Below, piece after piece: positions 1 to 64,000 of a stretch of DNA of 64,000 nt; within the stretch, counting starts at the first letter, position 1; each line of letters begins with the position of its first letter. The notes beneath the pieces were generated by a model. That model saw only the letters and a program-made list of their open reading frames with translations, was not told where the DNA came from and did no database searches. Origin of the DNA: Acidimicrobiia bacterium (GTDB lineage: Bacteria; Actinomycetota; Acidimicrobiia; Spongiisociales; SHLN01); contig JBFKDW010000002.1 of assembly GCA_041619515.1 (NCBI GenBank), positions 53,369 to 117,368 of the forward strand. Direction: 5' to 3'. Position numbers and translations under genes: made by a program.

Positions 1-822
1 GCCCTCTTCGCCAGCGGTCTGACGCTCGCATTCGGGGTGATGCGCATCGTCAACCTCGCCCACGCCGTTTTCATCGTTGCCGCCGCGTACGCGGCGTTCT
101 TCGCTTTCGAAGAGTTGGGCATCGATCCGATTGTGTCGATTCTGTTCCTCATTCCGCTGTTCTTCTTCCTCGGGGTCGGGGTCTACTTGACCTTCTTCGT
201 CCGGATCGAGGGCAGCCCTCGATATGTGGAGATGACCGTTCTGCTCACGTTCGGCATCGCCATCATGCTGGAGGGGCTGCTCGGCTGGAGGTTCACGGGT
301 ATCTTCCGACAGGCCAAACCCTCGTACCTCACCGACGCGTTCTTTCTGGGCGACTACCTGATTCCGACCGGCCAGTTCTATGCCGCCACCCTCAGCCTCG
401 TGCTGCTCGGCGCGCTGTGGCTGTTCCTCCGCTTCACGAGGACCGGGTACGGGATCCGGGCCACGATGCAGAACCGCGCCGCCGCTCAGCTGGTGGGGGT
501 GAACGTACGCCGGGTGTCGGCGATCTCTTTCGGGATCAGCGCCGCTTTCGCCGGTGCCTCCGGGGCGTTCATGAGTTACCTGTTCCCGTTCTTTCCCTTC
601 CGCCACTGGCAATGGATCGCCCTGCTGCTGGCACTGGTCGTCCTCGGGGGGATGGGGAGTCTCAAGGGTGCGGTCGTCGGCGCGCTCATTCTTGGGGTGG
701 CGAGCTCTCTGGTTGTTGATCAGATCGGCCCGGGCTGGGGCCCGATGGCGTTCTACGCCGCGCTGTTCGGCATCCTGCTGGTGCGTCCGCAGGGCCTGTT
801 CGGCAAGGAGCTCGCCGTATGA
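1..822 (+). CDS. Branched-chain amino acid-type ABC transporter permease (LivH family); 5' end lies outside the window
   Basis: ORF continues in frame from nt 1. The region ALFASGLTLAFGVMRIVNLAHAVFIVAAAY matches the LivH N-terminal TM1 region. Hydrophobic multi-TM protein. Stop overlaps the next start (ATGA). Confidence 0.8.
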   Translation, partial: ALFASGLTLAFGVMRIVNLAHAVFIVAAAYAAFFAFEELGIDPIVSILFLIPLFFFLGVGVYLTFFVRIEGSPRYVEMTVLLTFGIAIMLEGLLGWRFTGIFRQAKPSYLTDAFFLGDYLIPTGQFYAATLSLVLLGALWLFLRFTRTGYGIRATMQNRAAAQLVGVNVRRVSAISFGISAAFAGASGAFMSYLFPFFPFRHWQWIALLLALVVLGGMGSLKGAVVGALILGVASSLVVDQIGPGWGPMAFYAALFGILLVRPQGLFGKELAV

Positions 823-1853
823 TCGAAGATCGTGCCGCCCCAGACGAGCTCGAACCCGACGTCGTCGCGGCAGTCGCCCCGCCGAAAGGTCCGGGAAAGT
901 CCCGATGGCTGGTAGTAGCCGTGCTCATGATCGGCCTGCTGCTCTTGCCGCTCGGCCGACCCGTCCTCGGCTCCTACAACTACATCATTCTGCTCGTGAC
1001 GAACGGGCTCATGTGGGTAGCCCTGGCGTCGAGCTGGAACATCCTCGGTGGCTACAGCGGCTACATCTCGCTTGGTCATGCTGTTTTCCTCGGTGTCGGC
1101 GGCTACGTGGCCGCGGTCCCCCTCTATTACCACGGTGTGTCTCCGTTCTACACGGCGATTGGGGGGGGACTTGTCGCCGTTGCGTTGGGGTTCGTCGTCG
1201 GCCTCATCACGCTGCGCACGCGCGGGCCCGCCTTCATCATCTCCACTATCGCCCTGTTGTTCATGTTCTTGCTCATCTTCGAGCAAAGCGAGTACCTGGG
1301 CGGGACCGCCGGGCTTCCGCTCCCGGTCGTTCCTATCTCACAGGATTGGCTGAAGGCGCCGTTCTTCTACGCCATGCTGATCGCGGCGGTTGGGTCGATC
1401 GTGCTCTCCTATCAAGTGGCGCACTCCAAGTTCGGGCTCGGGCTGCGAGCCATCGCCGAGGACGAAACCAAAGCCGAGGTGGCCGGCGTCCCCACACGCT
1501 TCTACAAGATCCTCGCCTTCGCGCTCAGTGCCTTCTGGGTGGGGGTGGCCGGGGCCATGTGGGGTTACTCGCTGGCGTTCGTGCGTCCCACGCTGTTCTT
1601 CACCGTTGCTATCTCCGCGCAGATGGTGCTGATGGCCATCATCGGCGGCCGGGGAACGGTGGCCGGACCGGTGATCGGTGCGGCCTTGATCGTGGCGGTC
1701 AATGAGTTCAGCCTTGCGCAGTTCGGGTCGAGCGAGATCAACATCGTCATCACCGGAGGATTGCTGGTGACCGTGCTGCTGTTCTTCCCGCTCGGCATCG
1801 TGGGTACGCTTCGCCAGAAGCAACTGCTCCCGGCCTTTCTCGACTGGGATTGA
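819..1853 (+). CDS. ABC transporter permease, LivM family
   Basis: Motif [24 protein letters not shown] is typical of LivM. ATG at 819 overlaps the upstream stop (ATGA). Confidence 0.8.
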
Positions 1854-3331
1854 CCGCGCCCGCCGTGGGAAAGAGGATCACCCAGATTCGCAAGCTCTCC
1901 GACGCTGAGTCGTTTGCGGACCACCTCGCTCGGGGAGGAGCCGATCTTGGCTTCGAGCCGTCGGTCGAGTCGGGACCCGACGCACCCCTGGCACAGCCGA
2001 TCACGGTGCCTCTGGGCTCGGCCGGATCGAGGACCGTCGGGAACCGATTGGCCATCCTCCCGATGGAAGGATGGGATGCCACCCCCGACGGCAGGCCGAC
2101 CGAGCATGTCATTCGGCGCTGGGATCGCTTCGGAGCCAGCGGGGCCAAGCTCATCTGGGGGGGCGAGGCCGTGGCGGTGCGGGAGGACGGCCGGGCCAAT
2201 CCGAACCAGCTGCGCATCGGTCCGGACACCGTGGATGACATCGCGACCTTGCGGGCGGGCCTCGTGGATCGGCACCGGGAGCGGTTCGGAACCACCGATG
2301 ATCTGGTCGTCGGGCTCCAGCTCACCCATTCGGGCCGCTTTGCGCGCCCCGCAGGCGAACTCGCACCGCTCATCGCCTACGCCCATCCGTGGCTGGATCG
2401 GCGAGTCGACGCCACGGCGGAGAACATCGTGAGCGACGACGACCTCGACCGGCTGAGCGAGCTGTTCGTGTCGGCGGCCGAGCTCGCCCGTCACGCCGGG
2501 TTCGACTTCGTGGACGTCAAATCCTGCCACGGCTATCTCCTGCACGAGCTGCTCAGTGCCGTCGACCGCCCCGGCCCATACGGGGGCGATTTCGAAGGCC
2601 GGACACGCTTCCTGCGCCGCACCATTGAAGCCATTCGCCGCCGCGTCCCCGATCTCGGGATCGGGGTGCGGCTCAGCATCTTCGACCTCGTTCCCTTCTC
2701 GGCAGGCCCAGACGGGACGGGGGTTCCGGAAGGTCCGGGTGACTACCCCTACGCGTTCGGAGGGGATGGCACCGGCCTCGGCATCGACCTGGACGAAGCG
2801 AGCCGGCTGGTTGAGCTACTCGCCGACCTGGACGTCGGCTTGATGTGCATCACCGCCAGCAGTCCCTACTACTGCCCGCACGCCCAGCGCCCCGCCTACT
2901 TCCCGCCTTCCGACGGATATCTGCCTCCCAACGATCCCCTCGTCGACGTCGCCCGCATGATCGACGCCACCGCGGCACTCAAGGCGCGTCACCCCGACAT
3001 GGTCATGGTCGGTTCCGGCTATTCCTACCTGCAGGATTGGCTCCCGAACGTCGCCCAGTCGGAGGTGCGCAACGGCCGGGTCGACCTCGTGGGCATTGGA
3101 CGCATGGCGCTCAGCTACCACGACCTGCCCGCCGACATCCTCAGCGGCACCGAGATCGACCGGCGCCGGATCTGCCGCACGTTCAGCGACTGTACGACCG
3201 GGCCGCGCAACGGGCTCATATCCGGGTGCTACCCCATCGATGACTACTACAAGTCGATGCCCATACGAGCAGAGGTCGCAAAGGCGAAACGAGCAGCCGA
3301 GGCTGCTCGTGGAGGCGCCCGGAGAAAGTAG
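1850..3331 (+). CDS. Old Yellow Enzyme family NADH:flavin oxidoreductase (start uncertain: TTG at 1850 or GTG at 1865)
   Basis: Contains the OYE/TIM-barrel signature [14 protein letters not shown] and the LAILPMEGW substrate region. About 55 aa N-terminal extension and a Cys-containing C-terminal tail. Confidence 0.7.
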
Positions 3332-3549
3332 ATGGGGTCGCCGGTGCCGCCGGGCGAGAGCCCGAGCAGGGGGATCGCCACCCACCACCTGGGCGAGACG
3401 GCCCCGAGCGCGTCCGCCGGTCATCCTCGCGAGGGTGACGGCCCCCGGACCAGGGTCGCAGCCTCCGGGCCGCGCAGACTCCGACCGCGAACAGTTGCAG
3501 TACATTGGGGCGTACGTTCTGATCACCGACTCGAGGAGCCGAACCGTCC

Positions 3550-5004
3550 ATGAGTGCCTCCCTGTATCGCGACCCCCCGTCGGATCTCTTCATCGGCGGC
3601 ACATGGCAGCCGTCGACGGATGGCAGCACCTTCAAGGTGTCTGATCCGGCCACGGATGAGGTCATCGTGGCCGTAGCCAATGCGACGGTCGAGGACGGTC
3701 TCGCCGCCGTCCAGGCCGCCCACGAGGCGGGGAAGACCTGGTCGCAGACGGCACCCCGGGAACGAGCCGAGATCCTCCGCCGCGCCTTCGAGCTCATGAT
3801 CGAGCGCCGCGAGGACATCGCGGAGCTCATCGTGCGCGAGAGCGGCAAGAGCTGGTCGGACGCAACCGGTGAAGTGACCTACGCCGCCGAGTTCTTTCGC
3901 TGGTTCGCCGAGGAGGCGGTCCGGGCGAACGGCTCGGTCCAGACCGCGCCCGGAGGCGACAAGAAGATCCTCGTCCTGCTCCAGCCGGTGGGCGTTTCGA
4001 TTCTGGTGACGCCCTGGAACTTCCCGGCTGCCATGGCCACCCGCAAGATCGGTCCGGCTCTCGCGGCCGGGTGCACGGTGGTCCTGAAGCCGGCGTCGGA
4101 CACCCCGCTGACGGCACTGGCGATCGGCACCCTCCTCGCAGACGCAGGCGTGCCGGCCGGCGTCGTCAACGTGGTGCCTTCCCGGCGTTATGACGTGGTC
4201 GGGGCGATGCTCGATGACCCCCGCACTCGCAAGCTGTCCTTCACCGGCTCCACCGGGGTGGGCCGGACCTTGCTGGAGCAGGCCGCCCGCACCATCGTCA
4301 ATTGCTCCATGGAGCTGGGGGGCAACGGCCCGTTCCTCGTCTTCGCCGACGCCGACCTCGACGCCGCCGTCGAGGGAGCGATGGTGGCCAAGATGCGGAA
4401 TGCCGGCGAATCGTGCATCGCCGCCAACCGCTTCTACGTGGAGGCCCCGGTGGCAGACGACTTCAGTGCCCGGCTCGCCGAGGCGATGGCCGCGCTCCGG
4501 GTCGGACCGGGGCTCGACCGGGAGAATGACGTTGGGCCTCTCATCAACACCAAGGCTCGCGACGAAATCGCCTCGATGGTCGACGCCAGTGTGGCCGGCG
4601 GCGCCAAATTGCTCACCGGCGGGAAGGCTCCGGAAGGTGCAGGCTCGTACTACGAGCCCACCGTGCTCACGAGCGTCGACCCCACCGACGACATCCTCAG
4701 CGAGGAGATCTTCGGGCCGGTCGCTCCCGTCGTCACCTTCGACACCGAGGAAGAGGCGATCGAAATGGCCAATCGAACCGAGTACGGCCTGGCCGCCTAC
4801 GTATACACCGCCGACCTGGCACGCGCCTTGCGCGTTTCGGAAGCCATCGACGCGGGGATGGTCGGCATCAATCGCGGCTTCATCTCAGATCCGGCGGCTC
4901 CATTCGGCGGAACCAAGCAGAGCGGGCTCGGGCGAGAAGGTGGTCACGAGGGCCTCATGGAGTTCCTGGAACACAAGTACCTGGCGGTCGACTGGTCCGG
5001 CTAG
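3550..5004 (+). CDS. NAD(P)+-dependent aldehyde dehydrogenase (succinate-semialdehyde dehydrogenase-like)
   Basis: ALDH motifs VTPWNFP, FTGSTGVG and ELGGN(G)P plus the catalytic Cys region ESCIAANR. AGGAG lies upstream of the ATG. Confidence 0.85.
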   Translation: MSASLYRDPPSDLFIGGTWQPSTDGSTFKVSDPATDEVIVAVANATVEDGLAAVQAAHEAGKTWSQTAPRERAEILRRAFELMIERREDIAELIVRESGKSWSDATGEVTYAAEFFRWFAEEAVRANGSVQTAPGGDKKILVLLQPVGVSILVTPWNFPAAMATRKIGPALAAGCTVVLKPASDTPLTALAIGTLLADAGVPAGVVNVVPSRRYDVVGAMLDDPRTRKLSFTGSTGVGRTLLEQAARTIVNCSMELGGNGPFLVFADADLDAAVEGAMVAKMRNAGESCIAANRFYVEAPVADDFSARLAEAMAALRVGPGLDRENDVGPLINTKARDEIASMVDASVAGGAKLLTGGKAPEGAGSYYEPTVLTSVDPTDDILSEEIFGPVAPVVTFDTEEEAIEMANRTEYGLAAYVYTADLARALRVSEAIDAGMVGINRGFISDPAAPFGGTKQSGLGREGGHEGLMEFLEHKYLAVDWSG

Positions 5005-5405
5005 GCGGGTAGCGGCGGAAAAGTGACGACCCGATCGGGAGCGACCTTCACGATGACCCGCTCCGATTGAATCGGGTTCGGGTAGTCGTCAACGCCGAGG
5101 TACTTCCTGGCCAGGGAGTCGATGTGATCACGAGCCTCTTGTCCCCGGACGATCTCGGCGACGTGGCCCCGCACCTCGGAGTAGCTCCAGGGATTCCCGG
5201 CCTCCATGATCAGCACGGTCACGAAAGGAGCCCGTTCCAGGTTCTTGAACTTCGCCCGGTGAACCTCGGTGTTCATGACGATGTGCTCACCGTCCGTATC
5301 CACCCACATCATCTGGGTTTGCGGGTGCCCGCTCGGCATCACCGTGGAGAGCACCGCGTAGTTCTTGCCCTCCGCCAGCTCGATCGTCTTGTCGTCCAGC
5401 ATCAA
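5001..5405 (-). CDS. PPOX-class (pyridoxamine 5'-phosphate oxidase-like) probable F420-dependent oxidoreductase
   Basis: 134 aa split-barrel family signature (NYAVLSTV...HPQTQMMW). Convergent 4-nt overlap with the ALDH stop. Confidence 0.65.
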   Translation of the reverse strand: MMLDDKTIELAEGKNYAVLSTVMPSGHPQTQMMWVDTDGEHIVMNTEVHRAKFKNLERAPFVTVLIMEAGNPWSYSEVRGHVAEIVRGQEARDHIDSLARKYLGVDDYPNPIQSERVIVKVAPDRVVTFPPLPA

Positions 5406-5464
5406 TCTTCCTTCCGTTTGTCGTGATCCTCATCGAATGAGGCTGTCTCCACCAGGTTGCGTGA

Positions 5465-6346
5465 TCAACTCCGAAGATGTTGGGCGATAGCGCTCATATC
5501 GCGAGCACCGAAGCCACCACCGATCGCAGCCAGCGTCACGTCCAGATTGGCTTCTCCCTGATCCATGGGTGCACCAACCCGTTCAGCCAGCGCCATGATC
5601 AATTGGAGGTCTTTGGCCGCAAGATCGAGGCTGAACGCCACCGGCGCCTCGTCGGGGTGCAAGTACGCCTCCTTCTTGTATTGGACGAACGGAGAGCCTC
5701 CGGCGCCGGCGGCGAAGACCTCGTAGGCAAGCGCCCGATCCACGCCCGCCTTCTCCGCCAGGACGAGAGCTTCGGCCAGGGCGGTATTGGTGGCGTGCAC
5801 CAGGGCATTGACCGCCAACTTCATGGTGGCCCCGGTACCGAGCGGTCCCATATGGAAGATGCGAGCCGAGAGCGCTTCGAGCGCCGGTCGCGCCAGGTCG
5901 AGTGCCGATGCCTCACCACCGACCATGATCGTGAGCTTGCCGGCTTCGACCAGCCCCACGCTGCCCGACACCGGGGCGTCGATGAGTGCAGCGCCGGCGG
6001 CCTCAACCGGCGCCAGCAGGCCCCGAACGGTCCCCGGGTCGATGGTGCTGGTGTCGGCTGCCACCGTGCCCGCCCGCAACCCGGCCGCCACCCCGTCCGG
6101 GCCGGTGTAGACAGCTTCGAGGGCAGCGTCGTCGGCGAGACTGCTGATGACGATGTCGGCGGCGGCGGCCGCCTCGCGAGCGGTTTCGGCAACCCGGGCC
6201 CCGATAGCGGCCGCCACCCTGTCGGCGGAGCTGCGGGTCCGGTTGAACACGACGACATCGAAGCCGGTCCGCCCTAGCGTCGCCGCCATGGCCGCGCCCA
6301 TCCGTCCGGCTCCGATTACCGCCACCGTTTGCTGCTCTGACACCAT
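5465..6346 (-). CDS. NAD(P)-dependent 3-hydroxyisobutyrate dehydrogenase-family oxidoreductase
   Basis: Rossmann motif VAVIGAGRMG and the HIBADH/6PGDH NAD-binding pattern. Start taken at internal ATG (6346, MVSEQQ) rather than the ORF-track start. Confidence 0.75.
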   Translation of the reverse strand: MVSEQQTVAVIGAGRMGAAMAATLGRTGFDVVVFNRTRSSADRVAAAIGARVAETAREAAAAADIVISSLADDAALEAVYTGPDGVAAGLRAGTVAADTSTIDPGTVRGLLAPVEAAGAALIDAPVSGSVGLVEAGKLTIMVGGEASALDLARPALEALSARIFHMGPLGTGATMKLAVNALVHATNTALAEALVLAEKAGVDRALAYEVFAAGAGGSPFVQYKKEAYLHPDEAPVAFSLDLAAKDLQLIMALAERVGAPMDQGEANLDVTLAAIGGGFGARDMSAIAQHLRS

Positions 6347-6394
6347 GACTCCCGTCGATCGACGGCCCATACTGGCACATTCGGCCCAGGCGAC

Positions 6395-6408
6395 GGCAAA
6401 CGTTTGGC
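6395..6408. promoter_or_regulatory. LacI-type palindromic operator GGCAAACGTTTGGC in the divergent intergenic region between the HIBADH gene and the LacI gene
   Basis: Perfect core CAAACGTTTG centred on CG, AT-rich in a 68% GC background. Confidence 0.5.
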
Positions 6409-6465
6409 AACTCCTGCCCAATCGTGCCACGATGAGCACTGCCTATCAATGGAAAGACTCGAGCA

Positions 6466-7524
6466 GTGGCGGAACACATGCAACCATCGCCCCCGTCGGC
6501 GGGTGTGACACTCCACGACATCGCCGAAGAAGTCGGCGTGCATCCTTCGACCGTGTCGAGAGCACTCGATCCCTCCAAGGCGCACCGGGTGCGGGAAGCC
6601 ACCCGCGACCAGATCCAAGCGGTCGCCGCCCGGCTGGGCTATCGCCCCCACCTCGTGGCGCGCGGCCTGCAAACCGGGCGGACAGCCACCATCGCCTTTA
6701 TCGCCGCCGATCTCGGCAACACGTTCGTGACTCCCATCATCCATGGGCTGGCCGGGGCGATCCGGAATGCCGCCATGCTGCCGATCATCGCCGAAACCGA
6801 GGATGATCACGACACGTTCGCCGCCATCCTCGATCACATGCTGAGCCGGCGGGTCGACGGGATGGTGGTGGCCGCCGCCCGCACCGGCGACCGCGTGATT
6901 CTCGAATCGGCCGCCCGCATCGTCCCGATCGTCCTGGCCGGTAGACCGCTCGAAGACAGCCTCCTTCCGCATGTCGTCCACGACGACCGGCAGGGCGGCG
7001 AGATGGTCGCCGAGCACTTCCACCGGCTCGGCCACCGGACGGTGACACAGCTGCGGGGCCCCACCGACGTGGCGAACTTCCCCCGCCGGGCAGCCGGATT
7101 CAGTGACTACTGTCGCCGCGCCGGCATGGATGAGATCCTCGCAGCCGGCTGGGCGAGCCATCCCATCGCGTCCGAGGGTGAGCGGCTCATGCTTGAAGTC
7201 CTCGAAGGGGCCGATGAGCTTCCCAGCGCGATCTTCGCCCACAACGACCTCATGGCACTCGGTGCCCGTTCGGCACTACAGGATCGTGGCCTGCGGATCC
7301 CCGACGACGTGTCTCTGGTCGGGTACAACGACCTTCCCATGGTGGGCCGGCTGACTCCCCCGCTCACGACCATCCGGTACCCGAGCCTCGAAGTCGGCCG
7401 GGCCGCCGGTGAGCTCATCATCGAGCTGCTCGGCGGCGCCGAGTCCACAAGTCATAACCTCAGCCCGCAGCTCGTCGAGCGGGCATCGACTCGTGAGTTG
7501 GTGACGGCGCCCCACGACGCGTAG
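6466..7524 (+). CDS. LacI family transcriptional regulator
   Basis: N-terminal HTH VTLHDIAEEVGVHPSTVSRAL followed by a periplasmic-binding-protein-like sugar-binding domain. Confidence 0.85.
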   Translation: MAEHMQPSPPSAGVTLHDIAEEVGVHPSTVSRALDPSKAHRVREATRDQIQAVAARLGYRPHLVARGLQTGRTATIAFIAADLGNTFVTPIIHGLAGAIRNAAMLPIIAETEDDHDTFAAILDHMLSRRVDGMVVAAARTGDRVILESAARIVPIVLAGRPLEDSLLPHVVHDDRQGGEMVAEHFHRLGHRTVTQLRGPTDVANFPRRAAGFSDYCRRAGMDEILAAGWASHPIASEGERLMLEVLEGADELPSAIFAHNDLMALGARSALQDRGLRIPDDVSLVGYNDLPMVGRLTPPLTTIRYPSLEVGRAAGELIIELLGGAESTSHNLSPQLVERASTRELVTAPHDA

Positions 7525-7553
7525 ATTCAGGAAACGCCCGGCCGGGAGTTCCG

Positions 7554-9191
7554 ATGCCTTCGCTCGTACCAGACCTCGTGCTCCTCAACGGAAGGCTCGG
7601 CAGCGAGATCGCAGGCGATCCCCAACGCCAGGCGCTGGCGACGAGCAGGGATCGGATCGTCGCCGTGGGGTCCGATGACCTGATCCGACCCCTCATCGGA
7701 ACGAACACACGAGTCGTGGACGTGGGAGGCGCCCGCGTCATTCCTGGGCTCATCGACTCGCACATCCATGCGGTGCGGGCGGGCCTGACCTGGACCGAAC
7801 GTCTCGACTGGTCGGCTATGACGAGCTTGACCGAGGCCCTTGCGTCGATCACCGACCTCGCCGGGCGGGTGCCCAGGGGCTCATGGATTCTCGTAGTGGG
7901 TGGCTGGCATCCGGGCCGTTTTGCCGAGGGACGCGGGCCCAGCGTGGCCGAACTCGATGCGGCCGCACCCCATCATCCCGTGTACGTCCAGCTGCTGTAC
8001 GAGGAAGCATGGCTCAACCGCTCCGGCCTCGAGGCACTCGGAATGGGCAGGGAGGCTCCCGATCCGGAGGGCGGGGCCTTCGAGCGAGACACCGACGGCA
8101 CCCCGACGGGGAGGTTGCGCGGTCCCGGTGCCTTCGGCCTGTGCCTGCGGGCGTCCACCGATCCCTCGTTCGAGACCAGCGTCGCTTCGAGCCGGAGCTT
8201 CTTCCGCCACCTCAACGCCCTCGGCCTGACAGGAGTCATCGACACCGGCGGGCTCGGCATGACGCCGGAGGCCTACCGGCCGCTCTACGAGCTGTGGCGC
8301 CGGCGCCAGCTCACCCTCAAGACGCGCCTGTTCATCATGCCGAGCAGCCCGGGCGAGGAGGTCGCCCAGATCCGCGACTTCGTTCGGCACTTGCATCCAG
8401 GATTCGGCGACGAAATGCTCCGCCTCGTCGGCCTCGGCGAAATCCCACTCTTTGCCTGCTGGGACGCCGAGGGCGTCCGTCCGTTCCGCATGGCGCCGGA
8501 GGCCAAGAGAGATCTGAAGGAGGTCGTGTTGCTGCTCGTTCGCAACGGCTGGCCACTTCACCAGCACGCGATACTCGACTCGACCATCGGCGATGTGCTC
8601 GATGTGTGGGAGGAGGTTGCTGCCGAACACCCGATCGCCGATCTCAGGTTCGCCTTTGCCCACGCCGAGCCGATCAGCGATGTCAACCTGCAGCGGGTCA
8701 AGCGGCTGGAGGTGGGCATCGCGGTTCAGAGTCGGATGCCGTTTCGGGCGGCCGATTCGGCCCGGCTGTGGGGAGCCGAGGTTCTGGCCGAGGCACCGCC
8801 GCTGCGGCGCATTCTCGATTTGGGTATTCCCCTCGGCGCCGGCACCGACGCCACTGCGGTCAGTCCGTACAACCCGTGGTTCTCGCTGTGGTGGCTGGTA
8901 ACCGGCCTCGGCTTCGATGGAGCGCCGCCCCGCAGCGCCCGCCACCGCCTGTCCCGGGCCGAGGCATTGACCGCCTACACCCGCGGCAGTGCCTGGTTCT
9001 CGCATGATGATCACCGGCGCGGCAAGCTGGCCGCGGGGATGGCCGCCGACCTGGCGGTCCTGTCCGAGGACTACTTCACCGTCGACGCCGAAGCCATCCC
9101 ATCGCTGCGATCGGTGCTCACCGTCGTCGATGGCAAGATCGCCCACGCCGAGCCCGGCATGGATCTGGATGTGGAAGGAGACAAGGAATGA
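7554..9191 (+). CDS. Amidohydrolase 3 family metal-dependent hydrolase
   Basis: N-terminal DxHxH-type metal motif (GLIDSHIHAV), about 545 aa, YtcJ-like architecture. Confidence 0.75.
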   Translation: MPSLVPDLVLLNGRLGSEIAGDPQRQALATSRDRIVAVGSDDLIRPLIGTNTRVVDVGGARVIPGLIDSHIHAVRAGLTWTERLDWSAMTSLTEALASITDLAGRVPRGSWILVVGGWHPGRFAEGRGPSVAELDAAAPHHPVYVQLLYEEAWLNRSGLEALGMGREAPDPEGGAFERDTDGTPTGRLRGPGAFGLCLRASTDPSFETSVASSRSFFRHLNALGLTGVIDTGGLGMTPEAYRPLYELWRRRQLTLKTRLFIMPSSPGEEVAQIRDFVRHLHPGFGDEMLRLVGLGEIPLFACWDAEGVRPFRMAPEAKRDLKEVVLLLVRNGWPLHQHAILDSTIGDVLDVWEEVAAEHPIADLRFAFAHAEPISDVNLQRVKRLEVGIAVQSRMPFRAADSARLWGAEVLAEAPPLRRILDLGIPLGAGTDATAVSPYNPWFSLWWLVTGLGFDGAPPRSARHRLSRAEALTAYTRGSAWFSHDDHRRGKLAAGMAADLAVLSEDYFTVDAEAIPSLRSVLTVVDGKIAHAEPGMDLDVEGDKE

Positions 9192-9622
9192 GCCACCATC
9201 TCGAGCGAGTTGAGACGGCCGAGCACGATCCCCGATTCAACATGCCGTACACGCCGGCGATCAAGACGCGGGGAGGGACCACGGTGCACCTGGCCGGCGT
9301 CACTGCCGCGCCCGTGTACCACAGTCATCCTCATGTGGCATCCGAGTTCGATGACATCGCCCTCGACCCGGCAGACCAGGCAGACCAGGCCGTGCGGAAC
9401 CTCCAAGCCGTGCTCGAGGCCGCCGGGGGAAGCCTGGCCGACGTCGTGGAAGTGACGCGCTTCATCGTGGACATCGACCGCAATCAGGACGCCATCAACC
9501 GGACACTCGGACGAGCCTTTGGAGATCACCGGCCGGCGAGTACGACGGTCGAGGTCGTGCGGCTCGCGACCGACCCGCGTCTCGTACTCGAACTGAAGGC
9601 AGTCGCGGTCCTCCCCGACTGA
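9188..9622 (+). CDS. RidA (YjgF/TdcF) family reactive enamine/imine deaminase
   Basis: 144 aa with a RidA-like C-terminal segment (VEVTRFIVD...PASTTVEV). ATGA overlap with the upstream amidohydrolase. Confidence 0.75.
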   Translation: MSHHLERVETAEHDPRFNMPYTPAIKTRGGTTVHLAGVTAAPVYHSHPHVASEFDDIALDPADQADQAVRNLQAVLEAAGGSLADVVEVTRFIVDIDRNQDAINRTLGRAFGDHRPASTTVEVVRLATDPRLVLELKAVAVLPD

Positions 9623-9632
9623 CCCGTACCGA

Positions 9633-10346
9633 TCAGCCGAGTAGACGCCGCAGCTTGTTGCCACCGTCGATGTCGAGGTTGATCCCGTTCACAGCCGGGT
9701 TCTCGAGGAGAAACCGGACTGCGTCGACGACGTGCTCGGTGAGCACCGGCCGGCCGGTCGGAGTGTGCGCCAGGACCGCGTCGCGGACCACATCGTTGTT
9801 GTCCCAGTAGGGGCTATCGAGCACGACGCCGGGGTGCACCGCGTTGATTCGAATGGGAGCGATATCGAGCGCCAGGGTGTTCAACATCTTCTCGACGCCG
9901 CCGTTGACGCTGGTCACGGTGGTCGAGCCGGGATACGGCCGCTCCTTGGCCAGGCCGCCAAACAACACAATGGCGGCGTCTTCACTCATCCGCCCGAGAA
10001 GCTGGTGGATCGTCTCGGGATAGCCGACCAACTTGAGCACCGCCAAGGCGGTGGCGCCCTCGATCTTGAAGTCCTTGACGTTGTTCTGATCACGCAGGAC
10101 GGCGGGAATCGCCAGATAGTCGACCGGGCCTTCGATTGGCTCGAGCCCGGCGGCAATACCAGCCGGCTGCGAAAGGTCGACCGCCAGTCCGTGGGTGTCA
10201 CCACCGATCCGTCCGGCCGCCTCGTCCGCCCGGCCCTGATCACGGCCCGAGACATAGACGCGACGCCCGGCGTCGGCGTAATGCCGGGCGACGGCCTCGC
10301 CGATGCCCGACGTCCCTCCGATCACAACAACTGCGCCTTTGGCCAT
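9633..10346 (-). CDS. SDR family oxidoreductase
   Basis: Motif GGTSGIGEAVA (TGxxxGxG) near the N-terminus. Start taken at MAKGAVVV (10346). Confidence 0.8.
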   Translation of the reverse strand: MAKGAVVVIGGTSGIGEAVARHYADAGRRVYVSGRDQGRADEAAGRIGGDTHGLAVDLSQPAGIAAGLEPIEGPVDYLAIPAVLRDQNNVKDFKIEGATALAVLKLVGYPETIHQLLGRMSEDAAIVLFGGLAKERPYPGSTTVTSVNGGVEKMLNTLALDIAPIRINAVHPGVVLDSPYWDNNDVVRDAVLAHTPTGRPVLTEHVVDAVRFLLENPAVNGINLDIDGGNKLRRLLG

Positions 10347-10421
10347 GTTCACCCTCCGGTAGCTCGATGTGCCGGATCGCCTCACGCGACACCGACCTGG
10401 GATTAGCGGGGGGCAGTGTAA

Positions 10422-10435
10422 TGCAAGCGTTTGCC
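10422..10435. promoter_or_regulatory. LacI-type operator TGCAAGCGTTTGCC overlapping the -35 of the Liv-type uptake operon promoter
   Basis: Same motif family as the 17431 site. Lies about 75 nt upstream of the SBP start. Confidence 0.5.
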
Positions 10436-10459
10436 ATCTGGGCGGGCCGGTGCCACAAT
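10431..10459 (+). promoter_or_regulatory. Putative sigma-70-type promoter (TTGCCA, 17-nt spacer, CACAAT) for the SBP-livHMGF operon
   Basis: Hexamers and spacing read directly from the sequence. The operator overlaps the -35. Confidence 0.35.
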
Positions 10460-10510
10460 CCTCTCACCAGGACCGATACAGAAGTGTCGTGGGACCCATC
10501 AGGAGGAATC

Positions 10511-11830
10511 ATGAGCCGATCAGTACGTCGTCGTTTGCAGCTCTTGGCCGTATTGGCCGCCCTGGCGCTGGTCGCCACCGCCTGCGGTGGGGACGACTCG
10601 AGCGATACCACTGCCGGCCCCTCGGCCACCACGTCGACGACCGCCGGAGGCGGCGGCGACGCCACGACTACGACCGAGGCCATGAACGACGAGCCGATCG
10701 TGGTGGGCGGGTCCCTCGCCCTCACCGGGTTCCTCGCCCCCACTGCCGCCATTCACAAGGTTGCCGGTGACCTGTTCGTTGAGCGGCTCAACGCTTCCGG
10801 CGGCCTGCTGGGGCGGCCCGTCGTGTGGGACGTTCGCGACGACGAGTCGGTCCCCGACCAGGCGGCCTCTCTCTACGAACGGCTCATCAGCGAGGAAGGC
10901 GTCGACCTCATCCTCGGCCCGTACGGAACCGGCACCATCACGGCTGCGATGGCGGTCGCAGAGCGGGAGGGCTTCGTGTTCCCGCACCACACCGCCAGCC
11001 TCACCTACGCCTACACCTACGCCTGTCACTTCCCGACCTGGCCGGTCGGGCTCAAGACCAACATCAGCAATCCGAACATCGTGTACGACGCCCTCGAAGC
11101 GTCCGGCAACCCGCCCGAGACGATTGCGTTCGTGATGAACGAATTCCCGGGCACGCAGCTGATCGCGTACGGCCCGCCCGGCTCCGACGAGGGGGGAGCG
11201 ATCTCGGAAGCCAGAAAGCGCGGCTGGGACGTCGTCGCCGAGATCAACTTCCCCACCGGCACGAGTGATTGGGCTCCGATCGCCGCCCAGGTCGCCCAGG
11301 CAGACCCAGACTTCATCTATGTGGGGGCACTCGGAGTGGACGGCCCCAACCTGCTGACGGCGCTCGATGCCATCGGATACGCGCCGCGTGGGCACTTCTA
11401 CCAATGGCCGGCGCCGGGGCCGATGCTGGGCGCTCCCAACGCCGAGGGAGCCTTCTCGGTCGCCACCTTCGAACCCCATGCTCCATTCACCGACGACCCG
11501 GAAGCCGCTGAGATTTCTCAGCAGTTCGCCGAAGCTGCGGCCGCTGCCGGTCTGCCGTACACGGCCTTTGAGACCCAGGCCAGCGTCTCGTGGGTGGCGT
11601 GGGAAGTGCTGGTGGCCGGTGTCGAGGGTGCCGGGAGCCTCGATCAGGATGCCATCTGCGACTACCTGATCAACAACCCGATTGACACGCTGCTCGGAAC
11701 GATCGACTTCAATCCGGACGAGCAGAACTATTACGGCGACCTGTCGGTTGTGAAGCAAATCCAGAACGGTGAGTGGATCGTGGTCCATCCTGCGAATGTG
11801 GCCAAGCCGGGAACCGCTCCGATCCTGTAG
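10511..11830 (+). CDS. ABC transporter substrate-binding lipoprotein (LivJ/LivK-like, type I periplasmic binding protein)
   Basis: AGGAGG SD at 10501-10506, 4 nt before the ATG at 10511. Signal peptide with lipobox LVATAC, followed by a Thr/Gly-rich linker and a Leu/Ile/Val-binding-protein-like body. Confidence 0.8.
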   Translation: MSRSVRRRLQLLAVLAALALVATACGGDDSSDTTAGPSATTSTTAGGGGDATTTTEAMNDEPIVVGGSLALTGFLAPTAAIHKVAGDLFVERLNASGGLLGRPVVWDVRDDESVPDQAASLYERLISEEGVDLILGPYGTGTITAAMAVAEREGFVFPHHTASLTYAYTYACHFPTWPVGLKTNISNPNIVYDALEASGNPPETIAFVMNEFPGTQLIAYGPPGSDEGGAISEARKRGWDVVAEINFPTGTSDWAPIAAQVAQADPDFIYVGALGVDGPNLLTALDAIGYAPRGHFYQWPAPGPMLGAPNAEGAFSVATFEPHAPFTDDPEAAEISQQFAEAAAAAGLPYTAFETQASVSWVAWEVLVAGVEGAGSLDQDAICDYLINNPIDTLLGTIDFNPDEQNYYGDLSVVKQIQNGEWIVVHPANVAKPGTAPIL

Positions 11831-11897
11831 CCATTGTCGGTCATGAGGTGGGAGGGCGAACCGGCCCTCCCACCACGACTCCACAGGCAGTCATCCG

Positions 11898-12773
11898 ATG
11901 AATGAGGTTCTCAACCAGGCGATTGTCTCGGGCCTCCTCATCGGTGGCCTCTACGCGGTCATGTCGGTGGGGATCTCGCTCACCTGGGGTGTTCTCAAGA
12001 TCATCAACCTGGCGCATTTCTCGTTCGTGCTGCTGGGCGCCTATGTGACGTACGAGCTCACGACATCATTTGGCTGGGATCCGCTCCTGGCGCTCCTCGT
12101 GGTCATCCCGGGCGGGTTCCTCACCGGCATGATCATGCAGATCTTCTTCGAGCTGGCCAAGGTGGACGAGTTCCAGTCGCTCATCATCAGCTTCGGGATC
12201 TTCATCATCTTCCAGAGCATTACCCGGACCATCTGGTCGGCGGACTTTCGCCGGATCGGAGGTGATCTCAACCGGTACGAGTCGATGTCGTTCTTCATCG
12301 GCGACATCGCCGTGCAGGTGGCTCCGCTGCTCGCCTTTTGCGTAGCCGTGGCGATCGCCGTCGGCATGTCACTCCTGCTCGGCCGCACCTATTTCGGCAA
12401 GGCGGTGCGCGCCATCGTGGACGATCCTGAGATTGCCCGCGCCTACGGAATCGACGTTCGGAGGGTGGCGGTCATCCTGTCGGGCCTCGCCACCGCCTTC
12501 TCTGCTACCGCCGGAGTGTTCATCGCCACCTTCCAGTCCCTCACTCCCAACATGTCGTTCGGATGGTTCGGCATCGTGTTTCCGGTGGTCATCCTCGGTG
12601 GGCTGGGCAGCGCAGTCGGCGCCCTCGGAGCGGGAGTGATCGTCGGCGTGGCCGCCGGTGTTGCCACCACAGAGTGGGGGCCGCTCAGCGCCTCACTCGT
12701 GACCTTCCTCATTCTCATCGGCGCACTTCTCTTTCGTCCCCAGGGTCTGTTCACTCGGGAGAGCTCGACATGA
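11898..12773 (+). CDS. ABC transporter permease, LivH family
   Basis: LivH-like TM pattern (IINLAHFSFVLLGAY). Confidence 0.85.
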   Translation: MNEVLNQAIVSGLLIGGLYAVMSVGISLTWGVLKIINLAHFSFVLLGAYVTYELTTSFGWDPLLALLVVIPGGFLTGMIMQIFFELAKVDEFQSLIISFGIFIIFQSITRTIWSADFRRIGGDLNRYESMSFFIGDIAVQVAPLLAFCVAVAIAVGMSLLLGRTYFGKAVRAIVDDPEIARAYGIDVRRVAVILSGLATAFSATAGVFIATFQSLTPNMSFGWFGIVFPVVILGGLGSAVGALGAGVIVGVAAGVATTEWGPLSASLVTFLILIGALLFRPQGLFTRESST

Positions 12774-13927
12774 CGACACGGGGGAAGGCGCTCATCGGAT
12801 TCGCAGTGGTGGCAGTCGTCTTGAACCTGGTGCCGACGCTCGTCGAGGCTTTCGACGCCCCCGGCTTCTATGTGACCTTCATGTTCACCGCCTTCTTCTG
12901 GATCGCCCAGGCGGTGAGCTGGAACATCCTCACCGGCTACTCGGGCTATTTCTCTTTCGGCCAGGGCGCGTGGTTCGGGATCGGGGTATACACGACCGGA
13001 ATCCTGGCGGTAAAGCACGGGTGGCCGTTCCTGCTGGCGCTGCCCGTAGCCGGCGTCCTGGCGGGCCTCTCCGGCCTGGTCCTCGGCATGGTGGTGTTCC
13101 GACTTCGCAAGCTGGGTGGGGAGATATTCGCTCTCACCACGCTCGCCATCGCCTTCGTCCTGGCCTCGGTGGCCCGCCTGTATTCGTTCATCGACGGCGG
13201 CCGCGGGATCTTCATGACCGGCACACCGTTGCCGGAGTTCCTGGGCGATTTCCGCACGGCCATGTTCCGCATGACCTTTGTGGTGGCGTTTCTCACCGTG
13301 CTGACCGCGTACCTCCTCTACGAATCGCGCATCGGCTGGGGCCTGTTCGCGATTCGAGACGACGAGCCGGTCGCCCACGGACTCGGAGTACCCGTGTTCC
13401 GGTACAAGATGCTCGCCCTCGGCATCAATGCGCTTTTCGGCGGCCTCATGGGCGGGGTGTGGTCGCTGCAGATCGGGTTCGTCACCGTCGACGATGTCTT
13501 CAACATCCGGGTGCCGCTCTTCGTGATCCTCATGAGTGTCCTCGGCGGGATGAAACACTGGATGGGTCCGGTCGTCGGCGCAGTCATCATCTATTCGCTC
13601 ACCGACCGTCTCAACAGCGCCGGGCTCGAGGATCTCAACCAGGTCATCATCGGCGGGCTTCTCATCGTCCTCGTGCTGGCCGTCAGGGAGGGCATCTACC
13701 TGCGGCTTCGTGAAAGGTGGAAGCTCTCGCTGGCCGTCTTCGCCGCCGCCATGGCCATCTGGACGATCTTCGACCTGGCAACGTCGCTCATTTGGGACTT
13801 CTCCTATGCCTCCCTCATCACCGTCGGAGTGGCGCTGCTGCCGTCCCGCCGGCGCCCCGGCGAGAGCGAGCCGCCTTCCGCCGGCGTGCCGCAGACGGCG
13901 GCCGCCTCTGATCGGAGCCCGCCGTGA
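12770..13927 (+). CDS. ABC transporter permease, LivM family
   Basis: Motif WNILTGYSGYFSFGQGAWFGIGVY. ATG at 12770 overlaps the LivH stop (ATGA). Confidence 0.8.
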   Translation: MTTRGKALIGFAVVAVVLNLVPTLVEAFDAPGFYVTFMFTAFFWIAQAVSWNILTGYSGYFSFGQGAWFGIGVYTTGILAVKHGWPFLLALPVAGVLAGLSGLVLGMVVFRLRKLGGEIFALTTLAIAFVLASVARLYSFIDGGRGIFMTGTPLPEFLGDFRTAMFRMTFVVAFLTVLTAYLLYESRIGWGLFAIRDDEPVAHGLGVPVFRYKMLALGINALFGGLMGGVWSLQIGFVTVDDVFNIRVPLFVILMSVLGGMKHWMGPVVGAVIIYSLTDRLNSAGLEDLNQVIIGGLLIVLVLAVREGIYLRLRERWKLSLAVFAAAMAIWTIFDLATSLIWDFSYASLITVGVALLPSRRRPGESEPPSAGVPQTAAASDRSPP

Positions 13928-14655
13928 ATGCGCTGACCGGCACCGGCATCGTCAAGCACTTCGGGGGCATCAAGGCCCTGGATGGGGTCGACGTCGCCAT
14001 CGAGGAAGGGAAGATCCTCGGCCTGGTCGGCCCCAACGGCTCGGGCAAATCGACGCTCATCAACGTCCTCAGCGGCTTCTACCCGGCCGACCAGGGGAAG
14101 GTCGACTTCGGCGGCGCCGATCTCCTCCGGCTCGGCCCGCACGAGATCGCAGGTGCCGGCCTGGCCCGGACCTTCCAGATTCCGCGGCCATTCCGGACGA
14201 TGACGGCCCGGGAGAACGTGGCACTCAGCTACATGTTCGGCCAGCGGCGCCATTCCCTGGCCGCGGCTCGCCGGGCGGCCGGACAATGGCTCGAGTTCAC
14301 CGACCTGGAGGAGGTTGGCGACCTCCCGATCGACCAACTCACGCTCCATCAGCTCAAGTTCCTCGAACTGGCCAGGGCCCTGGCGACTGAGCCCACATTG
14401 CTGCTGCTCGACGAGGTGCTGGCCGGCCTCAATCCGACCGAGGTCGAGGAGTCGATCCGCATGATCCAGAGGATCCATGATCAAGGCGTCACCCTCGTCA
14501 TCGTCGAGCACCTCGTCAGGGTGGTGACGGCGCTCTCGTCCACGCTGCTGGTTCTCGACCAGGGTCGTGTCATCGCCCGCGGACATCCCGAGGTTGTGAT
14601 GAAGCAACCCGAGGTCATCCGCGCCTACCTCGGATCGAAGTGGGAACATGCTTGA
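13924..14655 (+). CDS. ABC transporter ATP-binding protein (LivG-like)
   Basis: Walker A GPNGSGKST and LivG-type layout. GTG start overlaps the upstream stop (GTGA). Confidence 0.85.
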   Translation: MNALTGTGIVKHFGGIKALDGVDVAIEEGKILGLVGPNGSGKSTLINVLSGFYPADQGKVDFGGADLLRLGPHEIAGAGLARTFQIPRPFRTMTARENVALSYMFGQRRHSLAAARRAAGQWLEFTDLEEVGDLPIDQLTLHQLKFLELARALATEPTLLLLDEVLAGLNPTEVEESIRMIQRIHDQGVTLVIVEHLVRVVTALSSTLLVLDQGRVIARGHPEVVMKQPEVIRAYLGSKWEHA

Positions 14656-15352
14656 GGTACGCGGCATCGCGGCGGGGTACGGGACGGCCCAGGCTCTGTG
14701 GGACATCGATATCGATGTCGGCGAGGGCGAGATCGTGACTCTGGTGGGTCCAAACGGCGCCGGCAAGAGCACGTTCGTCAATGTGGTCGCCGGACTGAAC
14801 CGGGCCTGGTCCGGGTCGGTCACGCTCGACGGGCTCAACCTCACCGACCTGCCGGCCGCGCAGGTGTGCGGGCACGGGGTCGCCATCGTGCCCGAGGGTC
14901 GCCGGCTCTTCCCCGATCTGACCGTGACCGACAACCTCGACATCGGCGCATACCATCCGGCTGCCCGCGCCAAACGGGACGAAACCTACGACTGGGTGTG
15001 CTCGGTTTTCCCGATCGTGGCGGAACGACGGAATCAGCGGGCCGGCAACTTGAGCGGCGGCCAGCAGCAGATGGTGGCCATCGGCCGCGCCCTCATGGCC
15101 CGACCGCAGCTGCTGCTCCTGGACGAACCGTCATTGGGGCTGGCGCCGGTCATCGTGGAACAGATCTTCGACGTCATTCGCGAGATCAATGAGGGGGGAA
15201 CTTCGGTCCTCATCGTCGAACAGAACGTCGTAGAAGCCCTCGAGCTTGCCTCACGCGCGTATGTCCTCGAGAACGGCCGCATCGTCCGACATGGTGACGC
15301 CGGCGAATTACTCAACGACGAGGGTTTGCAGCAGGCCTACTTCGGGATGTAG
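14648..15352 (+). CDS. ABC transporter ATP-binding protein (LivF-like)
   Basis: Walker A GPNGAGKST, signature LSGGQQQ and Walker B LLLLDEPS. Confidence 0.85.
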   Translation: MLEVRGIAAGYGTAQALWDIDIDVGEGEIVTLVGPNGAGKSTFVNVVAGLNRAWSGSVTLDGLNLTDLPAAQVCGHGVAIVPEGRRLFPDLTVTDNLDIGAYHPAARAKRDETYDWVCSVFPIVAERRNQRAGNLSGGQQQMVAIGRALMARPQLLLLDEPSLGLAPVIVEQIFDVIREINEGGTSVLIVEQNVVEALELASRAYVLENGRIVRHGDAGELLNDEGLQQAYFGM

Positions 15353-15356
15353 CGCT

Positions 15357-16262
15357 TCAGCCAAGGGCGTCTCGGAGGTAGGACCAGTCGCGGGCGAAGC
15401 GGTACGAGTGGCGGGCGGGCGGCTGCGGGGCCTGGGTCTCCAGCCACCTGACGATGCCCGGTCCCGGGTTCGAGAACTCGTGCACGCACCCTACGCCGGC
15501 AAAGGCGATGTCGCCGACCTCCAGCCGGTACCGCTCACCGTCGAAGGCGGCATCGGTCCTGCCCTCCAGGATCATGTACGTCTCCTCGAGGGGATGATCG
15601 TGGGCCCCGGCCACACCGCGTTCCTCGTACTGGACCATGAACATCGTCTGCAGCTGCGCGCCCAGGTCGGAGTCGACCATCATCTTGACCGAGATGCCGC
15701 TGTAGACGAGGAGCGCGGTCCGCATGCTGGCCGACACTGCCAGCATCTCCTGACTCTGCATCTCCGGATCCATGTTCTGAGGCGAGACATGGCCGAACGA
15801 GCGCCAGCGTGGATCACGCGGATCAACCGGATGGGCGTCGGCTTCGGGGAGAGCATTGACAAAGAACGTGTCCTCTCCGAAGCCGGGCTTCGGCTGTGGT
15901 GCGGTCATCACGGCCCAGCGGGCCGGGGCGTCGCCCCCGTTGTTCCACGAGTGCGGAACCGCCACCGGTATGACACCGTAATCGCCGGCCCGCAGCAACA
16001 CCGATCCCTCCCGGGTTCGGCACACGACCTCGCCCTCGAGCACATGGACGGACTCCTCGAAAGAATGGAGGTGGGTGTCGACGGAGCCCCCGGGCTCGAG
16101 GATGCACACTCCGAACCCGGTGTGGACCGCTCCGGGTGTTCGGTGGTCCACCGCCGACCATCGGGTGAAGCCGGAGCTTCGTTCCCGAAACAGGTCGGGC
16201 ACGACGTAGCTGGCGTCGGCCGCACGATGCACGACGTGCCGCAGTGGCTGTTCGGTGCTCAT
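15357..16262 (-). CDS. Bicupin (two cupin domains, both with metal-binding HxH...E / PxG..H...N motifs)
   Basis: Domain 1 has HLHSFEES...PHSWNN. Domain 2 has HDHPLEETYMILEG. 301 aa. GGAGGAG SD lies upstream of the ATG at 16262. Confidence 0.75.
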   Translation of the reverse strand: MSTEQPLRHVVHRAADASYVVPDLFRERSSGFTRWSAVDHRTPGAVHTGFGVCILEPGGSVDTHLHSFEESVHVLEGEVVCRTREGSVLLRAGDYGVIPVAVPHSWNNGGDAPARWAVMTAPQPKPGFGEDTFFVNALPEADAHPVDPRDPRWRSFGHVSPQNMDPEMQSQEMLAVSASMRTALLVYSGISVKMMVDSDLGAQLQTMFMVQYEERGVAGAHDHPLEETYMILEGRTDAAFDGERYRLEVGDIAFAGVGCVHEFSNPGPGIVRWLETQAPQPPARHSYRFARDWSYLRDALG

Positions 16263-16409
16263 ACCTCATCTCCTCCGGGTCCGGGAATCAATCGCACGTC
16301 GCCGGTGACAGGATTTTCGGCCGATCCAGTCGACGGACACGTGTGCCGCCGAGCATACTGGTTCCTCTCCGCCCGGCCCGGTCGGCCGGACGATGCCACA
16401 GGAGGAGAC

Positions 16410-17300
16410 ATGGAACGCCAGACCGCCGCCGGATCCTCATATGCAATCGTCCGGCCGCAAGACGTAACCGGGCGCGCGATCGACGATGGAGTCAGCGACG
16501 GGTTGGAGGTAGCGGTCTACGCCGGCCGCCAGCACGGAACGATTCACCTCGAGACGGCCATCGCCACCCTGGCACCGGGAGGCACGATCGGCGGGCACAT
16601 GCATCCATTCGAGGAGTCGTTCTATATCCTCGAGGGTCGCGGCGTGGTCGTCATCGGCGACATGAGCTACCAGGTGCGGCCCGGCGACTTTGGGTTCGCT
16701 CCCCTTGCCTACCCCCATGCCTGGAACAACCCGTTCGAAGCGCCGCTCCGCTGGCTGCGTGTGCGAGCACCCCAGCCCCGTCCGATCGGCTCACGCCACG
16801 GGACCTACCCCGTCTCCGACATGCAGCCGCCGACGTCGGGTCGGCCCATCGGCATCGAATCGGTCGGCCAGCGGTTCGTGGGGCACTTCGACGATTCCCA
16901 GCTCCCTCCCCCCGGGCCTCTGTCGATGCCCGGCTATCACGGATACAACATCCGCAACGTTTCCGTTCGCATGATGGTGGACGAGCTGCTGGGCGCTCAG
17001 CACCACACGCTCTTCGTGGTGGAGTTCATCCCGAGCACCGTGCAGGGCATGTCGGCCAAGGAGCACTTCCACCCCTTCGAGGAGACCTACTACTTCACGG
17101 CGGGAAGGGCCGACGGGCGGGTGGGGCAGGAACAATGCTCTGTGGCAGCAGGCGACCTCGTGTTTGCCGGAGTCAACACCTCACACGGCTTCACGAACCC
17201 GGGGGACGTGCCGGTGCGCTGGATCGAAGCCCAGGCTCCGAAGCCTCCCGCCTCGAACGGCTCGATCTTCGAAGCCGATTGGCTGGCGCTGGAGGGCTGA
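16410..17300 (+). CDS. Bicupin, paralog of the divergent upstream gene
   Basis: Domain 1 has HMHPFEESFYILEG / PLAYPHAWNN. Domain 2 has HFHPFEETYYF / SHGFTNPG. GGAGGAG SD before the ATG at 16410. The 684-aa ORF-track call is an upstream artefact. Confidence 0.75.
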   Translation: MERQTAAGSSYAIVRPQDVTGRAIDDGVSDGLEVAVYAGRQHGTIHLETAIATLAPGGTIGGHMHPFEESFYILEGRGVVVIGDMSYQVRPGDFGFAPLAYPHAWNNPFEAPLRWLRVRAPQPRPIGSRHGTYPVSDMQPPTSGRPIGIESVGQRFVGHFDDSQLPPPGPLSMPGYHGYNIRNVSVRMMVDELLGAQHHTLFVVEFIPSTVQGMSAKEHFHPFEETYYFTAGRADGRVGQEQCSVAAGDLVFAGVNTSHGFTNPGDVPVRWIEAQAPKPPASNGSIFEADWLALEG

Positions 17301-17401
17301 GGGTCCGGGGACCGCAGCCCGGCCCGGTCGGGCAGCCCGCCTCCTTCTCGGCCACCTCGTCCACGGCGACCCGCCCGAAGCCACCTGTTCAATATCCCGG
17401 C

Positions 17402-17431
17402 TTGACATCCGCCCACCCGCGGGCGCAAAAT
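17402..17431 (+). promoter_or_regulatory. Putative promoter (TTGACA, 18-nt spacer, CAAAAT) for the M24-E1alpha-E1beta operon
   Basis: Consensus -35 hexamer. The operator sits immediately downstream of and overlapping the -10. Confidence 0.4.
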
Positions 17432-17444
17432 GCAAACGTTTGCC
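17431..17444. promoter_or_regulatory. LacI-type operator TGCAAACGTTTGCC (perfect 12-bp palindrome GCAAACGTTTGC)
   Basis: Perfect dyad overlapping the -10/+1 of the adjacent promoter. Confidence 0.55.
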
Positions 17445-17465
17445 GATCGACTTGGAGAGGATGCT

Positions 17466-18719
17466 ATGAGTGAGTTCCCCGTCGCAACAACCCGGGCTCC
17501 GGGGGTCATGGCCGTTGACTGGGAAGACCGGGTCGATTTCGACCGGCTGCGCGAATACCGGATCGGGCGGGTGCGAGAGCAGCTCGAGGCGCACGGTCTC
17601 GGAGCCTTCCTGTTGTTCGAGACCTCCAACATCCGCTACGCCACCGCAACCCAGATCGGGTACTGGGCCTTCAACAAGGGTGAGCGCTGGGCACTCGTGA
17701 CCCGCACGGGCCGGCCTCGCATCTGGGACTTTGGATCGGCAGCCAAAGCCCACCGACTCCAGCTACCCAACCTGTTCGATGACGAGAACTCGATCGGCGG
17801 CAACACCGGATTACAGGGCGCAATCGGTCCGGAGGCCGGCCTCCATGCCCGGGCGGCCGCGGAGATCGCGGCCGCGCTCCGGGACGAAGGAGTAGCCGGC
17901 GAGCCTCTCGGGGTCGACATGGCCGAGACCTCGGTCTTCCTGGCGCTCCAGGCGGAAGGGCTCAAGGTCGTCGACGGCCAGCAGGCGATGATGCACGCCC
18001 GCGAGATCAAGAACGAAGACGAGATCATGCTGCTGAGCCAGGCCAGCGCCATGGTCGACGGCGTGTATCAGGACATCTTCGAGTCGCTCAAGCCTGGCGT
18101 ACGAGAGAGTGATATCGTCGGCCTCGCCCACGCCCGGCTCTTCGAAATGGGATCCGAGTTCGTCGAAGCGATCAACTCGATCGCCGGCGAGCGCTGCTCG
18201 CCCCATCCGCACGTGTTCTCCGATCGCCTCATCCGGCCCGGCGATCAGGCGTACTTCGACATCATCCATGCTTTCAACGGCTACCGGACCTGCTACTACC
18301 GGACGTTTGTGGTCGGCCGGGCGACCCAGTCCCAGCGAGATGCTTTCAAGCAAGCTCGCGAATGGATGGACGATGCCATCGACCTGGTCCGTCCCGGCAA
18401 TACGACCGACATGATCGCCAAGGTGTGGCCGCGGGCGGAGGAGTTCGGCTTCGTCGACGAGATGGATGCCTTCGGGCTGCAATTCGGCCACGGGGTCGGG
18501 GTCGGCCTGCACGAGCGCCCGATCATCTCACGCCTCAACTCGCTCGACGATCCCATCGAGATCAAGGAAGGTATGTACTTCGCGCTCGAGACGTACGCTC
18601 CGGCAGATGATGGCCACTCGGCGGCCCGCATCGAAGAGATGATGGTGGTGACCGCCGACGGTCCCCAGGTGACCACGCTGTTCCCCTGTGAAGAGCTCCT
18701 CGTTGCCAATGAGTACTGA
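17466..18719 (+). CDS. M24 family metallohydrolase (creatinase / Xaa-Pro aminopeptidase-like, with creatinase-type N-terminal domain)
   Basis: C-terminal pita-bread fold with the metal ligand pattern (H...D...D...H...E...E region: HAFNGYRTCYY, FGHGVGVGLHE, YFALETY). SD GGAGAGG lies before the ATG at 17466. Confidence 0.75.
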   Translation: MSEFPVATTRAPGVMAVDWEDRVDFDRLREYRIGRVREQLEAHGLGAFLLFETSNIRYATATQIGYWAFNKGERWALVTRTGRPRIWDFGSAAKAHRLQLPNLFDDENSIGGNTGLQGAIGPEAGLHARAAAEIAAALRDEGVAGEPLGVDMAETSVFLALQAEGLKVVDGQQAMMHAREIKNEDEIMLLSQASAMVDGVYQDIFESLKPGVRESDIVGLAHARLFEMGSEFVEAINSIAGERCSPHPHVFSDRLIRPGDQAYFDIIHAFNGYRTCYYRTFVVGRATQSQRDAFKQAREWMDDAIDLVRPGNTTDMIAKVWPRAEEFGFVDEMDAFGLQFGHGVGVGLHERPIISRLNSLDDPIEIKEGMYFALETYAPADDGHSAARIEEMMVVTADGPQVTTLFPCEELLVANEY

Positions 18720-19782
18720 GGCAACACAGGGGGGAGCCTACGACTACGCGCAGCGGCCGGCGCGGCTTCCCGTGGCCGTCGACCACTCCAACAAGGACCT
18801 GGCCATCCCGCTCGAGACCCGGTTGGCGATGTACGAGCTGCAGCAGGTCCTGCGCCAGTTCGAGAAGCGCGCCTACGACCTGTTCATGCAGAACCTGGTG
18901 AAGGGTACGAGCCACCTGTCGCTCGGGATGGAGGCGGTGGCGGCGGGCTTCGGGCTCGCCCTGCGGCCCGACGATTATGTGTTCGCCACCTACCGGGGCC
19001 ACGCCCACACCATCGCTCGCGGGGCGGCGCTCGGAGAGGTGATGGCCGAGCTCCTCGGGCGCGAGAACGGGCTTCTCAAGGGCAAGGGCGGATCCATGCA
19101 TCTCACAGATGTGGACCGAGGCATGATGGGCAGCTACGCCATCATCGGCGCCCACCTGTGCATCGCCAACGGGGCGGCCTGGAGCGCGCAGATGAGGGGG
19201 ACCGACCAGGTGGCAGTCGCCTTCTTCGGTGATGGAACGACCAACATCGGTGCCTTCCACGAGGCGCTCAACTTCGCCGTCGTATGGAACCTGCCGGTCG
19301 TGTTCGTGTGCGAGAACAACCTCTACATGGAGTACACCCCCATCGACGTGGTCTCGGCCGTGCCCAACCCGGCCGCCGACCGGGGTCCCGCCTATGGGCT
19401 CGACGGGATCGTCGTGGACGGCAACGACGCCGACGCTGTCTACCACGTCGCCTCGCAGGCACTCGCCCGGGCCCGTGCCGGAGATGGGCCCTCCCTCATC
19501 GAAGCCGTCACCTATCGCCATGGCGGACACAGCCGGGCCGATCCCGGCAAGTACCGGCCGGCCGCCGAGGTGGAAGCCTGGCTCGACCGCGACCCCATCC
19601 CCATGTACCACCGGCGCCTTCTCGATCTGGGGGTGGCCGAGGGGGACCTGGCCGCGGTCCAGCAATCGGTCGCAGCCCGGGTGGAGGACGCGACGGAGTA
19701 CGCCAAGGGTGGACGGCCTCCCGGGGAAGAGCACCTGTTCACCGACGTTTGGCACGATGGGGGATCGGCATGGCGGAACTGA
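18709..19782 (+). CDS. Thiamine-diphosphate-dependent 2-oxoacid dehydrogenase E1 component, alpha subunit (PdhA/AcoA-like)
   Basis: TPP-binding motif GDGTTNIGAFHEALNFAVVWNLPVVFVCENN. Start overlaps the stop of the upstream gene. Confidence 0.85.
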   Translation: MSTEATQGGAYDYAQRPARLPVAVDHSNKDLAIPLETRLAMYELQQVLRQFEKRAYDLFMQNLVKGTSHLSLGMEAVAAGFGLALRPDDYVFATYRGHAHTIARGAALGEVMAELLGRENGLLKGKGGSMHLTDVDRGMMGSYAIIGAHLCIANGAAWSAQMRGTDQVAVAFFGDGTTNIGAFHEALNFAVVWNLPVVFVCENNLYMEYTPIDVVSAVPNPAADRGPAYGLDGIVVDGNDADAVYHVASQALARARAGDGPSLIEAVTYRHGGHSRADPGKYRPAAEVEAWLDRDPIPMYHRRLLDLGVAEGDLAAVQQSVAARVEDATEYAKGGRPPGEEHLFTDVWHDGGSAWRN

Positions 19783-20744
19783 GCTATCGCGATGCCGTGG
19801 CCTACGGCATCGCCCAGGAGATGCGACGCGACCCGCAGCTGGTCATGCTGGGCGAAGACATCGGTCCCGCCGGAGGCGTGTTCAAGACCACCGTCGGCTT
19901 GATCGACGAGTTCGGGCCCGACCGCATCCGGGACACCCCCATCTCCGAACAGGCAATCCTCGGCGCCGCGATGGGGGCGGCCATGACCGGGATTCCGGTG
20001 ATCGCCGAGATCATGTTCTCCGACTTCCTGGCGGTGTGCTGGGACATCGTCGCCAACCAGATCGCCAAGAGCCGGTACATGACGGGCGGCCAGGTCAGCA
20101 TCCCGGTGGTGATACGCACCCTCAACGGAGGTGGATCCCGGTTCGGAGCTCAACACAGCCAGAGCGTCGAGAACTGGTGCATGATGATTCCCGGGCTCAA
20201 AGTAGTCGCTCCCTCGACGCCCGCCGACGTCGTCGGATTGATGGCGGCAGCGATACGCGACCCCGACCCGGTCGTCTTCTTCGAGCACAAGTCGCTGCTG
20301 GCGACGAAAGCGCACGTGCCGGACGGTGAGCTCGTGGACGAGCTGGGCACGGCCCGGGTGGTGCGGGAGGGCTCTGATTGCACCATTGCCGCTCTGGCTC
20401 TCATGGTTCCGAGAGCTCTCGAGGCCGCCGAGCGCCTGGCGGCCGACGGCATTTCGGCCGAAGTCATCGACGTGCGCTCGCTGGTGCCGCTCGACACCCG
20501 GGCGCTGCTGACATCGGTGGCCAAGACGAGTCGCTTCTTTACCGTGGAGGAGAACCCCCGGCTGTGCGGGTGGGGAGCAGAGCTGGCCTCGATCGTCGCC
20601 GACGAAGCCTTCTGGGACCTCGACGGCCCGGTGGTCCGCATCACAACACCGCATATCCCGCTCCCGTCCGCCGAAGCCCTGGAGGACATGAGCCTTCCGA
20701 GTGTCGACCGGATCTACGAGACCGTCCGCCAGTCGCACGATTGA
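19770..20744 (+). CDS. 2-oxoacid dehydrogenase E1 component, beta subunit (transketolase-like Pyr and C domains)
   Basis: E1 beta hallmarks (ISEQAILGAAMGAAMTGIPVIAEIMFSDF). ATG at 19770 overlaps the alpha-subunit stop. Confidence 0.85.
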   Translation: MAELSYRDAVAYGIAQEMRRDPQLVMLGEDIGPAGGVFKTTVGLIDEFGPDRIRDTPISEQAILGAAMGAAMTGIPVIAEIMFSDFLAVCWDIVANQIAKSRYMTGGQVSIPVVIRTLNGGGSRFGAQHSQSVENWCMMIPGLKVVAPSTPADVVGLMAAAIRDPDPVVFFEHKSLLATKAHVPDGELVDELGTARVVREGSDCTIAALALMVPRALEAAERLAADGISAEVIDVRSLVPLDTRALLTSVAKTSRFFTVEENPRLCGWGAELASIVADEAFWDLDGPVVRITTPHIPLPSAEALEDMSLPSVDRIYETVRQSHD

Positions 20745-20847
20745 CGCCGTGGCTGCTTGGGCTCCCCTCCGGGCGGATGAGGTCGGCAGGTGGCGGCCGG
20801 TGCCGGGCACACCGGATTTGGATAGGGTTCAGCTCGGAGGTGTGACC

Positions 20848-21318
20848 ATGGCCGACGAAGTGGCGTATCGCTCCGTGATCGAGGTAGAAAGGCTCCGGGG
20901 ACCGATGCGACGGGCCCGGCTCCCCGGGCGCGAGGCCGACGTGACGTTCGGAGTGCACGGCGCCATTGCCGAGCACTACGGCGTTTCCCCGTCCGACTAC
21001 CCACCGGACACCACCACCATCGACTATGTGGTGGCGGCCGCCGTTGGGTGACTGACCGGGACCCTCGGGGGCGCGCTGGAGGCGCGCGGAATTTCAGCAA
21101 GTGGAGGAGATCTGGTCTCGACCGGCGTAGGTGAGGTCGAGAAGGACGGCAAGGTATTGGTCATCCGACGCATCCACGTGACGTACCGTCTCAAGGACGT
21201 ATCCGAAGGGGATCGCCCCACGGTCGACCGGGTACACGGGTTTCATGCCGATTTCTGCCCGGTAGCCCGGAGCATCCGGGACTCGATAGAGATCACGACC
21301 GAAGTCGAATACGTTTGA
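20848..21318 (+). CDS. OsmC/Ohr family peroxiredoxin-like protein with an in-frame TGA at the conserved peroxidatic Cys position (candidate selenocysteine; alternatively a nonsense pseudogene)
   Basis: GGAGG SD 7 nt before the ATG at 20848. IDYVVAAAVG-TGA-LTGTLGG aligns with the OsmC ELLLAALGSC-TAMTV motif. The same frame continues to the second conserved Cys (FHADFCPV) and stops at 21318. 156 codons is typical OsmC length. Confidence 0.55.
21071..21087 (+). other. GC hairpin (6-bp stem GCGCGC, loop UGGAG) starting 20 nt after the in-frame UGA; possible bacterial SECIS-like element
   Basis: Pairs GCGCGC (21071-21076) with GCGCGC (21082-21087), leaving an apical loop that contains GG. Confidence 0.25.
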
Positions 21319-21362
21319 GCGCGGCCGGTGAAGGAGGCGGCAATGATGACGCGATCACGGTT

Positions 21363-21382
21363 CCGGGCCCTCGAGGGCCCGG
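21363..21382 (+). terminator. Perfect 20-nt palindrome CCGGGCCCTCGAGGGCCCGG (8-bp GC stem, 4-nt loop); terminator or attenuator hairpin between the OsmC-like gene and the peroxiredoxin gene
   Basis: Self-complementary sequence read directly. No U-tract follows, as is common in high-GC Actinobacteria. Confidence 0.35.
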
Positions 21383-21433
21383 CGCCGACGGTGATGCGAA
21401 GGGAAGGCTCAGACGGGTGTTGAGAGGAAGACT

Positions 21434-22081
21434 ATGACACTCGCAGAGGAGATGGCGGCCTTCGCCGCCCAAGGCCGCGCGACCCACAGTGCCGAGCGAA
21501 AGGCAATCTACGCCGGAGCCGCCGAGGCCCTCGCCGCAACAGACATACTGCAAACTGCGCTCGGGGTGGGTGATAGGGCACCCATGTTCGAGTTGCCCGA
21601 CGCGTTCGGCCACCAGGTGAAGCTGGCGGACCTTCTGGAGAAGGGTCCGGCGATCGTTTCCTTCTATCGCGGCTCCTGGTGTCCCTTCTGCAACATGGAG
21701 TTGCGCGCCCTGCAGCGCGAGGTTGCCTCCGCCGATGCCTGCGGGGCGACCCTCGTGGCGATCTCCCCCAACGTGCCCGACGAGTCCCTCGGCCTCATCG
21801 CCAAGCACGAGATCACGTTCCCCGTCCTGTCCGACCACGAGAACGTCGTCGCCAAGCAGTTCCACCTCGTGTATGAGATGGAACCGGCCATGGTCGCCTA
21901 TTACCGCCGCATCGGCCGGGACGTGGGGGCGATGAATGGATCGGAGGCCTGGGAACTACCGGTGCCCGCCACATACGTCATCGACAGAACGGGAGTGATC
22001 CGGTTTGCCTTCGTCGACCTCAACCATCGGGCGCGAGCCGAGCCGGCCGATGTGGTGGCTGCGGCCGCCGACCTCAGCTGA
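21434..22081 (+). CDS. Peroxiredoxin-like thiol peroxidase (AhpC/TSA redoxin family)
   Basis: Motif FYRGSWCPFCNMEL (WCPxC redoxin motif). SD GAGAGGAAG lies upstream. Confidence 0.8.
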   Translation: MTLAEEMAAFAAQGRATHSAERKAIYAGAAEALAATDILQTALGVGDRAPMFELPDAFGHQVKLADLLEKGPAIVSFYRGSWCPFCNMELRALQREVASADACGATLVAISPNVPDESLGLIAKHEITFPVLSDHENVVAKQFHLVYEMEPAMVAYYRRIGRDVGAMNGSEAWELPVPATYVIDRTGVIRFAFVDLNHRARAEPADVVAAAADLS

Positions 22082-22099
22082 CGTTGCGGCCGGGCTCGC

Positions 22100-23182
22100 T
22101 CAGGTGAACGGACGCCAGATTCGGTAGGGGTTGAGGTAGCCGGGCTCGCCCGGTTCCTTCAGGTAGCCCTCAATCTCACGGTCGGCGAACAGGGTCACCT
22201 CCTCGATGGGCGGGATCACCCCCGGCGGAAAGGTGTCGAGGATCTCGTCGATCAACAGACTCAGGTAGCGGAGGGCGGCGGCGACCGGACGACGGGCTTT
22301 GGCGGCCGATGCCAGCGTGGCCCGCCCCACCACGCCCACCGGCGTCGCCACCATCTCGAGGGGTGTGTTGTTGCGGACGCTCCACCACAGGTTGGGACGG
22401 CTCCGCTGGTTGGCGGACTTGTTGAAGTGACCGTCGGGGAGGTACCCGCCCGGGACCGTGTCAACCGCCCGGCTCATGTCGACCATTTCCGGCGCTAGGA
22501 GAAGCGCCAGGGACGTCTCCGCCTCGTCGGCGTGCACGAAATCATCCTCGAAGGGTCCGCCGCGATCGGTCGTCCGGAAGAACTCGCTCATAGCCGTGCA
22601 CCAATCGAAGGCGACCGCGAAGAACGGCAGCTCGGGATAGCGCAACGCGAACATGTCGATGGCGCCGGAGATCACCCAATGCTGGGCGTGGTTGTTGACG
22701 AAGATCATCTTGCGGTAGCCCTGGGACCACAGGCCGAACATCACGTCGACGAGCAGCATCTCCAGCACGCTCTGGCTGATGGGAATGGTCCCGATGAGGC
22801 CGATGTGGTGCTTCGGATGATTGCCGTACGGCCAGGGTGACTGGGCGAGCGCCACCTCCCTTCCCTGCTTGGCGGTGGCGCGCCGCACCGCCTCGGCCAG
22901 CCGGGTGACCTGCAGCGTGTCCTGGGCACTCACCGAGTGGGGCCCGTGCAGCTCGGTCGAACCGAGCGGAACCAGGACGATGTCGTTGTGTCGGCGCCGC
23001 TCGGCCAGCTCGCCGGGACGGGTGTTCTGGATATACGTGCCGGGGGTCTCCATCTCCCCCGGCGACGGGACCACATACTCGGCAAGGATCCGCTCGATAT
23101 CCTCGTCGGAGGATTCCCATATCTCCTGCTTCAGCCTCCCGACGGCCGTGTCTTCGAACTCCGGGGCGTGGATGAGGCTCAT
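22100..23182 (-). CDS. Creatininase-family amidohydrolase with about 100-aa C-terminal extension
   Basis: VLVPLGSTELHGPH matches the creatininase GSxEQHGPH metal and substrate motif. Start taken at MSLIHAPEF (23182). Confidence 0.65.
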   Translation of the reverse strand: MSLIHAPEFEDTAVGRLKQEIWESSDEDIERILAEYVVPSPGEMETPGTYIQNTRPGELAERRRHNDIVLVPLGSTELHGPHSVSAQDTLQVTRLAEAVRRATAKQGREVALAQSPWPYGNHPKHHIGLIGTIPISQSVLEMLLVDVMFGLWSQGYRKMIFVNNHAQHWVISGAIDMFALRYPELPFFAVAFDWCTAMSEFFRTTDRGGPFEDDFVHADEAETSLALLLAPEMVDMSRAVDTVPGGYLPDGHFNKSANQRSRPNLWWSVRNNTPLEMVATPVGVVGRATLASAAKARRPVAAALRYLSLLIDEILDTFPPGVIPPIEEVTLFADREIEGYLKEPGEPGYLNPYRIWRPFT

Positions 23183-24165
23183 GGACGCTCGCTTTCTCTC
23201 GTCGCGTTTCGGACTGTGTTGCTCTGCCCGGCCAGAATGGATGCGACGCCGTCCCGGGAGACCCCTTCGACGCATCCGACTGCGGTGGCCGCCGACGCCC
23301 CCACTGCCTGGGCGTGCAGCAGCAGTTCGGTCAGGTCGTCGGCTCCGAGATCCTCGAGCGCCGGGGGCTCGTGCTCGTGCAGGTAGCCGATCACGCCGGC
23401 ACAGAAGGCATCCCCGCAGCCGGTGGCATCGACGGCATCGACCCGAAAGCCGGGCTGGGCCACCCGACGGGTCTTCGTGAAGGCCTCCGCTCCCTGCTCG
23501 CCACCGGTCACGAGGACCAGGCTCACACCGGAGCCCAGGAACGCGTCGACCGCTTCCTCCAGCGTGTCTGCCCCCGTGTTGATGAGCGCCTCTCGCCGGT
23601 TGCAGTGCACGAGATCGACATGCGGAAGGACCTGAAGCAGGTAGCCGGCGGGGCGGTCTGGCCTCGGCTGCATGATGTCCAGCATCACCACCACGTCCCG
23701 CAGCGGAGCCAGAATGTCGCCCAGCGTCAGGTCGATGCCGGTATAGCCGGGCCGCACGGTGACGAGATCCGGCTGCCAGGTGCCGATGGCGGCGGAGACA
23801 TGGCCGGCCTCGAGGAGGCGATTGGCCCCGGGATCGAGATGGAACCGGCGATCCTGGCCCGCCACCTCCAGCACCAGGTTCCGGCCCGTGTCCTCCTCCT
23901 CCACCTCCTGCAGGAATGTGTGAATTTGGTACCGGTCGATGACCTCCCGAACGAAGGAGCCGAACAGCCCGGTCCCCACTGCGGCCACCACCGCTACCGA
24001 GTCGAGGGGGTGGCCGAGCTCAACGAGATCGATGGCGACGTCGATTGGATGGCCGCCGATGCGGGTGTCGACCGACGTGTAGAGCACCTCCCCCGGCTCT
24101 GCCACCTTCGGGAGCCCAACGGCCATGACGTCCACCATGATGGTCCCGACCGCCAGTACCCGCAC
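23179..24165 (-). CDS. PfkB-family (ribokinase-like) carbohydrate/nucleoside kinase
   Basis: C-terminal VDAVDATGCGDAFCAG anion-hole/catalytic motif and N-terminal VLAVGTIMVDV. GTG start sits 4 nt after the aldolase stop. Confidence 0.8.
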   Translation of the reverse strand: MRVLAVGTIMVDVMAVGLPKVAEPGEVLYTSVDTRIGGHPIDVAIDLVELGHPLDSVAVVAAVGTGLFGSFVREVIDRYQIHTFLQEVEEEDTGRNLVLEVAGQDRRFHLDPGANRLLEAGHVSAAIGTWQPDLVTVRPGYTGIDLTLGDILAPLRDVVVMLDIMQPRPDRPAGYLLQVLPHVDLVHCNRREALINTGADTLEEAVDAFLGSGVSLVLVTGGEQGAEAFTKTRRVAQPGFRVDAVDATGCGDAFCAGVIGYLHEHEPPALEDLGADDLTELLLHAQAVGASAATAVGCVEGVSRDGVASILAGQSNTVRNATRESERP

Positions 24166-24168
24166 TGG

Positions 24169-24753
24169 TCAGCCCCCTTCCTCGAGGGCCCTCTGGTGGG
24201 CCTCCACCAGCGCGCCGGTGTCGTCTATCGACTCGCCCCAGGCAACGATGCCGTGGTCGACCAGCACGAAGTAACGCGTAGCCGGGTGGCTGGTCAAGAA
24301 CCGCTCGATCTCCTCCATCGACTCACGGGTTCCGGCCTGGTAGTAGGTGGTGGTAGCCGGAACGCCGAGCCGCCCCTGCAACTCATCGAGGCGCCCGACG
24401 TGGAGGTGGAATATGGCGGCGGCGCCGGGGAGCTGTTCGTATACGGTGGCGTGAACCGCGGCATCGCGCGAGGGGTCGGCTGCGCCGCGAGATTCGACCA
24501 GGACCTCGCCCCGGGGAGGACGGTTAACGCCCGATACCAGCACCCAGTCCTCCGGCTCTATTGCGGCGAGCGCCACCCTCGTGCGGGTGATGAGAAAGCC
24601 GTCCGCGACCCGGCAGCTCAGGTTGCCCGACTCGCCTGGTGAGAGACCCGATCCTGCCAACCGTCTGCCCCAGGCGGCAAGCAGCTCCAGTCTTGGATCG
24701 CCCAGGAGCTCCTGCGGCAGAGGCCGACCGTCACGCCGGTGACCCACCCTCAT
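24169..24753 (-). CDS. Class II aldolase/adducin-family protein
   Basis: Motifs SPGESGNLSCRV and IFHLHV (GNxS.R, HxH). Start at MRVGH overlaps the ADH stop (ATGA). Confidence 0.65.
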   Translation of the reverse strand: MRVGHRRDGRPLPQELLGDPRLELLAAWGRRLAGSGLSPGESGNLSCRVADGFLITRTRVALAAIEPEDWVLVSGVNRPPRGEVLVESRGAADPSRDAAVHATVYEQLPGAAAIFHLHVGRLDELQGRLGVPATTTYYQAGTRESMEEIERFLTSHPATRYFVLVDHGIVAWGESIDDTGALVEAHQRALEEGG

Positions 24754-25847
24754 TGTGAGTTGGGCTGGATCAAAACCTTGAGAGCTCCGTCGAGGCGTTG
24801 GGTGAACGTCTCGTAGGCCGCCGCAAACTGCTGCAGGGGGAAGGTGTGGGTCGTGACGACGCCGACGTCCAGCTTGCCTTCGGCGATGAGAGGAATGACT
24901 TCGGCACAGGTCCCCGGATTGGCTCGCACTCCGAACAGGTCCATCTCCTCGAACACGATCCGCTGCAGGGGAAGCACACACGGTTCCAGCGGGACTCCGA
25001 TGAGGGCAACCCGCCCGCCCTTCCTCGTCATGGCGACTGCATCGGCCGGGGAATCTCCCCGGGCGGCCGTGTCGACGGTGAAATGCGCTCCTTTCCCATT
25101 GGTCAGCGCCCGCACTCCGTCCGGCCCGTCCCCGACGGAGTTGTCTACCACCTCAAAACCGAGCGTCTCGGCGGTCTTGAGGCGCTCTCCCCTCCCGACG
25201 ACGATGACCCGGGCTGCCCCCAACAGCTGAGCCAGCAAACCGGCCAGGATGCCCTGAGCGCCCGGCCCGATGATGGCGGCAGTCTCACCCGCACCCACAC
25301 CGGCCCGCTTGACGGCATGGAGCGCAATCGAGCTGGCGTCGACCAGGGCTGCTTGCTCGAGCGTCATGGCATCGGGGATCTTGAACACGCTCTTGATCGA
25401 CGTGTTGTGGTACTGACGCATGGCGCCGGTCGAGTAGTGACCGTAATGGTGGTGGCCGAGCTCCTCGTGCCCATAGTTGTCGCACAGGTTGTAGCGACCG
25501 ATCATGCACATCCGGCAGTATCCGCACCCGGCGTGGGCGGTGCCGGCGACACGGTCGCCGGGCCGAACACCAAGCTCGGCTGAGCCTTCGCCGGCCGAGA
25601 CGACAACCCCCGACCATTCATGCCCGGGGGTGTACGGATATCCTCGCGGCCAGCCCTTCTTGAGGAAGTTGCCGGAGATGATCTCCTTGTCCGTTCCGCA
25701 GATGGCGACCGAGTGCACTTCGCACACAACCTCATGGCGACCCGCTGCTGGAACCGCCACCGTCTGGATCTCGAACTCACCCGGGGCGAGGAGAACGAGC
25801 GCTTCCATGGTGGTTGGAGCGGCCCCGGTCGGCGCTATTGGGGACAC
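24750..25847 (-). CDS. Zinc-dependent medium-chain alcohol dehydrogenase (sorbitol/threonine DH-like); start may be the internal ATG at 25808
   Basis: Motifs CGTDKEI and GHEWSGVV, structural Zn Cys cluster CGYCRMC, Rossmann GPGAQG. Confidence 0.8.
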   Translation of the reverse strand: MSPIAPTGAAPTTMEALVLLAPGEFEIQTVAVPAAGRHEVVCEVHSVAICGTDKEIISGNFLKKGWPRGYPYTPGHEWSGVVVSAGEGSAELGVRPGDRVAGTAHAGCGYCRMCMIGRYNLCDNYGHEELGHHHYGHYSTGAMRQYHNTSIKSVFKIPDAMTLEQAALVDASSIALHAVKRAGVGAGETAAIIGPGAQGILAGLLAQLLGAARVIVVGRGERLKTAETLGFEVVDNSVGDGPDGVRALTNGKGAHFTVDTAARGDSPADAVAMTRKGGRVALIGVPLEPCVLPLQRIVFEEMDLFGVRANPGTCAEVIPLIAEGKLDVGVVTTHTFPLQQFAAAYETFTQRLDGALKVLIQPNSQ

Positions 25848-25978
25848 GGGCCTCCTTTGCGCTCGCGCTGACTCGGGCCGATCGTATCGAATGGTCGGTG
25901 GCTCGTCTCGGGGCTTTCGGCCTTAACCCCCCGGGCCCTGGGTTACACTCCAAGCCGTCCCGAAAGGTGCGGCAACGG

Positions 25979-26944
25979 GTGACGACACGTGTGGCGATTC
26001 TCGGCACCCGCTACCCCGACTTCTCGGTCGAAGAGGCACTGCTGTCTCCCTTTGGCGTCGAGATCGTTGCCGGCGAGGGCGCCAGCGCCGAGGAGATCGT
26101 CGAGGTCGCCGCCACCGCAGTCGTGATCCTCGCCGGGTCGCGGCCCCGCTTCACCGCCGAGGTGCTGGAACGACTCTCGTGCCGGGCCATCGTCCGCTAC
26201 GGGGTGGGGGTGGATTCAGTGGACCTCGCCGCCGCCGGCCGGCTCGGGATCGCAGTCGCACGCGTCCCTGATTACGGCACCGAGGCCGTGGCGGTCCACA
26301 CGGTGGCGTTGGCGCTGGCCGCTCTCCGCCAGATTCCCCTCGCCGATCGGTTCATCAAGGCCGGGGAGTGGGGATTCGGCGCCCTCCGGCCGCTCCACCT
26401 CCCGTCGGTGCTCACCGCCGGGATCGTCGGGTACGGTCGCATCGGCCGGGCCGTGGGGCGAATGATGCAAGCCATCGGCTTCGATCTCCTCGTACACGAC
26501 CCGCTCATCACGGACGCCGAGATCACACTCGTCTCCCTGGATGAGCTGCTCGCCGGGAGCGACCTCGTCACCCTTCATGCCCCCAGTGACCGCGCCGGTA
26601 CCGCGCTGTTGGACCGGGCCGCCCTGCGACGGCTTCGTGAGGGCAGTGTCCTGGTCAACACCGCCCGGGGATCGCTGATCGATCTGGAAGCACTGATCGA
26701 GGGCTTGCAGCAGAAGCGGCCTGCCGTGGCGGCTCTCGATGTGTTCCCGACGGAGCCGCCCGACCTCGACCATTTGCACGCGGTGTCCGATCAGGTCATT
26801 CTGACCCCTCACATGGCGTGGTACACCGAGGAATCGCAACTGGACCTGCGACGCAAGGCTGCCGGCGAGGTGGCCCGTGCCCTCCGGGGTGAGACATTGC
26901 TCAACCGGGTCGACCCCCGGTCATCCGAAGGCGGCACTGAGTGA
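25979..26944 (+). CDS. D-isomer-specific 2-hydroxyacid dehydrogenase (start approximate, GTG)
   Basis: Rossmann GIVGYGRIGRAVG plus the catalytic RGS..D/E...H pattern (NTARGSLID, LTPHMAWYT). Confidence 0.75.
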   Translation: MTTRVAILGTRYPDFSVEEALLSPFGVEIVAGEGASAEEIVEVAATAVVILAGSRPRFTAEVLERLSCRAIVRYGVGVDSVDLAAAGRLGIAVARVPDYGTEAVAVHTVALALAALRQIPLADRFIKAGEWGFGALRPLHLPSVLTAGIVGYGRIGRAVGRMMQAIGFDLLVHDPLITDAEITLVSLDELLAGSDLVTLHAPSDRAGTALLDRAALRRLREGSVLVNTARGSLIDLEALIEGLQQKRPAVAALDVFPTEPPDLDHLHAVSDQVILTPHMAWYTEESQLDLRRKAAGEVARALRGETLLNRVDPRSSEGGTE

Positions 26945-27696
26945 ACCGCTCCCTGTACGACCTCACGAGCCCGCAAGTCGCCGAGCTGATCGGACGAACC
27001 GGTGTGGCCGTGCTTCCCTTCGGAAGCACCGAGCAGCACGGGCCCCACCTGCCGTGCGGGACCGACACCATGGCCGCCGAGTTGATCGCTGCCGAGGTCG
27101 CTGAACGGGCCGATGGCCTGTACGTGCCTTTCGGGCCGTTCGGTGTCACGCCCATTCATGCCGGGCACCCGGGCACCGTCTCGCTGACCCGGGCGACCTT
27201 CGAGTCTCTCATCACCGATATCTGTGCCGAATTGATCGGCATGGGAGTGTCCCAATTCGTCTTCGTCAACTGGCACGAGGGAAACATCGCATCTCTCAAC
27301 GCCGTCGCCACCGAGCTCCAGTCCCGCCACGACGCCACCTTCATCGTCGCCAACGCGTGCTATGTGGCCCAGCGGGTCTACCGGGATTCGGGGGGCGAGC
27401 TCACCCACGGCGGTGGGATCGAAGCCCTCGCCATCCTCGCCTACGACGGGAGCCTGGCCCACATCCCGAGAGCGGGCGAGCCGACCCGCCCTCCTCGCGC
27501 CCACGCTCTCGATGAGATGCGGCGGTCACACGAGGTGTACGGATTCATCACCGACGTCACAGAGATCGACCCCGACGGCTGGTACGGCAATCCCCGGTGG
27601 GCAACCGAGGAGCGTGCCGGCGAGTTCACCGAGACCGTGGCGAGCGCAATCATGGAACGCCTCAACGGCATCCTCGAGCTGCGCGGTGGGTCATGA
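26941..27696 (+). CDS. Creatininase-family (creatinine amidohydrolase-like) cyclic amidohydrolase
   Basis: VLPFGSTEQHGPHLPCGTD is a near-canonical creatininase motif. 251 aa. GTGA overlap with the upstream gene. Confidence 0.8.
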   Translation: MNRSLYDLTSPQVAELIGRTGVAVLPFGSTEQHGPHLPCGTDTMAAELIAAEVAERADGLYVPFGPFGVTPIHAGHPGTVSLTRATFESLITDICAELIGMGVSQFVFVNWHEGNIASLNAVATELQSRHDATFIVANACYVAQRVYRDSGGELTHGGGIEALAILAYDGSLAHIPRAGEPTRPPRAHALDEMRRSHEVYGFITDVTEIDPDGWYGNPRWATEERAGEFTETVASAIMERLNGILELRGGS

Positions 27697-28070
27697 GCGT
27701 CGTCCGGGCGGCCGATCTCGACTTCAAGAGCCTCCCGGGCAGGCTTTCCGCCGATCCACTCGCGGGGATCGGCGCCGGGGAGCTGGCGGTGCGGGTGGTG
27801 AGCGTCGAGCCCACCACGAGCCGCAACCTCCACAGACACCCTCTCAGTCCGGAGGTGGTGTACGTGGCGGCGGGGCATGGGACGAACTGGCAAGGCGGCA
27901 CTGCCACCCGGGTCGGGCCGGGCGACATCGTTTGGATACCCACCGACGTTCCCCATGCCACCATCCCCGACCCCGGGTCGCGGCTCGAACTGGTCTGTTT
28001 TTTCCCGCATGGTGACCTGACCACCAACCTCGTGGAGCTGGACGAGACGGTATCGACTGAAAGAGAGTGA
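27693..28070 (+). CDS. Cupin domain protein (small, single domain)
   Basis: HRHPLSPEVVYVAAG...PHAT cupin motifs. ATGA-coupled to the creatininase gene. Confidence 0.6.
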   Translation: MSVVRAADLDFKSLPGRLSADPLAGIGAGELAVRVVSVEPTTSRNLHRHPLSPEVVYVAAGHGTNWQGGTATRVGPGDIVWIPTDVPHATIPDPGSRLELVCFFPHGDLTTNLVELDETVSTERE

Positions 28071-28074
28071 GCAC

Positions 28075-29142
28075 GTGGAGAAGGTGAGGCTGGCACCGGT
28101 CGGGCTGGGCCGCTGGGCGAGGGTGCTGGCGCGTGGGGCTCTGCGAGGTGAAGCCATAGAGCTGGCCAGCTGTTTCAGTCGGAGCCAGGACAAGCGGGCC
28201 GCCTTTCGGGAGGAATTCGACGTTGGGCACAGCGCCGCCAGCTACGAGGAGTTGCTGGCCGATCCGGAGGTCGAGGGAGTCCTCATCACCACTCCCAACG
28301 ACACGCACAAGCAACTCATCCTCCAGGCCGCCGCCGCCGGCAAAGCGGTCTACGTCGACAAGCCCATCTCCCACACGCTGGAGGACGCGGTGGAGATCGC
28401 TCGAGCCGTCGCCGAAGCCGGAGTGGTGTTCTCGGTGGGGCATAGTGCCCGGCGACTCTCCGGGCATCGCACGATGAAACGCTGGATCGAGGAAGGGCTG
28501 CTCGGTGAAGTCTCACTGGCCGAAGCCAACTTCTCCAACGAGCGCGGGCTCGAGCTGACACCCGAGACATGGCGCTGGTACGCCACCAAGAGCCCCGGCG
28601 GGGCGTTCATCCAGCTCGGTGTCCATCACGCCGACAACCTCCAGTATCTGCTGGGACCGGTCAAGACGGTCACCGCCCACGCCCGCAAGCTGTACACCAA
28701 GTCGGAGGTGCCCGATGCGGTCATGGCGATCCTCGAGTTTGAGTCCGGCCCCCTCGGCTACCTCGGGACCGGCTGGGCCTCGCCCGGCGTATACCGCTTG
28801 AACCTGCAAGGCACCAGGGCCAACCTCATGTACGACCTCGACTTCACGCACTGGGACCAGTCACATCTGGCCGACAAATACAGCAGCCTCCGCTCCCAGG
28901 CGTACCGGGAAACCGACCGTCCCGCCGTCGAACTGCCGCCGACCGATATGTTCCGGGAGCAGCTCGAGGAATTCGCTCTTGCGATTCGCGGCCGGGCGCA
29001 GGTGGAAGTTGGCTCCGCCGAGGCCATCAGAGCGCTGGCCGTGGTACGGGCTGCGCTCGAGTCATCGAAGCGAGACGGCGCGGCCGTGAACCTCACCGAA
29101 GTGATCGAGCAGGCAGGAGCCGCCGGAGCCATAGGTGGCTGA
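28075..29142 (+). CDS. Gfo/Idh/MocA family NAD(P)-dependent oxidoreductase
   Basis: N-terminal Rossmann (VGLGRWARV) and the conserved EKP-type segment YVDKPISHTLEDA. GTG start. Confidence 0.8.
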   Translation: MEKVRLAPVGLGRWARVLARGALRGEAIELASCFSRSQDKRAAFREEFDVGHSAASYEELLADPEVEGVLITTPNDTHKQLILQAAAAGKAVYVDKPISHTLEDAVEIARAVAEAGVVFSVGHSARRLSGHRTMKRWIEEGLLGEVSLAEANFSNERGLELTPETWRWYATKSPGGAFIQLGVHHADNLQYLLGPVKTVTAHARKLYTKSEVPDAVMAILEFESGPLGYLGTGWASPGVYRLNLQGTRANLMYDLDFTHWDQSHLADKYSSLRSQAYRETDRPAVELPPTDMFREQLEEFALAIRGRAQVEVGSAEAIRALAVVRAALESSKRDGAAVNLTEVIEQAGAAGAIGG

Positions 29143-29172
29143 TTCAGTGACCCCACGAGAAAGGCACTCATC

Positions 29173-30048
29173 GTGATGCTGGGATGGATTGGATTGGGCG
29201 ACATGGGGCAGGTCATCGTTCCTCGCCTCCTCGCAGCCGGCCACGAGGTGACCGGCTGGAACCGCACCCGCTCGAAGGCCGACCCCCTCATAGAACTGGG
29301 CATGGCCTGGTCCGAATCGCCACGCCAGCTCGCCGCCGCCTCCGACATCGTGTTCTCGATGGTCACAGATGCACCGGCCGTCTCGGCCGTTGCCCTCGGG
29401 CCCGACGGGGTCATCTCCGGTCTATCGCCCGAGGGGATCTACCTGGACATGAGCACCATCGATCCCGAGGTCAGCCGCGCCATCGCCGCCGCCTTTTCGG
29501 CGGGCGGGCTCACCATGCTCGATGCCCCGCTGTCCGGCAGCCCGGTGACGATCCTGGCCGGCTCGGCCTCGACCATGGTGGGAGGGAACCGGACGGCCTA
29601 CGAACGGGTTGAGCCGGTGTTGTACGACATCGGGTCGAAGGTCAGCTACATCGGCCCGTCTGGCACCGCCGTCCAGATGAAGGTGGCGGTCAACCTCAGC
29701 TTGATCGTGCAGATGGTCGCGTTCTGTGAGTCGGTGGCCCTGGCGGAGAAGGGCGGGGTCGACCGGGCGGTTGCCGTCGACGCCATGCTCAAGAGCGTCG
29801 TCGCCTCTCCTGTGATGGGGTATCGCGGCCCGTTCATCCTCGAGATGCCGGACAAACCGCTGGCCGATGTGACGCTCCAGCAGAAGGATATGGTCCTGGC
29901 TCTAGATGTGGCTCGCCGGCAAGGATCGCCGGCACCGCTGGCCGCAGTAGCCAACGAACTGCTCAATGCGTGTCGCGGCCTCGGCATCGACCATCGCGAT
30001 TTCGTGACGGTCTTCGACGTCTACCACATGCTCTCGGGGGGACAATGA
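29173..30048 (+). CDS. HIBADH-family NAD(P)-dependent oxidoreductase (2-hydroxy-3-oxopropionate / 3-hydroxyisobutyrate reductase-like)
   Basis: Motifs IGLGDMG and GGN...Y...P...G.G.AVQ.KVAVN. Confidence 0.8.
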   Translation: MMLGWIGLGDMGQVIVPRLLAAGHEVTGWNRTRSKADPLIELGMAWSESPRQLAAASDIVFSMVTDAPAVSAVALGPDGVISGLSPEGIYLDMSTIDPEVSRAIAAAFSAGGLTMLDAPLSGSPVTILAGSASTMVGGNRTAYERVEPVLYDIGSKVSYIGPSGTAVQMKVAVNLSLIVQMVAFCESVALAEKGGVDRAVAVDAMLKSVVASPVMGYRGPFILEMPDKPLADVTLQQKDMVLALDVARRQGSPAPLAAVANELLNACRGLGIDHRDFVTVFDVYHMLSGGQ

Positions 30049-30452
30049 CCGAGCGGTTCCACACCAATCTCTCCCGGGTTCCCCGAGTCGGCGGCCTCCG
30101 CGAGGATGAGGGGTGGGTCGACATGCAGGTCCAATTCCTCATCGACCAGGCCACGGTCGGCGTCCGAGACTTCCTGCTCGGCTGGACCGTGCTCCCTCCA
30201 GGAGCTCGTCACGACCGGCACCTCCATCGCAATGCCGACGAGTTCTTCATCGTATTGGAAGGCTCGGGGCGTATCTACACCGATGCCGGGACCGCGCCGG
30301 CCGGCAAGGGCGACGTCATCTGGACGCCGCGGGGCCGCTGGCACGGGTTCGACAACACGGGTGACGAAGACGTCGTCCTGGTCTGGGGTTGGAACGGCTG
30401 CGGATCGCTCGAGGACTCCGGCTACGAAGTCGACGACGGGACCATCCGATGA
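30045..30452 (+). CDS. Cupin domain protein
   Basis: HLHRNADEFFIVLEGSG...WHGF cupin motifs. ATGA overlaps on both sides. Confidence 0.6.
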   Translation: MTERFHTNLSRVPRVGGLREDEGWVDMQVQFLIDQATVGVRDFLLGWTVLPPGARHDRHLHRNADEFFIVLEGSGRIYTDAGTAPAGKGDVIWTPRGRWHGFDNTGDEDVVLVWGWNGCGSLEDSGYEVDDGTIR

Positions 30453-31156
30453 GCGCACCCTGGGAGGACCCCCGCGTGATCGCCGGGCTGAAACGACAGC
30501 TGGAGTTGCGATCACGGATGCTCGAGGCCGGGGCAGGTTCAGTGGGCTGGAAGGTCGGGTTTGGAGCCCCGGCTTCTCTTGCGCTCATGGAGATCAGTGC
30601 GCCGTTGCTCGGGTTCATGACGGACATCACGGTGCTCGAGCCCGGTGCTCGGGTCGATACCTCCGGGTGGGAAAGGGGAATCGTCGAGTTCGAGGTCGCC
30701 GTCTATCTCGGCGAGGACCTGGGCCCGGGTGCCTCCGGCGCTGCTGCCCGGGCGGCCATCGCTGCGGTCGGTCCGGCCATCGAATTGGCCAACATCGACC
30801 GCCCGGTGGAAGCAGCCGGGGTGGAAGAGATCGTGGCAGGCGACATCTTCCACGAGGCAGTGATCTTCGGCGATCCGGACATCGGTCGAGCGGGGCTCGA
30901 CATCGAGGGTCTCACGGCCCGCATCCTCATAGACGGCCGAATGCGGGCCACGACGACAGAGCTGGAGGCCATCACCGGCTCCTATCCCTGGATCGTCACG
31001 ACGGTCGCCGACACGCTCGCCGCCCACGGGGAGAGTCTGCGGATGGGGGATGTGATCATCACCGGATCGGTGGTCCCACCCATCCCGGTGACCGAAGGCC
31101 GCGAGTTCACATTTGCGCTCGAACCCTTCGATCCGATTTCGGTGCGGGTGCGTTGA
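30449..31156 (+). CDS. Fumarylacetoacetate-hydrolase-family hydratase/decarboxylase (2-keto-4-pentenoate hydratase-like)
   Basis: C-terminal GDVIITGSVVPPIPV is typical of MhpD/HpaH-like hydratases. Confidence 0.6.
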   Translation: MSAPWEDPRVIAGLKRQLELRSRMLEAGAGSVGWKVGFGAPASLALMEISAPLLGFMTDITVLEPGARVDTSGWERGIVEFEVAVYLGEDLGPGASGAAARAAIAAVGPAIELANIDRPVEAAGVEEIVAGDIFHEAVIFGDPDIGRAGLDIEGLTARILIDGRMRATTTELEAITGSYPWIVTTVADTLAAHGESLRMGDVIITGSVVPPIPVTEGREFTFALEPFDPISVRVR

Positions 31157-31171
31157 GGTAGCCTCCCAGCC

Positions 31172-32020
31172 GTGCCTGATTTCGCCGTCAAGACGCCGCC
31201 GCAGAACACGACCTGGTCCGACATGCTCGAGATCTGGCGCGCCGCCGACGAGATCGAGGTGTTCTCCGAAGCCTGGAACTTCGACCATTTCTATCCTCTC
31301 CACCCGCCCATGGACGGTCCTTGCCTGGAGAGCTGGACGACGCTGGCCGCCCTCGCCCAGGCCACCAACCGCCTCCGGGTGGGCTCCATGGTCAACGGCA
31401 TGCACTACCGCCATCCGGCGGTCACCGCCAACATGGCCGCCAGCCTCGACATCATCTCGGGGGGACGCTTCAACCTCGGGCTGGGTGCCGGCTGGTTCGA
31501 GCCAGAGTCCCGGGCATACGGAATCCCGCTCGGAACGATGGCCGAGCGGATGGATCGCTTCGACGAGGGAGTCGAGGTCATCCACCGTCTCCTCACCCAA
31601 GAAACCACCACCTTCACCGGCCGGTTCTTCCAGCTGGCCGAGGCTCGTTGCGAGCCCAAGCCGATCCAACGGCCGAGGCCGCCGATCGTCATCGGCGGCA
31701 AGGGGGAGAAGCGCACCCTGCGCACGGTGGCCAGATACGCCGACTACTGGGATGCCATGTTTCACGAGGACACCGCCTCCTGGTTGCGGCTCGACACCAT
31801 CCTGTCGGAGCACTGCCGGGAAGTCGGTCGAGATCCGGCCGAGATCCGGCGGTCGGTTCACCTCCGCTGGGGTCTCGACGACGATCCCGGCCGGCTGGCC
31901 GACGAGGCGATGATGTTCATCGACGCCGGCGTCGATGTCGTCGTCTTCTCGATGCGGTCGCCCCAGTCGGCTTCGGCCGTTGAGCCCCTGGCGAACGCAA
32001 TCAGCGCCCGCGTCTCCTAG
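31172..32020 (+). CDS. Luciferase-like monooxygenase (LLM) class, probably F420-dependent oxidoreductase
   Basis: TIM-barrel LLM pattern (GRFNLGLGAGW, IVIGGKGEKRTLRTVARYAD). GTG start. Confidence 0.8.
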   Translation: MPDFAVKTPPQNTTWSDMLEIWRAADEIEVFSEAWNFDHFYPLHPPMDGPCLESWTTLAALAQATNRLRVGSMVNGMHYRHPAVTANMAASLDIISGGRFNLGLGAGWFEPESRAYGIPLGTMAERMDRFDEGVEVIHRLLTQETTTFTGRFFQLAEARCEPKPIQRPRPPIVIGGKGEKRTLRTVARYADYWDAMFHEDTASWLRLDTILSEHCREVGRDPAEIRRSVHLRWGLDDDPGRLADEAMMFIDAGVDVVVFSMRSPQSASAVEPLANAISARVS

Positions 32021-32057
32021 CCCGGCCCACCCCCACTCCTCGCCCGCCGATCGAGAA

Positions 32058-32071
32058 TGCAAACGCTTGCA
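32058..32071. promoter_or_regulatory. LacI-type operator TGCAAACGCTTGCA upstream of the amidohydrolase-CUT2 operon
   Basis: 14-bp near-perfect dyad of the same family, about 225 nt upstream of the first CDS. Confidence 0.5.
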
Positions 32072-32296
32072 TCTTTCTCTAAGATGCGCCGACGTCGGAG
32101 ACCAGGGAGGAGGACGGACCGCGTTGCTGCACATATTCACGAAGCAGTGGGGAGCGTGCCCGTCCGGGAGGGCCCACGCCATAGGTCTTCACCGGGCCGC
32201 CGCCGGAAACCTGCGTTCGGCGGCAGACGCGGCCGACAGGGAGGTCGCGTGGGGCCAGAAGACCATGTCGATGCCGCTCGATTCCGGTGGTGATTC

Positions 32297-33613
32297 GTGA
32301 GCTCGAAGACACTGATCCGGGGCGGTTGTGTCCTGACCCTGGGCGTGAAGACCCCGAACTTCACCGAGGCCGACGTCCTCATAGAGGACGGCCGGGTGTC
32401 CGAGGTCGGTCCCGGCATCCGGGCGCGCGATGCCGATGTCGTCGACGCCACCGACACCATCGTCATGCCCGGCTTCGTCGACACGCACCGGCACGTCTGG
32501 AAGTCACTCCTCCGAAACCTCGGCAGGGTCGCCGAGGAGATCACCATCTCCCATTACCGGCCGGATGACATATACGCCGCCACCCTCATCGGCCTACTCG
32601 GTGCATTGGAAGCGGGAATCACAACGGTGGTCGATTGGGCCGATCTTCCCGTCGAGGAGAGCTACGCCGAAGCCGCCCTGCAAGCCCATTCCGACGCCGG
32701 ACTGCGGACCGTCTTCGTTCACTCGGCTCCCACCTGGGACGGCAGCCCGGCGGACATCGGTGCCAGCGCACGACGGCTCTCGGAAGGCCGCGAGCAGACC
32801 CCGGAGTCTCCCACCATCCTCGCCTTCGGCTCGGCCGATCTGAGCCGGAGCCGCATCGAGCAGGTGGTGGAAGAATGGACCCTCGCCCGTCAGCTGGGTC
32901 TGCGGATCCATGCCCATGCCGGCCTGGCGGCCACAGATGACGGCGTGGTCGCGAGCCTGGCCGAGCGGGGCCTGCTGGCGACCGACGTGACCCTGGTGCA
33001 TTGCTCGCACCTCGGTGAGGAGGACCTCGACGCAATCGCGTCCAGCGGCGCATCGATCTCTTCGGCGCCCTCCACCGAGATGGCGGGCGGGCTGGGGACG
33101 CCGCCGCTCCAGAAGTTCCTGGACCGCAAACTCCAGCCGGGCCTGGCCGTGGACGACGAGCAGGTGGCGCCGGGGGACATGTTCGCCCAGATGCGGGCCG
33201 CCAACTCCGTCCAGCACGCCGCCTACTTCGACCTCAAGCTGGCCGGCAAGGCGGGATTGCCCAACCTCCTGACCACCCGCGACGTCATCCGCTACGCCAC
33301 TCTGGAGGGAGCGAGGACGGTGGGTCTCGCCGACGTGACCGGATCCCTCGAGGCAGGGAAGCAGGCAGACATCATCGTCCTGCGCACCGATCGTCCCAAC
33401 ATCTACCCGATCAACGATCCGATCGGGGCCGTCGTCTGGGGGTTGGACACCTCGAACGTCGACTGGGTCTTCACCGGCGGCCGGGCTCTGATTCGCAACG
33501 GCGAGCCGGCGGCGGACGTCGACCGGGCTCGCGGCCTGGCGACGGCGGCCCATGGCCGCATCATGGCGGCCGGCGGCCTGCTGGCCGAAACCGGCACAGG
33601 AGAGAGCCTGTGA
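32297..33613 (+). CDS. Amidohydrolase (cytosine/guanine deaminase / SsnA / chlorohydrolase-like subfamily)
   Basis: GFVDTHRHVW HxH metal motif, 438 aa. GTG start. A long untranslated leader lies upstream. Confidence 0.8.
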   Translation: MSSKTLIRGGCVLTLGVKTPNFTEADVLIEDGRVSEVGPGIRARDADVVDATDTIVMPGFVDTHRHVWKSLLRNLGRVAEEITISHYRPDDIYAATLIGLLGALEAGITTVVDWADLPVEESYAEAALQAHSDAGLRTVFVHSAPTWDGSPADIGASARRLSEGREQTPESPTILAFGSADLSRSRIEQVVEEWTLARQLGLRIHAHAGLAATDDGVVASLAERGLLATDVTLVHCSHLGEEDLDAIASSGASISSAPSTEMAGGLGTPPLQKFLDRKLQPGLAVDDEQVAPGDMFAQMRAANSVQHAAYFDLKLAGKAGLPNLLTTRDVIRYATLEGARTVGLADVTGSLEAGKQADIIVLRTDRPNIYPINDPIGAVVWGLDTSNVDWVFTGGRALIRNGEPAADVDRARGLATAAHGRIMAAGGLLAETGTGESL

Positions 33614-34656
33614 CGACCACCCGGGCTCCGTCGTCGGCTCTCACCTCGTTTGTGGTTGCTTCCCGGTATATGCCGGTCTACCTGGCATTGACCCTGCTGG
33701 TGATCGTGGCGAAGATCTGGGCTCCGGCCACCCTGACGCGAGCCGGACTCACCTCCATCGCCCTGTTCGGCACCTTCCTGGCCATCACCGCTCTCGGCCA
33801 GATGCTGGTCATCATGACCGGCGGCATCGACCTCAGCGTGCCCGGCACGCTCACCTTGGGAGCGATCATCATGGTGGGGGTCGGCCGGCAAGCGGACGAT
33901 CGGATCTGGTTCGCTCTCCTCGCTGCGGTCGGATTCGCGGCTTTGGTCGGCCTCGTCAACGGCCTCCTCATCGGAGGGCTCAAGCTCAACCCCTTGATCG
34001 TCACGCTGGCCGTGGGCCAGGTCGTGACCGGGATCGTCAACCGCTACCACAAGACGTTCGCCATCCAGAGCTCGGTGCCCTCCGGGCTCCCGGAGTTCCT
34101 GAACGTCCGGTTCCTGGGGGTCTCGCGCATCTTCTGGATCGGGGTGGTCATCACCATCCTGCTCATCATCGGCTTTCGCTACACGACCGTGGGACGGAGG
34201 TTTCAGGCGGTCGGCGCCAATCCGGTGGCGGCGCTCGTGAGTGGCTTGCGGGTCAACCTGAACCAGATCGCTGCCTACGTGGTGGCGGCCATGCTGTATT
34301 CCATTGCCGGGGTGTTGATCGCCGCCCTCCTCCGCAACCCGGGCGTGACCATCGGAGCTCCCTATCTGCTGGGACCGATCGCCGCCGTCGTGATCGGTGG
34401 TGCCTCCCTGACCGGCGGCCTGGCCAGTCCGCTCTCAACCTGGGCGGCGGCGTTCTTCCTCGCCGGACTGAACCAGATGATGCGGGTGATGGGCCTGCCC
34501 ACCGCGCTCCAATTCGTCGTCTTCGGCCTGGTGATCATCGGCGGCATGCTGGTTTCGGGCGATCGGATCATCAAAGGTGTCGAGCAACTGCTCCGCGAAC
34601 GACGAAGACCGAGCCGCCTCGAGGGCGCCGCCGCCTCCGGCGACGGCGCCGGGTAG
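33610..34656 (+). CDS. CUT2-family (ribose/nucleoside-type) ABC transporter permease
   Basis: RbsC/AraH-like multi-TM protein. GTGA overlap with the amidohydrolase gene. Confidence 0.8.
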   Translation: MTTTRAPSSALTSFVVASRYMPVYLALTLLVIVAKIWAPATLTRAGLTSIALFGTFLAITALGQMLVIMTGGIDLSVPGTLTLGAIIMVGVGRQADDRIWFALLAAVGFAALVGLVNGLLIGGLKLNPLIVTLAVGQVVTGIVNRYHKTFAIQSSVPSGLPEFLNVRFLGVSRIFWIGVVITILLIIGFRYTTVGRRFQAVGANPVAALVSGLRVNLNQIAAYVVAAMLYSIAGVLIAALLRNPGVTIGAPYLLGPIAAVVIGGASLTGGLASPLSTWAAAFFLAGLNQMMRVMGLPTALQFVVFGLVIIGGMLVSGDRIIKGVEQLLRERRRPSRLEGAAASGDGAG

Positions 34657-34741
34657 GGCGCGACACCGGAGGCACCGATCAATCGACAAAACAGGAAGGC
34701 ACCAAAGACACGGGCGATCCCGCCCATGAGGAGAGAATGAC

Positions 34742-36091
34742 ATGAGACGAATCAGAATCATCAGCCTGATCGCCGCGCTGGCGCTCATTGGCGCCGCCTG
34801 CGGCGGTGACGACGGCGGATCCGACACGACGGCGACCAACGAAACAACGACGACCACAGCGGCGACCACCACGACTGCCGGCGACGGTGCTACGACCACC
34901 ACCGCCGGCGATGGCGGGGATCCCCTGGCGCAGTACGGCGAGAGCAGGGATGCCGATCCGGCCCTGATCGAGAAGGCAATGGGGCCGATCACACCGCCCA
35001 ACGATGCCGCTTGGGACATCATCCTGGCCTCGGTGGCGCGCGCCGATCAGGACCTAGATCAGGCAACGATCGACAAAGCACTGGAATGCTGGAACGCGCC
35101 CGAGTGTGACACCGGGAGCGGTGGCGACCTCATCATGGGATTCGCCGACGGTGGGGGACACCTCAACGTTTGGCGTGGGGTCACCCACATGGAGGCCATC
35201 CTGCAGGCGCTCACCTATCCCGAGATCGGCAAGATCATCTCCACGGAGGCACTGTGGAACGCGGATCCGGCCGTCCCGGCCAACGACATCAGGTTCCTCA
35301 TCCAGCGAGGTGCCGACTTCATAACCGGATATCCAGACGCAGGTGTGGCCATCGGCGATGCCATCAAGGAGGCCACCGCCGCCGGCATCCCGTACATTCC
35401 GTGGTCGGCAGGCTGGGTGGGACTTCCCGGCCAGGATGGAGCGCTCGTCCCGGGTGACGACTATCTCACCGTGGTCGGCGAGAACCTGTGTGAACTGGGC
35501 AACAGCATGGCCGCCGTCCTCAACGACAACATCGCGGAGGGCAAGGTGGGAGTGCTGGGCGGCACGCCCGGCAACGCCCTCTCCCTGGGATGGCAGCAGT
35601 GTGCGGTCCCGGCGCTGAACGACTCGCTCGAGTTGGTGGGTGAGCCGGCGGACACGTTCTGGGTGAACGATATTGCTCTGCAGGTGGTGCTCGGATGGCT
35701 GTCCACCGACCCGGACATCCGGGGCTACACCTACGAGTATTCCGACGGCATGAACACCGCCCTGCAGGCCTACGACCAGTTGGGGATTCCGGTGGAGAAC
35801 CTGACACTGGCGATGCGCACCGATGAGCAGACCCTGTTCTGTGATTGGGTGGAGCGCGACGAGCCGACCTACAACATCTGGTACTCGGCGGGAGGGAACT
35901 TCCAGTCCCGTGTCGCCGTCACGGCGGCGATGATGTCGCTCAAAGGGGCCGAGATTCCCACCCAGATCGACGTCCCGCACGTGATGCGTCAGGTCACCGC
36001 GGATGACTGCGATCCGAACCGGGCGACACCGGCCGTGTCGGGCACCTCACTCGTTCCGGACGAGGTGCTGACCCTGATGTTCGGCGGCTGA
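34742..36091 (+). CDS. ABC transporter substrate-binding lipoprotein (CUT2-associated, periplasmic binding protein type I)
   Basis: Signal peptide with lipobox LIGAAC and a Thr-rich linker. Sits between CUT2 permease and ATPase genes. Confidence 0.65.
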   Translation: MRRIRIISLIAALALIGAACGGDDGGSDTTATNETTTTTAATTTTAGDGATTTTAGDGGDPLAQYGESRDADPALIEKAMGPITPPNDAAWDIILASVARADQDLDQATIDKALECWNAPECDTGSGGDLIMGFADGGGHLNVWRGVTHMEAILQALTYPEIGKIISTEALWNADPAVPANDIRFLIQRGADFITGYPDAGVAIGDAIKEATAAGIPYIPWSAGWVGLPGQDGALVPGDDYLTVVGENLCELGNSMAAVLNDNIAEGKVGVLGGTPGNALSLGWQQCAVPALNDSLELVGEPADTFWVNDIALQVVLGWLSTDPDIRGYTYEYSDGMNTALQAYDQLGIPVENLTLAMRTDEQTLFCDWVERDEPTYNIWYSAGGNFQSRVAVTAAMMSLKGAEIPTQIDVPHVMRQVTADDCDPNRATPAVSGTSLVPDEVLTLMFGG

Positions 36092-37686
36092 TGAGCAACA
36101 GCAAGACCGTTGGAGAGTCGACGGCCGAGGACCTGGTCCTCGAACTGCGCGGTGTCTCCCGCCAGTTCGGGGCGGTGCGGGCGCTGACCAACGTCAGCTT
36201 CGACTGCCGGGCCGGGGAGGTTCACGCCCTCGTCGGCGAGAACGGCTCGGGCAAGTCGACTCTCCTCGGTATTGCCAGTGGGTTTGTCGACCCCGATCTG
36301 GGCGAGATCCGGATCGGGGGCAAACCCTTGCGAACCGACTCCCCGGCGCTGGCCCGCAAGCTCGGCTTGGCGATGGCCTATCAGGACCTGTCGCTGATTC
36401 AGGCCGAGCCGGTGAAGAACAACCTGTTCCTGGCCGCCCCGCCCGAGAAGCGGCCCCCTTACTGGAACCGGAAGCGGTGGGCGCGCAGGCTCCTCGGCGA
36501 GTTCGACCTCGACCTCGAGTTGTTCCCCGATTCCCCGGCAGCGTTCCTCACCCTCGCCGAGCGGCAGCTGTTCGAGGTCGCCAAGGCGCTCGTCTCCGAT
36601 CCCAAGGTGCTGCTCCTCGACGAGCCCACCACTGCCCTCGGCCCCGACGAGGTGGAGGATCTTCATCGCACCATCTCGGCCTGTCGCGATCGTGGTGTCG
36701 GGGTCGTCTACGTGAGCCACCGGCTCCCCGAGGTCCTGGAGATAGCCGATCGGATCACTGTGCTGCGGGACGGCGAGACCCGTGGCACATTCGATGCCGG
36801 GAAGACCACCGAGCACGAACTGGTCGACCTGATCGTCGGCCGGCCGTTCGAGGGAGCTTTCCCCCCGGCCACCCTTCCCGAAGGCGAGCGCCGTGAGGTG
36901 CTGGTCGTCGACGCGCTCCAGGGTCAATCCTTTGGCCCGGTCAGCTTCACTCTGCAGAGTGGAGAGGTGGTAGGGATCGCCGGTGCCGAAGGCAACGGGC
37001 AGCCGCAGCTCTTCGACACCCTCGCCGGGCGGACGCCTCCACGGGCCGGCCGCGTCACCTGCAACGGCAAGGAAATGACGCTGATATCCACCCACGAGGC
37101 AATCGGGGCGGGAGTCATGATGCTCCCGGGCGACCGCAAGCGGGAAGCGCTCATGACCGTTCTCGGCGTGAGAGTGAATGCGACTTTGCAGTCGATCCGC
37201 CAGTTCAGCGCCTTCAATTTCCTGCGGCGCCGGGCGGAACGGCGGGCGGTCGAGAATCTCGTCGAGGAGCTCGAAATCCGCACCCCGTCCCTGGAACAGC
37301 CCGTGGAGTTCCTCTCCGGGGGCAACCAGCAGAAGGTCTCCGTGTCGCGCACGTTCCTGAAGAAGCCCTCGGTGATTCTTGCCTACGAGCCCACTCAGGG
37401 CGTCGATGTCGGCGCTCGATTCGATATCTATCAGGCCCTGCGAGCGAGAAGCAACGAGGGGGCCACCATCCTGGTCAAATCCAGCGACCCGCTCGAGCTG
37501 GCCGGCCTGTGTGATCGGGTCCTGGTCTTGTCACGAGGCCAGATCATCGAGGAGATCCCCGGTGACGAGCTCACCGAGGTTCGGATCGTCGAGGCCATCG
37601 TCCGAGGTCCCGGGCTGTCCAAGGCCGGCCGATCGCCGCTCGGCGTCGCAATGCCGAAGGCTCCGACCGAAACGGATGCATCTTGA
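36091..37686 (+). CDS. CUT2-family ABC transporter ATP-binding protein (tandem duplicated ATPase, RbsA/MglA-like)
   Basis: Two nucleotide-binding domains. First Walker A is GENGSGKST. 531 aa. Confidence 0.85.
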   Translation: MSNSKTVGESTAEDLVLELRGVSRQFGAVRALTNVSFDCRAGEVHALVGENGSGKSTLLGIASGFVDPDLGEIRIGGKPLRTDSPALARKLGLAMAYQDLSLIQAEPVKNNLFLAAPPEKRPPYWNRKRWARRLLGEFDLDLELFPDSPAAFLTLAERQLFEVAKALVSDPKVLLLDEPTTALGPDEVEDLHRTISACRDRGVGVVYVSHRLPEVLEIADRITVLRDGETRGTFDAGKTTEHELVDLIVGRPFEGAFPPATLPEGERREVLVVDALQGQSFGPVSFTLQSGEVVGIAGAEGNGQPQLFDTLAGRTPPRAGRVTCNGKEMTLISTHEAIGAGVMMLPGDRKREALMTVLGVRVNATLQSIRQFSAFNFLRRRAERRAVENLVEELEIRTPSLEQPVEFLSGGNQQKVSVSRTFLKKPSVILAYEPTQGVDVGARFDIYQALRARSNEGATILVKSSDPLELAGLCDRVLVLSRGQIIEEIPGDELTEVRIVEAIVRGPGLSKAGRSPLGVAMPKAPTETDAS

Positions 37687-40154
37687 CGAGCGAATACACC
37701 GCACACGGAGCCATCGACCGAGCCCGTCAATTGGTCCGGAAGATCCTCCGTAACGCGCGCGATAAGAACAAGTGGCGGAAGGTGGTCAAAGTCCGGTTGT
37801 GGATGCCCATCGCGCTGCAGATGGTGCTCATCCTCGGCGTCCTCTGGTACACCAACACTCGCTTCGACGGATTCCTCAACGCCGCCAACCTCACCAGCGT
37901 CCTCATCATCGCCATTCCCCTGGCGATAGCGGCGTTTGCCCAAACCCACGCGCTCCTGGTCGGCTATCTGGACCTGTCGGTCGGAGCCATGATCAGCCTC
38001 GGGGTGGTGATCGCCTCATTCCTCATCGTTCCCGATTCATCCACACCGGAAATCCTCCTCGGCATCGGTGCCATCCTCCTGTGCGGGGCGGGCGTGGGAC
38101 TGGTCAACGCCACGCTGGTGCGCGGGGTGAAGATCCCATCGATCATCGCCACTCTGGCGACCTTGAGCATTCTCGACGGCATCTCCCTCACGCTGCGCGA
38201 GACGCCGAGCGGCACCATCGATCCGGACTTCGTCTCCTGGCTCAAGGCCAGTGTCGGGCCGGTTCCGGTTGCCTTCATCGCCGTGGCGGTGGGCGCAATC
38301 CTGCTCGACTACTGGCTCCATGCCAGCCGCTCCGGTCTCAAGGTCCGGGCCACCGGTTTCGACGAGCGATCGGCCAAGCGCAGCGGCGTCTGGACCAACT
38401 GGATACGCGTGCGCGCCCTGCTGCTGTCGGCCATGTTGGCTGCGATCGCCTCTTTCTTCGTCATGTCCCGGTCGCCGGTCGGAAACGCCCAGATCGGCTC
38501 CAGCTTCGCGCTCAACAGCATCACGGCAGCGGTCCTCGGTGGTGCCTCCTTCCTGGGCGGGCGGGCCACCTTCATTGGTGCACTGACTGCCTCTGTGCTT
38601 CTGGCGCTGATCATCACCGTTCTGCCGTTCCTCGGCCTCACCCCCGACCACGGCCTGATGATCATCGGCATTCTGGTGCTGCTCGGGATCATCCTCTTCC
38701 AGGTGGGCGACATCAAGGAGCTGGTGAAGCGAAATTTCCGACGAGCGCGGCGTCTGGTGCAGGGCAGCAACGTGGCAGCCCAGGCGCGCCTGCCGGAGTT
38801 GTATCCGGCGGGCAACGACTTCAGTGTGGTGCCCTCCGGGAGAAAGCTCATCCGGGGTGGCGTGGTGCTCTCCCTGGATCCGGACGTGGGGGATCTCTCC
38901 GAGGGTGACGTTCTCATCGAAGGGGACAAGATCGTCGCGGTCGGACCCGGCCTGGCAGCCGGCGACGCCGAGTTGATCGACGCGTCGGGGATGATCGTCA
39001 TGCCCGGATTCGTCGACAGCCACCGCCACATCTGGGAAGGCATCCTCCGCAACATCGGGACCGATGTTCCGCTCGAAGGCAGGACCAGCTACATCTCGTT
39101 CATCCTCCGCACGCTGGCGCCGGTGTACCGACCGGAGGACGTCTACGCCGGGAACATGGTTTCCGCCCTCGGTGCCATCGATGCGGGCGTCACCACCCTC
39201 CTCGATTGGTCGCATATTCAGTCCTCACCGAGCCACACCGATGCCGGGATCCAGGCCCTGCGGGATTCCGGCCTGCGAGCCGTGTTCGCCTACGGATTTC
39301 CGTGGTGGGGGAAATGGGAAGAGCGCCAGCCCAGTTGGTTCGTCAGGGCTGCCAGCGAACACTTCTCCAGCAAGGACCAGATGCTCACCCTGGCGCTGGC
39401 GGCACCCGGTCCCGAATTCACCGACTTCGAGGTGGCTCGTGATCATTGGAAGCTCGCCCGCGAGACCGGGGCGCGCATCACTGCTCATGTCGGGGTCGGA
39501 ACCTATGGCCTCGACGCCAAGATCCAACGGTTCGGCGAGGCCGGCCTCCTCGGCCCGGACACGACCTACATCCACTGCACGAGTCTCAACGACACCGAGA
39601 TCCAGATGGTTGTCGACACCGGCGGCACGGTTTCGCTGGCCTCTCCCGTGGAAATGATGATGGGTCACGGTATGCCGCCCATCCAGAAGTTCCTCGACCG
39701 GGGGCTCCGACCCAGTCTCAGCATCGACGTCGAAACCAACGTGCCGAGCGACATGTTCAATCAGATGAGGTCGGTCCTGGCGCTGCAGCGGGCGCTGGTA
39801 TCCGACGACGGGAAGCCGCCGGTAGCTCCCCGGGAGGTTTTGGGCTGGGCCACCGTTGAGGGGGCGCGTGCCAACGGTCTCGTGGACAAGGTCGGAAGCC
39901 TTACTCCCGGCAAGCAAGCCGACCTCATCATGCTGCGCTCCGATCGAATCAACGTCACTCCGCTCAATGACCCGGCCACGGCGGTGGTGGCGAGCATGGA
40001 CACCAGCAATGTGGACAGCGTCCTGATTGCGGGGAGGGTCATGAAACGACACGGGAAGCTTCTCCACGTCGATTGGCCCGCCGTGAGGCGGATGGCGCTC
40101 GAGTCCCGGGACTACGTCGTCGCCAAGTCGGGTTTCAAGCTCCCGAAGATCTGA
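37683..40154 (+). CDS. Fusion protein: CUT2 ABC permease (N-terminal, about 350 aa) plus amidohydrolase paralogous to 32297..33613 (C-terminal, about 440 aa). TTG start at 37683 or ATG at 37803
   Basis: Single uninterrupted 823-codon frame. Permease TM region ends near KRNFRRARRL. A linker of about 30 aa follows, then the amidohydrolase domain with GFVDSHRHIW. Confidence 0.7.
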   Translation: MTSEYTAHGAIDRARQLVRKILRNARDKNKWRKVVKVRLWMPIALQMVLILGVLWYTNTRFDGFLNAANLTSVLIIAIPLAIAAFAQTHALLVGYLDLSVGAMISLGVVIASFLIVPDSSTPEILLGIGAILLCGAGVGLVNATLVRGVKIPSIIATLATLSILDGISLTLRETPSGTIDPDFVSWLKASVGPVPVAFIAVAVGAILLDYWLHASRSGLKVRATGFDERSAKRSGVWTNWIRVRALLLSAMLAAIASFFVMSRSPVGNAQIGSSFALNSITAAVLGGASFLGGRATFIGALTASVLLALIITVLPFLGLTPDHGLMIIGILVLLGIILFQVGDIKELVKRNFRRARRLVQGSNVAAQARLPELYPAGNDFSVVPSGRKLIRGGVVLSLDPDVGDLSEGDVLIEGDKIVAVGPGLAAGDAELIDASGMIVMPGFVDSHRHIWEGILRNIGTDVPLEGRTSYISFILRTLAPVYRPEDVYAGNMVSALGAIDAGVTTLLDWSHIQSSPSHTDAGIQALRDSGLRAVFAYGFPWWGKWEERQPSWFVRAASEHFSSKDQMLTLALAAPGPEFTDFEVARDHWKLARETGARITAHVGVGTYGLDAKIQRFGEAGLLGPDTTYIHCTSLNDTEIQMVVDTGGTVSLASPVEMMMGHGMPPIQKFLDRGLRPSLSIDVETNVPSDMFNQMRSVLALQRALVSDDGKPPVAPREVLGWATVEGARANGLVDKVGSLTPGKQADLIMLRSDRINVTPLNDPATAVVASMDTSNVDSVLIAGRVMKRHGKLLHVDWPAVRRMALESRDYVVAKSGFKLPKI

Positions 40155-40167
40155 TCTTCGCCCGCTT

Positions 40168-41307
40168 CTAGCCGAGCTTCTCCCTGATCCAGGCGAACGA
40201 CGCCGGCCCCCACTCCGGCTGATACTTGAAGGCGCAATGGCCGGCGTCGGCGTACACACGGGCTTCCCGTCCCGTCGGCGGCCCATGCTCGAACATGAAG
40301 TAGATGTTGCCGATCGGCGCCAGGTGGTCGAGCTTGCCGTTGATCATGAGCACCGGCTGGGTGATGTTGTCGAGAACCCCGAGCTCCGACAAGGCCCACT
40401 TCGAGAAGACCTCCGCCTCCTTCTCCCGCGACCAGGCAGGGAATGAGGGCGGCCCCCCGGGCTCACCGAAGACGAACGTTGCCCGCTTGTTGCGCGCCTC
40501 GACGAAGGCATCGAGCTCTTCATCGGTCATGCGGTAGCCGAACGGATGGCCGGCAATGGCGACGACCGCCCGCACCTTTTCCGGGTACGTGCCCGCCAGT
40601 TGCATGACCGAATACCCGCCCCGGCTGATGCCGAAGGCGGCGATCCTGGCAGCGTCGACCTCAGGCCGTCCGGCCAGGAAATCGACGGCCGCCATCCATG
40701 CTTTCACCGAGTCGGGATCCCACGGGAACGGGTTCTCCCCGGTTCCCGGACCATCCATCACGAGCGACGCCAGGCCATGCTCGAGCGCAAGCTCCCCCGC
40801 CCAGCCCCGGTCTTCCTTGAACACGTCGGCGCCACACATGATGAGCACCGCCGGGGCGGGATCGTCGGCCCCCGCACCCTGTGGTGCTCGGAAGTGGGCC
40901 CTGATCGGTCGCCCGTCGCATTCGACCTCCACGACCTCCAAGGGCGGATCGAGATACCGGCAGGCCTTGCGATAGGCCTCGGCACACTGCGCGCTGATCT
41001 CGGCTTTGCGAGGCGTGATCTCCCCCGGGAATCGCCCGATGGCGTAGTAGGTCTTGGCCTGCAAGTACTCCCGGCGGGCGCCTTCCCCGTCTCCGGCCGC
41101 GTCGAGCCGATCACCCGCCTCTTCGTGACGGCGTCCGGCTGCCCGCCATACCGGAACCCACTTGTCATCGGTGGTTGCCTCCAGCGTCGCCACGATCGTC
41201 TCGAGCTCGGAAAGGTCGTCGATCATCGATAACCAGCGCCGGTAGAAGCCCCCGTGCTCGACGACGAACGGGTCTTCGCTGGGCGTGAAGCCGAGTGCGG
41301 TGCTCAT
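40168..41307 (-). CDS. Alpha/beta hydrolase (FrsA/dienelactone-hydrolase-like esterase)
   Basis: Nucleophile elbow GISRGG and a C-terminal His. 379 aa. Confidence 0.7.
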   Translation of the reverse strand: MSTALGFTPSEDPFVVEHGGFYRRWLSMIDDLSELETIVATLEATTDDKWVPVWRAAGRRHEEAGDRLDAAGDGEGARREYLQAKTYYAIGRFPGEITPRKAEISAQCAEAYRKACRYLDPPLEVVEVECDGRPIRAHFRAPQGAGADDPAPAVLIMCGADVFKEDRGWAGELALEHGLASLVMDGPGTGENPFPWDPDSVKAWMAAVDFLAGRPEVDAARIAAFGISRGGYSVMQLAGTYPEKVRAVVAIAGHPFGYRMTDEELDAFVEARNKRATFVFGEPGGPPSFPAWSREKEAEVFSKWALSELGVLDNITQPVLMINGKLDHLAPIGNIYFMFEHGPPTGREARVYADAGHCAFKYQPEWGPASFAWIREKLG

Positions 41308-42533
41308 GAAACCTCCCGTGAGCGCTGCGCCAGCCTACGCCCCCGTGTCGAGGGAGAAGCCGCCGCGGCCATCCGGGCGTCGAGCCCACGGTCGGGCTCG
41401 AGGATGTAGACACCGCCGTTGACCCGGTCGGTCACATAGACGAGGTGGTTCTCACCCACCCACACGTCGTTCACCTGAACCGCGGCTTGATCCGGTGGGC
41501 AGGCGGGAATGTACGAGGCGATTTCGACCGGGGCGACCGGATCGGCCAGGTCGTAGACGCGCAAGCCGGCATTGAAATACGTTGCGAACACCAGCTCGGT
41601 GCTGCGATAGCTGCCGGGGCGATTCTCGTGCAGGCAGTGCGCTCCGAACCGAAGCCCCCGATCGCAATAATCACCCACCGGCGGCGGACAGATTGCCACC
41701 ACCCGGGGATTCCGTTCGTCCGCAACGTCCACCACTCGCACCATGTGGGGGGGCCCCTCGCACCCATCCGTCGTGGCTTCGTCGGTCACCACGACGAGAT
41801 CCCGGCCGGCGAGGGGGAGGCACGTGTGGGTCTCGCCACCCTCATCCCAGTTGAGGTGCGCCACGACCGCCGGCTCTGTCACGTTGGCGATATCGAGAAT
41901 CACCAAGCCCCCGTCCCAGAGCCCGACGTAGGCGCGGTCGCCGGCGACCATGGCATGGTGGGTGCTCCAATTCTCACCGGCCGGCCAGGCCGGGGTTTCG
42001 CCGCCAGCCGTCCACTGTCCGGGCCACCACCACCGCCCCACCTCGGTCGGCTGCGACGGGTCGTCCAGATCGATGATGATCCAGATCCGGCCCGTGAAGC
42101 CGTCGGGTGTGGCCGAGAGATAGGCATACCGCCCTCCTTCGTACACGATCCGATGCACACCGCGACCCGTCGACGCCCAGAACCCCACCTGCCGAGGATC
42201 GAAGGGGTCCGACAGGTCGTAGACGGCGAGGCCGGCGGACCACGGCAGGTCGCTGCGAAATCGCTCGTGGTTGATGAGCAGGAGCCCGTCGGCCACCTGC
42301 ACCTTGTGCGTATGGCTGTTGGGGGGCGCCGGCCACTGTCGCACCACCTGCGGAGAGCTCGGGTCGGCCACATCGAGGATCGAGGTACCCATGCCGCTGG
42401 TCCCGAAGTGCCCGACGTAGAGCACGTCGCCCGTTCGCATGAGCTGCATGCCGTCGCCGAATCCGCCCAGGTCCGAGCTTCCGACGAGTCGAAATCCCTC
42501 TGCTTCTTCGCCGTGCATAGGGCTTGTTACCAC
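41304..42533 (-). CDS. LVIVD-repeat / beta-propeller protein (start GTG at 42533 or ATG at 42518)
   Basis: Repeated hydrophobic-VxD segments (YVTDRVNGGVYIL, LVVVTDE, MVRVVDVAD). Confidence 0.5.
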   Translation of the reverse strand: MVTSPMHGEEAEGFRLVGSSDLGGFGDGMQLMRTGDVLYVGHFGTSGMGTSILDVADPSSPQVVRQWPAPPNSHTHKVQVADGLLLINHERFRSDLPWSAGLAVYDLSDPFDPRQVGFWASTGRGVHRIVYEGGRYAYLSATPDGFTGRIWIIIDLDDPSQPTEVGRWWWPGQWTAGGETPAWPAGENWSTHHAMVAGDRAYVGLWDGGLVILDIANVTEPAVVAHLNWDEGGETHTCLPLAGRDLVVVTDEATTDGCEGPPHMVRVVDVADERNPRVVAICPPPVGDYCDRGLRFGAHCLHENRPGSYRSTELVFATYFNAGLRVYDLADPVAPVEIASYIPACPPDQAAVQVNDVWVGENHLVYVTDRVNGGVYILEPDRGLDARMAAAASPSTRGRRLAQRSREVS

Positions 42534-42637
42534 GCCGCTCGGTCCGCCGGAAACCGACGCCCTCCCCGCCCCGGCCGACGAACATGCCTGGCTTCCAATT
42601 GACAGGGCTGATGGTTTTCCGTAAGTTCACTCGGACG

Positions 42638-42651
42638 TGCAATCGTTTGCG
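42638..42651. promoter_or_regulatory. LacI-type operator TGCAATCGTTTGCG upstream of the peptide ABC operon
   Basis: Same motif family. Lies about 70 nt upstream of the SBP start in a divergent intergenic region. Confidence 0.45.
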
Positions 42652-42721
42652 AAGGAGACACGGCTCGAGCAGATCGGGCTACCGGCATTCGAGACGGCCG
42701 GTTGACAACGGGAGGACAAGC

Positions 42722-44494
42722 ATGATGCGACGACGTTTCCAGACGGTTGGAGGTGGCTTCCTCGCCCTCGTACTGGCCCTGGCACTGGTAGCTGCCGCCT
42801 GCTCGAGCGACGACACATCCGATACCACCGGCGCCGGCCAAGGCACCACCACCACCCAGGCTGGTGGCGGCAACGGGGACGACACGACCACCACCACCCA
42901 GGGCGAAACGCCCGGTGGAGTCAACAACCCCGACGTCTTCGTGCATGCCGCCGACGATGAGCCGACCACGCTCGACCCGGCCCAGGTCGAGCCCGGTGAG
43001 GGTGGCGAGACGGTGATCCTCCAGGTCTACGAGCGGCTGCTCGAAATCGGAAACAGCGGGCCCGATCCCGTCCCCTCACTGGCAACCGAGGTCCCCTCCG
43101 TCGAAAACGGCCTCATTTCGGCCGATGGATTGACGTTCACCTTCCCCCTCCGCGAGGGTGTCACATTCCATGACGGAACTCCCTTCACGGCCGACGACGT
43201 CCTGTTCTCCTGGGACCGCGTCATGACAATGGACCTGCCCGACGGTGCCGCCGGCGTGCTCGCCGACACAGTCGACAGCATGCGCGTGGTCGACGACCTC
43301 ACGTTCGAAGTCACCCTGCAGGAGCCCAACGCCGCCTTCCTCAACGCGGTTGTGCCGGCGATGGTCTCCTCCATCGTGAGCCAGGATGCGGTCGAAGCCA
43401 ACGGTGGCGTAGCGGCCGGGGAGTTCAACGAGTTCATGTCCGGCAACCCGGTCGGCACCGGACCGTATCAGTTCGTGGCTTGGAACCGGGGGGAGGATCT
43501 TCAGTTCGAGGTGTACGACGGATACTGGGGAACCCCCGCCAATCTCGATCTCCGGATCGAGATCGGGGCGAGTCCCGATATCCGGGTGCTCGGTCTCCGG
43601 GCCGGTGATTACGACACCATCGAAGCCGATCCTTCTTTCATCGGCGACGTCGAAGGGGCCGAAGGCGTGACCGTCGACGGCGAGGGCCTCACCGTCGAGC
43701 CGATTCACATCGGGTTCAACCTGAAGTTCAATCCCGAAGATCTTCCCGACAGCGACAACATTCCGGCCGGCTTCTTCAACGATCCGAGGGTGCGGCAGGC
43801 GTTCAACTACGCGTTCAACTACGACGCCTTCGTGAACAGCGCACTGGGTGGATATGGGGACTTCAACCCCCACTACATCCCGATCGGGATCTTCGGGTAC
43901 GACCCGACGGCGCCCGTCTACAACCAGCAGGACCTTGCGAAGGCCGAGGAGCTGTTTCGGGCAGCCGGGGTGTGGGATACCGGGTTCTCGATTTCGGTGG
44001 TAACCGAGGAAGCCAACCTGTTCGAGGTTGCGGCCCTGGTGCTGAAGGACTCGATCGACGATCTCAACAACCCCAACTTCGAGATCATCGTGGCGGCGGT
44101 AGCCGAGGCGGTGTTCGACGACGCCCATGCCTCCGATCCGGTCCCGTACGCCATGTGGGTCAAGAACGCAGACCCGTTTGCAGACCCGAGTGCCTACCTG
44201 GATTCGTACGCGCTGCCCGACGGCGAGTGGGGCGAGATCCACGACTTCCGGTCGGGATACCAGGATCCGGACCGGATTCAGTCCCTCATCGACAGCGCTC
44301 GCGTGGAGCTGGACCCGGACGCCCGCGCCGTGATCCTCGCCGAAGTGCAGCGGGAGCTGTTCGAGGATCCGATGTGGCTCATCGCCGCCCAGGAGGGTGT
44401 GGTCTCGGCCCGTCGCGATTGGGTGCAGGGCTACATCTCGAATCCGCTCTGGCCGCGGCCGAGCATCAAGTTCGCTCTGCTGGACAAGGGGTAA
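42722..44494 (+). CDS. ABC transporter substrate-binding lipoprotein, family 5 (peptide/nickel/opine DppA/OppA-like)
   Basis: SD GGGAGGA before the ATG at 42722. Signal peptide with lipobox VAAAC and a Thr/Gly linker. Large SBP_bac_5-like body. Confidence 0.8.
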   Translation: MMRRRFQTVGGGFLALVLALALVAAACSSDDTSDTTGAGQGTTTTQAGGGNGDDTTTTTQGETPGGVNNPDVFVHAADDEPTTLDPAQVEPGEGGETVILQVYERLLEIGNSGPDPVPSLATEVPSVENGLISADGLTFTFPLREGVTFHDGTPFTADDVLFSWDRVMTMDLPDGAAGVLADTVDSMRVVDDLTFEVTLQEPNAAFLNAVVPAMVSSIVSQDAVEANGGVAAGEFNEFMSGNPVGTGPYQFVAWNRGEDLQFEVYDGYWGTPANLDLRIEIGASPDIRVLGLRAGDYDTIEADPSFIGDVEGAEGVTVDGEGLTVEPIHIGFNLKFNPEDLPDSDNIPAGFFNDPRVRQAFNYAFNYDAFVNSALGGYGDFNPHYIPIGIFGYDPTAPVYNQQDLAKAEELFRAAGVWDTGFSISVVTEEANLFEVAALVLKDSIDDLNNPNFEIIVAAVAEAVFDDAHASDPVPYAMWVKNADPFADPSAYLDSYALPDGEWGEIHDFRSGYQDPDRIQSLIDSARVELDPDARAVILAEVQRELFEDPMWLIAAQEGVVSARRDWVQGYISNPLWPRPSIKFALLDKG

Positions 44495-44577
44495 CAAGGG
44501 CACAAGCTGCCCGACGCGGCCTCCGGTTCCCCGGGGGCCGCGTCGTAGCAGCCACGATCCGCTAAACAAGGCGAGCC

Positions 44578-45591
44578 ATGCAGATTCGGGACTACATCAT
44601 CCGGCGCCTCATGGTCCTACCGGTGCTCATCATCGGAGTATCCATCATCGTGTTCGCCCTCACCCGGGTCGGCGGAACTCCGATTGGTGTCTACCTGCAA
44701 ACCGGAATGACCCAGGAGGAGGTCGCTCAACTCGAGGAGCGCTATCGCCTCAACGACCCGCTACCGGTGCAGTACGTCTACTGGGCTTCGGGTGTCTTGA
44801 CGGGTGATCTCGGCTGGTCGGGAGTGGCTGCGGCTCCCGTGACCGAGGTATTCCTCCCCAAGCTGGCCGCCACCATGGAGTTGGCGGTCTCCTCTGCCAT
44901 CGTCGCCGTGGTCTTGGGCGTTGCGCTCGGAACGTTCGCCGGGGCGAGACGGAACAGGCTTCCGGACCACATCACGCGGATTTTCTCGATCAGCGGCGCC
45001 GCCATGCCCCTCTTCTGGTTCGCCATCCTGTTGTTGATTGTGTTCTGGGTGAACCTCGGCTGGTTTCCGATCGGCCGGAGCACGCCGGAGATCTTCGCCC
45101 GGATCGATCACCCAACCAACCTGTACACCGTCGACTCGCTCATCGCCGGTGATTTCGGAGCATTCAAGGATGCCATCTGGCACCTCATCCTGCCGGCGCT
45201 CACCCTCGGCTACGGCGCCACCGCCATCATCGCCCGCATGATGCGCTCATCGCTGGTCGAGGAGTTGCAGGAGGACTACGTCGATGCCGCCCGGGCCAAA
45301 GGTCTGCCGGAGCGCCTGGTGCTGCGTCGCCATGCACGGCGAAATGCCCTGATCCCGACGGTAACGGTGATCGGATTGAGCTTCGGGTTCCTGCTCCAGG
45401 GAAGCGTGGTGGCCGAGATCATCTTCCGCTGGCCGGGGCTGGGGCGATGGATGGCCGACTCGGTCCTGCGTGGTGACCAGGCAACGATCATGACCTACGT
45501 CCTGTTCACCTCCATCCTCTTCCTGGTCGTGAACCTGTTCGTCGACGTCATCTACGCCTACCTCGACCGCCGCGTCGTGCTGGGGGAATAG
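44578..45591 (+). CDS. Peptide-type ABC transporter permease (DppB/OppB-like)
   Basis: BPD_transp_1 core with N-terminal IRRLMVLPVLIIGVSIIVF. Confidence 0.85.
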   Translation: MQIRDYIIRRLMVLPVLIIGVSIIVFALTRVGGTPIGVYLQTGMTQEEVAQLEERYRLNDPLPVQYVYWASGVLTGDLGWSGVAAAPVTEVFLPKLAATMELAVSSAIVAVVLGVALGTFAGARRNRLPDHITRIFSISGAAMPLFWFAILLLIVFWVNLGWFPIGRSTPEIFARIDHPTNLYTVDSLIAGDFGAFKDAIWHLILPALTLGYGATAIIARMMRSSLVEELQEDYVDAARAKGLPERLVLRRHARRNALIPTVTVIGLSFGFLLQGSVVAEIIFRWPGLGRWMADSVLRGDQATIMTYVLFTSILFLVVNLFVDVIYAYLDRRVVLGE

Positions 45592-45593
45592 AC

Positions 45594-46520
45594 ATGGTCG
45601 ACGTATCAGCCCCCGCCCCGACGACCATGGTCGCCGATTCCGCCTGGCGGGTCCGGGCACGGCGTGCCGGTGAGCTGACCCTCTCGCTGCTCAAGAACCC
45701 AACCACGGTTGCCGGTCTCGTGTTCATCGTCCTGCTGCTCGGAATGGCGGTGTTTGCCCCAATCATCACCGAGCCCAACACACCCGACCCCTACCAGATG
45801 CCTCGGGACTGGGACGCCCTGGCGGTGCCACCCGGCTCACCCGGGCACATACTGGGCACGACGAACGTGGGCGGCGACGTCCTCTACGGCGTCGTGTGGG
45901 GAGCCCGGACCTCGCTCCGGCTCTCGGTCATCGTGGTTTCGCTCACGGTGCTCATCGGCGTGACGGTCGGAAGCATCGCCGGATTCCGGGGCGGGAAGAT
46001 CGACGAGATCCTCATGCGCATCGTCGACGTGTTCCTGTCGATCCCCGAGCTCATCTTTGCCCTCGCCATCGCGGCGGTGCTGGGACCGTCGTTCCGCAAC
46101 ATCATTCTGGCGCTGGCAGTGGTCTTCTGGGTGAAGTATGCCCGCATCATGCGGGCTCAGATCATCCATGTGAAGGAGAACGAGTACGTGGATGCCGCCC
46201 GCGTGATCGGCGATTCATCGTGGCGGATATACCTGAAAGACGTCCTGCCCAACTCCATCACGCCCGTCATCGTGCAGGCAACCCTCGACATGGGAAACAT
46301 CGTTCTCGTGGGCGCCACCCTCAGCTTCATCGGCCTGTCGGAAGCGGGCATCGCCGAATGGGGAGTGCTTGTCTCCGAGGGGCAGGCCGGCATATCGGCC
46401 GGGCGGTGGTGGTCCTCCACGTTCCCGGGCATGATGGTGTTCCTCTGGGCCCTGGGATTCAACCTCTTTGGTGACGGCCTGCGCGACGTTCTCGACCCAC
46501 GGACCGAGACCTCACGATGA
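45594..46520 (+). CDS. Peptide-type ABC transporter permease (DppC/OppC-like)
   Basis: OppC N-terminal region plus BPD_transp_1 core. Confidence 0.85.
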   Translation: MVDVSAPAPTTMVADSAWRVRARRAGELTLSLLKNPTTVAGLVFIVLLLGMAVFAPIITEPNTPDPYQMPRDWDALAVPPGSPGHILGTTNVGGDVLYGVVWGARTSLRLSVIVVSLTVLIGVTVGSIAGFRGGKIDEILMRIVDVFLSIPELIFALAIAAVLGPSFRNIILALAVVFWVKYARIMRAQIIHVKENEYVDAARVIGDSSWRIYLKDVLPNSITPVIVQATLDMGNIVLVGATLSFIGLSEAGIAEWGVLVSEGQAGISAGRWWSSTFPGMMVFLWALGFNLFGDGLRDVLDPRTETSR

Positions 46521-47848
46521 CGCTGCTGGGAGACGGCGGAGCAGCGGCCCCGGCGGTGGCCCGTGCCTCGATTGCCTCCGTGGTCGACCTCAAAGTCCAC
46601 TTCCGGTCCAAAGCCGGGACCGTCCACGCCGTCGACGGAGTCTCCTTCGATATCGCCGACGGTGAGACCCTCGGCCTGGTCGGCGAGACCGGATGCGGCA
46701 AGAGCGTCACCGCCCGATCATTTCTGCGGCTCGTGCCCATGCCTCCCGGCATCCAGGCAGGTGGCTCCATCCTCTTCCGGCCCCATCGCGCCTGCGATGC
46801 ATGCCTGGGTGACGGATGCGAGATCTGCCACCACAGCGGCCGGGTTCCCGTCGCGTGCCGGGAATGCAACGGAGATGGGTGCGCGGCCTGCGCCGGCACC
46901 GGGCACCTCACTCTCGACTTGCTGACCATCTCCGAGCAGCAACTGCGCACGATCCGCGGCAACCGGATTGCCATGATCTTTCAGGATCCCGGCAAGGCCC
47001 TCAACCCGGCGCTGTCGATCCGCGACCAGCTCTCCGAGGTGTTCTACGAGCACCGATCCGGGGAGTTGCTGGAGGCCGCCGGTCTCGACGGCGAGGTCAC
47101 CGGCGCCGTCGGCTCGCTCATCCGCAGAAAGGCGTCGCTCCGCTCGCGACTGCTCGAAGACGCGTTGTTCGCCGTTCCGCCGTTGCGGTCGCGCCGGAAC
47201 AAGCTTCGATCAGCGACCGACGACCGGATCGCCGCCGCGCTCGCCGAGACACAGATTCCCAACCCGCACAAGATCATGGAGCGCTATCCACACGAATTGT
47301 CGGGCGGCATGCGCCAGCGCGTCATGATCGCCCAGGCCCTCGCATGCAACCCCGACCTCCTCATCGCCGACGAGCCCACCACGGCTCTCGACGTGACCGT
47401 GCAAGCCCGCATCCTGGAGCTGGTGCGAGAATTGCAGCAGCACCACAAGACCTCGGTGCTCTACATCAGTCACGACCTGTCGCTCGTGAGGCGAGTGTGT
47501 GACCGGGTGGCCGTCATGTACGCCGGGCGAATCGCCGAGGTCGCGCCCACGGAAGAGATCTTCTCCCATCCGAAACATCCCTACACGCGAGGGTTGTTGG
47601 ACGCGGTGCCTTCCGCCTCTCATGAGCGGGGCCGCCTGGTGGCCATCCAGGGCAACGTTCCAGAGTTGATCGACCCTCCCGCCGCCTGCCGCTTCACAGG
47701 ACGCTGCCCGTACGAGGCGGCCGCCTGCCGCGAGCATGATCCCGAGCCGGTGCCGGTCGGCTCTGATCACCATGTCGCGTGCTTCATCCACCATCCGCCC
47801 GCCGGGACCGCCGCCGAGCTCCCGTCCTACCACCGGCAGGTGCGGTGA
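46517..47848 (+). CDS. Peptide-type ABC transporter ATP-binding protein (DppD/OppD-like) carrying a 40-aa insertion with four CxxCxGxG repeats
   Basis: Walker A GETGCGKS, signature LSGGMRQR, Walker B LLIADEPT and an OppD-type C-terminal Cys motif. Insertion CDACLGDG / CEICHHSG / CRECNGDG / CAACAGTG lies between ILF and MIFQDP. ATGA overlap with DppC. Confidence 0.85.
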
Positions 47849-49200
47849 CCGCCGCCCCGAGCCGGGAAGGTGCCCTGGCGGCCACCGATGATCTCCTGTT
47901 GGCGGTCCGCGGCCTCGGCAAGTACTTCCCCATCCGGGAAGGCGCTCTCCAGAAGGTGGTCGGCCATGTCAAGGCGGTCGATGGGGTGAGTTTCGACATC
48001 CGTCCCGGCGAGACGCTCGGGCTGGTAGGCGAGAGCGGCTGCGGCAAGACGACGCTGGGACGGTGCGTGGCGGGCCTGACCGATCCATCCCACGGTGGCG
48101 TCTACTTCGGGCTCGAGGCCGCCTCGAAGGACAGGCTCGACGCCCTGCTGTCGGTGACGGCTGCCGATCGCACCGATGGTCAGCAACGCGAACTCGACCA
48201 GCTGAACGAACTCCACCGGGTGGACCAAATGAGCGGAGACGTCTGGCGCCGGTACCGACGCAACTGCCAGGTCGTGTTCCAGGAATCGTTCGCCTCCCTC
48301 AATCCCCGCCAGCTGGTGAAGGACATCGTCGGTCGCCCTTTTCGAGTCCACAAGGAGGCTTCCGGCTCCGAGCTCACCCAACGGGTGATCGACCTGCTCG
48401 AGCAGGTTGGTCTGGGCAGGCAGCATCTCTATCGCTACCCACACCAGTTCTCCGGGGGTCAGCGGCAGCGGATCTCGATCGCCCGGGCACTGGCACTCGA
48501 CCCCCAGCTCGTCATCCTCGATGAGCCCACCAGCGCTCTCGACGTTTCGGTCCAGGCCCAGATCCTCAACCTGCTCCACGAACTGCAACAAGAGCGCAAT
48601 CTCGCGTACCTGTTCATCACCCACGACCTCTCCGTCGTCCGCCACATGGCCGATCGGATCGTGGTCATGTACGTGGGAAAGGTCGCCGAGGCGGGCCCGA
48701 CGAGCACGATCTTCGATAGGCCCGAGCACCCGTATACCGAGGCCCTGCTGGCATCCAGCCCCGACGTCGATGAGGCCGGCACCGACCTGCAAACCCTGGA
48801 AGGCGCGATTCCCGATCCCGCCCGGCCGCCCCAGGGGTGCCGCTTCCACACCAGGTGCCCGGTTGCCACCCCGGCGTGTGGGTGGGAGGTCGACGACACC
48901 ATTCGATGGCTGGAAGACGTCGACAACATGTTCGACGCGCTGGCGGGGGTCACCCGGGAGAACGCCTTCGACGCCTGGCTCGAATTCGGAGATGAGGCAT
49001 CGGCCCAACGGCTGGGTGCCGCCCTCAGGAGCGATGCCGTGCCGGCGGCGATGCGGACCGCGCTCGAACACCTCGAGGTGGACCACAAACGGGTCCGGGT
49101 GCAGTTCACCCCCGTCGACGAGGTCATCCTCACCAACCGGGGCCCCGATCACGTCGCCGCCTGCGTCCTCGACCGATCGGCCGGGCGTCCCGCCCAATAA
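47845..49200 (+). CDS. Peptide-type ABC transporter ATP-binding protein (DppF/OppF-like); GTG start at 47845 or ATG at 47779
   Basis: Walker [10 protein letters not shown], signature FSGGQRQR, Walker B LVILDEPT. About 100-aa C-terminal extension. Confidence 0.8.
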
Positions 49201-49386
49201 TCACCCACCGACGCAGGCGGGTCCGGCACTGCAATCCGCTCGGAGCCGGTGGGCACCGGGGTCGCCGCCGACGAACTGACCTCCATCGGCCACCAGCATC
49301 CGCTGGCGGGAACGCCCTGGCACAGACATTTCCGGCCCGTCTCGATCCGATCCGGTGACACGCCCCGGCCCGGCTCCCGGTCGTGT

Positions 49387-51045
49387 TCAGCTCGTCTGCC
49401 GGAGATCCCGCCGCCCGAACAGGACCACCGACCCCGCCACCAGGCCGATGGCAAGGCCGGCCAGCACGGCCCCATGGCCCCACGGCATGCCGTTGACGAG
49501 CGGATCGCTCGTGAGGTAGTAGTAGAACGGCGACCATCTCGCGTATCCCGCCAGGCTGTCGCTGAGTGGCAGGAAGGCGTTGAGAAGATGGAAGGTGAGA
49601 GCTGCCCCGACGGGCACGAAGATAGCGATTCTCACCCGGCCGACGCCGGCGCTCACGGCAAGGGCCAGTGCGCCGAACACCAACCCGAGCAGCGTTGCCA
49701 GCAACGAGGTGGCGGCAATGTTGAACATGTTCATGCCGAGCCCTCCCAGCAACGAGCCGAGACCGACTCCGACGAAGGTAGCGGCACCCACCGCCAGCGC
49801 GTACAGCACCATCGCAAACGCTTTCTCCAGCACGATGGCCGAGCGGCTGATCGGGTTGGCCAGCAGCAGGCCCATGGTGCGATTGGCCTCCTCGCCCGCC
49901 AGGGCACGAGCCCCGATGGCGATGGATACCACCATGACGGCGATCGGGGCCATCAGGCCGAAGGTCTCGACCTGATACCACCCCTCGGGAGTGCTCATGT
50001 CGCCGTTGCCGACCAGGGCCATGACGGCTTCGGGGAATTCGTCCGCGATGTTGCCGAAGGCGTCTTCGATCGCCGTGTACATCGGCCCGATCAGGACGCC
50101 CATCATGAAGAACATGAGGGCGGCGGTCACGAACAAGAGCCCCTGGTGTTCGGAGGCCGTCTTGATCCAGATGCGGGAGACCCTGGTCGAGCCGGCCAGC
50201 CGATCGGCGACGCTCTTGGTGAGCGGGTTGCTGCGGAGCCGGTCCACCAGCGCCACCCCGACCGTCTGGCTTTTGAGGTCGCGACGATTGACTCCGACCA
50301 CCGCCGCCATCACGAAGAGAGCACAGCCTGTCAGCAGCACCGCGGCGTGGGGCCAGGAGACGCCACCGGTGACCGGATCGCTGCCGTTGAAGTAGTACCA
50401 GGGGAACGCCTTGGCGAGCCCCTCCAGGCCCGGGACGAGTGGGAGGAGGCCGACCGCAAAGAACGACACGACCATGATCCCAACTGCCGTCCCCGACGCC
50501 AGGCCCCGGCTTCCCGTCCAGGCACCGATCGCCATCGCCAGCAAGCCGTAGAAGAGGGCGTTCACGAACATGTGGAACACGAGGGCCCCCACCTGCATGC
50601 CGGCCACTTCGACACCGAGCATGGCCGGCACGATGTACCCGGCACCCCACAGCAGGAGGGCCCCCACCGCCGTCAGCACCAGCATCGACCCGGCCTTGGA
50701 TGCCAGCACGGCGGTGCGGCTGGTCGGGTTGCCGAGCAGCAGGCCGAGGGTGCCGTCACGTTCCTCGCCGGCGATCGAGGCCGACCCCATCGAGAGGGCG
50801 AGGGCCGCCAGGGTGAGTGCTCCGTAGAATTCGTAGATGGCGCCATAGGCGAGGCTGGCCGCGTCGGCGCTGTCGGGAATATTGATCAGAGCCCGCCATG
50901 CCTCGGGCAGGTCGGTGTAGAGGGACAGATCAATATCGCGATACACCGACATCCCGAACAGCAGCATGACCGCCAGGCTGACGGTGCCGATCGCCATCGC
51001 CTTCCAGCGATCCCGCACCGTCTTGGTGAGCACGGTGGCCAGCAT
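49387..51045 (-). CDS. ABC-2-type exporter permease (internally duplicated, about 12 TM)
   Basis: Two repeats of ABC-2 permease-like TM bundles. 552 aa. Start overlaps the ATPase stop (TGATG). Confidence 0.7.
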   Translation of the reverse strand: MLATVLTKTVRDRWKAMAIGTVSLAVMLLFGMSVYRDIDLSLYTDLPEAWRALINIPDSADAASLAYGAIYEFYGALTLAALALSMGSASIAGEERDGTLGLLLGNPTSRTAVLASKAGSMLVLTAVGALLLWGAGYIVPAMLGVEVAGMQVGALVFHMFVNALFYGLLAMAIGAWTGSRGLASGTAVGIMVVSFFAVGLLPLVPGLEGLAKAFPWYYFNGSDPVTGGVSWPHAAVLLTGCALFVMAAVVGVNRRDLKSQTVGVALVDRLRSNPLTKSVADRLAGSTRVSRIWIKTASEHQGLLFVTAALMFFMMGVLIGPMYTAIEDAFGNIADEFPEAVMALVGNGDMSTPEGWYQVETFGLMAPIAVMVVSIAIGARALAGEEANRTMGLLLANPISRSAIVLEKAFAMVLYALAVGAATFVGVGLGSLLGGLGMNMFNIAATSLLATLLGLVFGALALAVSAGVGRVRIAIFVPVGAALTFHLLNAFLPLSDSLAGYARWSPFYYYLTSDPLVNGMPWGHGAVLAGLAIGLVAGSVVLFGRRDLRQTS

Positions 51046-51953
51046 CAGCCACCTGCCTCTTCGTCGCGGTAGTACGTGAGGAAGATCTCTTCGAGGTCGG
51101 CCTCCTGGGTAGTGATGTCAACCAGGGTCTGCCCGTCGGTCGCCACCTTGAGCAAGGCCTCCATGTGGCCGTCGAATGACAGCGTGACGTGATGGTTCTG
51201 TACCACGACATCGCGGACACCCGGTACCGGTTCCAAACGCGCACCGTCGATGGGACGATCGAAGTAGAGGTCGACTTTGCGGATCGCCTTCGACCGCAGT
51301 GCTGCGACCGCTTCTACGGCGATCAGGCGCCCGTGCCGGATGATCCCCACCCGGTCGGCGATTCGCTGGACCTCGGAGAGCGTATGGCTGGAGAGGAAGA
51401 CGGTGCGGCCACGTGCGACGACCTCCCTGGTCATGGCCTGGAACTCGCGCTGCACCAGCGGGTCGAGACCGGAGCTCGGCTCATCCATGAGCAGCACCTC
51501 CGGACGGTTCATGAAGGCCTGGATCAGCCCCACCTTCTGCCGATTCCCGGACGACAGGTCGCCGATCTTCTTGGACAGATCGGCGTCGAGCCGATCGGAC
51601 AACTCGTCGACATAGTCCCAGTCCACGCCTCCCCGCAGATTGGCGAAGTAGGTGAGCGTGTCCCGGCCGGTGAGATTGGGATACATGGCGAGGTCGCCGG
51701 GGACGTACCCGATGTGGCGTCGAATCTCGACGGATTGCCGATGGGTGTCGAATCCGAGTATCGAGGCCCACCCGGCGGTTGGGCGAATCTCATCGAGGAT
51801 CGTCCGAATCATCGTGGTCTTCCCGGCGCCGTTTGGGCCCAGGAACCCGAACACCTCGCCGCGATAGATGTCGAGGTCGAGATCGACCAGGGCTCGCACA
51901 TCGCCGTAGTGCTTGGTCAACCCCTCCGTGTGGATGGTGACCTGCTCGGACAT
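51045..51953 (-). CDS. ABC transporter ATP-binding protein (ABC-2/DrrA-like exporter ATPase)
   Basis: Walker A GPNGAGKTT, signature LSSGNRQK, Walker B LLMDEPS. GGAGGA SD before the ATG at 51953. Confidence 0.8.
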   Translation of the reverse strand: MSEQVTIHTEGLTKHYGDVRALVDLDLDIYRGEVFGFLGPNGAGKTTMIRTILDEIRPTAGWASILGFDTHRQSVEIRRHIGYVPGDLAMYPNLTGRDTLTYFANLRGGVDWDYVDELSDRLDADLSKKIGDLSSGNRQKVGLIQAFMNRPEVLLMDEPSSGLDPLVQREFQAMTREVVARGRTVFLSSHTLSEVQRIADRVGIIRHGRLIAVEAVAALRSKAIRKVDLYFDRPIDGARLEPVPGVRDVVVQNHHVTLSFDGHMEALLKVATDGQTLVDITTQEADLEEIFLTYYRDEEAGG

Positions 51954-52093
51954 CCCGTCTTCCTCCCGGCCGTCTTCACCTACGCCCGCCGCTGCTGCGA
52001 GCGACTGGAAGGCAACACTCCGTACTCTATTGACCCGTCCGCCGGAAGCCCGGCGGCGCGCCACCCCGTCGGGACCTTTGCCTCTGGTGGCTT

Positions 52094-52133
52094 CTCGATA
52101 TTCGGCAGATACTGAATATTCGGAAGATCGAGA
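52094..52133. promoter_or_regulatory. Composite operator: inverted repeat TCTCGAT...ATCGAGA enclosing direct repeats ATATTCGG and the palindrome GAATATTC; immediately upstream of the GbsR-type regulator and divergent from the ABC-2 exporter operon
   Basis: Repeats read directly from the sequence. AT-rich island in GC-rich DNA, 8 nt before the regulator ATG. Confidence 0.45.
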
Positions 52134-52140
52134 GCAACCC

Positions 52141-52608
52141 ATGGTGGACCGGAGAGAGCTCACGTTCGTGGAGGAGATGGGAGCCCTGTTCGAGCGGCTC
52201 GGGAACGGGCGCATGACCGGCCGGGTGTGGGGGTACCTGCTGATCGTCGACGCCGAACAGGTGTCGGCCGGCGACCTGGCGGCCGCACTGGGGGCATCGC
52301 CGAGCGCCATCAGTACCGCCACCCGGGTGCTCATCTCGCTCGGACTGGTAGATCGAATCCGTCTGTCGGGCGAGCGGCGCGACTACTTCACGATTCATCA
52401 TGGAGCGATCCTCAGCTTGATGCGCCGGCAGAGCGAGGCCTTCAACCTGGCTCGTGACATGGCGGCCCGGGCATTGGACCGCTTCGGGGAGCGGGAGATC
52501 GCCCGTCCGCACCTGCGGGAGCTCTTCGACGTGTATTCGTGGTTCGCGACCGAGTATCCGGCCCTCATCGATCGCTTCCTGGACGAGCGGGCCGCTCAGT
52601 CGAGGTGA
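52141..52608 (+). CDS. GbsR/MarR-type winged-helix transcriptional regulator
   Basis: RVWGYLLI...LAAALGASPSAISTATRVLISLGLVDRIRLSGERRDYF resembles the GbsR family HTH and the GERKDY motif. Confidence 0.6.
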   Translation: MVDRRELTFVEEMGALFERLGNGRMTGRVWGYLLIVDAEQVSAGDLAAALGASPSAISTATRVLISLGLVDRIRLSGERRDYFTIHHGAILSLMRRQSEAFNLARDMAARALDRFGEREIARPHLRELFDVYSWFATEYPALIDRFLDERAAQSR

Positions 52609-52612
52609 CAGC

Positions 52613-53311
52613 ATGCTCATAGAGCTGAAGGACGTGACCAAGCGCTACGGCGAGGGAGAGCTGGCCGTAATCGCCCTGGAGGAAATCGAGCTCCTCGTTG
52701 CCGAAGGCGAGTTCGTCGTGGTGCTCGGGCCTTCGGGCAGCGGCAAGACCACGCTCCTCAACATCATCGGTGCCCTCGACACGGCTTCGAGCGGCCTGGT
52801 CCGTGTCAACGAGGTCGACATCACCGGCGCATCGCGCACCGAGCTGTTCGACTTCCGGGCCGGAACGGTCAGTTTCATCTTCCAGGCCTTCAACCTCTTC
52901 CCGGGCCTCACCACCAGAGAGAACGTGCTGTTCGGAATCGACGCCGCCCGGTCTGATGCCGATCCCGACGAGGTTCTCGACAGTGTCGGGCTCGGCACCA
53001 AAGGCGACCGCTTCCCTCACGAGCTGTCCGGCGGCGAGCAGCAGCGGGTAGGCATCGCCCGGGCCCTCGCCACCGGCAACCCCATCCTGTTGTGCGACGA
53101 ACCGACCGGCGAGCTCGACTTCACAACGGGCGTGCAGATCCTCGAGCTCCTCCAGGCCCAGGCCGGCAACGGGCGGGCCGTGCTGGTCGTGACACACAAC
53201 CGGGAGATCTCGCGCATGGCGGACCGGGTGGTGGAGCTCTCCAGCGGCCGGATCATCCGCGACGGCCCCCCGGCCGGGGGCAAGGCGCCGGTGACCGATC
53301 TTCATTGGTAG
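52613..53311 (+). CDS. ABC transporter ATP-binding protein (MacB/LolD-like)
   Basis: Walker A GPSGSGKTT, signature LSGGEQQR, Walker B LLCDEPT. Confidence 0.85.
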   Translation: MLIELKDVTKRYGEGELAVIALEEIELLVAEGEFVVVLGPSGSGKTTLLNIIGALDTASSGLVRVNEVDITGASRTELFDFRAGTVSFIFQAFNLFPGLTTRENVLFGIDAARSDADPDEVLDSVGLGTKGDRFPHELSGGEQQRVGIARALATGNPILLCDEPTGELDFTTGVQILELLQAQAGNGRAVLVVTHNREISRMADRVVELSSGRIIRDGPPAGGKAPVTDLHW

Positions 53312-53321
53312 GGGGTGTGGC

Positions 53322-55748
53322 ATGAGAATGCTTCGTCTGCTCCTGGTTTGGTCGTGGCGCGATCTGCGCCGCCACTGGGCCAAGGTGCTGGCCATCGCGC
53401 TCGTCATCGCCATCGGAACCGGCGGATATGCCGGCCTCACCTCCACCGCTGAGTGGCGGCGCATCTCCTACGATCTCAATTACACGCAGCTGGCCATGTA
53501 CGACCTGCGAATCGACCTGGCCACGGGGAGCTTCGTCGAGGAAGGTGATCTGGCGGCACTCATCCCGGCCATACCCAGCGCCGACTCCGTCACCGGTATC
53601 GAAGAGCGGCTCATCGTCCCCACCCAGCTCGATGCCTCCACCGCCGACGAGATCGTCCTCGTGCGGGGCGAGATCACCGGCTCCGATTTCTCGGAGGGTG
53701 GACCGCACGTCAATTCCTATTTCGCTCACACCGGACGCGTCCTCACCCCCGAAGATGCCGGCCAACCCCGGGTCATGGTCGAGCGCAGTTTCGCCGGCTT
53801 CTACGAATTGCCCGACACCGGCACCGTCAGAATCAGCGGCGGCCGCACCCTCGAGTTCGTGGCCCAGGCCACCACACCCGAGTACTTCGCAGTGGCGCCC
53901 GAAGGCGAGATGTTCATGACCGAGGCGACGTTCGGGGCGTTGTTCACGACCCTCGAGACCGCCCAGGATCTCGCCGGAATGCCGGGGGCAATCAACAACC
54001 TCGTGCTGACCCTCGCCGGAGGCGCCGATCGGGATGCACTTCAGGCCGAGCTGACTTCCGCCCTCGACGCACTCCCGGTGGGTGGAACCGTCCTCACCCG
54101 GGATGACAACCTCTCCTACACATCGCTCACAACCGACATCGATCAGGACCAGGCGATGTTCAACGCCCTCGCCTTCCTGCTGGTGGCGGGTGCGGTGGGG
54201 GCGGCCTTCAACCTCATACACCGGCTGGCCGAGCAACAGCGTCGCGAGATCGGCATCGGCATGGCTCTCGGAATCAGACCCTGGGTACTCGCCTTCCGGC
54301 CCCTGCTGGTGAGCGCGCAGATCGCCGTACTCGGCGTGGTGCTTGGCATCGGGGTGGGAACGGCCATCGGCAACGCGATGGCAGGGATCTTCGACGAATT
54401 CATTCCACTTCCCGTGTGGCAGACCGACTTCCAATACGGCGTCTTTGCCCGGGTAGCGGTCATCGGTCTGGTGGCGCCCTTCGTCGCCTCCGCCATCCCG
54501 GTGTGGCGGGCGGTGCGAGTGCGTCCCATCGAGGCCATTCGGCCCGACCTCACCGGCCGCGGCTCCATGACCGGCCGGCGCCGGACGCTGGGAAACAGCT
54601 TCGCCGTCATCCCGTTCCGCAATCTCCGCCGGACCCCGCGTCGCACTGCCCTCACCGTGGCGGGAATCGCCGCAGCCCTCACCGTCCTCGTGGGATTTCT
54701 CGGCATCATGGACTCGGTCTTCGATGCCGTCGACACCGCCGAAGCCGAGTCAGTCGGAAAGCAACCTGCTCGCATCACCGTGGGATTCGATGGCTTCCGA
54801 CCCATCGGGTCGGCGGAAGTCGCGGCGGTGGAGGAGGCCGAATCGGTTGCCGAAGCCGAGCCTCGCCTCATCTTGGGAGGATCCGTTGCGGGAGAGGATG
54901 GGGTCGACATCGACATCTTCATCGAAGTCGTCGATCTCCGCTTCGGAATGTGGCGCCCGACCGTGACCGCCGGATCCCTCGACGGTCCCCCCGGGATCGT
55001 CCTCAGCGAGAAGGCGGCAGCGGACCTGAGTCTCTCGGTTGGAGCGACCGTGACCGTTCGACATCCACAGCGGACCGGGCTCGCCTCCGTGGTGTTCGTG
55101 GAATCCGACCTGGCAGTCGTGGCGACCCACCCCCACCCGGTGCGAAGCCTGGCCTACATGGACCTCTCGCAGGCGGCGCTCTTCAATCTGGCGGGAGCCG
55201 CCAACGGGATGAACGTGATCCCGGAACCGGGGATGACTCTCGCCAACGTGCAGACGGAGCTGTTCGCCCTCGAACAGGTCGCTTCGGTTCAGTCGGTCAC
55301 GGCTGTGACCGAGGCCGTGAGAGACGCCTTCAACGAGCTGCTCGGAATAGTCCAGATGATGGTGCTCGTGGTGCTGCTCCTCGCACTGCTCATCGCCTTC
55401 AACACGGCGTCGATCAATCTCGAAGCCCGTGCCCGTGAGCACGCCACCATGTTCGCGTTCGGGGTCAAGGTTCGAACCGCCCTGCGGATGGCGATCACCG
55501 AGAGCTTCGTCATCGGCATCCTCGCCACCGGGCTCGGCCTCGCGGGCGGTTTCGCCATGGTGTGGTGGATGACCCAGATCCTCCTGACCGAGACGCTGCC
55601 CGACTTCGCCCTGCAGGCCCTCATCAGCGCCGGCACCCTGGTCGCCGTCGTGATCATGGGCGTCGTTGTCGTCACGCTCGCTCCGATCCTCACCGTTCGC
55701 CGGATGCGACGGATGGACCTGCCCGGAACCCTCCGCCTGGTCGAGTAG
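53322..55748 (+). CDS. FtsX-family ABC transporter permease (two FtsX/MacB-like domains with large extracytoplasmic loops)
   Basis: 808 aa with N-terminal TM and two FtsX-like 4-TM bundles (…VVLLLALLIAFNTASINLEAR…). Confidence 0.75.
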   Translation: MRMLRLLLVWSWRDLRRHWAKVLAIALVIAIGTGGYAGLTSTAEWRRISYDLNYTQLAMYDLRIDLATGSFVEEGDLAALIPAIPSADSVTGIEERLIVPTQLDASTADEIVLVRGEITGSDFSEGGPHVNSYFAHTGRVLTPEDAGQPRVMVERSFAGFYELPDTGTVRISGGRTLEFVAQATTPEYFAVAPEGEMFMTEATFGALFTTLETAQDLAGMPGAINNLVLTLAGGADRDALQAELTSALDALPVGGTVLTRDDNLSYTSLTTDIDQDQAMFNALAFLLVAGAVGAAFNLIHRLAEQQRREIGIGMALGIRPWVLAFRPLLVSAQIAVLGVVLGIGVGTAIGNAMAGIFDEFIPLPVWQTDFQYGVFARVAVIGLVAPFVASAIPVWRAVRVRPIEAIRPDLTGRGSMTGRRRTLGNSFAVIPFRNLRRTPRRTALTVAGIAAALTVLVGFLGIMDSVFDAVDTAEAESVGKQPARITVGFDGFRPIGSAEVAAVEEAESVAEAEPRLILGGSVAGEDGVDIDIFIEVVDLRFGMWRPTVTAGSLDGPPGIVLSEKAAADLSLSVGATVTVRHPQRTGLASVVFVESDLAVVATHPHPVRSLAYMDLSQAALFNLAGAANGMNVIPEPGMTLANVQTELFALEQVASVQSVTAVTEAVRDAFNELLGIVQMMVLVVLLLALLIAFNTASINLEARAREHATMFAFGVKVRTALRMAITESFVIGILATGLGLAGGFAMVWWMTQILLTETLPDFALQALISAGTLVAVVIMGVVVVTLAPILTVRRMRRMDLPGTLRLVE

Positions 55749-55780
55749 CTGCCGCGCCCCCTGGGTCGTCCGGGCAGCCC

Positions 55781-56599
55781 TTACGCAGTGAGGGTGGGCG
55801 CCGCCAGGTCGTAGACGGCCCGGGCGTACTCGGCAAGCTTGGTGGCGGCGTCCGGGTCGCCTGCCAGCCGGTCGTAGTAGAGGATCGACCCTTCCCATCC
55901 TTCGGTGTGCCACTCGGCGCCGTGCGGAAGCTGGTGGCCCATGAGGGCGTCACGGTCGAACGGCCATGGGTTGGAATAGAAATATGCCCGCCCGGCCGGA
56001 TAGAACCCGAGGTTTATCTGAGAAGGGTGCTCGGTTGTTTCTCCACCCTCTTCGTGTGTCTCCATGCGGCTGCCAAACCACTCACACGCAAGGTCGAAGT
56101 TGTGGGGCCACAACTGCACCCGGCTCACAGAACCCTCCAGGGATCCCAGATGGTGCTGGAAGATGTGACTGACGTTGCCCACCGCCTGGAAGTAGATGGC
56201 GGCGGCGTCGGGCAGATACTCCCGCGTCCCGTCGTCCTGGAATCTCGCCCGTTCGTACTCTCCCTCCAGACCGACCGCGGCCACAGCGCTGATGAGACGT
56301 TCTCCCATCTGGGTCCCGGTGAGGCCGTCGGTCATGGAGATTCGAGTCTCCGAGCTCAGGCTGGTGACGACGATGTCGTGCGCTGTGAGGTCCATCCGGA
56401 TATTGACCAGGCCCCCGCCGGGAACGCGTATGTTGTCGGTGACCAGGCCGCGCGGTATGACCCGCAGGCTGACATGCCACCACTTGGGGTGGGGCGCGGC
56501 GTGCGCACGGGCAACGGCGGCTATCCCGTGAGCGTACGCGTGGAGCGTGGCGCGAGTGGGCTCGAAGTTCTCATGCAATGGAGGCAAGAAATCGGCCAT
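55781..56599 (-). CDS. Hypothetical protein (conserved actinobacterial DUF-type, possibly DUF5996-like)
   Basis: Intact 272-aa ORF with no recognisable catalytic motif. Confidence 0.45.
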   Translation of the reverse strand: MADFLPPLHENFEPTRATLHAYAHGIAAVARAHAAPHPKWWHVSLRVIPRGLVTDNIRVPGGGLVNIRMDLTAHDIVVTSLSSETRISMTDGLTGTQMGERLISAVAAVGLEGEYERARFQDDGTREYLPDAAAIYFQAVGNVSHIFQHHLGSLEGSVSRVQLWPHNFDLACEWFGSRMETHEEGGETTEHPSQINLGFYPAGRAYFYSNPWPFDRDALMGHQLPHGAEWHTEGWEGSILYYDRLAGDPDAATKLAEYARAVYDLAAPTLTA

Positions 56600-56719
56600 G
56601 CGTCAACTCCCGTTGCTGGTCCTTTTGACACCCAACCCGGGCACTGGCCATGATGTTCCCGGACAAAGGAACCCGACGTCTCGCCGGCGTTGTGACATGA
56701 GTGATCCGATGGAGGCCTA

Positions 56720-57250
56720 ATGCACGATGATGCGTTCAATCTGGCGATGCTCATACTCCGGGCCGGCCTCGGCGTCATCTTCCTGGCTCACGGAATAAAA
56801 CACGCCGGAGGCCGGGAAAAGACCACGAGCTGGTTTGCCTGGCTCGGCTTCAGGAACGCCCCGCTCCAGTGGCTCTTGTCCACGGTGACCGAGATCGGCG
56901 CCGGCACCCTGCTGATTCTGGGCCTGCTCAACAGCCTGGCAGCAGCCGGTGTCGTCGGGATCATGACGGTGGCGTTCTGGACCGTGCATCGACGCGCCGG
57001 GTTCTTCATCACCGCCTTCATGAAGGAGGACATCGAGGTGGAGGGGTGGGAGTACGTGTTCACCCTGGCCTTTGCGGCAGCGGCCCTCGCCATCGCCGGT
57101 CCCGGGGACTGGTCACTCGACTACCAGCTCGGCATCGACCACATCTTCGATGCTTGGATCGGCGTGATGTTCGTAGCCGGAGCCGTTGTCGTCTCTGCGC
57201 TTCAGCTTGCCACCTTCTGGCGGCCCGGAGCCGGCGCCGAGCAGGCCTGA
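56720..57250 (+). CDS. DoxX family membrane protein
   Basis: LILRAGLGVIFLAHGIKH DoxX signature with four TM segments. GGAGG SD. Confidence 0.75.
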   Translation: MHDDAFNLAMLILRAGLGVIFLAHGIKHAGGREKTTSWFAWLGFRNAPLQWLLSTVTEIGAGTLLILGLLNSLAAAGVVGIMTVAFWTVHRRAGFFITAFMKEDIEVEGWEYVFTLAFAAAALAIAGPGDWSLDYQLGIDHIFDAWIGVMFVAGAVVVSALQLATFWRPGAGAEQA

Positions 57251-57258
57251 AACGGCCC

Positions 57259-57552
57259 ATGGAACGGGTGTTCACCGAAGCCGCAATGGAGGTCCTGAAC
57301 CAGCTCGCCCCCGGTGAAGTGGTGAGCTACGGAGAGGTGGCCGAGCAGGCGGGGTATCCGGGAGCAGCCCGAGCGGTGGGCAATCTCCTCAGGGACCGGG
57401 ACGGGCTCCCGTGGTGGCGCGTGGTCGCCGCCGATGGCCGGCTCGCTCCCGGTCACGAGACCCGCCAGGCACGCTTGCTTCGCGCCGAGGGAGTCGTCGT
57501 CCGGGACGGCAGGGTGGCCGGCGGCCATGACGTCTCCCGTCGCCGCCACTGA
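57259..57552 (+). CDS. Alkyltransferase-like (ATL) / MGMT-family DNA-binding protein lacking the acceptor cysteine
   Basis: PWWRVV replaces the MGMT PCHRV active-site motif. 97 aa. The HTH region GEVVSYGEVAEQAGYPGAARAVG is present. Confidence 0.7.
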   Translation: MERVFTEAAMEVLNQLAPGEVVSYGEVAEQAGYPGAARAVGNLLRDRDGLPWWRVVAADGRLAPGHETRQARLLRAEGVVVRDGRVAGGHDVSRRRH

Positions 57553-57606
57553 GGGGACCGTCCGGGACTTGCCGGGCTCCCACCGGCGTCACATGCCGAC
57601 CCGGTC

Positions 57607-58737
57607 TCAGTACCTGAGGACCGCCGCCAGTTGTCCGTCGCCCGGCACCTCCTCTGGTGGAACTGCGAACACCGTCCCGCCGTGCAACCAGGCCTGGGCG
57701 GCGGCGGCGTCCAGGAGGTCGATGTCTCCGGCCTGAGCCTGCTCATGGATATGGATGGCCTCGGTGGTTTCGTCCCAGGTTCCCCACAGATGTTCTCCCA
57801 CCGCGGCGAACAACGTGTCGACCCGCCCACGGTGCGCAGCCCGGATCGCTCGCTTTACGTCGGAGGTGCCGTTGGGAGTGTCGGCCACTGCCAGGTAGCG
57901 AGCCTTGGCCTGGTCTCGTGCCTGGAGAAACAGCGGCGCCACGATGTCCCAGGCTCGGGCGTGGAGCTGTTCGACACTGACGTGCTCGGGGCTGCCAACC
58001 ACCCCGTTCGCCAGGACGTGCGGATACTCAGTCACTTCCCGGTAGAGCGGGAGCAGGTAGTCGACGCCCGCCAGCACCAGCGGAGCCCGCTCCTCGCGGA
58101 GGATCTCGTGCAAGCCTGCGTCGATGAGCCGGAAATACCGCTTGATGTCGTCCTTCGGATCATCCTTGCCGAGGCCCTGGCCGTGGAATATTGCCCGGGT
58201 TCGCCCACCCCCGTGCGACTGGAGGGAAGGCTCGCGGTCGTCGTATTTGAGCGCGTCGCGCAGGCTGGCAGGGACGCCGTCGAGGTGCACCTCGCCGACC
58301 GAGAAGCGCCCGCCCCTGAACAGCTTCACGTACTTCTGGCTCAGGCCCAGCACGTAGAAATGTTCCCCGGAGGCCATCATCGGGAGCAACGGCTTGAGGT
58401 GGAAGTGGTCGGCTACGACGACCAGGTTCTCGAAGGGGACCGGCAGCGTATATGACTCTGCAAAGCCCGGGCTGAGGAACAACGCGAGGCCGTCGCCCTG
58501 GTGGCGCCAGAATGCGCCGTCGGCTTCCAGGTCGCGAGCCGGCTTTGTGATCGATTCCACCGAGCGGATACCGAGATCACTCAGGCGCTGTTCTGCCTCG
58601 CGCACCAGGTTCTTGAGCCGAATCGGGTTTTGCTGCACCTCGCGACCCGCGCGCTCGGTGGGTAGAAAAATCGAAACACAGGGCTGTGCCTGTGTTCTGA
58701 GGAGACTCTCGAGGTCCGGCCGGTCGAAAATGTCCAT
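57607..58737 (-). CDS. Hypothetical protein, Rv2629-like / eRF1-domain-like (baeRF-type) family candidate
   Basis: 376 aa. Recognition is by overall family memory only, with low certainty. Contains a GGG...HGQG segment. Confidence 0.45.
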   Translation of the reverse strand: MDIFDRPDLESLLRTQAQPCVSIFLPTERAGREVQQNPIRLKNLVREAEQRLSDLGIRSVESITKPARDLEADGAFWRHQGDGLALFLSPGFAESYTLPVPFENLVVVADHFHLKPLLPMMASGEHFYVLGLSQKYVKLFRGGRFSVGEVHLDGVPASLRDALKYDDREPSLQSHGGGRTRAIFHGQGLGKDDPKDDIKRYFRLIDAGLHEILREERAPLVLAGVDYLLPLYREVTEYPHVLANGVVGSPEHVSVEQLHARAWDIVAPLFLQARDQAKARYLAVADTPNGTSDVKRAIRAAHRGRVDTLFAAVGEHLWGTWDETTEAIHIHEQAQAGDIDLLDAAAAQAWLHGGTVFAVPPEEVPGDGQLAAVLRY

Positions 58738-58804
58738 GCAACGCCTCTCGTTCGCTTCACACCAACACTACCCCTGTACCGAACGACCAAGATAGGCCGG
58801 CGGC

Positions 58805-59323
58805 TCAGCCGGGACGGCCAACCTTGACGACGTAGGTCTTCGCCGCCTTGTCGTGAAGCCCCTGCCGTTTGGAATCCAGGATGAACCAGATTCCGACGAC
58901 AAAGGAAATGCCGAGGCCGAACAGCAGGTCGGGGATGAGGATGGGCGGGATGGCCAGCACCCCCCACCGCAGGGTGGCAGCTTTGGCAGCAACGGCGTCC
59001 TCCCCGGCCACCGGGACCACCTTGATCCTCGTGACCATCTTCCCAAGGGTTTGGCCGCGGTTGACGACGAGCAGGACCTCATACACACCCCAGATGATGA
59101 GTGGCACCCAGCGCAAGATCGCCGCCCCCCCGTCGGGCAATGTGAGCGTTTCCGGATCGTCGGTGAGCTCGATGTCGTAGGCCATCACAACGAGAATGAG
59201 CGTCACGATGAACGTGGAGAACCCGATGGCGGCATCGATGAGCCGGGCGCCCAGCCGTGTGCCGGGCGTGGCGAGCTCGAATTCCAGCTGATCGTCGGGC
59301 TGTTCTGGAATCGGTTCCATCAC
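58805..59323 (-). CDS. RDD family membrane protein
   Basis: Motifs GARLIDAAI...GQTLGK...GLHDK (R-D-D positions) with TM segments. Confidence 0.7.
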   Translation of the reverse strand: MMEPIPEQPDDQLEFELATPGTRLGARLIDAAIGFSTFIVTLILVVMAYDIELTDDPETLTLPDGGAAILRWVPLIIWGVYEVLLVVNRGQTLGKMVTRIKVVPVAGEDAVAAKAATLRWGVLAIPPILIPDLLFGLGISFVVGIWFILDSKRQGLHDKAAKTYVVKVGRPG

Positions 59324-59361
59324 GTGTGCTCCCGGGTCAATTGCGGCCCCAGGGCGAGACC

Positions 59362-60363
59362 CTAGCTGCCCGCTTCGGGCAACGCCTCTTCGTCCAGCTC
59401 ATCCCGGGCGCTGATCGCCCAGGCTAGGCCGTCGGCTTCGTCGCAGGCGGCCACACCGAGGTGCCATCCACCGATCTGCCGGTGCGGCTCCCAGCGCCAC
59501 CAGTCCAACCCGGCCCCGGCCGACGCCACCCGGGCCGGGTCGGGTGGCCAGTCCAGGTCGGCCAGAGCCGCCACGACCGCCCAGGCCGAGGAACGCCCGA
59601 CCGCCCCGCCGCGTCGCGAGCCGTAGGCGCCGCCGTTGGCTCCTGCCCAGGCCATCACGCCGAGCGCATCGGCGAACGCCACCCGGGCACCGGTTGCCGG
59701 GCCGTGTGAGACTGCTGCAATCGCATCCAGGGCGGTCCCCTCGACGGTGGCTACGTGGGCAATGCCGTTCGACTCCTCCACCCAGGTCCGCACGAGCCCG
59801 AACAAGGCGTCCTCGCTCTCCGGGTCGTCGGCCGGGGCGGGATTCTCACCTCCCCGCAGCGGCTCGAGCCCGATGGGGTCGGGCGCCGGAAAGTCTGCCC
59901 GGTCGGATCGATACTCGGCCTGGGGGTAAGCCGGCTCCCAGGGTAGGAGCGCAAACGGGGTGCCGAGAACGTGGCCGTCGAGGGCGCCGGTAACCAATTC
60001 CCCCCGCAGAACCCGCTCGGCGGCCACCAGCGCCCGCATGCGGGGTGATTCCAGGTGGGGATCGAGTGCCGCCCACGTGTGGGTGGAAGCGGCTACTTCC
60101 CACAGCGGGCCGAGAGCGAAACGGCCGGCACCATCGACGAGAACCGCTGCCGCCAGCTCGGCGGGAGCCTCGAGGGCCTGGCGGTAATCAACGAATTGGA
60201 CCACACCGAACAGCTGCCTCCCCCGCGATTCGGCCTGCAGGCATCGTTCTCGCACCTCCGCCAGGCCGTCCCATTCCCGGGCGGCGCACAAACCGTCGAT
60301 GAACCTGATCAGGCCGTCGAAATCGCTCGCGTCGATGAGGTCGAGGAGCCGGGCGCGATCCAC
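59362..60363 (-). CDS. Hypothetical protein
   Basis: Intact 333-aa ORF with Trp/Ala-rich sequence and no recognised motifs. Confidence 0.45.
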   Translation of the reverse strand: MDRARLLDLIDASDFDGLIRFIDGLCAAREWDGLAEVRERCLQAESRGRQLFGVVQFVDYRQALEAPAELAAAVLVDGAGRFALGPLWEVAASTHTWAALDPHLESPRMRALVAAERVLRGELVTGALDGHVLGTPFALLPWEPAYPQAEYRSDRADFPAPDPIGLEPLRGGENPAPADDPESEDALFGLVRTWVEESNGIAHVATVEGTALDAIAAVSHGPATGARVAFADALGVMAWAGANGGAYGSRRGGAVGRSSAWAVVAALADLDWPPDPARVASAGAGLDWWRWEPHRQIGGWHLGVAACDEADGLAWAISARDELDEEALPEAGS

Positions 60364-60364
60364 G

Positions 60365-61540
60365 TCAGTTGCGGGGCACCTCGGACCAGGGAAGATCCTT
60401 GTCGGTGCGGGGCTCGCCGGGGAGGCCGAGCACCCGCTCGCCGAGGATGTTCTTCATGATCTCGGTGGTCCCACCTTCGATCGAATTGGCCCGAGAGCGA
60501 AGGAAAGACCATCGCAGGTCCCGGTCGGATCTCATCTCCGTGGGGGCGGTGAATTCGTACGACGGGAACAACATCCCCTCCGGCCCCAGATAGTTGATCG
60601 CCCATTCGTAGATCGCTTTGTTCAACTCGGCACCATGCAGCTTGCCGGTCGAGCCTTCAGGGCCGGGCGTGCCCTTGGTTCGGTTCTGCCCGGCGCGGAT
60701 GGCCGTGAGGCGGTTCACCTCGGCCTCGATCCACAGCCTCGTGAGCGCATCGAGCGCCACCGGATCCTCGCCGCCGCGCTCGTTCCACAGAGCGACCGCG
60801 TCACCGATGGCCCCACTCCCGCGGGGGCGCACCATGCCCCCGATCGCCACCCGCTCGTTCATGAGCGTGGTGAGGGCGACACGCCATCCATCGCCGACTC
60901 CGCCGAGCCGCCGGTCGTCGGGAATCCGGACGTCCGTCAAGTACACCTCGTTGAACTCCGCCTCTCCCGTCATCTGCCTGAGGGGCCGAACCTCCACGCC
61001 CGGGGATTCCATATCCAGGATGAAGTACGTCATGCCCTGGTGCTTGGGGGCATTCGGGTCGGTGCGGGTGACGAGCATCCCCCAGCGAGCGAGATGGGCG
61101 ATCGTGGTCCAGACCTTCTGTCCGTTCACCACCCATTCGTCACCGTCACGGATCGCGCGGGTAGCGAGACCGGCGACGTCGCTGCCTGCTCCCGGTTCGG
61201 AGAACAGCTGGCACCAGTATTCGCGCGTGGCGAACATGGGCCGCAAGTAACGGTGCTTCTGGTCGTCGGTGCCGTAGGCGTGAATGGTCGGCCCGCCCAT
61301 CCCGATGCCGATCAGGTTGCCGGCGACGTTGTCGCGGCTGGATCCCGCCGCCTCGAGCTCGGCGTCGACGAGCTGCTGGAGGCCCGGCTCCACCCCGAGG
61401 CCCCCGAACCCGTCCTCGAACTGAACCCAGGCAAGGCCGGCGTCGTACTGGGCTTCCCAGAATTCCTCGGGCGGCTCGACCGAGGGATCGTGCTCAGCCA
61501 GGAGCCGATCGATGGCCGCACGCACAGTTGATTCGCTCAC
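60365..61540 (-). CDS. Acyl-CoA dehydrogenase family protein
   Basis: ACAD middle and C-terminal domain motifs (YWCQLFSEPGAGSD, GMTYFILD, ...IEGGTTEIMKNIL). Confidence 0.85.
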   Translation of the reverse strand: MSESTVRAAIDRLLAEHDPSVEPPEEFWEAQYDAGLAWVQFEDGFGGLGVEPGLQQLVDAELEAAGSSRDNVAGNLIGIGMGGPTIHAYGTDDQKHRYLRPMFATREYWCQLFSEPGAGSDVAGLATRAIRDGDEWVVNGQKVWTTIAHLARWGMLVTRTDPNAPKHQGMTYFILDMESPGVEVRPLRQMTGEAEFNEVYLTDVRIPDDRRLGGVGDGWRVALTTLMNERVAIGGMVRPRGSGAIGDAVALWNERGGEDPVALDALTRLWIEAEVNRLTAIRAGQNRTKGTPGPEGSTGKLHGAELNKAIYEWAINYLGPEGMLFPSYEFTAPTEMRSDRDLRWSFLRSRANSIEGGTTEIMKNILGERVLGLPGEPRTDKDLPWSEVPRN

Positions 61541-61560
61541 GGCCCCAACCTAGTGGGTGG

Positions 61561-61938
61561 CTAGACGATCGCGGCTTTTGCGGCATCCGCGTCGGCGACT
61601 GCGATGGCCAGCTCGATCTCGTCGCCACGGGTATGGAGAACGTACATCCCGTCGATGTTGACCCCGGCGTCGGCCAGGCTCTGCGTCAGAGCCGCCAGGG
61701 CTCCGGGCCGGTGCGAAAGGACGGTGGTGAGCACACGGCGTTCCTCGGCGACGAGCCCGGCGTCGCTGATGACCCGCCTGGCACCTTCGGCATCACCCAC
61801 CACCAAGCGGACGATGCCGATTTCCCCGAGACCGAAGGCGGCAAGCGCCTCGATGTTGACTCCGCCATCCGACATCACTTTGGCGAGACCGGCCAACTGG
61901 CCGGGGCGGTTGGCGAGGTGGATGGTGAACTCAGTCAT
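61561..61938 (-). CDS. ACT domain (tandem) small regulatory protein
   Basis: Two betaalphabeta-beta-alphabeta-like repeats (EFTIHLANRPGQLAGLAKVMSDGGVNIEAL and RRVLTTVLSHRPGALAALTQSLADAGVNIDGM). Confidence 0.6.
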   Translation of the reverse strand: MTEFTIHLANRPGQLAGLAKVMSDGGVNIEALAAFGLGEIGIVRLVVGDAEGARRVISDAGLVAEERRVLTTVLSHRPGALAALTQSLADAGVNIDGMYVLHTRGDEIELAIAVADADAAKAAIV

Positions 61939-62018
61939 GGCTTCTCTTGCCTCCAACTGTATCCCCTTCAGGAACAGCGTGTCGCCGGGAGTACCATCAA
62001 TGTCGACGAGGAGCACCC

Positions 62019-63590
62019 GTGGCCGACACTCATTACGAACGACTGTCTTTTCTGGACAGCACCTTCCTGGCGATGGAGGATCGCAACGCCCACTTTCATG
62101 TGGCCGGGGTCATGAAGTTCGCCCCAGGAGGGCTCCGGGCCCCAGACGGTTCCGTGGACATAGACCGCATCAAAGCCCACATCGAGTCCAAGCTGCACCG
62201 GATCCCCCGCTATCGGCAGGTGCTCGATTGGGTCCCGGTCGAAGAGCATCCCGTGTGGGTGGACGACGCGTTCTTCGACATCGACTATCACGTGCGTCGC
62301 GCCACCGTGACGAAAGAGCGGGACGACGTCGAGCTCCAGCGGCTCACCGGCACCATCTTCTCGCAGAAACTCGACCGGTTCCGACCTCTGTGGGAGGTGT
62401 GGGTAGTAGATGGCTTCGAGGACGACAGCATCGCACTGATAACCAAGGTGCACCATTGCATGATCGACGGCATGGCCGGGGTCGACCTCATGAAAGAGCT
62501 CCTTTCCCCCTTTCCCGTGGTCGACATCCCCGAGCCGCCTCCGTATGAGCCGCGGCCCAGCCCCTCCAAAGCCGAGCTGCTGGCCGACGAGGCCAAGCGG
62601 CGGATCGCGCTTCCCGTGCATGCCCTGCGGAGCTTCCGGCACCTGAGTGACAGTGTCAGCGGCCTGATCGACGAGGTCGACACCCGGCTGCGTGCCATGG
62701 GCAACGCCCTCGGCGCCGGATGGTTGAAGAATGCTTCCAAGACGCCACTCAACGCCCGCATCGGACCAAACCGTGAGTTCAGGTGGATGAAGGTGGACCT
62801 CCAGGATGCCAAGGCTGTGAAGAACTCATTCGGCGGCACGATCAACGACGTCGTCCTCTCAACGGTGGCGGGCGCCGTTCGCAAGTACCTGCTCGCCCAT
62901 GACGTGCGCGTCGACGATCTCGACTTCCGGGTCATGGCGCCGGTGAGTGTGCGCAGCGAAGGGGATCAGAGCCTCGGCAACCAGGTAGCGATGTGGCTGC
63001 TCGACCTGCCGATCGATCTGAAGACGCCCCGTCGCCGCTACGCCCGGGTAGCCGAGCAAACCGAGGAGCTGAAGGAGACGAACCAGGCATTGGGAGCCTC
63101 GCTGCTGGTCCAGGCGACATCGTGGACTCCCTCGACCATCCTCACGTCGGCGATGCGCTTGACGGGAACCGCGATGCGGCCGTTCAACATGACCGTGACC
63201 AACGTGCCGGGCCCGCAGATACCCATCTACTTCCTGGACGCGCTCCTCGAGGTGCAGTACCCGATGGTTCCCCTCTGGACCAACCACGGAGTCGGGATCG
63301 CACTGTTCTCCTATAACGGTGAGATCGCCTGGGGAGTGGTGGCAGATTCGGACTCCGTCACCGACCTCGACCGCTTCATGCGATACCTGGATGAGGCATT
63401 CAGGGAGCTGGTCCATGCCGCCAAACCGAAGCCGCCCCGCAAGCCGCGTCGGCAGTCCGGCACCAGCGAGCCGACGAAGCAGCCGAAACAGCCGGCGGCC
63501 GCCAAGCGGTCCTCTGCCAAGAAGCCGGCAACGCCCAAACCAGCGGCCAAGAAGAAGGCGTCTGCCCGGGGCACGGCAACGAAGCCCTAG
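62019..63590 (+). CDS. Wax ester synthase/diacylglycerol acyltransferase (WS/DGAT) with Lys/Pro/Ala-rich basic C-terminal tail; GTG start
   Basis: Catalytic HHCMIDGMAG (HHxxxDG). N-terminal ERLSFLDSTFL. Tail KPKPPRKPRRQ...KKPATPKPAAKKKASARG. Confidence 0.8.
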   Translation: MADTHYERLSFLDSTFLAMEDRNAHFHVAGVMKFAPGGLRAPDGSVDIDRIKAHIESKLHRIPRYRQVLDWVPVEEHPVWVDDAFFDIDYHVRRATVTKERDDVELQRLTGTIFSQKLDRFRPLWEVWVVDGFEDDSIALITKVHHCMIDGMAGVDLMKELLSPFPVVDIPEPPPYEPRPSPSKAELLADEAKRRIALPVHALRSFRHLSDSVSGLIDEVDTRLRAMGNALGAGWLKNASKTPLNARIGPNREFRWMKVDLQDAKAVKNSFGGTINDVVLSTVAGAVRKYLLAHDVRVDDLDFRVMAPVSVRSEGDQSLGNQVAMWLLDLPIDLKTPRRRYARVAEQTEELKETNQALGASLLVQATSWTPSTILTSAMRLTGTAMRPFNMTVTNVPGPQIPIYFLDALLEVQYPMVPLWTNHGVGIALFSYNGEIAWGVVADSDSVTDLDRFMRYLDEAFRELVHAAKPKPPRKPRRQSGTSEPTKQPKQPAAAKRSSAKKPATPKPAAKKKASARGTATKP

Positions 63591-63604
63591 GGGCCCGGCT
63601 CGCC

Positions 63605-64000
63605 CTAGACGAGCCGCACCACCGTGCCGGCGCGAAATACGCCGGCCGGCATCTCGAGGCCGAGCGTGCGGTAGAGCGCCGGTGGCACGGAGATATCGGC
63701 CAGGTAGAGCTCACCCACCTCGGGGGCCGCCAGCAGCCCGCTCTTGGGGGCGGCCAGCGTCAGCGTGGCCGCCGCCGCCACACACGGAGTGGCCGGCTCA
63801 CCGGTGGTCACGTCCAGCCCGCTCGGTGTGTCGAGCGAAAGAACCGGTGACGCCTGGCGGTTCGACCAGGCGATGAGCTCGGCGACCCTCCCCCGCGGGT
63901 CTCCCCGCAGGGAATAGCCGATGAGAGCGTCGATCACCAGATCAGTGTCGGCAGCAGGCTCCTCGAGTAATTCGAGACCGAGGCGCTCGAGGATGTCGAG
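63605..64000 (-). CDS. NAD(P)H-hydrate epimerase (YjeF N-terminal domain) C-terminal part; gene continues beyond the window end
   Basis: VIDALIGYSLRG matches the YjeF_N DAL(F/I)GTGL motif. No upstream in-frame stop up to nt 64000. Confidence 0.6.
   Translation of the reverse strand, partial: LDILERLGLELLEEPAADTDLVIDALIGYSLRGDPRGRVAELIAWSNRQASPVLSLDTPSGLDVTTGEPATPCVAAAATLTLAAPKSGLLAAPEVGELYLADISVPPALYRTLGLEMPAGVFRAGTVVRLV

Follow-up and report, generated by a model that had tools for sequence, protein, structure and literature searches.

A CG-centered palindrome marks a putative LacI-family regulon of eight transcription units in an Acidimicrobiia bacterium

Introduction

Across 1,303 reconstructed LacI regulons, operators typically have a central CG and lie mostly upstream of their targets, 72% of the regulons are autoregulated, and sites are typically found in non-coding DNA 30–140 nt upstream of start codons (Ravcheev et al. 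2014, PMC4052901). The 12-bp core of the motif described here also occurs in the experimentally defined operators of PurR and MalR (PMC3159470, PMC4451989).

The window analyzed is a 64-kb stretch of DNA from an Acidimicrobiia bacterium, lying on a contig of at least 120.8 kb, and our motif scan of the source genome covered these 64 kb. An earlier note on this DNA had reported five copies of a palindrome and tied them to a LacI-family gene nearby. We estimate a probability of roughly 0.8 that the five palindromes are operators of a LacI-family repressor, which is most probably the product of the gene at 6466–7524, a reading made from sequence comparison and adopted because the sites are nonrandomly placed, the protein has the features of the family, the sites overlap promoters, and the motif is conserved together with both regulator and targets.

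Results

The consensus TGCAAWCGWTTGCA is a 14-bp palindrome, and all five copies (6395, 10422, 17431, 32058, and 42638) were found where the earlier note had placed them (Table 1). The literal pattern proposed there, TGCAADCGYTTGCV, holds for the last four sites but not for the one at 6395 (GGCAAACGTTTGGC), which is off at positions 1 and 13; the central 10 bases of this site are perfect, and it has one mismatch to the 12-mer core GCAAACGTTTGC. The site at 32058 matches on both strands because it is a near-perfect palindrome, and the pattern has no match in 100 dinucleotide shuffles. A weight matrix built from related-genome sites alone, with the window's own sites left out of training, puts exactly these five on top in the window, at 18.8–24.5 bits, with a gap of 8 bits to the next-best match (10.3 bits, in coding sequence); shuffled sequence gives 0.14 matches of at least 15 bits.

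Table 1. Candidate operators and the transcription units beside them (positions in the 64-kb window)
Feature	Position	Strand	Remarks
HIBADH-family dehydrogenase (5465–6346) and PNPOx-like protein (5001–5405)	5001–6346	-	Divergent from LacI
Candidate operator O1, GGCAAACGTTTGGC	6395–6408	.	20.5 bits; 119-bp gap between divergent HIBADH1 and LacI
LacI-family regulator, 352 aa	6466–7524	+	First gene of LacI-amidohydrolase-RidA unit
Amidohydro_3 hydrolase (7554–9191) and RidA-family protein (9188–9622)	7554–9622	+	Pfam; 3' of LacI
Short-chain dehydrogenase (SDR)	9633–10346	-	Pfam; divergent from Liv-type operon
Candidate operator O2, TGCAAGCGTTTGCC	10422–10435	.	Mid-gap between divergent SDR (ATG 10346, minus) and Liv-type binding protein (ATG 10511)
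Liv-type (HAAT) ABC importer	10511–15352	+	Binding protein, two permeases, two ATPases
Candidate operator O3, TGCAAACGTTTGCC	17431–17444	.	24.5 bits, best in window; ends 21 nt before M24 ATG
M24-E1 operon	17466–20744	+	M24 creatinase/DddP-like (17466–18719), E1 alpha (18688–19782), E1 beta (19779–20744)
Candidate operator O4, TGCAAACGCTTGCA	32058–32071	.	225 nt upstream of amidohydrolase GTG (32297)
Amidohydrolase-CUT2 operon	32297–40154	+	Cytosine-deaminase-like amidohydrolase first
LVIVD-repeat protein (41304–42533) and alpha/beta hydrolase (40168–41307)	40168–42533	-	Divergent from OppA
Candidate operator O5, TGCAATCGTTTGCG	42638–42651	.	Between LVIVD gene (start 42533, minus) and OppA (ATG 42722)
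Opp/Dpp-type ABC importer, OppABCDF	42722–49200	+	O5 upstream of OppA

Intergenic DNA makes up 6.4% of the window and holds all five sites, which lie beside or over core promoter elements, in agreement with the promoter-region placement first claimed for them. Equal genome-wide frequency of the motif within genes had been raised as a possible objection; within the 64 kb, strong matches are intergenic only, and the best coding match is the one of 10.3 bits. The sites had also been described as AT-rich dyads in 68% GC DNA, but the window is 66.0% GC, and at about 50% GC the sites are AT-rich only in relative terms. Matches to the core with two mismatches, at 6321, 36320, and 49814, lie in coding sequence and are at chance level (1.15 expected). 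As additional members we rejected a match at 16442 (half-site TGCAATCG), which falls inside the bicupin B coding region (ATG 16410), and matches near 3486, 21306, and 27923, which score at most 3 bits and are indistinguishable from chance.

Among 105 distinct sites, the motif is an even palindrome of the half-sites TGCAAWC and GWTTGCA, with the C and G at its center invariant. This central CG, together with a 12-bp core as in the PurR and MalR operators, agrees with the LacI/GalR operator architecture that had been suggested. Information is limited to the 14 bp, and the uninformative flanks indicate that the motif is not a repeat element.

The candidate regulator has a complete LacI-family domain set (HTH_LacI plus Peripla_BP_1/3) in Pfam, comprising a LacI-type helix-turn-helix at residues 15–61 (PF00356, 44.8 bits versus a cut-off of 27) and a C-terminal effector domain like type-I periplasmic binding proteins (Peripla_BP_3, 123 bits; Peripla_BP_1, 83 bits). 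Its best PDB match and closest solved structure is CcpA, and alignment to that protein (1RZR) pairs the hinge YRPHLVARGL with YRPNAVARGL, ARGL being identical, and places a 2-aa insertion after the recognition helix. In the CcpA and PurR structures, the leucine of the hinge helix works as a lever, inserting into the central CG step. The regulator reaches no NCBIfam equivalog cut-off, scoring 139 bits versus 501 for PurR (NF007979) and 135 bits versus 442 for CcpA (TIGR01481). Pfam found no other regulator domain among the approximately 56 genes of the window, and there is no further LacI-like ORF in the 64 kb; the gene is thus, as had been stated, the only LacI-family regulator in the window and adjoins one site, O1.

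O1 lies 48 nt from the HIBADH1 start (6346, minus) and 57 nt from that of LacI (6466), and the same 14-mer occupies the same position in related locus L001, whose LacI is 75% identical. O2 is 75 nt from the start codon on either side and includes the predicted -35 hexamer TTGCCA of a promoter-like TTGCCA-17-CACAAT at 10431–10459 (promoter scan), as the earlier note had proposed for the Liv-type operon; the SDR/LivK gap of L001–L004 also holds a site. O3 had been described as overlapping the -10 of its operon, yet it abuts the hexamer rather than sitting over it: in the promoter TTGACA-18-CAAAAT (17402–17431), the last base of the predicted -10 is the first base of the site, which spans the likely transcription start. 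Nine loci show the same promoter-then-operator layout ahead of their M24 orthologues. O5 covers approximately +4 to +17 of a TTGACA-17-TAAGTT promoter at 42599–42627. Two of the four promoter assignments, those for O4 and O5, are by-eye readings below the scan threshold.

For O4, a possible -10 hexamer, TAAGAT, was read by eye at 32080–32085, and the promoter scan gave no consensus promoter in this region. In L134, the same 14-mer precedes the amidohydrolase orthologue by 155 nt; in L132, the distance is 198 nt and the sequence GGCAAACGATTGCA. The site is the main conserved block of the amidohydrolase leader. Four of the sites are 21–104 nt from a start codon; O4, at 225 nt, is outside the usual range, which counts against it. 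A small ORF within this 225-nt leader was considered and rejected, as its translations do not have the look of coding sequence and the window and L134 share no conserved peptide. An Rfam scan of the whole window returned no matches, and the long leader therefore fits no described riboswitch.

Sites in related loci were placed by homology-defined gene boundaries; a crude GC3-based gene caller was discarded, as it extends ORFs too far upstream and classed even the sites of the window as coding. Comparative footprinting, which had been suggested for this motif, found it kept upstream of orthologues of every target, covering all eight flanking transcription units and more than 60 independent loci with the motif at orthologous positions, over a background of 0.05 sites per kb in 307 kb of related DNA. 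The motif adjoins the LacI-orthologue gene in 20 of 29 loci (background, 0.08 sites per kb), lending support to the autoregulation suggested earlier; close orthologue loci L002–L004 have no site upstream of LacI, and distant LacI genes have other motif variants. For OppA orthologues, 39 of 44 loci contain a site scoring 13 bits or more between -220 and +70 relative to the OppA start. An upstream site is likewise found for HIBADH1 orthologues in L001–L003, immediately upstream of SDR orthologues in L001–L006, and at the LVIVD-hydrolase pair in L099, L101, L104, L112, L113, and L134, while the Liv-type importer and its operator are both kept in L001–L004. Nitriliruptoraceae keep the order TTGACA, -10 hexamer, operator ahead of M24, and L134 and L132 keep it ahead of OppA and the amidohydrolase.

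Gene order also connects the units. The LacI and Amidohydro_3 genes are 30 nt apart, and the Amidohydro_3 and RidA genes overlap; the former is syntenic with LacI in L001, the latter in L002–L004. The M24-E1 operon lacks both E2 and E3 and is, of all neighbors of the LacI orthologue, the one conserved most widely (L010, L012, L014–L016, L018–L021, L025, L040, L068), and in Nitriliruptoraceae HIBADH1 is the final gene of the M24 operon. The amidohydrolase-CUT2 order (amidohydrolase, CUT2-type permease, binding protein, double ATPase, permease-amidohydrolase fusion) is the same in L132 and L134, and in L133 it is joined to M24-E1, with bicupin-M24-E1a-E1b-amidohydrolase-permease forming a single gene string. 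Opp adjoins amidohydrolase-CUT2 in L134 and M24 in L120, so that among relatives the target operons are fused or side by side in varying order. With the motif upstream of every unit's orthologues and units merged in relatives, these data support the proposal that three ABC importers and M24-E1 form one regulon. Each testable element of the earlier note's interpretation is, overall, supported.

Discussion

Which protein would occupy the sites is complicated by a second LacI clade. In some relatives, a paralogous LacI gene adjoins the LVIVD-hydrolase pair or HIBADH2 with a near-identical motif, which leaves the assignment of sites to proteins, O5 included, uncertain. It is an unlikely but reasonable alternative that the sites are LacI-family operators of which some or all, especially O5 between LVIVD and Opp, are bound by a paralogue encoded outside the window, or that two paralogues share the operators and integrate two signals. 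In L112 and L113, a paralogue (31–33% identical) is divergent from the LVIVD-hydrolase pair with TACAAACGATTGCR between them and once more upstream of OppA; in L005 and L006, orthologue and paralogue lie 5 kb apart with similar sites flanking each, and the recognition helices of the two clades are near-identical (STVSRAL versus STASRAL). The 64-kb window, however, has no second LacI gene, O5 has the same half-site, TGCAA, as the other four sites, the Opp genes of L134 are contiguous with an amidohydrolase-CUT2 operon of the kind that L133 has fused to M24-E1, and the orthologue clade has M24-E1 as its hallmark neighbor. In some lineages, an operator shared with the paralogous LacI may provide two-signal control.

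An alternative in which a global catabolite-control regulator of the CcpA type recognizes the motif, with the five sites a local sample of a genome-wide set, appears very improbable. The sites are confined to a single 36-kb catabolic island next to the regulator, the same few target gene families recur with the motif across phyla, the background in related DNA is only 0.05 sites per kb, and the CcpA equivalog score is far under its cut-off, even though the motif is similar to cre boxes, no PDB entry matches the regulator better than CcpA, and eight transcription units with three transporter types are large for a local LacI regulon. That the recurrence stems from chance, from the AT-richer composition of promoters, or from a dispersed repeat is effectively refuted: intergenic DNA is AT-richer and weak sub-threshold matches are slightly commoner there, but the empty shuffles, the 8-bit gap, the flanks devoid of information, and the conservation at orthologous positions all speak against it.

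We therefore return to the five palindromes as operators of the window's own LacI-family repressor. Given sites that overlap or adjoin core promoter elements, the mechanism is likely to be autoregulated repression that an inducer relieves, in which we infer both binding and the direction of regulation (induction, not co-repression). A repressor dimer would bind each palindrome through its helix-turn-helix, with the hinge-helix leucine entering the central CG step. The operators would lie over the -35 (O2, probably O4), right after the -10 (O3), or just past the start site (O5), positions from which we propose that binding blocks RNA polymerase. The repressor would thereby keep off eight transcription units, approximately 27 genes in all: LacI-amidohydrolase-RidA, HIBADH-PNPOx, SDR, the Liv-type ABC importer, M24-E1alpha-E1beta, the amidohydrolase-CUT2 ABC operon, LVIVD-hydrolase, and the Opp-type ABC importer. 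A small-molecule inducer, either an imported substrate or an early breakdown product, would bind the C-terminal sugar-binding-type domain and free the repressor.

As to this inducer, our best guess, made with low confidence, is an organic compound that is small and either nitrogenous or of hydroxy-acid type, and the nitrogen-containing effector presumed earlier is plausible. Neither the regulator nor M24, the amidohydrolases, or the binding proteins match an NCBIfam equivalog; PDB searches with the three binding proteins were uninformative, and among solved structures M24 comes nearest to DddP DMSP lyases, with a score of only 79 bits. No publication on the M24-E1-LacI cluster turned up in a literature search. 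Neighboring GFO, Zn-ADH, creatininase, PfkB, and aldolase genes are reminiscent of the Thermotoga inositol operon; the family assignments were not confirmed by literature, and we make no claim from this likeness. A more speculative and somewhat doubtful reading is that the regulon serves an undescribed non-carbohydrate, probably nitrogen-containing, catabolic pathway under a dedicated LacI clade. Its core would be the M24 creatinase/DddP-like hydrolase, the stand-alone TPP-dependent E1 alpha/beta without E2/E3, an SSADH-like aldehyde dehydrogenase, and the HIBADH-like dehydrogenase, and the clade would range over Actinomycetota and a few Chloroflexota and Dormibacterota. If true, this clade would extend the handful of LacI-family regulators whose effectors are not sugars.

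On the sequence evidence, then, this is a real but ordinary repressor-operator regulon of textbook LacI type, with uptake and breakdown genes as predicted targets. It provides a well-supported regulatory link across eight transcription units in an uncultured Acidimicrobiia-like genome, and points to M24-E1alpha/beta, three ABC importer families, and several amidohydrolases as one functional system, whose conservation extends from Acidimicrobiia to Nitriliruptoria, Mycobacterium, and Amycolatopsis. The orthologous system also occurs in cultured organisms, candidates being Amycolatopsis acididurans K13G38 (L040), Gulosibacter sp. 10 (L025), and Microbacterium sp. E-13 (L024); the linkage offers a handle for finding the substrate, and the repressor could act as a biosensor in an effector screen.

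Comparison with known LacI-family systems

Like the local catabolic regulons of the LacI/GalR family (PMC4052901), the window combines an even palindrome with a central CG, intergenic upstream sites, predicted autoregulation, and ABC importers and catabolic enzymes clustered with the regulator gene. Unlike in those regulons, the target enzymes are not recognizable sugar-utilization genes, including instead the M24 creatinase/DddP-like hydrolase, stand-alone E1 alpha/beta, cytosine-deaminase-like amidohydrolases, and RidA; three ABC families are recruited, with an MFS transporter in Amycolatopsis and Mycobacterium; and the regulator falls under every curated equivalog cut-off and has the 2-residue insertion after its recognition helix.

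The core GCAAACGTTTGC is identical to that of the Escherichia coli PUR box, as in purM (TCGCAAACGTTTGCTT) and xanP (TGGCAAACGTTTGCTT), and PurR belongs to the small group of LacI-family proteins whose effector is not a sugar but a nitrogen heterocycle. Nonetheless, the window's protein is no PurR orthologue (139 versus 501 bits), and its predicted targets are importers, hydrolases, and dehydrogenases rather than genes of purine/nucleotide biosynthesis; PurR needs a co-repressor, whereas inducer logic seems more likely for the catabolic genes here. The window's motif also resembles the MalR operators of Streptococcus pneumoniae (CGCAAACGTTTGCG; dexB site, GGCAAACGCTTGCA), and its regulator shares the ARGL hinge with Bacillus CcpA, the cre-binding protein of the closest solved structure, without being a CcpA orthologue (135 versus 442 bits). 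The effectors differ, being maltose for MalR and HPr-Ser-P for CcpA, and the regulons are unrelated; the operator likeness to MalR and CcpA is one of shared family architecture, not of orthology.

Predicted operator sites and gene content of the window

The earlier note had read five palindromic 14-bp sites (predicted operators O1–O5, at 6395, 10422, 17431, 32058, and 42638) as the candidate regulon of a LacI-family regulator. These sites are non-random, conserved, and promoter-proximal, and they are found together with a bona fide LacI-family gene, which confirms the observation and lends support to the LacI-regulon interpretation. A literal search of the 64-kb window with TGCAADCGYTTGCV matched only at 10422, 17431, 32058, and 42638, with no match in 100 dinucleotide-preserving shuffles; the pattern as first stated fails at 6395, where the sequence GGCAAACGTTTGGC departs from it at positions 1 and 13 and has one mismatch relative to the core GCAAACGTTTGC. 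Because circularity was to be avoided, we trained a weight matrix solely on sites from other genomes before running it on the window. O1–O5 scored 18.8–24.5 bits and were the top five matches; the sixth-best reached 10.3 bits, and shuffled windows yielded 0.14 matches of at least 15 bits. All five lie in intergenic DNA, which makes up 6.4% of the window, whereas the sixth match and almost all others fall in coding sequence. The GC content of the window is 66.0%, not the 68% given previously. Within the first codons of HIBADH1, 74 bp from O1, GCCACCGTTTGC (6321–6332) matches the right half-site perfectly and could be an auxiliary half-operator, but its score of only 5 bits is inside chance expectation.

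The regulator is, as claimed, the only LacI-like ORF that tblastn found in the window, and no other regulator domains were detected among the roughly 56 genes scanned.

Gene and operator map of the window, with operator-to-start-codon gaps
Feature	Position	Strand	Basis	Remarks
OYE/NADH:flavin oxidoreductase-like ORF	1850–3331	+		Unusually long (493 aa); family match at residues 59–281 only; at left edge of window, after two Liv-type permease genes
SSADH-like aldehyde dehydrogenase	3550–5004		Pfam/NCBIfam
PNPOx-like protein	5001–5405	-	Pfam/NCBIfam
HIBADH-family dehydrogenase (HIBADH1)	5465–6346	-	Pfam/NCBIfam
O1	6395			57 and 48 nt
LacI-family regulator	6466–7524	+	Pfam/NCBIfam
Amidohydro_3 hydrolase	7554–9191		Pfam/NCBIfam
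RidA-family protein	9188–9622		Pfam/NCBIfam
Short-chain dehydrogenase (SDR)	9633–10346	-	Pfam/NCBIfam
O2	10422			75 and 75 nt
Liv-type ABC importer	10511–15352		Pfam/NCBIfam
Bicupin	15357–16262	-	Pfam/NCBIfam
Bicupin	16410–17300	+	Pfam/NCBIfam
O3	17431			21 nt
M24 creatinase/DddP-like hydrolase, E1 alpha, E1 beta	17466–20744		Pfam/NCBIfam
Dehydrogenases, two creatininase-family proteins, PfkB kinase, class II aldolase, GFO/IDH/MocA, FAA hydrolase-family protein (FAH), F420-dependent luciferase-like monooxygenase (LLM)	21434–32020		Pfam/NCBIfam	No operator in window scan
O4	32058			225 nt
Cytosine-deaminase-like amidohydrolase and CUT2-type ABC system, ending in permease-amidohydrolase fusion	32297–40154		Pfam/NCBIfam
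Permease-amidohydrolase fusion	37683–40154	+		One 823-aa ORF
Alpha/beta hydrolase and LVIVD-repeat protein	40168–42533	-	Pfam/NCBIfam
O5	42638			70 and 104 nt
Opp/Dpp-type ABC system	42722–49200		Pfam/NCBIfam
BaeRF-like protein	57607–58737	-		376 aa; similar to baeRF (bacterial archaeo-eukaryotic release-factor-like) families 7 and 3, E about 1e-47; unrelated to the regulon

Predicted operators relative to promoters

A consensus promoter scan bears out the claimed -35 overlap at O2, where the -35 hexamer of TTGCCA-17-CACAAT (10431–10459) lies within the operator. The -10 overlap claimed for O3 comes down to a single base: the last base of CAAAAT in TTGACA-18-CAAAAT (17402–17431) is the first base of O3, while the rest of the hexamer precedes it. 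Since that hexamer ends at 17431, O3 lies over the expected start site. The scan threshold was unmet at O4 and O5; by our own reading, TTGACA (42599–42604) and TAAGTT (42622–42627), separated by a 17-nt spacer, may form the O5 promoter, placing O5 at about +4 to +17, and a TAAGAT -10 at 32080–32085 would put O4 over the -35 position. With this arrangement, a dimeric repressor would occlude RNA polymerase at eight promoters, its own included, and an inducer from the imported substrate would free it.

O4 is unusually distant from its gene. Its leader (32072–32296) is 225 nt long, with 155–198 nt in relatives (L134 7860–8000; L132 2703–2886), and conservation there is limited to the operator and, about 35 nt further downstream, an SD-like GGGAGGAGG. 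No Rfam match was found in this leader. An upstream ORF stop overlaps the amidohydrolase start codon in the window and L134 (GTGA and TTGA), and the upstream-ORF peptides show no conservation between the two.

Conservation of the motif beside the regulator and its predicted targets

Using the LacI protein as query against one genome per species, we found orthologues but no genome identical to the window. An orthologue with 75% identity comes from L001, a genome bin of Acidimicrobiaceae, whose 14-mers at the HIBADH/LacI and SDR/LivK gaps are those of the window. Orthologues follow at 60–63% in Acidimicrobiia bins and at 39–48% in Nitriliruptoraceae, in other Actinomycetes (Mycobacterium, Amycolatopsis, Microbacterium, Gulosibacter, and Arthrobacter), and in Chloroflexota and Dormibacterota bins; the search also brought up many LacI proteins of Bacillota with less than 35% identity. 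In 20 of 29 orthologue loci, a site scoring 13 bits or more lies no further than 350 bp upstream of the LacI gene or directly downstream of it, vs 0.08 sites per kb elsewhere in those loci, supporting the autoregulation suggested in the earlier note. Among distant LacI loci, 7 of 51 pass, with other variants such as GGAAAACGTTTTCC.

Because the motif also recurs upstream of target orthologues, there is comparative support for all eight transcription units around the five operators. Sites lie in the SDR/LivK gap in L001–L004, immediately ahead of SDR in L005 and L006, and upstream of HIBADH1 in L001–L003. In Nitriliruptoraceae, an operon of M24, E1 alpha, E1 beta, aldehyde dehydrogenase, and HIBADH (63–74% identity to the window proteins) flanks the LacI orthologue. 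M24 is preceded by a site in L010, L012, L016, L018, L019, L020, L021, L025, L040, and L068, typically 5–10 nt past a TTGACA-17-TATGGT-type promoter; the exceptions, L133, L120, and L014, have M24 inside a longer string of genes. OppA, used as query in an independent metagenome scan, hit 51 loci. Upstream sequence was usable in 44 of them, and 39 of these 44 carry a site between -220 and +70 relative to the OppA start (background 0.05 sites per kb in 307 kb); the five without are the most diverged. For the LVIVD-hydrolase unit, a separate upstream site is present in L099, L101, L104, L112, and L113; ahead of the amidohydrolase-CUT2 operon, L132 has a site at a distance of 198 nt and L134 has the identical TGCAAACGCTTGCA at 155 nt.

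A dispersed repeat can be excluded as the source of the motif: across 105 distinct related sites, information is limited to 14 positions, TGCAAWC|GWTTGCA, and the flanks are uninformative. A second LacI clade (L005 142–1131, L006 5861–6850, L112 460–1467, L113 662–1705), with 31–33% identity to the window regulator and 64–91% among its members, adjoins the LVIVD-hydrolase (L112, L113) or HIBADH2 (L005, L006), and its predicted motif, TACAAACGATTGCR, is near-identical to that of the window; its recognition helix reads STASRAL vs STVSRAL in the window regulator clade. In L005 and L006 it lies 5 kb from the window-regulator orthologue, and two regulators may act there on common operators. The 64-kb window has no second-clade gene.

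A probable shared pathway

The claim of one regulon gains from the merging of its modules. L133 has one uninterrupted string of bicupin, M24, E1 alpha, E1 beta, amidohydrolase, and CUT2 permease; in L134, OppABCDF is divergent from LVIVD, directly followed by the amidohydrolase-CUT2 operon; and in L120, M24 follows the Opp genes. An MFS protein with the motif in front takes the transporter role in Amycolatopsis and Mycobacterium. Such reshuffling would be expected if the modules serve a single pathway and answer to a single control system. The creatininase/GFO block at 22100–31156 (two creatininase-family proteins, PfkB kinase, class II aldolase, Zn-ADH, 2-hydroxyacid dehydrogenase, GFO/IDH/MocA, HIBADH-like protein, and FAH) probably belongs to the same pathway; in L081, L082, L088, L099, and L118, a 2-hydroxyacid dehydrogenase-creatininase-GFO operon is divergent to OppA, with operator(s) in common.

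The fusion ORF joins a CUT2-type permease (residues 70–334) to a cytosine-deaminase-like amidohydrolase (387–817; NCBIfam PRK08204, 527 bits). It is real and conserved, since it is also called on an unrelated JGI contig (L134 13371–15842), and the joining of membrane permease and hydrolase suggests that hydrolysis is coupled to transport. The E1 alpha/beta pair closely resembles pyruvate dehydrogenase E1, and its beta subunit scores above an NCBIfam subfamily cut-off. It is always paired with the M24 hydrolase (window; L010, L012, L016, L018, L020, L021), in Nitriliruptoraceae also with SSADH-like and HIBADH-like genes; the M24-E1 operon has no E2 or E3, and we found no published description of its enzymology.

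The earlier note presumed a single nitrogen-containing effector. Several target families favor a nitrogenous substrate, namely two cytosine/guanine-deaminase-like amidohydrolases, Amidohydro_3, RidA, and the creatinase/DddP-like M24. A hydroxy- or oxo-acid would likewise fit, given the conserved SSADH-like and HIBADH-like core and the lactonase and alpha-hydroxyacid dehydrogenase of the Mycobacterium locus. NCBIfam, PDB, and literature searches gave no match settling the regulon's substrate or effector.

Comparison with known LacI-family systems

The regulator combines a LacI helix-turn-helix with a type-I binding-protein fold and aligns full-length with CcpA, PurR, RbsR, and LacI structures. 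It has the hinge VARGL in common with CcpA and, in alignment to it, a two-residue insertion past the recognition helix; it falls below every curated NCBIfam equivalog cut-off, the best being the RbsR model (193 bits vs 382). Of 1,303 LacI regulons in a published survey, 1,173 have a central CG and 72% are autoregulated; over 75% of the sites lie 30–140 nt upstream of start codons, less than 1% lie in coding DNA, and the only non-carbohydrate effectors are nucleobases, nucleosides, and HPr (PMC4052901). The 12-bp core of the motif is shared with the ChIP-defined purM and xanP sites of E. coli PurR (PMC3159470) and footprinted operators of S. pneumoniae MalR (PMC4451989), so the operator tells the family and not the effector. 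This class of repressor and operator is well known; the present member is uncharacterized, and its interest lies mainly in the pathway that it delineates.

What the first reader, a model, noticed from the sequence alone, without database searches (positions are those of the whole stretch)
37683..40154. ABC transporter permease translationally fused to a cytosine-deaminase-like amidohydrolase
- A single 823-codon frame contains a complete CUT2 (RbsC-like) permease, a linker of about 30 aa (…KRNFRRARRLVQGSNVAAQARLPELYPAGNDFSVVPSGRK…) and a full amidohydrolase domain with the intact HxH motif GFVDSHRHIW.
- That domain is a paralog of the free-standing amidohydrolase encoded at 32297..33613 in the same operon.
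- Fusing a membrane importer to a cytoplasmic hydrolase/deaminase would physically couple uptake to the first catabolic step (substrate channelling or trapping).
- This is not a standard architecture for CUT2 systems.
- The operon order is also unusual: hydrolase, permease, SBP, ATPase, permease-hydrolase.
Basis: seen in the sequence. Interest (0 to 1): 0.7.

Follow-up and report, generated by a model that had tools for sequence, protein, structure and literature searches.

The report
ABC importer permease fused to amidohydrolase
In a group of uncultured soil Acidimicrobiia, one membrane subunit of a sugar-type ABC importer is joined in a single, well-conserved protein to a cytoplasmic metal-dependent hydrolase, so uptake of a still unknown nitrogen-containing nutrient is probably tied directly to its first breakdown step.

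Summary
Window 37683..40154 (+) is one stop-free 823-codon gene. It encodes a 10-helix BPD_transp_2 (CUT2-type) permease, a 44-residue tail and linker of fixed length, and a complete Amidohydro_1 domain.

It is not a sequencing artefact. The same fusion is uninterrupted in 80 of 80 species-representative genomes retrieved and in more than 120 protein clusters (90% identity) at 77-100% identity. All carriers named to class level are Acidimicrobiia.

The fusion is narrowly distributed. Among the 150 best-scoring of 1.84 billion 50%-identity representatives, only one is a full-length fusion.

Orthologous unfused systems exist with the same order (permease, binding protein, ATPase, permease), the same regulator type and a free amidohydrolase.

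Topology places the hydrolase in the cytoplasm. Its five metal ligands are invariant, and it is the most conserved part of the cassette. It lacks the catalytic Glu of the HxxE motif used by cytosine-deaminase and chlorohydrolase relatives, so "cytosine-deaminase-like" is only a fold label. The substrate is unknown.

Best reading: a transporter-tethered catabolic enzyme. Channelling itself is an inference. This is a new variant of known kinds. It is present in databases under automatic names, and I found no published description.

The parts
32297..33613 (+). Free-standing amidohydrolase paralog (438 aa), first gene of the cassette
   Evidence: Amidohydro_1 at 101.9 bits. PRK08204 at 376 bits, just under the 391 cut-off. 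41% identical to the fused domain. HxH, H, H and D ligands are kept, but HAGL replaces HxxE. Present upstream on the same strand in related loci; median identity 56%.
33610..34656 (+). Permease subunit M1 (348 aa, BPD_transp_2)
   Evidence: Pfam 96.8 bits. 30% identical to the fused membrane domain. 48% identical to M1 of the unfused system in L090.
34742..36091 (+). Substrate-binding protein (449 aa): a probable lipoprotein with a Thr-rich N-terminal spacer followed by a Peripla_BP_4 domain
   Evidence: Peripla_BP_4 at 55.4 bits, cut-off 35.1. A profile of orthologs reaches only distant CUT2 sugar-binding proteins in the PDB; the best is 5dte at 63 bits. The single sequence finds no PDB hit.
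36091..37686 (+). ATPase with two ABC_tran domains in one chain (531 aa, RbsA/AraG-like)
   Evidence: ABC_tran matched in 2 stretches, 154.9 bits. AraG, XylG and RbsA models score 360-388 bits, all below their equivalog cut-offs. 57% identical to the L090 ATPase.
37683..40154 (+). Fused gene: permease M2 joined to an amidohydrolase (823 aa plus stop)
37683..37790 (+). N-terminal cytoplasmic extension rich in K/R (aa 1-36, 11 K/R)
   Evidence: Charge count. AF2 predicts a helix at aa 10-26. The extension is absent from the unfused M2 ortholog of L090.
37791..38708 (+). Membrane domain, 10 transmembrane helices (aa 37-342)
   Evidence: Hydropathy profile. AF2 helices: 35-60, 67-94, 99-114, 121-145, 153-170, 193-214, 238-263, 268-285, 293-317 and 321-359. 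The basic loop aa 209-242, between TM6 and TM7, carries 7 K/R. 10 TMS is the commonest topology in the CUT2 family (PMC3654945).
38709..38768 (+). Native permease C-terminal tail helix (aa 343-362, DIKELVKRNFRRARRLVQGS)
   Evidence: It continues the TM10 helix to aa 359. D343, K345, E346, L347, K349, R350, N351, R356 and R357 are 99-100% conserved. An equivalent Arg-rich tail is present in unfused M2 (L090) and in M1.
38769..38840 (+). Junction linker proper (aa 363-386, NVAAQARLPELYPAGNDFSVVPSG)
   Evidence: No length variation in 81 sequences. P371, Y374, P375, G377, D379 and F380 are at least 91% conserved. It has the highest non-synonymous divergence but still a coding pattern. AF2 confidence is low.
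38841..40151 (+). Cytoplasmic amidohydrolase domain (aa 387-823). Metal ligands: H447 and H449 (39021-39029), H602 (39486-39488), H631 (39573-39575), D682 (39726-39728)
   Evidence: PRK08204 at 526.7 bits. All five ligands are invariant in 81 of 81 sequences. HVGV replaces HxxE in 81 of 81. E684 is invariant. AF2 pLDDT is mostly above 90. Foldseek TM-score normalised to the target is 0.83-0.90 against AtzA, MTA/adenosine deaminases, isocytosine deaminase and TrzN. Median identity across species is 83%, the highest in the cassette.

Best explanation
The gene encodes a genuine bifunctional polypeptide. It is the second membrane subunit (M2) of a heterodimeric, binding-protein-dependent CUT2-type ABC importer, and its cytoplasmic C-terminal tail continues into a catalytically competent, mononuclear-metal amidohydrolase.

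**The complex.** A lipoprotein binding protein delivers a polar solute, probably nitrogen-containing and sugar-like or heterocyclic. The other parts are M1, M2 and a tandem-domain ATPase.

**The proposed step.** The tethered hydrolase sits beside the ATPase at the cytoplasmic exit. It hydrolyses a C-N bond of the incoming solute. This keeps the free intracellular substrate low (metabolic trapping) and fixes a 1:1 ratio of enzyme to transporter at the membrane. The free paralog encoded first in the operon either performs the next hydrolytic step or pairs with the tethered domain as its oligomer partner.

**Shown here:** the fusion, its conservation, the cytoplasmic location, the intact metal site, and the repeated genomic linkage of this hydrolase subfamily with this transporter lineage.

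**Inferred:** that the enzyme acts on the imported solute, that proximity gives a kinetic advantage, the role of the paralog, and the chemistry. The chemistry is not a canonical HxxE-type deamination; the invariant E684 next to the beta-8 Asp may supply the missing acid/base.
For: **The fusion is real and under selection.**
- 80 of 80 species loci are uninterrupted.
- More than 120 90%-identity clusters carry both domains.
- The linker has a fixed length and invariant residues and a coding substitution pattern.

**The hydrolase is cytoplasmic.**
- The N-terminus carries 11 K/R and the tail is Arg-rich.
- AF2 predicts 10 TM helices.
- 10 TMS is the modal topology of the CUT2 family (PMC3654945).

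**The hydrolase looks catalytically competent.**
- H447, H449, H602, H631 and D682 are invariant.
- It is the most conserved component: median identity 83%, against 80% for the ATPase and 56% for the free paralog.
- It has the lowest non-synonymous divergence.

**Hydrolase and transporter are functionally linked.**
- Unfused orthologous systems in L090/L091 and L092 keep the same hydrolase subfamily beside the same transporter (M1, binding protein, ATPase, M2) and the same XRE-cupin regulator type.
- L006 pairs a 56%-identical hydrolase with a Peripla_BP_4 binding protein and an ATPase.

**Precedent.** A cytoplasmic enzyme domain on an ABC importer chain that processes the cargo is known from the siderophore interaction domain of IrtA (PMC11779899).
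Against: - No substrate is known. The binding protein resembles sugar binders only distantly, and the neighbouring genes give no equivalog-level pathway.
- No experiment or structure shows that the hydrolase domain docks near the translocation pathway. The AF2 linker is low-confidence, and the model is a monomer.
- Unfused relatives evidently work without the tether, so fusion is not required for the pathway.
- Lack of the HxxE Glu leaves the reaction type open.
- About 18 of 150 subfamily representatives carry Tat-like signals. The subfamily is therefore not intrinsically a cytoplasmic post-import enzyme.
Confidence: 0.62

Rival explanations
1. The fusion is a tether with no kinetic role. The stop codon between adjacent, translationally coupled genes was lost and the fusion became fixed in one clade. 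The hydrolase then works as an ordinary cytoplasmic enzyme that happens to be membrane-anchored. The only benefit is co-expression and stoichiometry, without channelling.
For: Genes in this cassette abut or overlap. A different fusion, ATPase joined to M2 (831 aa), occurs in the related L092 system, so fusions arise readily in this lineage. Unfused orthologs exist. The fusion is confined to a single 50%-identity cluster.
Against: The junction has had no indel in 81 sequences and carries near-invariant residues (P371, Y374, P375, G377, D379, F380). The tethered domain is much more constrained than the free paralog, 83% against 56% median identity. A clade-specific basic N-terminal extension appeared together with the fusion. 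The fusion has been retained in at least 80 species.
Confidence: 0.22
2. The C-terminal domain is mainly a regulatory sensor. It binds the substrate or product in the cytoplasm and throttles transport (trans-inhibition), as the C-terminal regulatory domains of MetN, ModC and MalK or the nitrate-binding domain of CmpC do.
For: Regulatory ligand-binding domains appended to ABC importer subunits are well known (own knowledge; CmpABCD, PMC13287603, listed). The canonical catalytic Glu of HxxE is missing. A free paralog is available to do the catalysis.
Against: All five metal ligands and many pocket residues are invariant. The free hydrolases of the whole subfamily also lack HxxE, so its absence is a family trait and not a sign of degeneration. 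In unfused systems the ortholog of the fused domain is the only hydrolase present. Known regulatory domains sit on the ATPase, not on the permease.
Confidence: 0.08
3. The fusion is an artefact: a missed stop codon, a frameshift or a chimeric assembly has joined two separate genes.
For: None was found. Only long-read MAG L073 shows frameshifts, and it still holds an intact fused copy.
Against: The identical protein was seen on 10 contigs; the three read come from three separate sequencing runs. All 80 species loci give one in-frame HSP. More than 120 clusters come from NCBI, JGI, ENA and Logan.
Confidence: 0.01
4. The hydrolase domain is extracytoplasmic and pre-processes the solute before uptake, like the Tat-exported members of the subfamily.
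For: About 18 of 150 subfamily representatives carry twin-arginine-type signal peptides.
Against: An even number (10) of TM helices follows a strongly basic N-terminus. Four helices lie between the basic loop at aa 209-242 and the tail. The tail is Arg-rich and is shared with unfused permeases.
Confidence: 0.02

Closest known systems
CUT2-family ABC importers (TC 3.A.1.2; RbsABC, AraFGH, XylFGH, LsrABCD)
   Same: It has BPD_transp_2 permeases with about 10 TM helices, a heterodimeric M1/M2 pair as in LsrCD, one ATPase chain with two ABC domains, and a Peripla_BP_4 binding protein.
   Different: No component reaches an equivalog cut-off. M2 carries a 437-aa enzyme at its C-terminus and a 36-aa basic N-terminal extension. 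The binding protein is very divergent, with no single-sequence PDB hit. Two amidohydrolases are encoded in the operon. The substrate is probably not a plain monosaccharide.
Amidohydrolase superfamily, chlorohydrolase/deaminase group (AtzA, TrzN, MTA/SAH and adenosine deaminases, 8-oxoguanine, isocytosine and guanine deaminases); NCBIfam subfamily PRK08204 ('hypothetical protein')
   Same: It shares the TIM-barrel fold: target-normalised TM-score 0.83-0.90 and rmsd 2.5-3.2 A against the closest relatives (AtzA, the MTA/adenosine deaminases, isocytosine deaminase, 3hpa, TrzN). The HxH, H, H, D mononuclear metal site is present. PRK08204 scores above its cut-off.
   Different: Identity is only 20-24%. 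The Glu of HxxE that these enzymes use (for example E241 of TrzN) is replaced by Val or Leu. An invariant DVE motif follows beta-8. I know of no characterised member of PRK08204, and a literature search for the name found nothing.
IrtAB of mycobacteria: the siderophore interaction domain fused to the IrtA chain
   Same: A cytoplasmic enzyme domain on an ABC importer polypeptide chemically processes the imported cargo (PMC11779899).
   Different: IrtAB has an exporter-type fold with the membrane domain and ATPase in one chain. Its enzyme domain is N-terminal and is a flavin reductase, and it has no binding protein. Here the importer is a binding-protein-dependent CUT2 system, and the enzyme is a C-terminal hydrolase on a stand-alone permease.
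Other transporter-enzyme fusions and 'transport metabolons' (SulP-carbonic anhydrase fusions, LplT-Aas, PTS group translocation) - from own knowledge
   Same: A transporter is physically coupled to the first metabolic enzyme that acts on its substrate.
   Different: Those cases involve secondary carriers or the PTS, and different chemistry. None is an ABC importer permease joined to an amidohydrolase.
Unfused orthologous systems (L090/L091, GCA_035643535.1; L092, GCA_034663705.1)
   Same: Orthology holds component by component: M1 48%, binding protein 37%, ATPase 57%, M2 41%, hydrolase 48% identity. The M1, binding protein, ATPase, M2 order and the XRE-cupin regulator are the same.
   Different: The hydrolase is a separate, divergently transcribed gene, and there is only one of them. 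M2 ends after the Arg-rich tail (332 aa). In L092, M2 is instead fused to the ATPase.

Membership tests
CUT2-type ABC importer permease (Pfam BPD_transp_2) | Match to the BPD_transp_2 model above the gathering score | tested here: met
   84.5 bits against a cut-off of 26.8, covering aa 70-334 and profile positions 2-267 of 269.
CUT2-type ABC importer permease (Pfam BPD_transp_2) | About 10 transmembrane helices with both termini cytoplasmic | tested here: met
   Hydropathy and charge bias. AF2 predicts 10 TM helices. 10 is the modal number for the family (PMC3654945). This is a prediction only, with no experimental topology.
CUT2-type ABC importer (whole system) | Partners: a tandem-ABC ATPase in one chain, a Peripla_BP_4-type binding protein and a second permease | tested here: met
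   The cassette is conserved in related loci.
CUT2-type ABC importer (whole system) | Monosaccharide (or AI-2 or nucleoside) substrate | not testable with these tools
   No equivalog-level hit for any component. The binding-protein profile reaches sugar binders at 63 bits or less.
Amidohydrolase superfamily (Pfam Amidohydro_1), NCBIfam PRK08204 subfamily | Model matches above the curated cut-offs | tested here: met
   Amidohydro_1 at 104.5 bits against 25. PRK08204 at 526.7 bits against 391 for the fused domain. The free paralog scores 376.4, just below the cut-off.
Amidohydrolase superfamily (mononuclear subtype) | HxH (beta-1), His (beta-5), His (beta-6) and Asp (beta-8) metal ligands | tested here: met
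   H447, H449, H602, H631 and D682 align with the ligands of 4f0r, 3hpa and 7ww2 and are invariant in 81 of 81 sequences.
Cytosine-deaminase/chlorohydrolase-type deaminases (CodA, GuaD, MtaD, AtzA, TrzN) | Catalytic Glu three residues after the beta-5 His (HxxE) | tested here: not met
   HVGV in 81 of 81 fused proteins. HAGL in the free paralog. V605 aligns with the Glu of all three best PDB hits.
Cytosine-deaminase/chlorohydrolase-type deaminases | Equivalog-level sequence match to a characterised deaminase | tested here: not met
   The best equivalog models score 159-161 bits against cut-offs of 522-609. Identity to PDB entries is 20-24%.
Transporter-enzyme fusion that processes the imported cargo (functional class, e.g. 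IrtA SID) | The enzyme domain lies on the cytoplasmic side of the same polypeptide as the membrane domain | tested here: met
   (predicted topology).
Transporter-enzyme fusion that processes the imported cargo (functional class) | The enzyme acts on the transported solute | not testable with these tools
   Only genomic association supports this. The same hydrolase subfamily sits next to the same transporter lineage in unfused form.

The most novel reading that the evidence does not exclude
The tethered hydrolase and the free paralog form a hetero-oligomer that docks on the ATPase and membrane-domain assembly. The importer would then work as an obligatory import-and-hydrolyse machine (vectorial hydrolysis, a group-translocation-like mode for an ABC importer) for an unrecognised class of soil nitrogen compound. 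It would use a non-HxxE catalytic mechanism in an uncharacterised amidohydrolase subfamily (PRK08204), and transport might be gated by catalysis.
Probability: 0.15. Interest if true: 0.8.

Novelty: new variant of a known kind. Interest (0 to 1): 0.5.

Why it matters
Binding-protein-dependent ABC importers are normally thought to release their cargo into the bulk cytoplasm. Here a catabolic enzyme has been welded to the permease and kept under strong purifying selection across at least 80 species. This is a natural test case for whether ABC import can be physically coupled to metabolism (trapping or channelling).

Unfused orthologs are available as built-in controls. The case also marks an uncharacterised amidohydrolase subfamily that lacks the canonical HxxE acid/base. 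It points to an unknown nitrogen-containing substrate used by abundant, uncultured soil Acidimicrobiia.

The practical value is moderate. The organisms are uncultured and the substrate is unknown, so everything beyond the architecture needs heterologous work.

Tried and rejected
**Artefact hypothesis.** Rejected.

**Extracytoplasmic location.** I considered this because some subfamily members carry Tat signals. I rejected it on topology.

**Substrate identification.** No approach gave an answer:
- NCBIfam gave no equivalog for any cassette protein.
- The binding protein alone has no PDB sequence relative. Its profile reaches only distant sugar binders.
- Recurrent neighbours are an M24 creatinase/prolidase-like hydrolase, E1 alpha and beta, a bicupin, an SDR, a 3-hydroxyisobutyrate-dehydrogenase-like enzyme and an XRE-cupin regulator. 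None gave an equivalog-level pathway.
- The genes immediately flanking the cassette in the window are not conserved in other loci.

**Solved structure for the membrane domain.** None was found by sequence. No membrane-domain match appeared among the 50 best Foldseek hits.

**Literature.** Searches for a described permease-amidohydrolase fusion and for PRK08204 found nothing relevant.

**Promoter and terminator scan.** Uninformative in this high-GC genome.

**Searches that could not be run.**

**Internal start site.** No conserved Met occurs at aa 363-390, and V383 is not conserved. No convincing Shine-Dalgarno sequence is visible.

**Gene caller caveat.** My own crude GC3-based gene caller sometimes picked antisense ORFs. 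I therefore re-checked cassette conservation by tblastn. The apparently missing ATPase in 18 loci in that call was most likely an artefact of my coordinate filter.

Full report
**1. Observation**

The window is 66% G+C. The region 32297-40154 holds five co-directional genes with typical coding GC3 values of 0.82-0.87:

| Coordinates | Product | Length |
|---|---|---|
| 32297-33613 | amidohydrolase | 438 aa |
| 33610-34656 | BPD_transp_2 permease M1 | 348 aa |
| 34742-36091 | Peripla_BP_4 binding protein | 449 aa |
| 36091-37686 | ATPase with two ABC domains | 531 aa |
| 37683-40154 | fused permease-amidohydrolase | 823 aa |

- Three of the four gene junctions abut or overlap. An 85-nt gap precedes the binding-protein gene.
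- The 823-aa product carries BPD_transp_2 at aa 70-334 and Amidohydro_1 at aa 438-786 in one frame.
- The hydrolase part matches NCBIfam subfamily PRK08204 over aa 387-817, at 526.7 bits against a cut-off of 391.
- The free hydrolase is a 41%-identical paralog. M1 is 30% identical to the fused membrane domain.

**2. Not an artefact**

- The identical 823-aa protein was seen on 10 contigs. The three read come from three different sequencing runs.
- The word-indexed protein search returned more than 120 clusters (90% identity) of 783-828 aa. All carry both Pfam domains, at 77-100% identity, and come from NCBI, JGI, ENA and Logan. Those that are named are called "Acidimicrobiia bacterium".
- A scan of one genome per GTDB species found 359 related stretches. 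The best 80 are 80 different MAGs, mostly labelled Acidimicrobiia or Actinomycetota and, by isolate name, largely from soil surveys.
- In 80 of 80 of these loci, a single tblastn HSP crosses both domains in one frame.
- Across 81 sequences the stretch between TM10 and the hydrolase has no indel.
- The codons of that stretch differ most at third positions: 0.55, against 0.33 at first and 0.26 at second positions. It is translated sequence.

**3. How widespread the fusion is**

- An exhaustive phmmer search covered 1.84 billion representatives of 50%-identity clusters. Among its 150 best hits it found exactly one full-length fused representative (P0121, 822 aa, 72% identity).
- The other 149 hits are free amidohydrolases of 37-58% identity, or fragments, some of them frameshifted.
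- The fusion is therefore one event in one clade. It is abundant there but absent from the rest of the subfamily as far as this search can see.
- Limitation: independent fusions involving much more distant hydrolases would fall below the listed hits.

**4. Unfused relatives**

The closest free homologs were traced to their contigs.

- **L090/L091.** These loci carry M1 (344 aa), a binding protein, an ATPase and M2 (332 aa) in the same order. This unit is transcribed divergently from a free hydrolase followed by an SDR gene. An XRE-cupin regulator and E1/E2 genes lie alongside.
- **Component-by-component identities to the window**:

| L090 component | Identity to window counterpart |
|---|---|
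| M1 | 48% |
| Binding protein | 37% |
| ATPase | 57% |
| M2 vs fused membrane domain | 41% |
| Hydrolase vs fused domain | 48% |
| Hydrolase vs free paralog | 37% |

- **L092.** It has the same layout and regulator, but there M2 is fused to the ATPase in an 831-aa product.
- **L006.** It pairs a 56%-identical hydrolase with a GntR regulator, a glyoxalase, a Peripla_BP_4 binding protein and an ATPase.

Three things follow:
- This hydrolase subfamily and this transporter lineage are repeatedly linked. This is the main evidence that the enzyme acts on the transported solute.
- The "odd" gene order is a lineage trait.
- The fused domain is the ortholog of the single, primary hydrolase of unfused systems. 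The free first-gene paralog is the extra, faster-evolving copy.

**5. Anatomy and topology**

- Hydropathy and charge analysis shows a basic N-terminus (11 K/R in 36 aa). A basic loop at aa 209-242 lies between TM6 and TM7, and the tail after the last helix is Arg-rich.
- The AF2 model was built from a 67-row alignment. Mean pLDDT is 76.5: above 90 for the hydrolase and 45-85 for the membrane part.
- The model gives 10 TM helices. The last helix (aa 321-359) runs on into the cytoplasm, followed by a low-confidence stretch to about aa 386.
- Ten TMS is the modal topology for CUT2 permeases (PMC3654945). With N-in and 10 helices, the hydrolase is cytoplasmic.
- The unfused M2 and M1 proteins end with an equivalent Arg-rich helix. 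So aa 343-362 are the native permease tail, and only about 24 residues (aa 363-386) form the junction.
- The junction has a fixed length and contains near-invariant P371, Y374, P375, G377, D379 and F380.
- The fused protein also has a 36-aa basic N-terminal extension that the unfused M2 lacks.

**6. The enzyme**

- Foldseek places the domain with AtzA, TrzN, the MTA/adenosine deaminases and the isocytosine, 8-oxoguanine and guanine deaminases. For the closest of these (AtzA, MTA/adenosine deaminases, isocytosine deaminase, 3hpa, TrzN) the target-normalised TM-score is 0.83-0.90 at 20-24% identity. The sequence hits agree.
- The metal ligands H447, H449, H602, H631 and D682 align with those of the solved enzymes and are invariant in 81 of 81 sequences.
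- The Glu of the HxxE motif aligns with V605 (HVGV, 81 of 81). In the free paralog it aligns with Leu (HAGL). Free subfamily members also lack it.
- An invariant Glu two residues after the beta-8 Asp (D682-V-E684) is common in the subfamily and present in the paralog. Its role as a substitute acid/base is my inference.
- The name "cytosine-deaminase-like" is therefore a fold statement, not a functional one.
- About 18 of 150 subfamily representatives carry Tat-type signals.
- Within the 80 species, the tethered domain is the most conserved component:

| Component | Median identity to window |
|---|---|
| Fused hydrolase domain | 83% |
| ATPase | 80% |
| M1 | 72% |
| Fused membrane domain | 70% |
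| Binding protein | 64% |
| Free paralog | 56% |

**7. Context and substrate**

- The five-gene cassette recurs in the related loci.
- Recurrent but not universal neighbours are an M24 creatinase/prolidase-like hydrolase, E1 alpha and beta, a bicupin, an SDR, a 3-hydroxyisobutyrate-dehydrogenase-like enzyme and an XRE-cupin regulator.
- None of these reaches an equivalog cut-off.
- The binding protein is a very divergent sugar-type binder.
- I can only say that the solute is probably polar and nitrogen-containing, and that several C-N hydrolases are involved.

**8. Interpretation**

- **Best explanation (about 0.6).** This is a transporter-tethered catabolic hydrolase that acts on the imported solute at the cytoplasmic face. 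The free paralog is either the next-step enzyme or an oligomer partner. Relatives in this fold group are oligomeric, for example the hexameric AtzA (4v1x).
- **Rivals.** A fusion without a kinetic role (about 0.2), a regulatory sensor (below 0.1), an extracytoplasmic domain (about 0.02) and an artefact (about 0.01).
- **Closest mechanistic precedent.** The cytoplasmic siderophore interaction domain fused to IrtA reduces the imported mycobactin (PMC11779899). Other transporter-enzyme fusions, such as SulP-carbonic anhydrase, are cited from my own knowledge.
- **Literature.** No paper describing this permease-amidohydrolase fusion or the PRK08204 subfamily was found.
- **Database status.** The proteins are in public databases under automatic names such as "amidohydrolase family protein". 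JGI uses a double name that already reflects both domains.

**9. Verdict**

- The feature is real, conserved and unusual, but clade-restricted, of unknown substrate and mechanistically untested.
- It is a new variant of known kinds: a CUT2 importer plus an amidohydrolase, joined as a transporter-enzyme fusion.
- Interest is about 0.5.

Noticed in passing
L092 1391-3886 (-), GCA_034663705.1 contig JAXDJA010000323.1: A related system with an unfused hydrolase encodes the ATPase and permease M2 as one 831-aa product (two ABC_tran domains plus BPD_transp_2), next to a Lyase_1/ADSL_C gene. This is a different fusion in the same transporter lineage.
   Followed up: partly
Proteins P0131, P0133, P0142, P0144, P0153, P0166, P0169, P0174, P0177, P0188, P0199, P0205, P0232, P0235, P0246, P0257, P0258, P0262: About 18 of the 150 best 50%-cluster representatives of this amidohydrolase subfamily carry N-terminal twin-arginine (Tat-like) signal peptides. 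The same subfamily therefore occurs free in the cytoplasm, exported, and tethered to a transporter.
   Followed up: partly
L073 5801-8250 and 8984-11425 (MAG MFD05567.bin.2.20): A second copy of the fused gene, with multiple frameshifts, lies directly upstream of an intact copy. The rest of the cassette is also broken into frameshifted pieces. This could be long-read assembly error or a decaying tandem duplication.
   Followed up: partly
window 37683-37790: The fused protein has a 36-aa N-terminal extension rich in K/R (AF2 predicts a helix at aa 10-26). The unfused M2 ortholog of L090 lacks it, so it seems to have appeared together with the fusion.
   Followed up: partly
window 34742-35100: The binding protein begins with a lipoprotein-like signal and a long Thr-rich low-complexity spacer, which produces a spurious 'New_glue' Pfam hit. 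The same kind of spacer occurs in the SBP_bac_5 protein at 42524-44494.
   Followed up: no
window 26941-27696; 28075-32020: A creatininase-family gene (PF02633) lies upstream of the cassette. It is followed by GFO/IDH/MocA and NAD_binding_2 oxidoreductases, an ORF with no Pfam hit (30106-31161) and a luciferase-like monooxygenase. None of these is conserved next to the cassette in other genomes.
   Followed up: partly
window 40168-46520: Downstream of the cassette lie an alpha/beta hydrolase and an LVIVD-repeat protein on the minus strand, then an Opp/Dpp-type ABC system (SBP_bac_5 plus two BPD_transp_1 permeases). They are unrelated to the cassette and not syntenic elsewhere.
   Followed up: no
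L009, L042, L062, L084 and other loci, upstream of the cassette; L018, L033, L040, L080 downstream: An M24 (creatinase/prolidase/DddP-like) hydrolase and TPP-dependent E1 alpha and beta genes sit next to the cassette in about 20 of 80 species. They are often joined by a bicupin, an SDR and a 3-hydroxyisobutyrate-dehydrogenase-like gene. This may be the rest of the pathway.
   Followed up: partly
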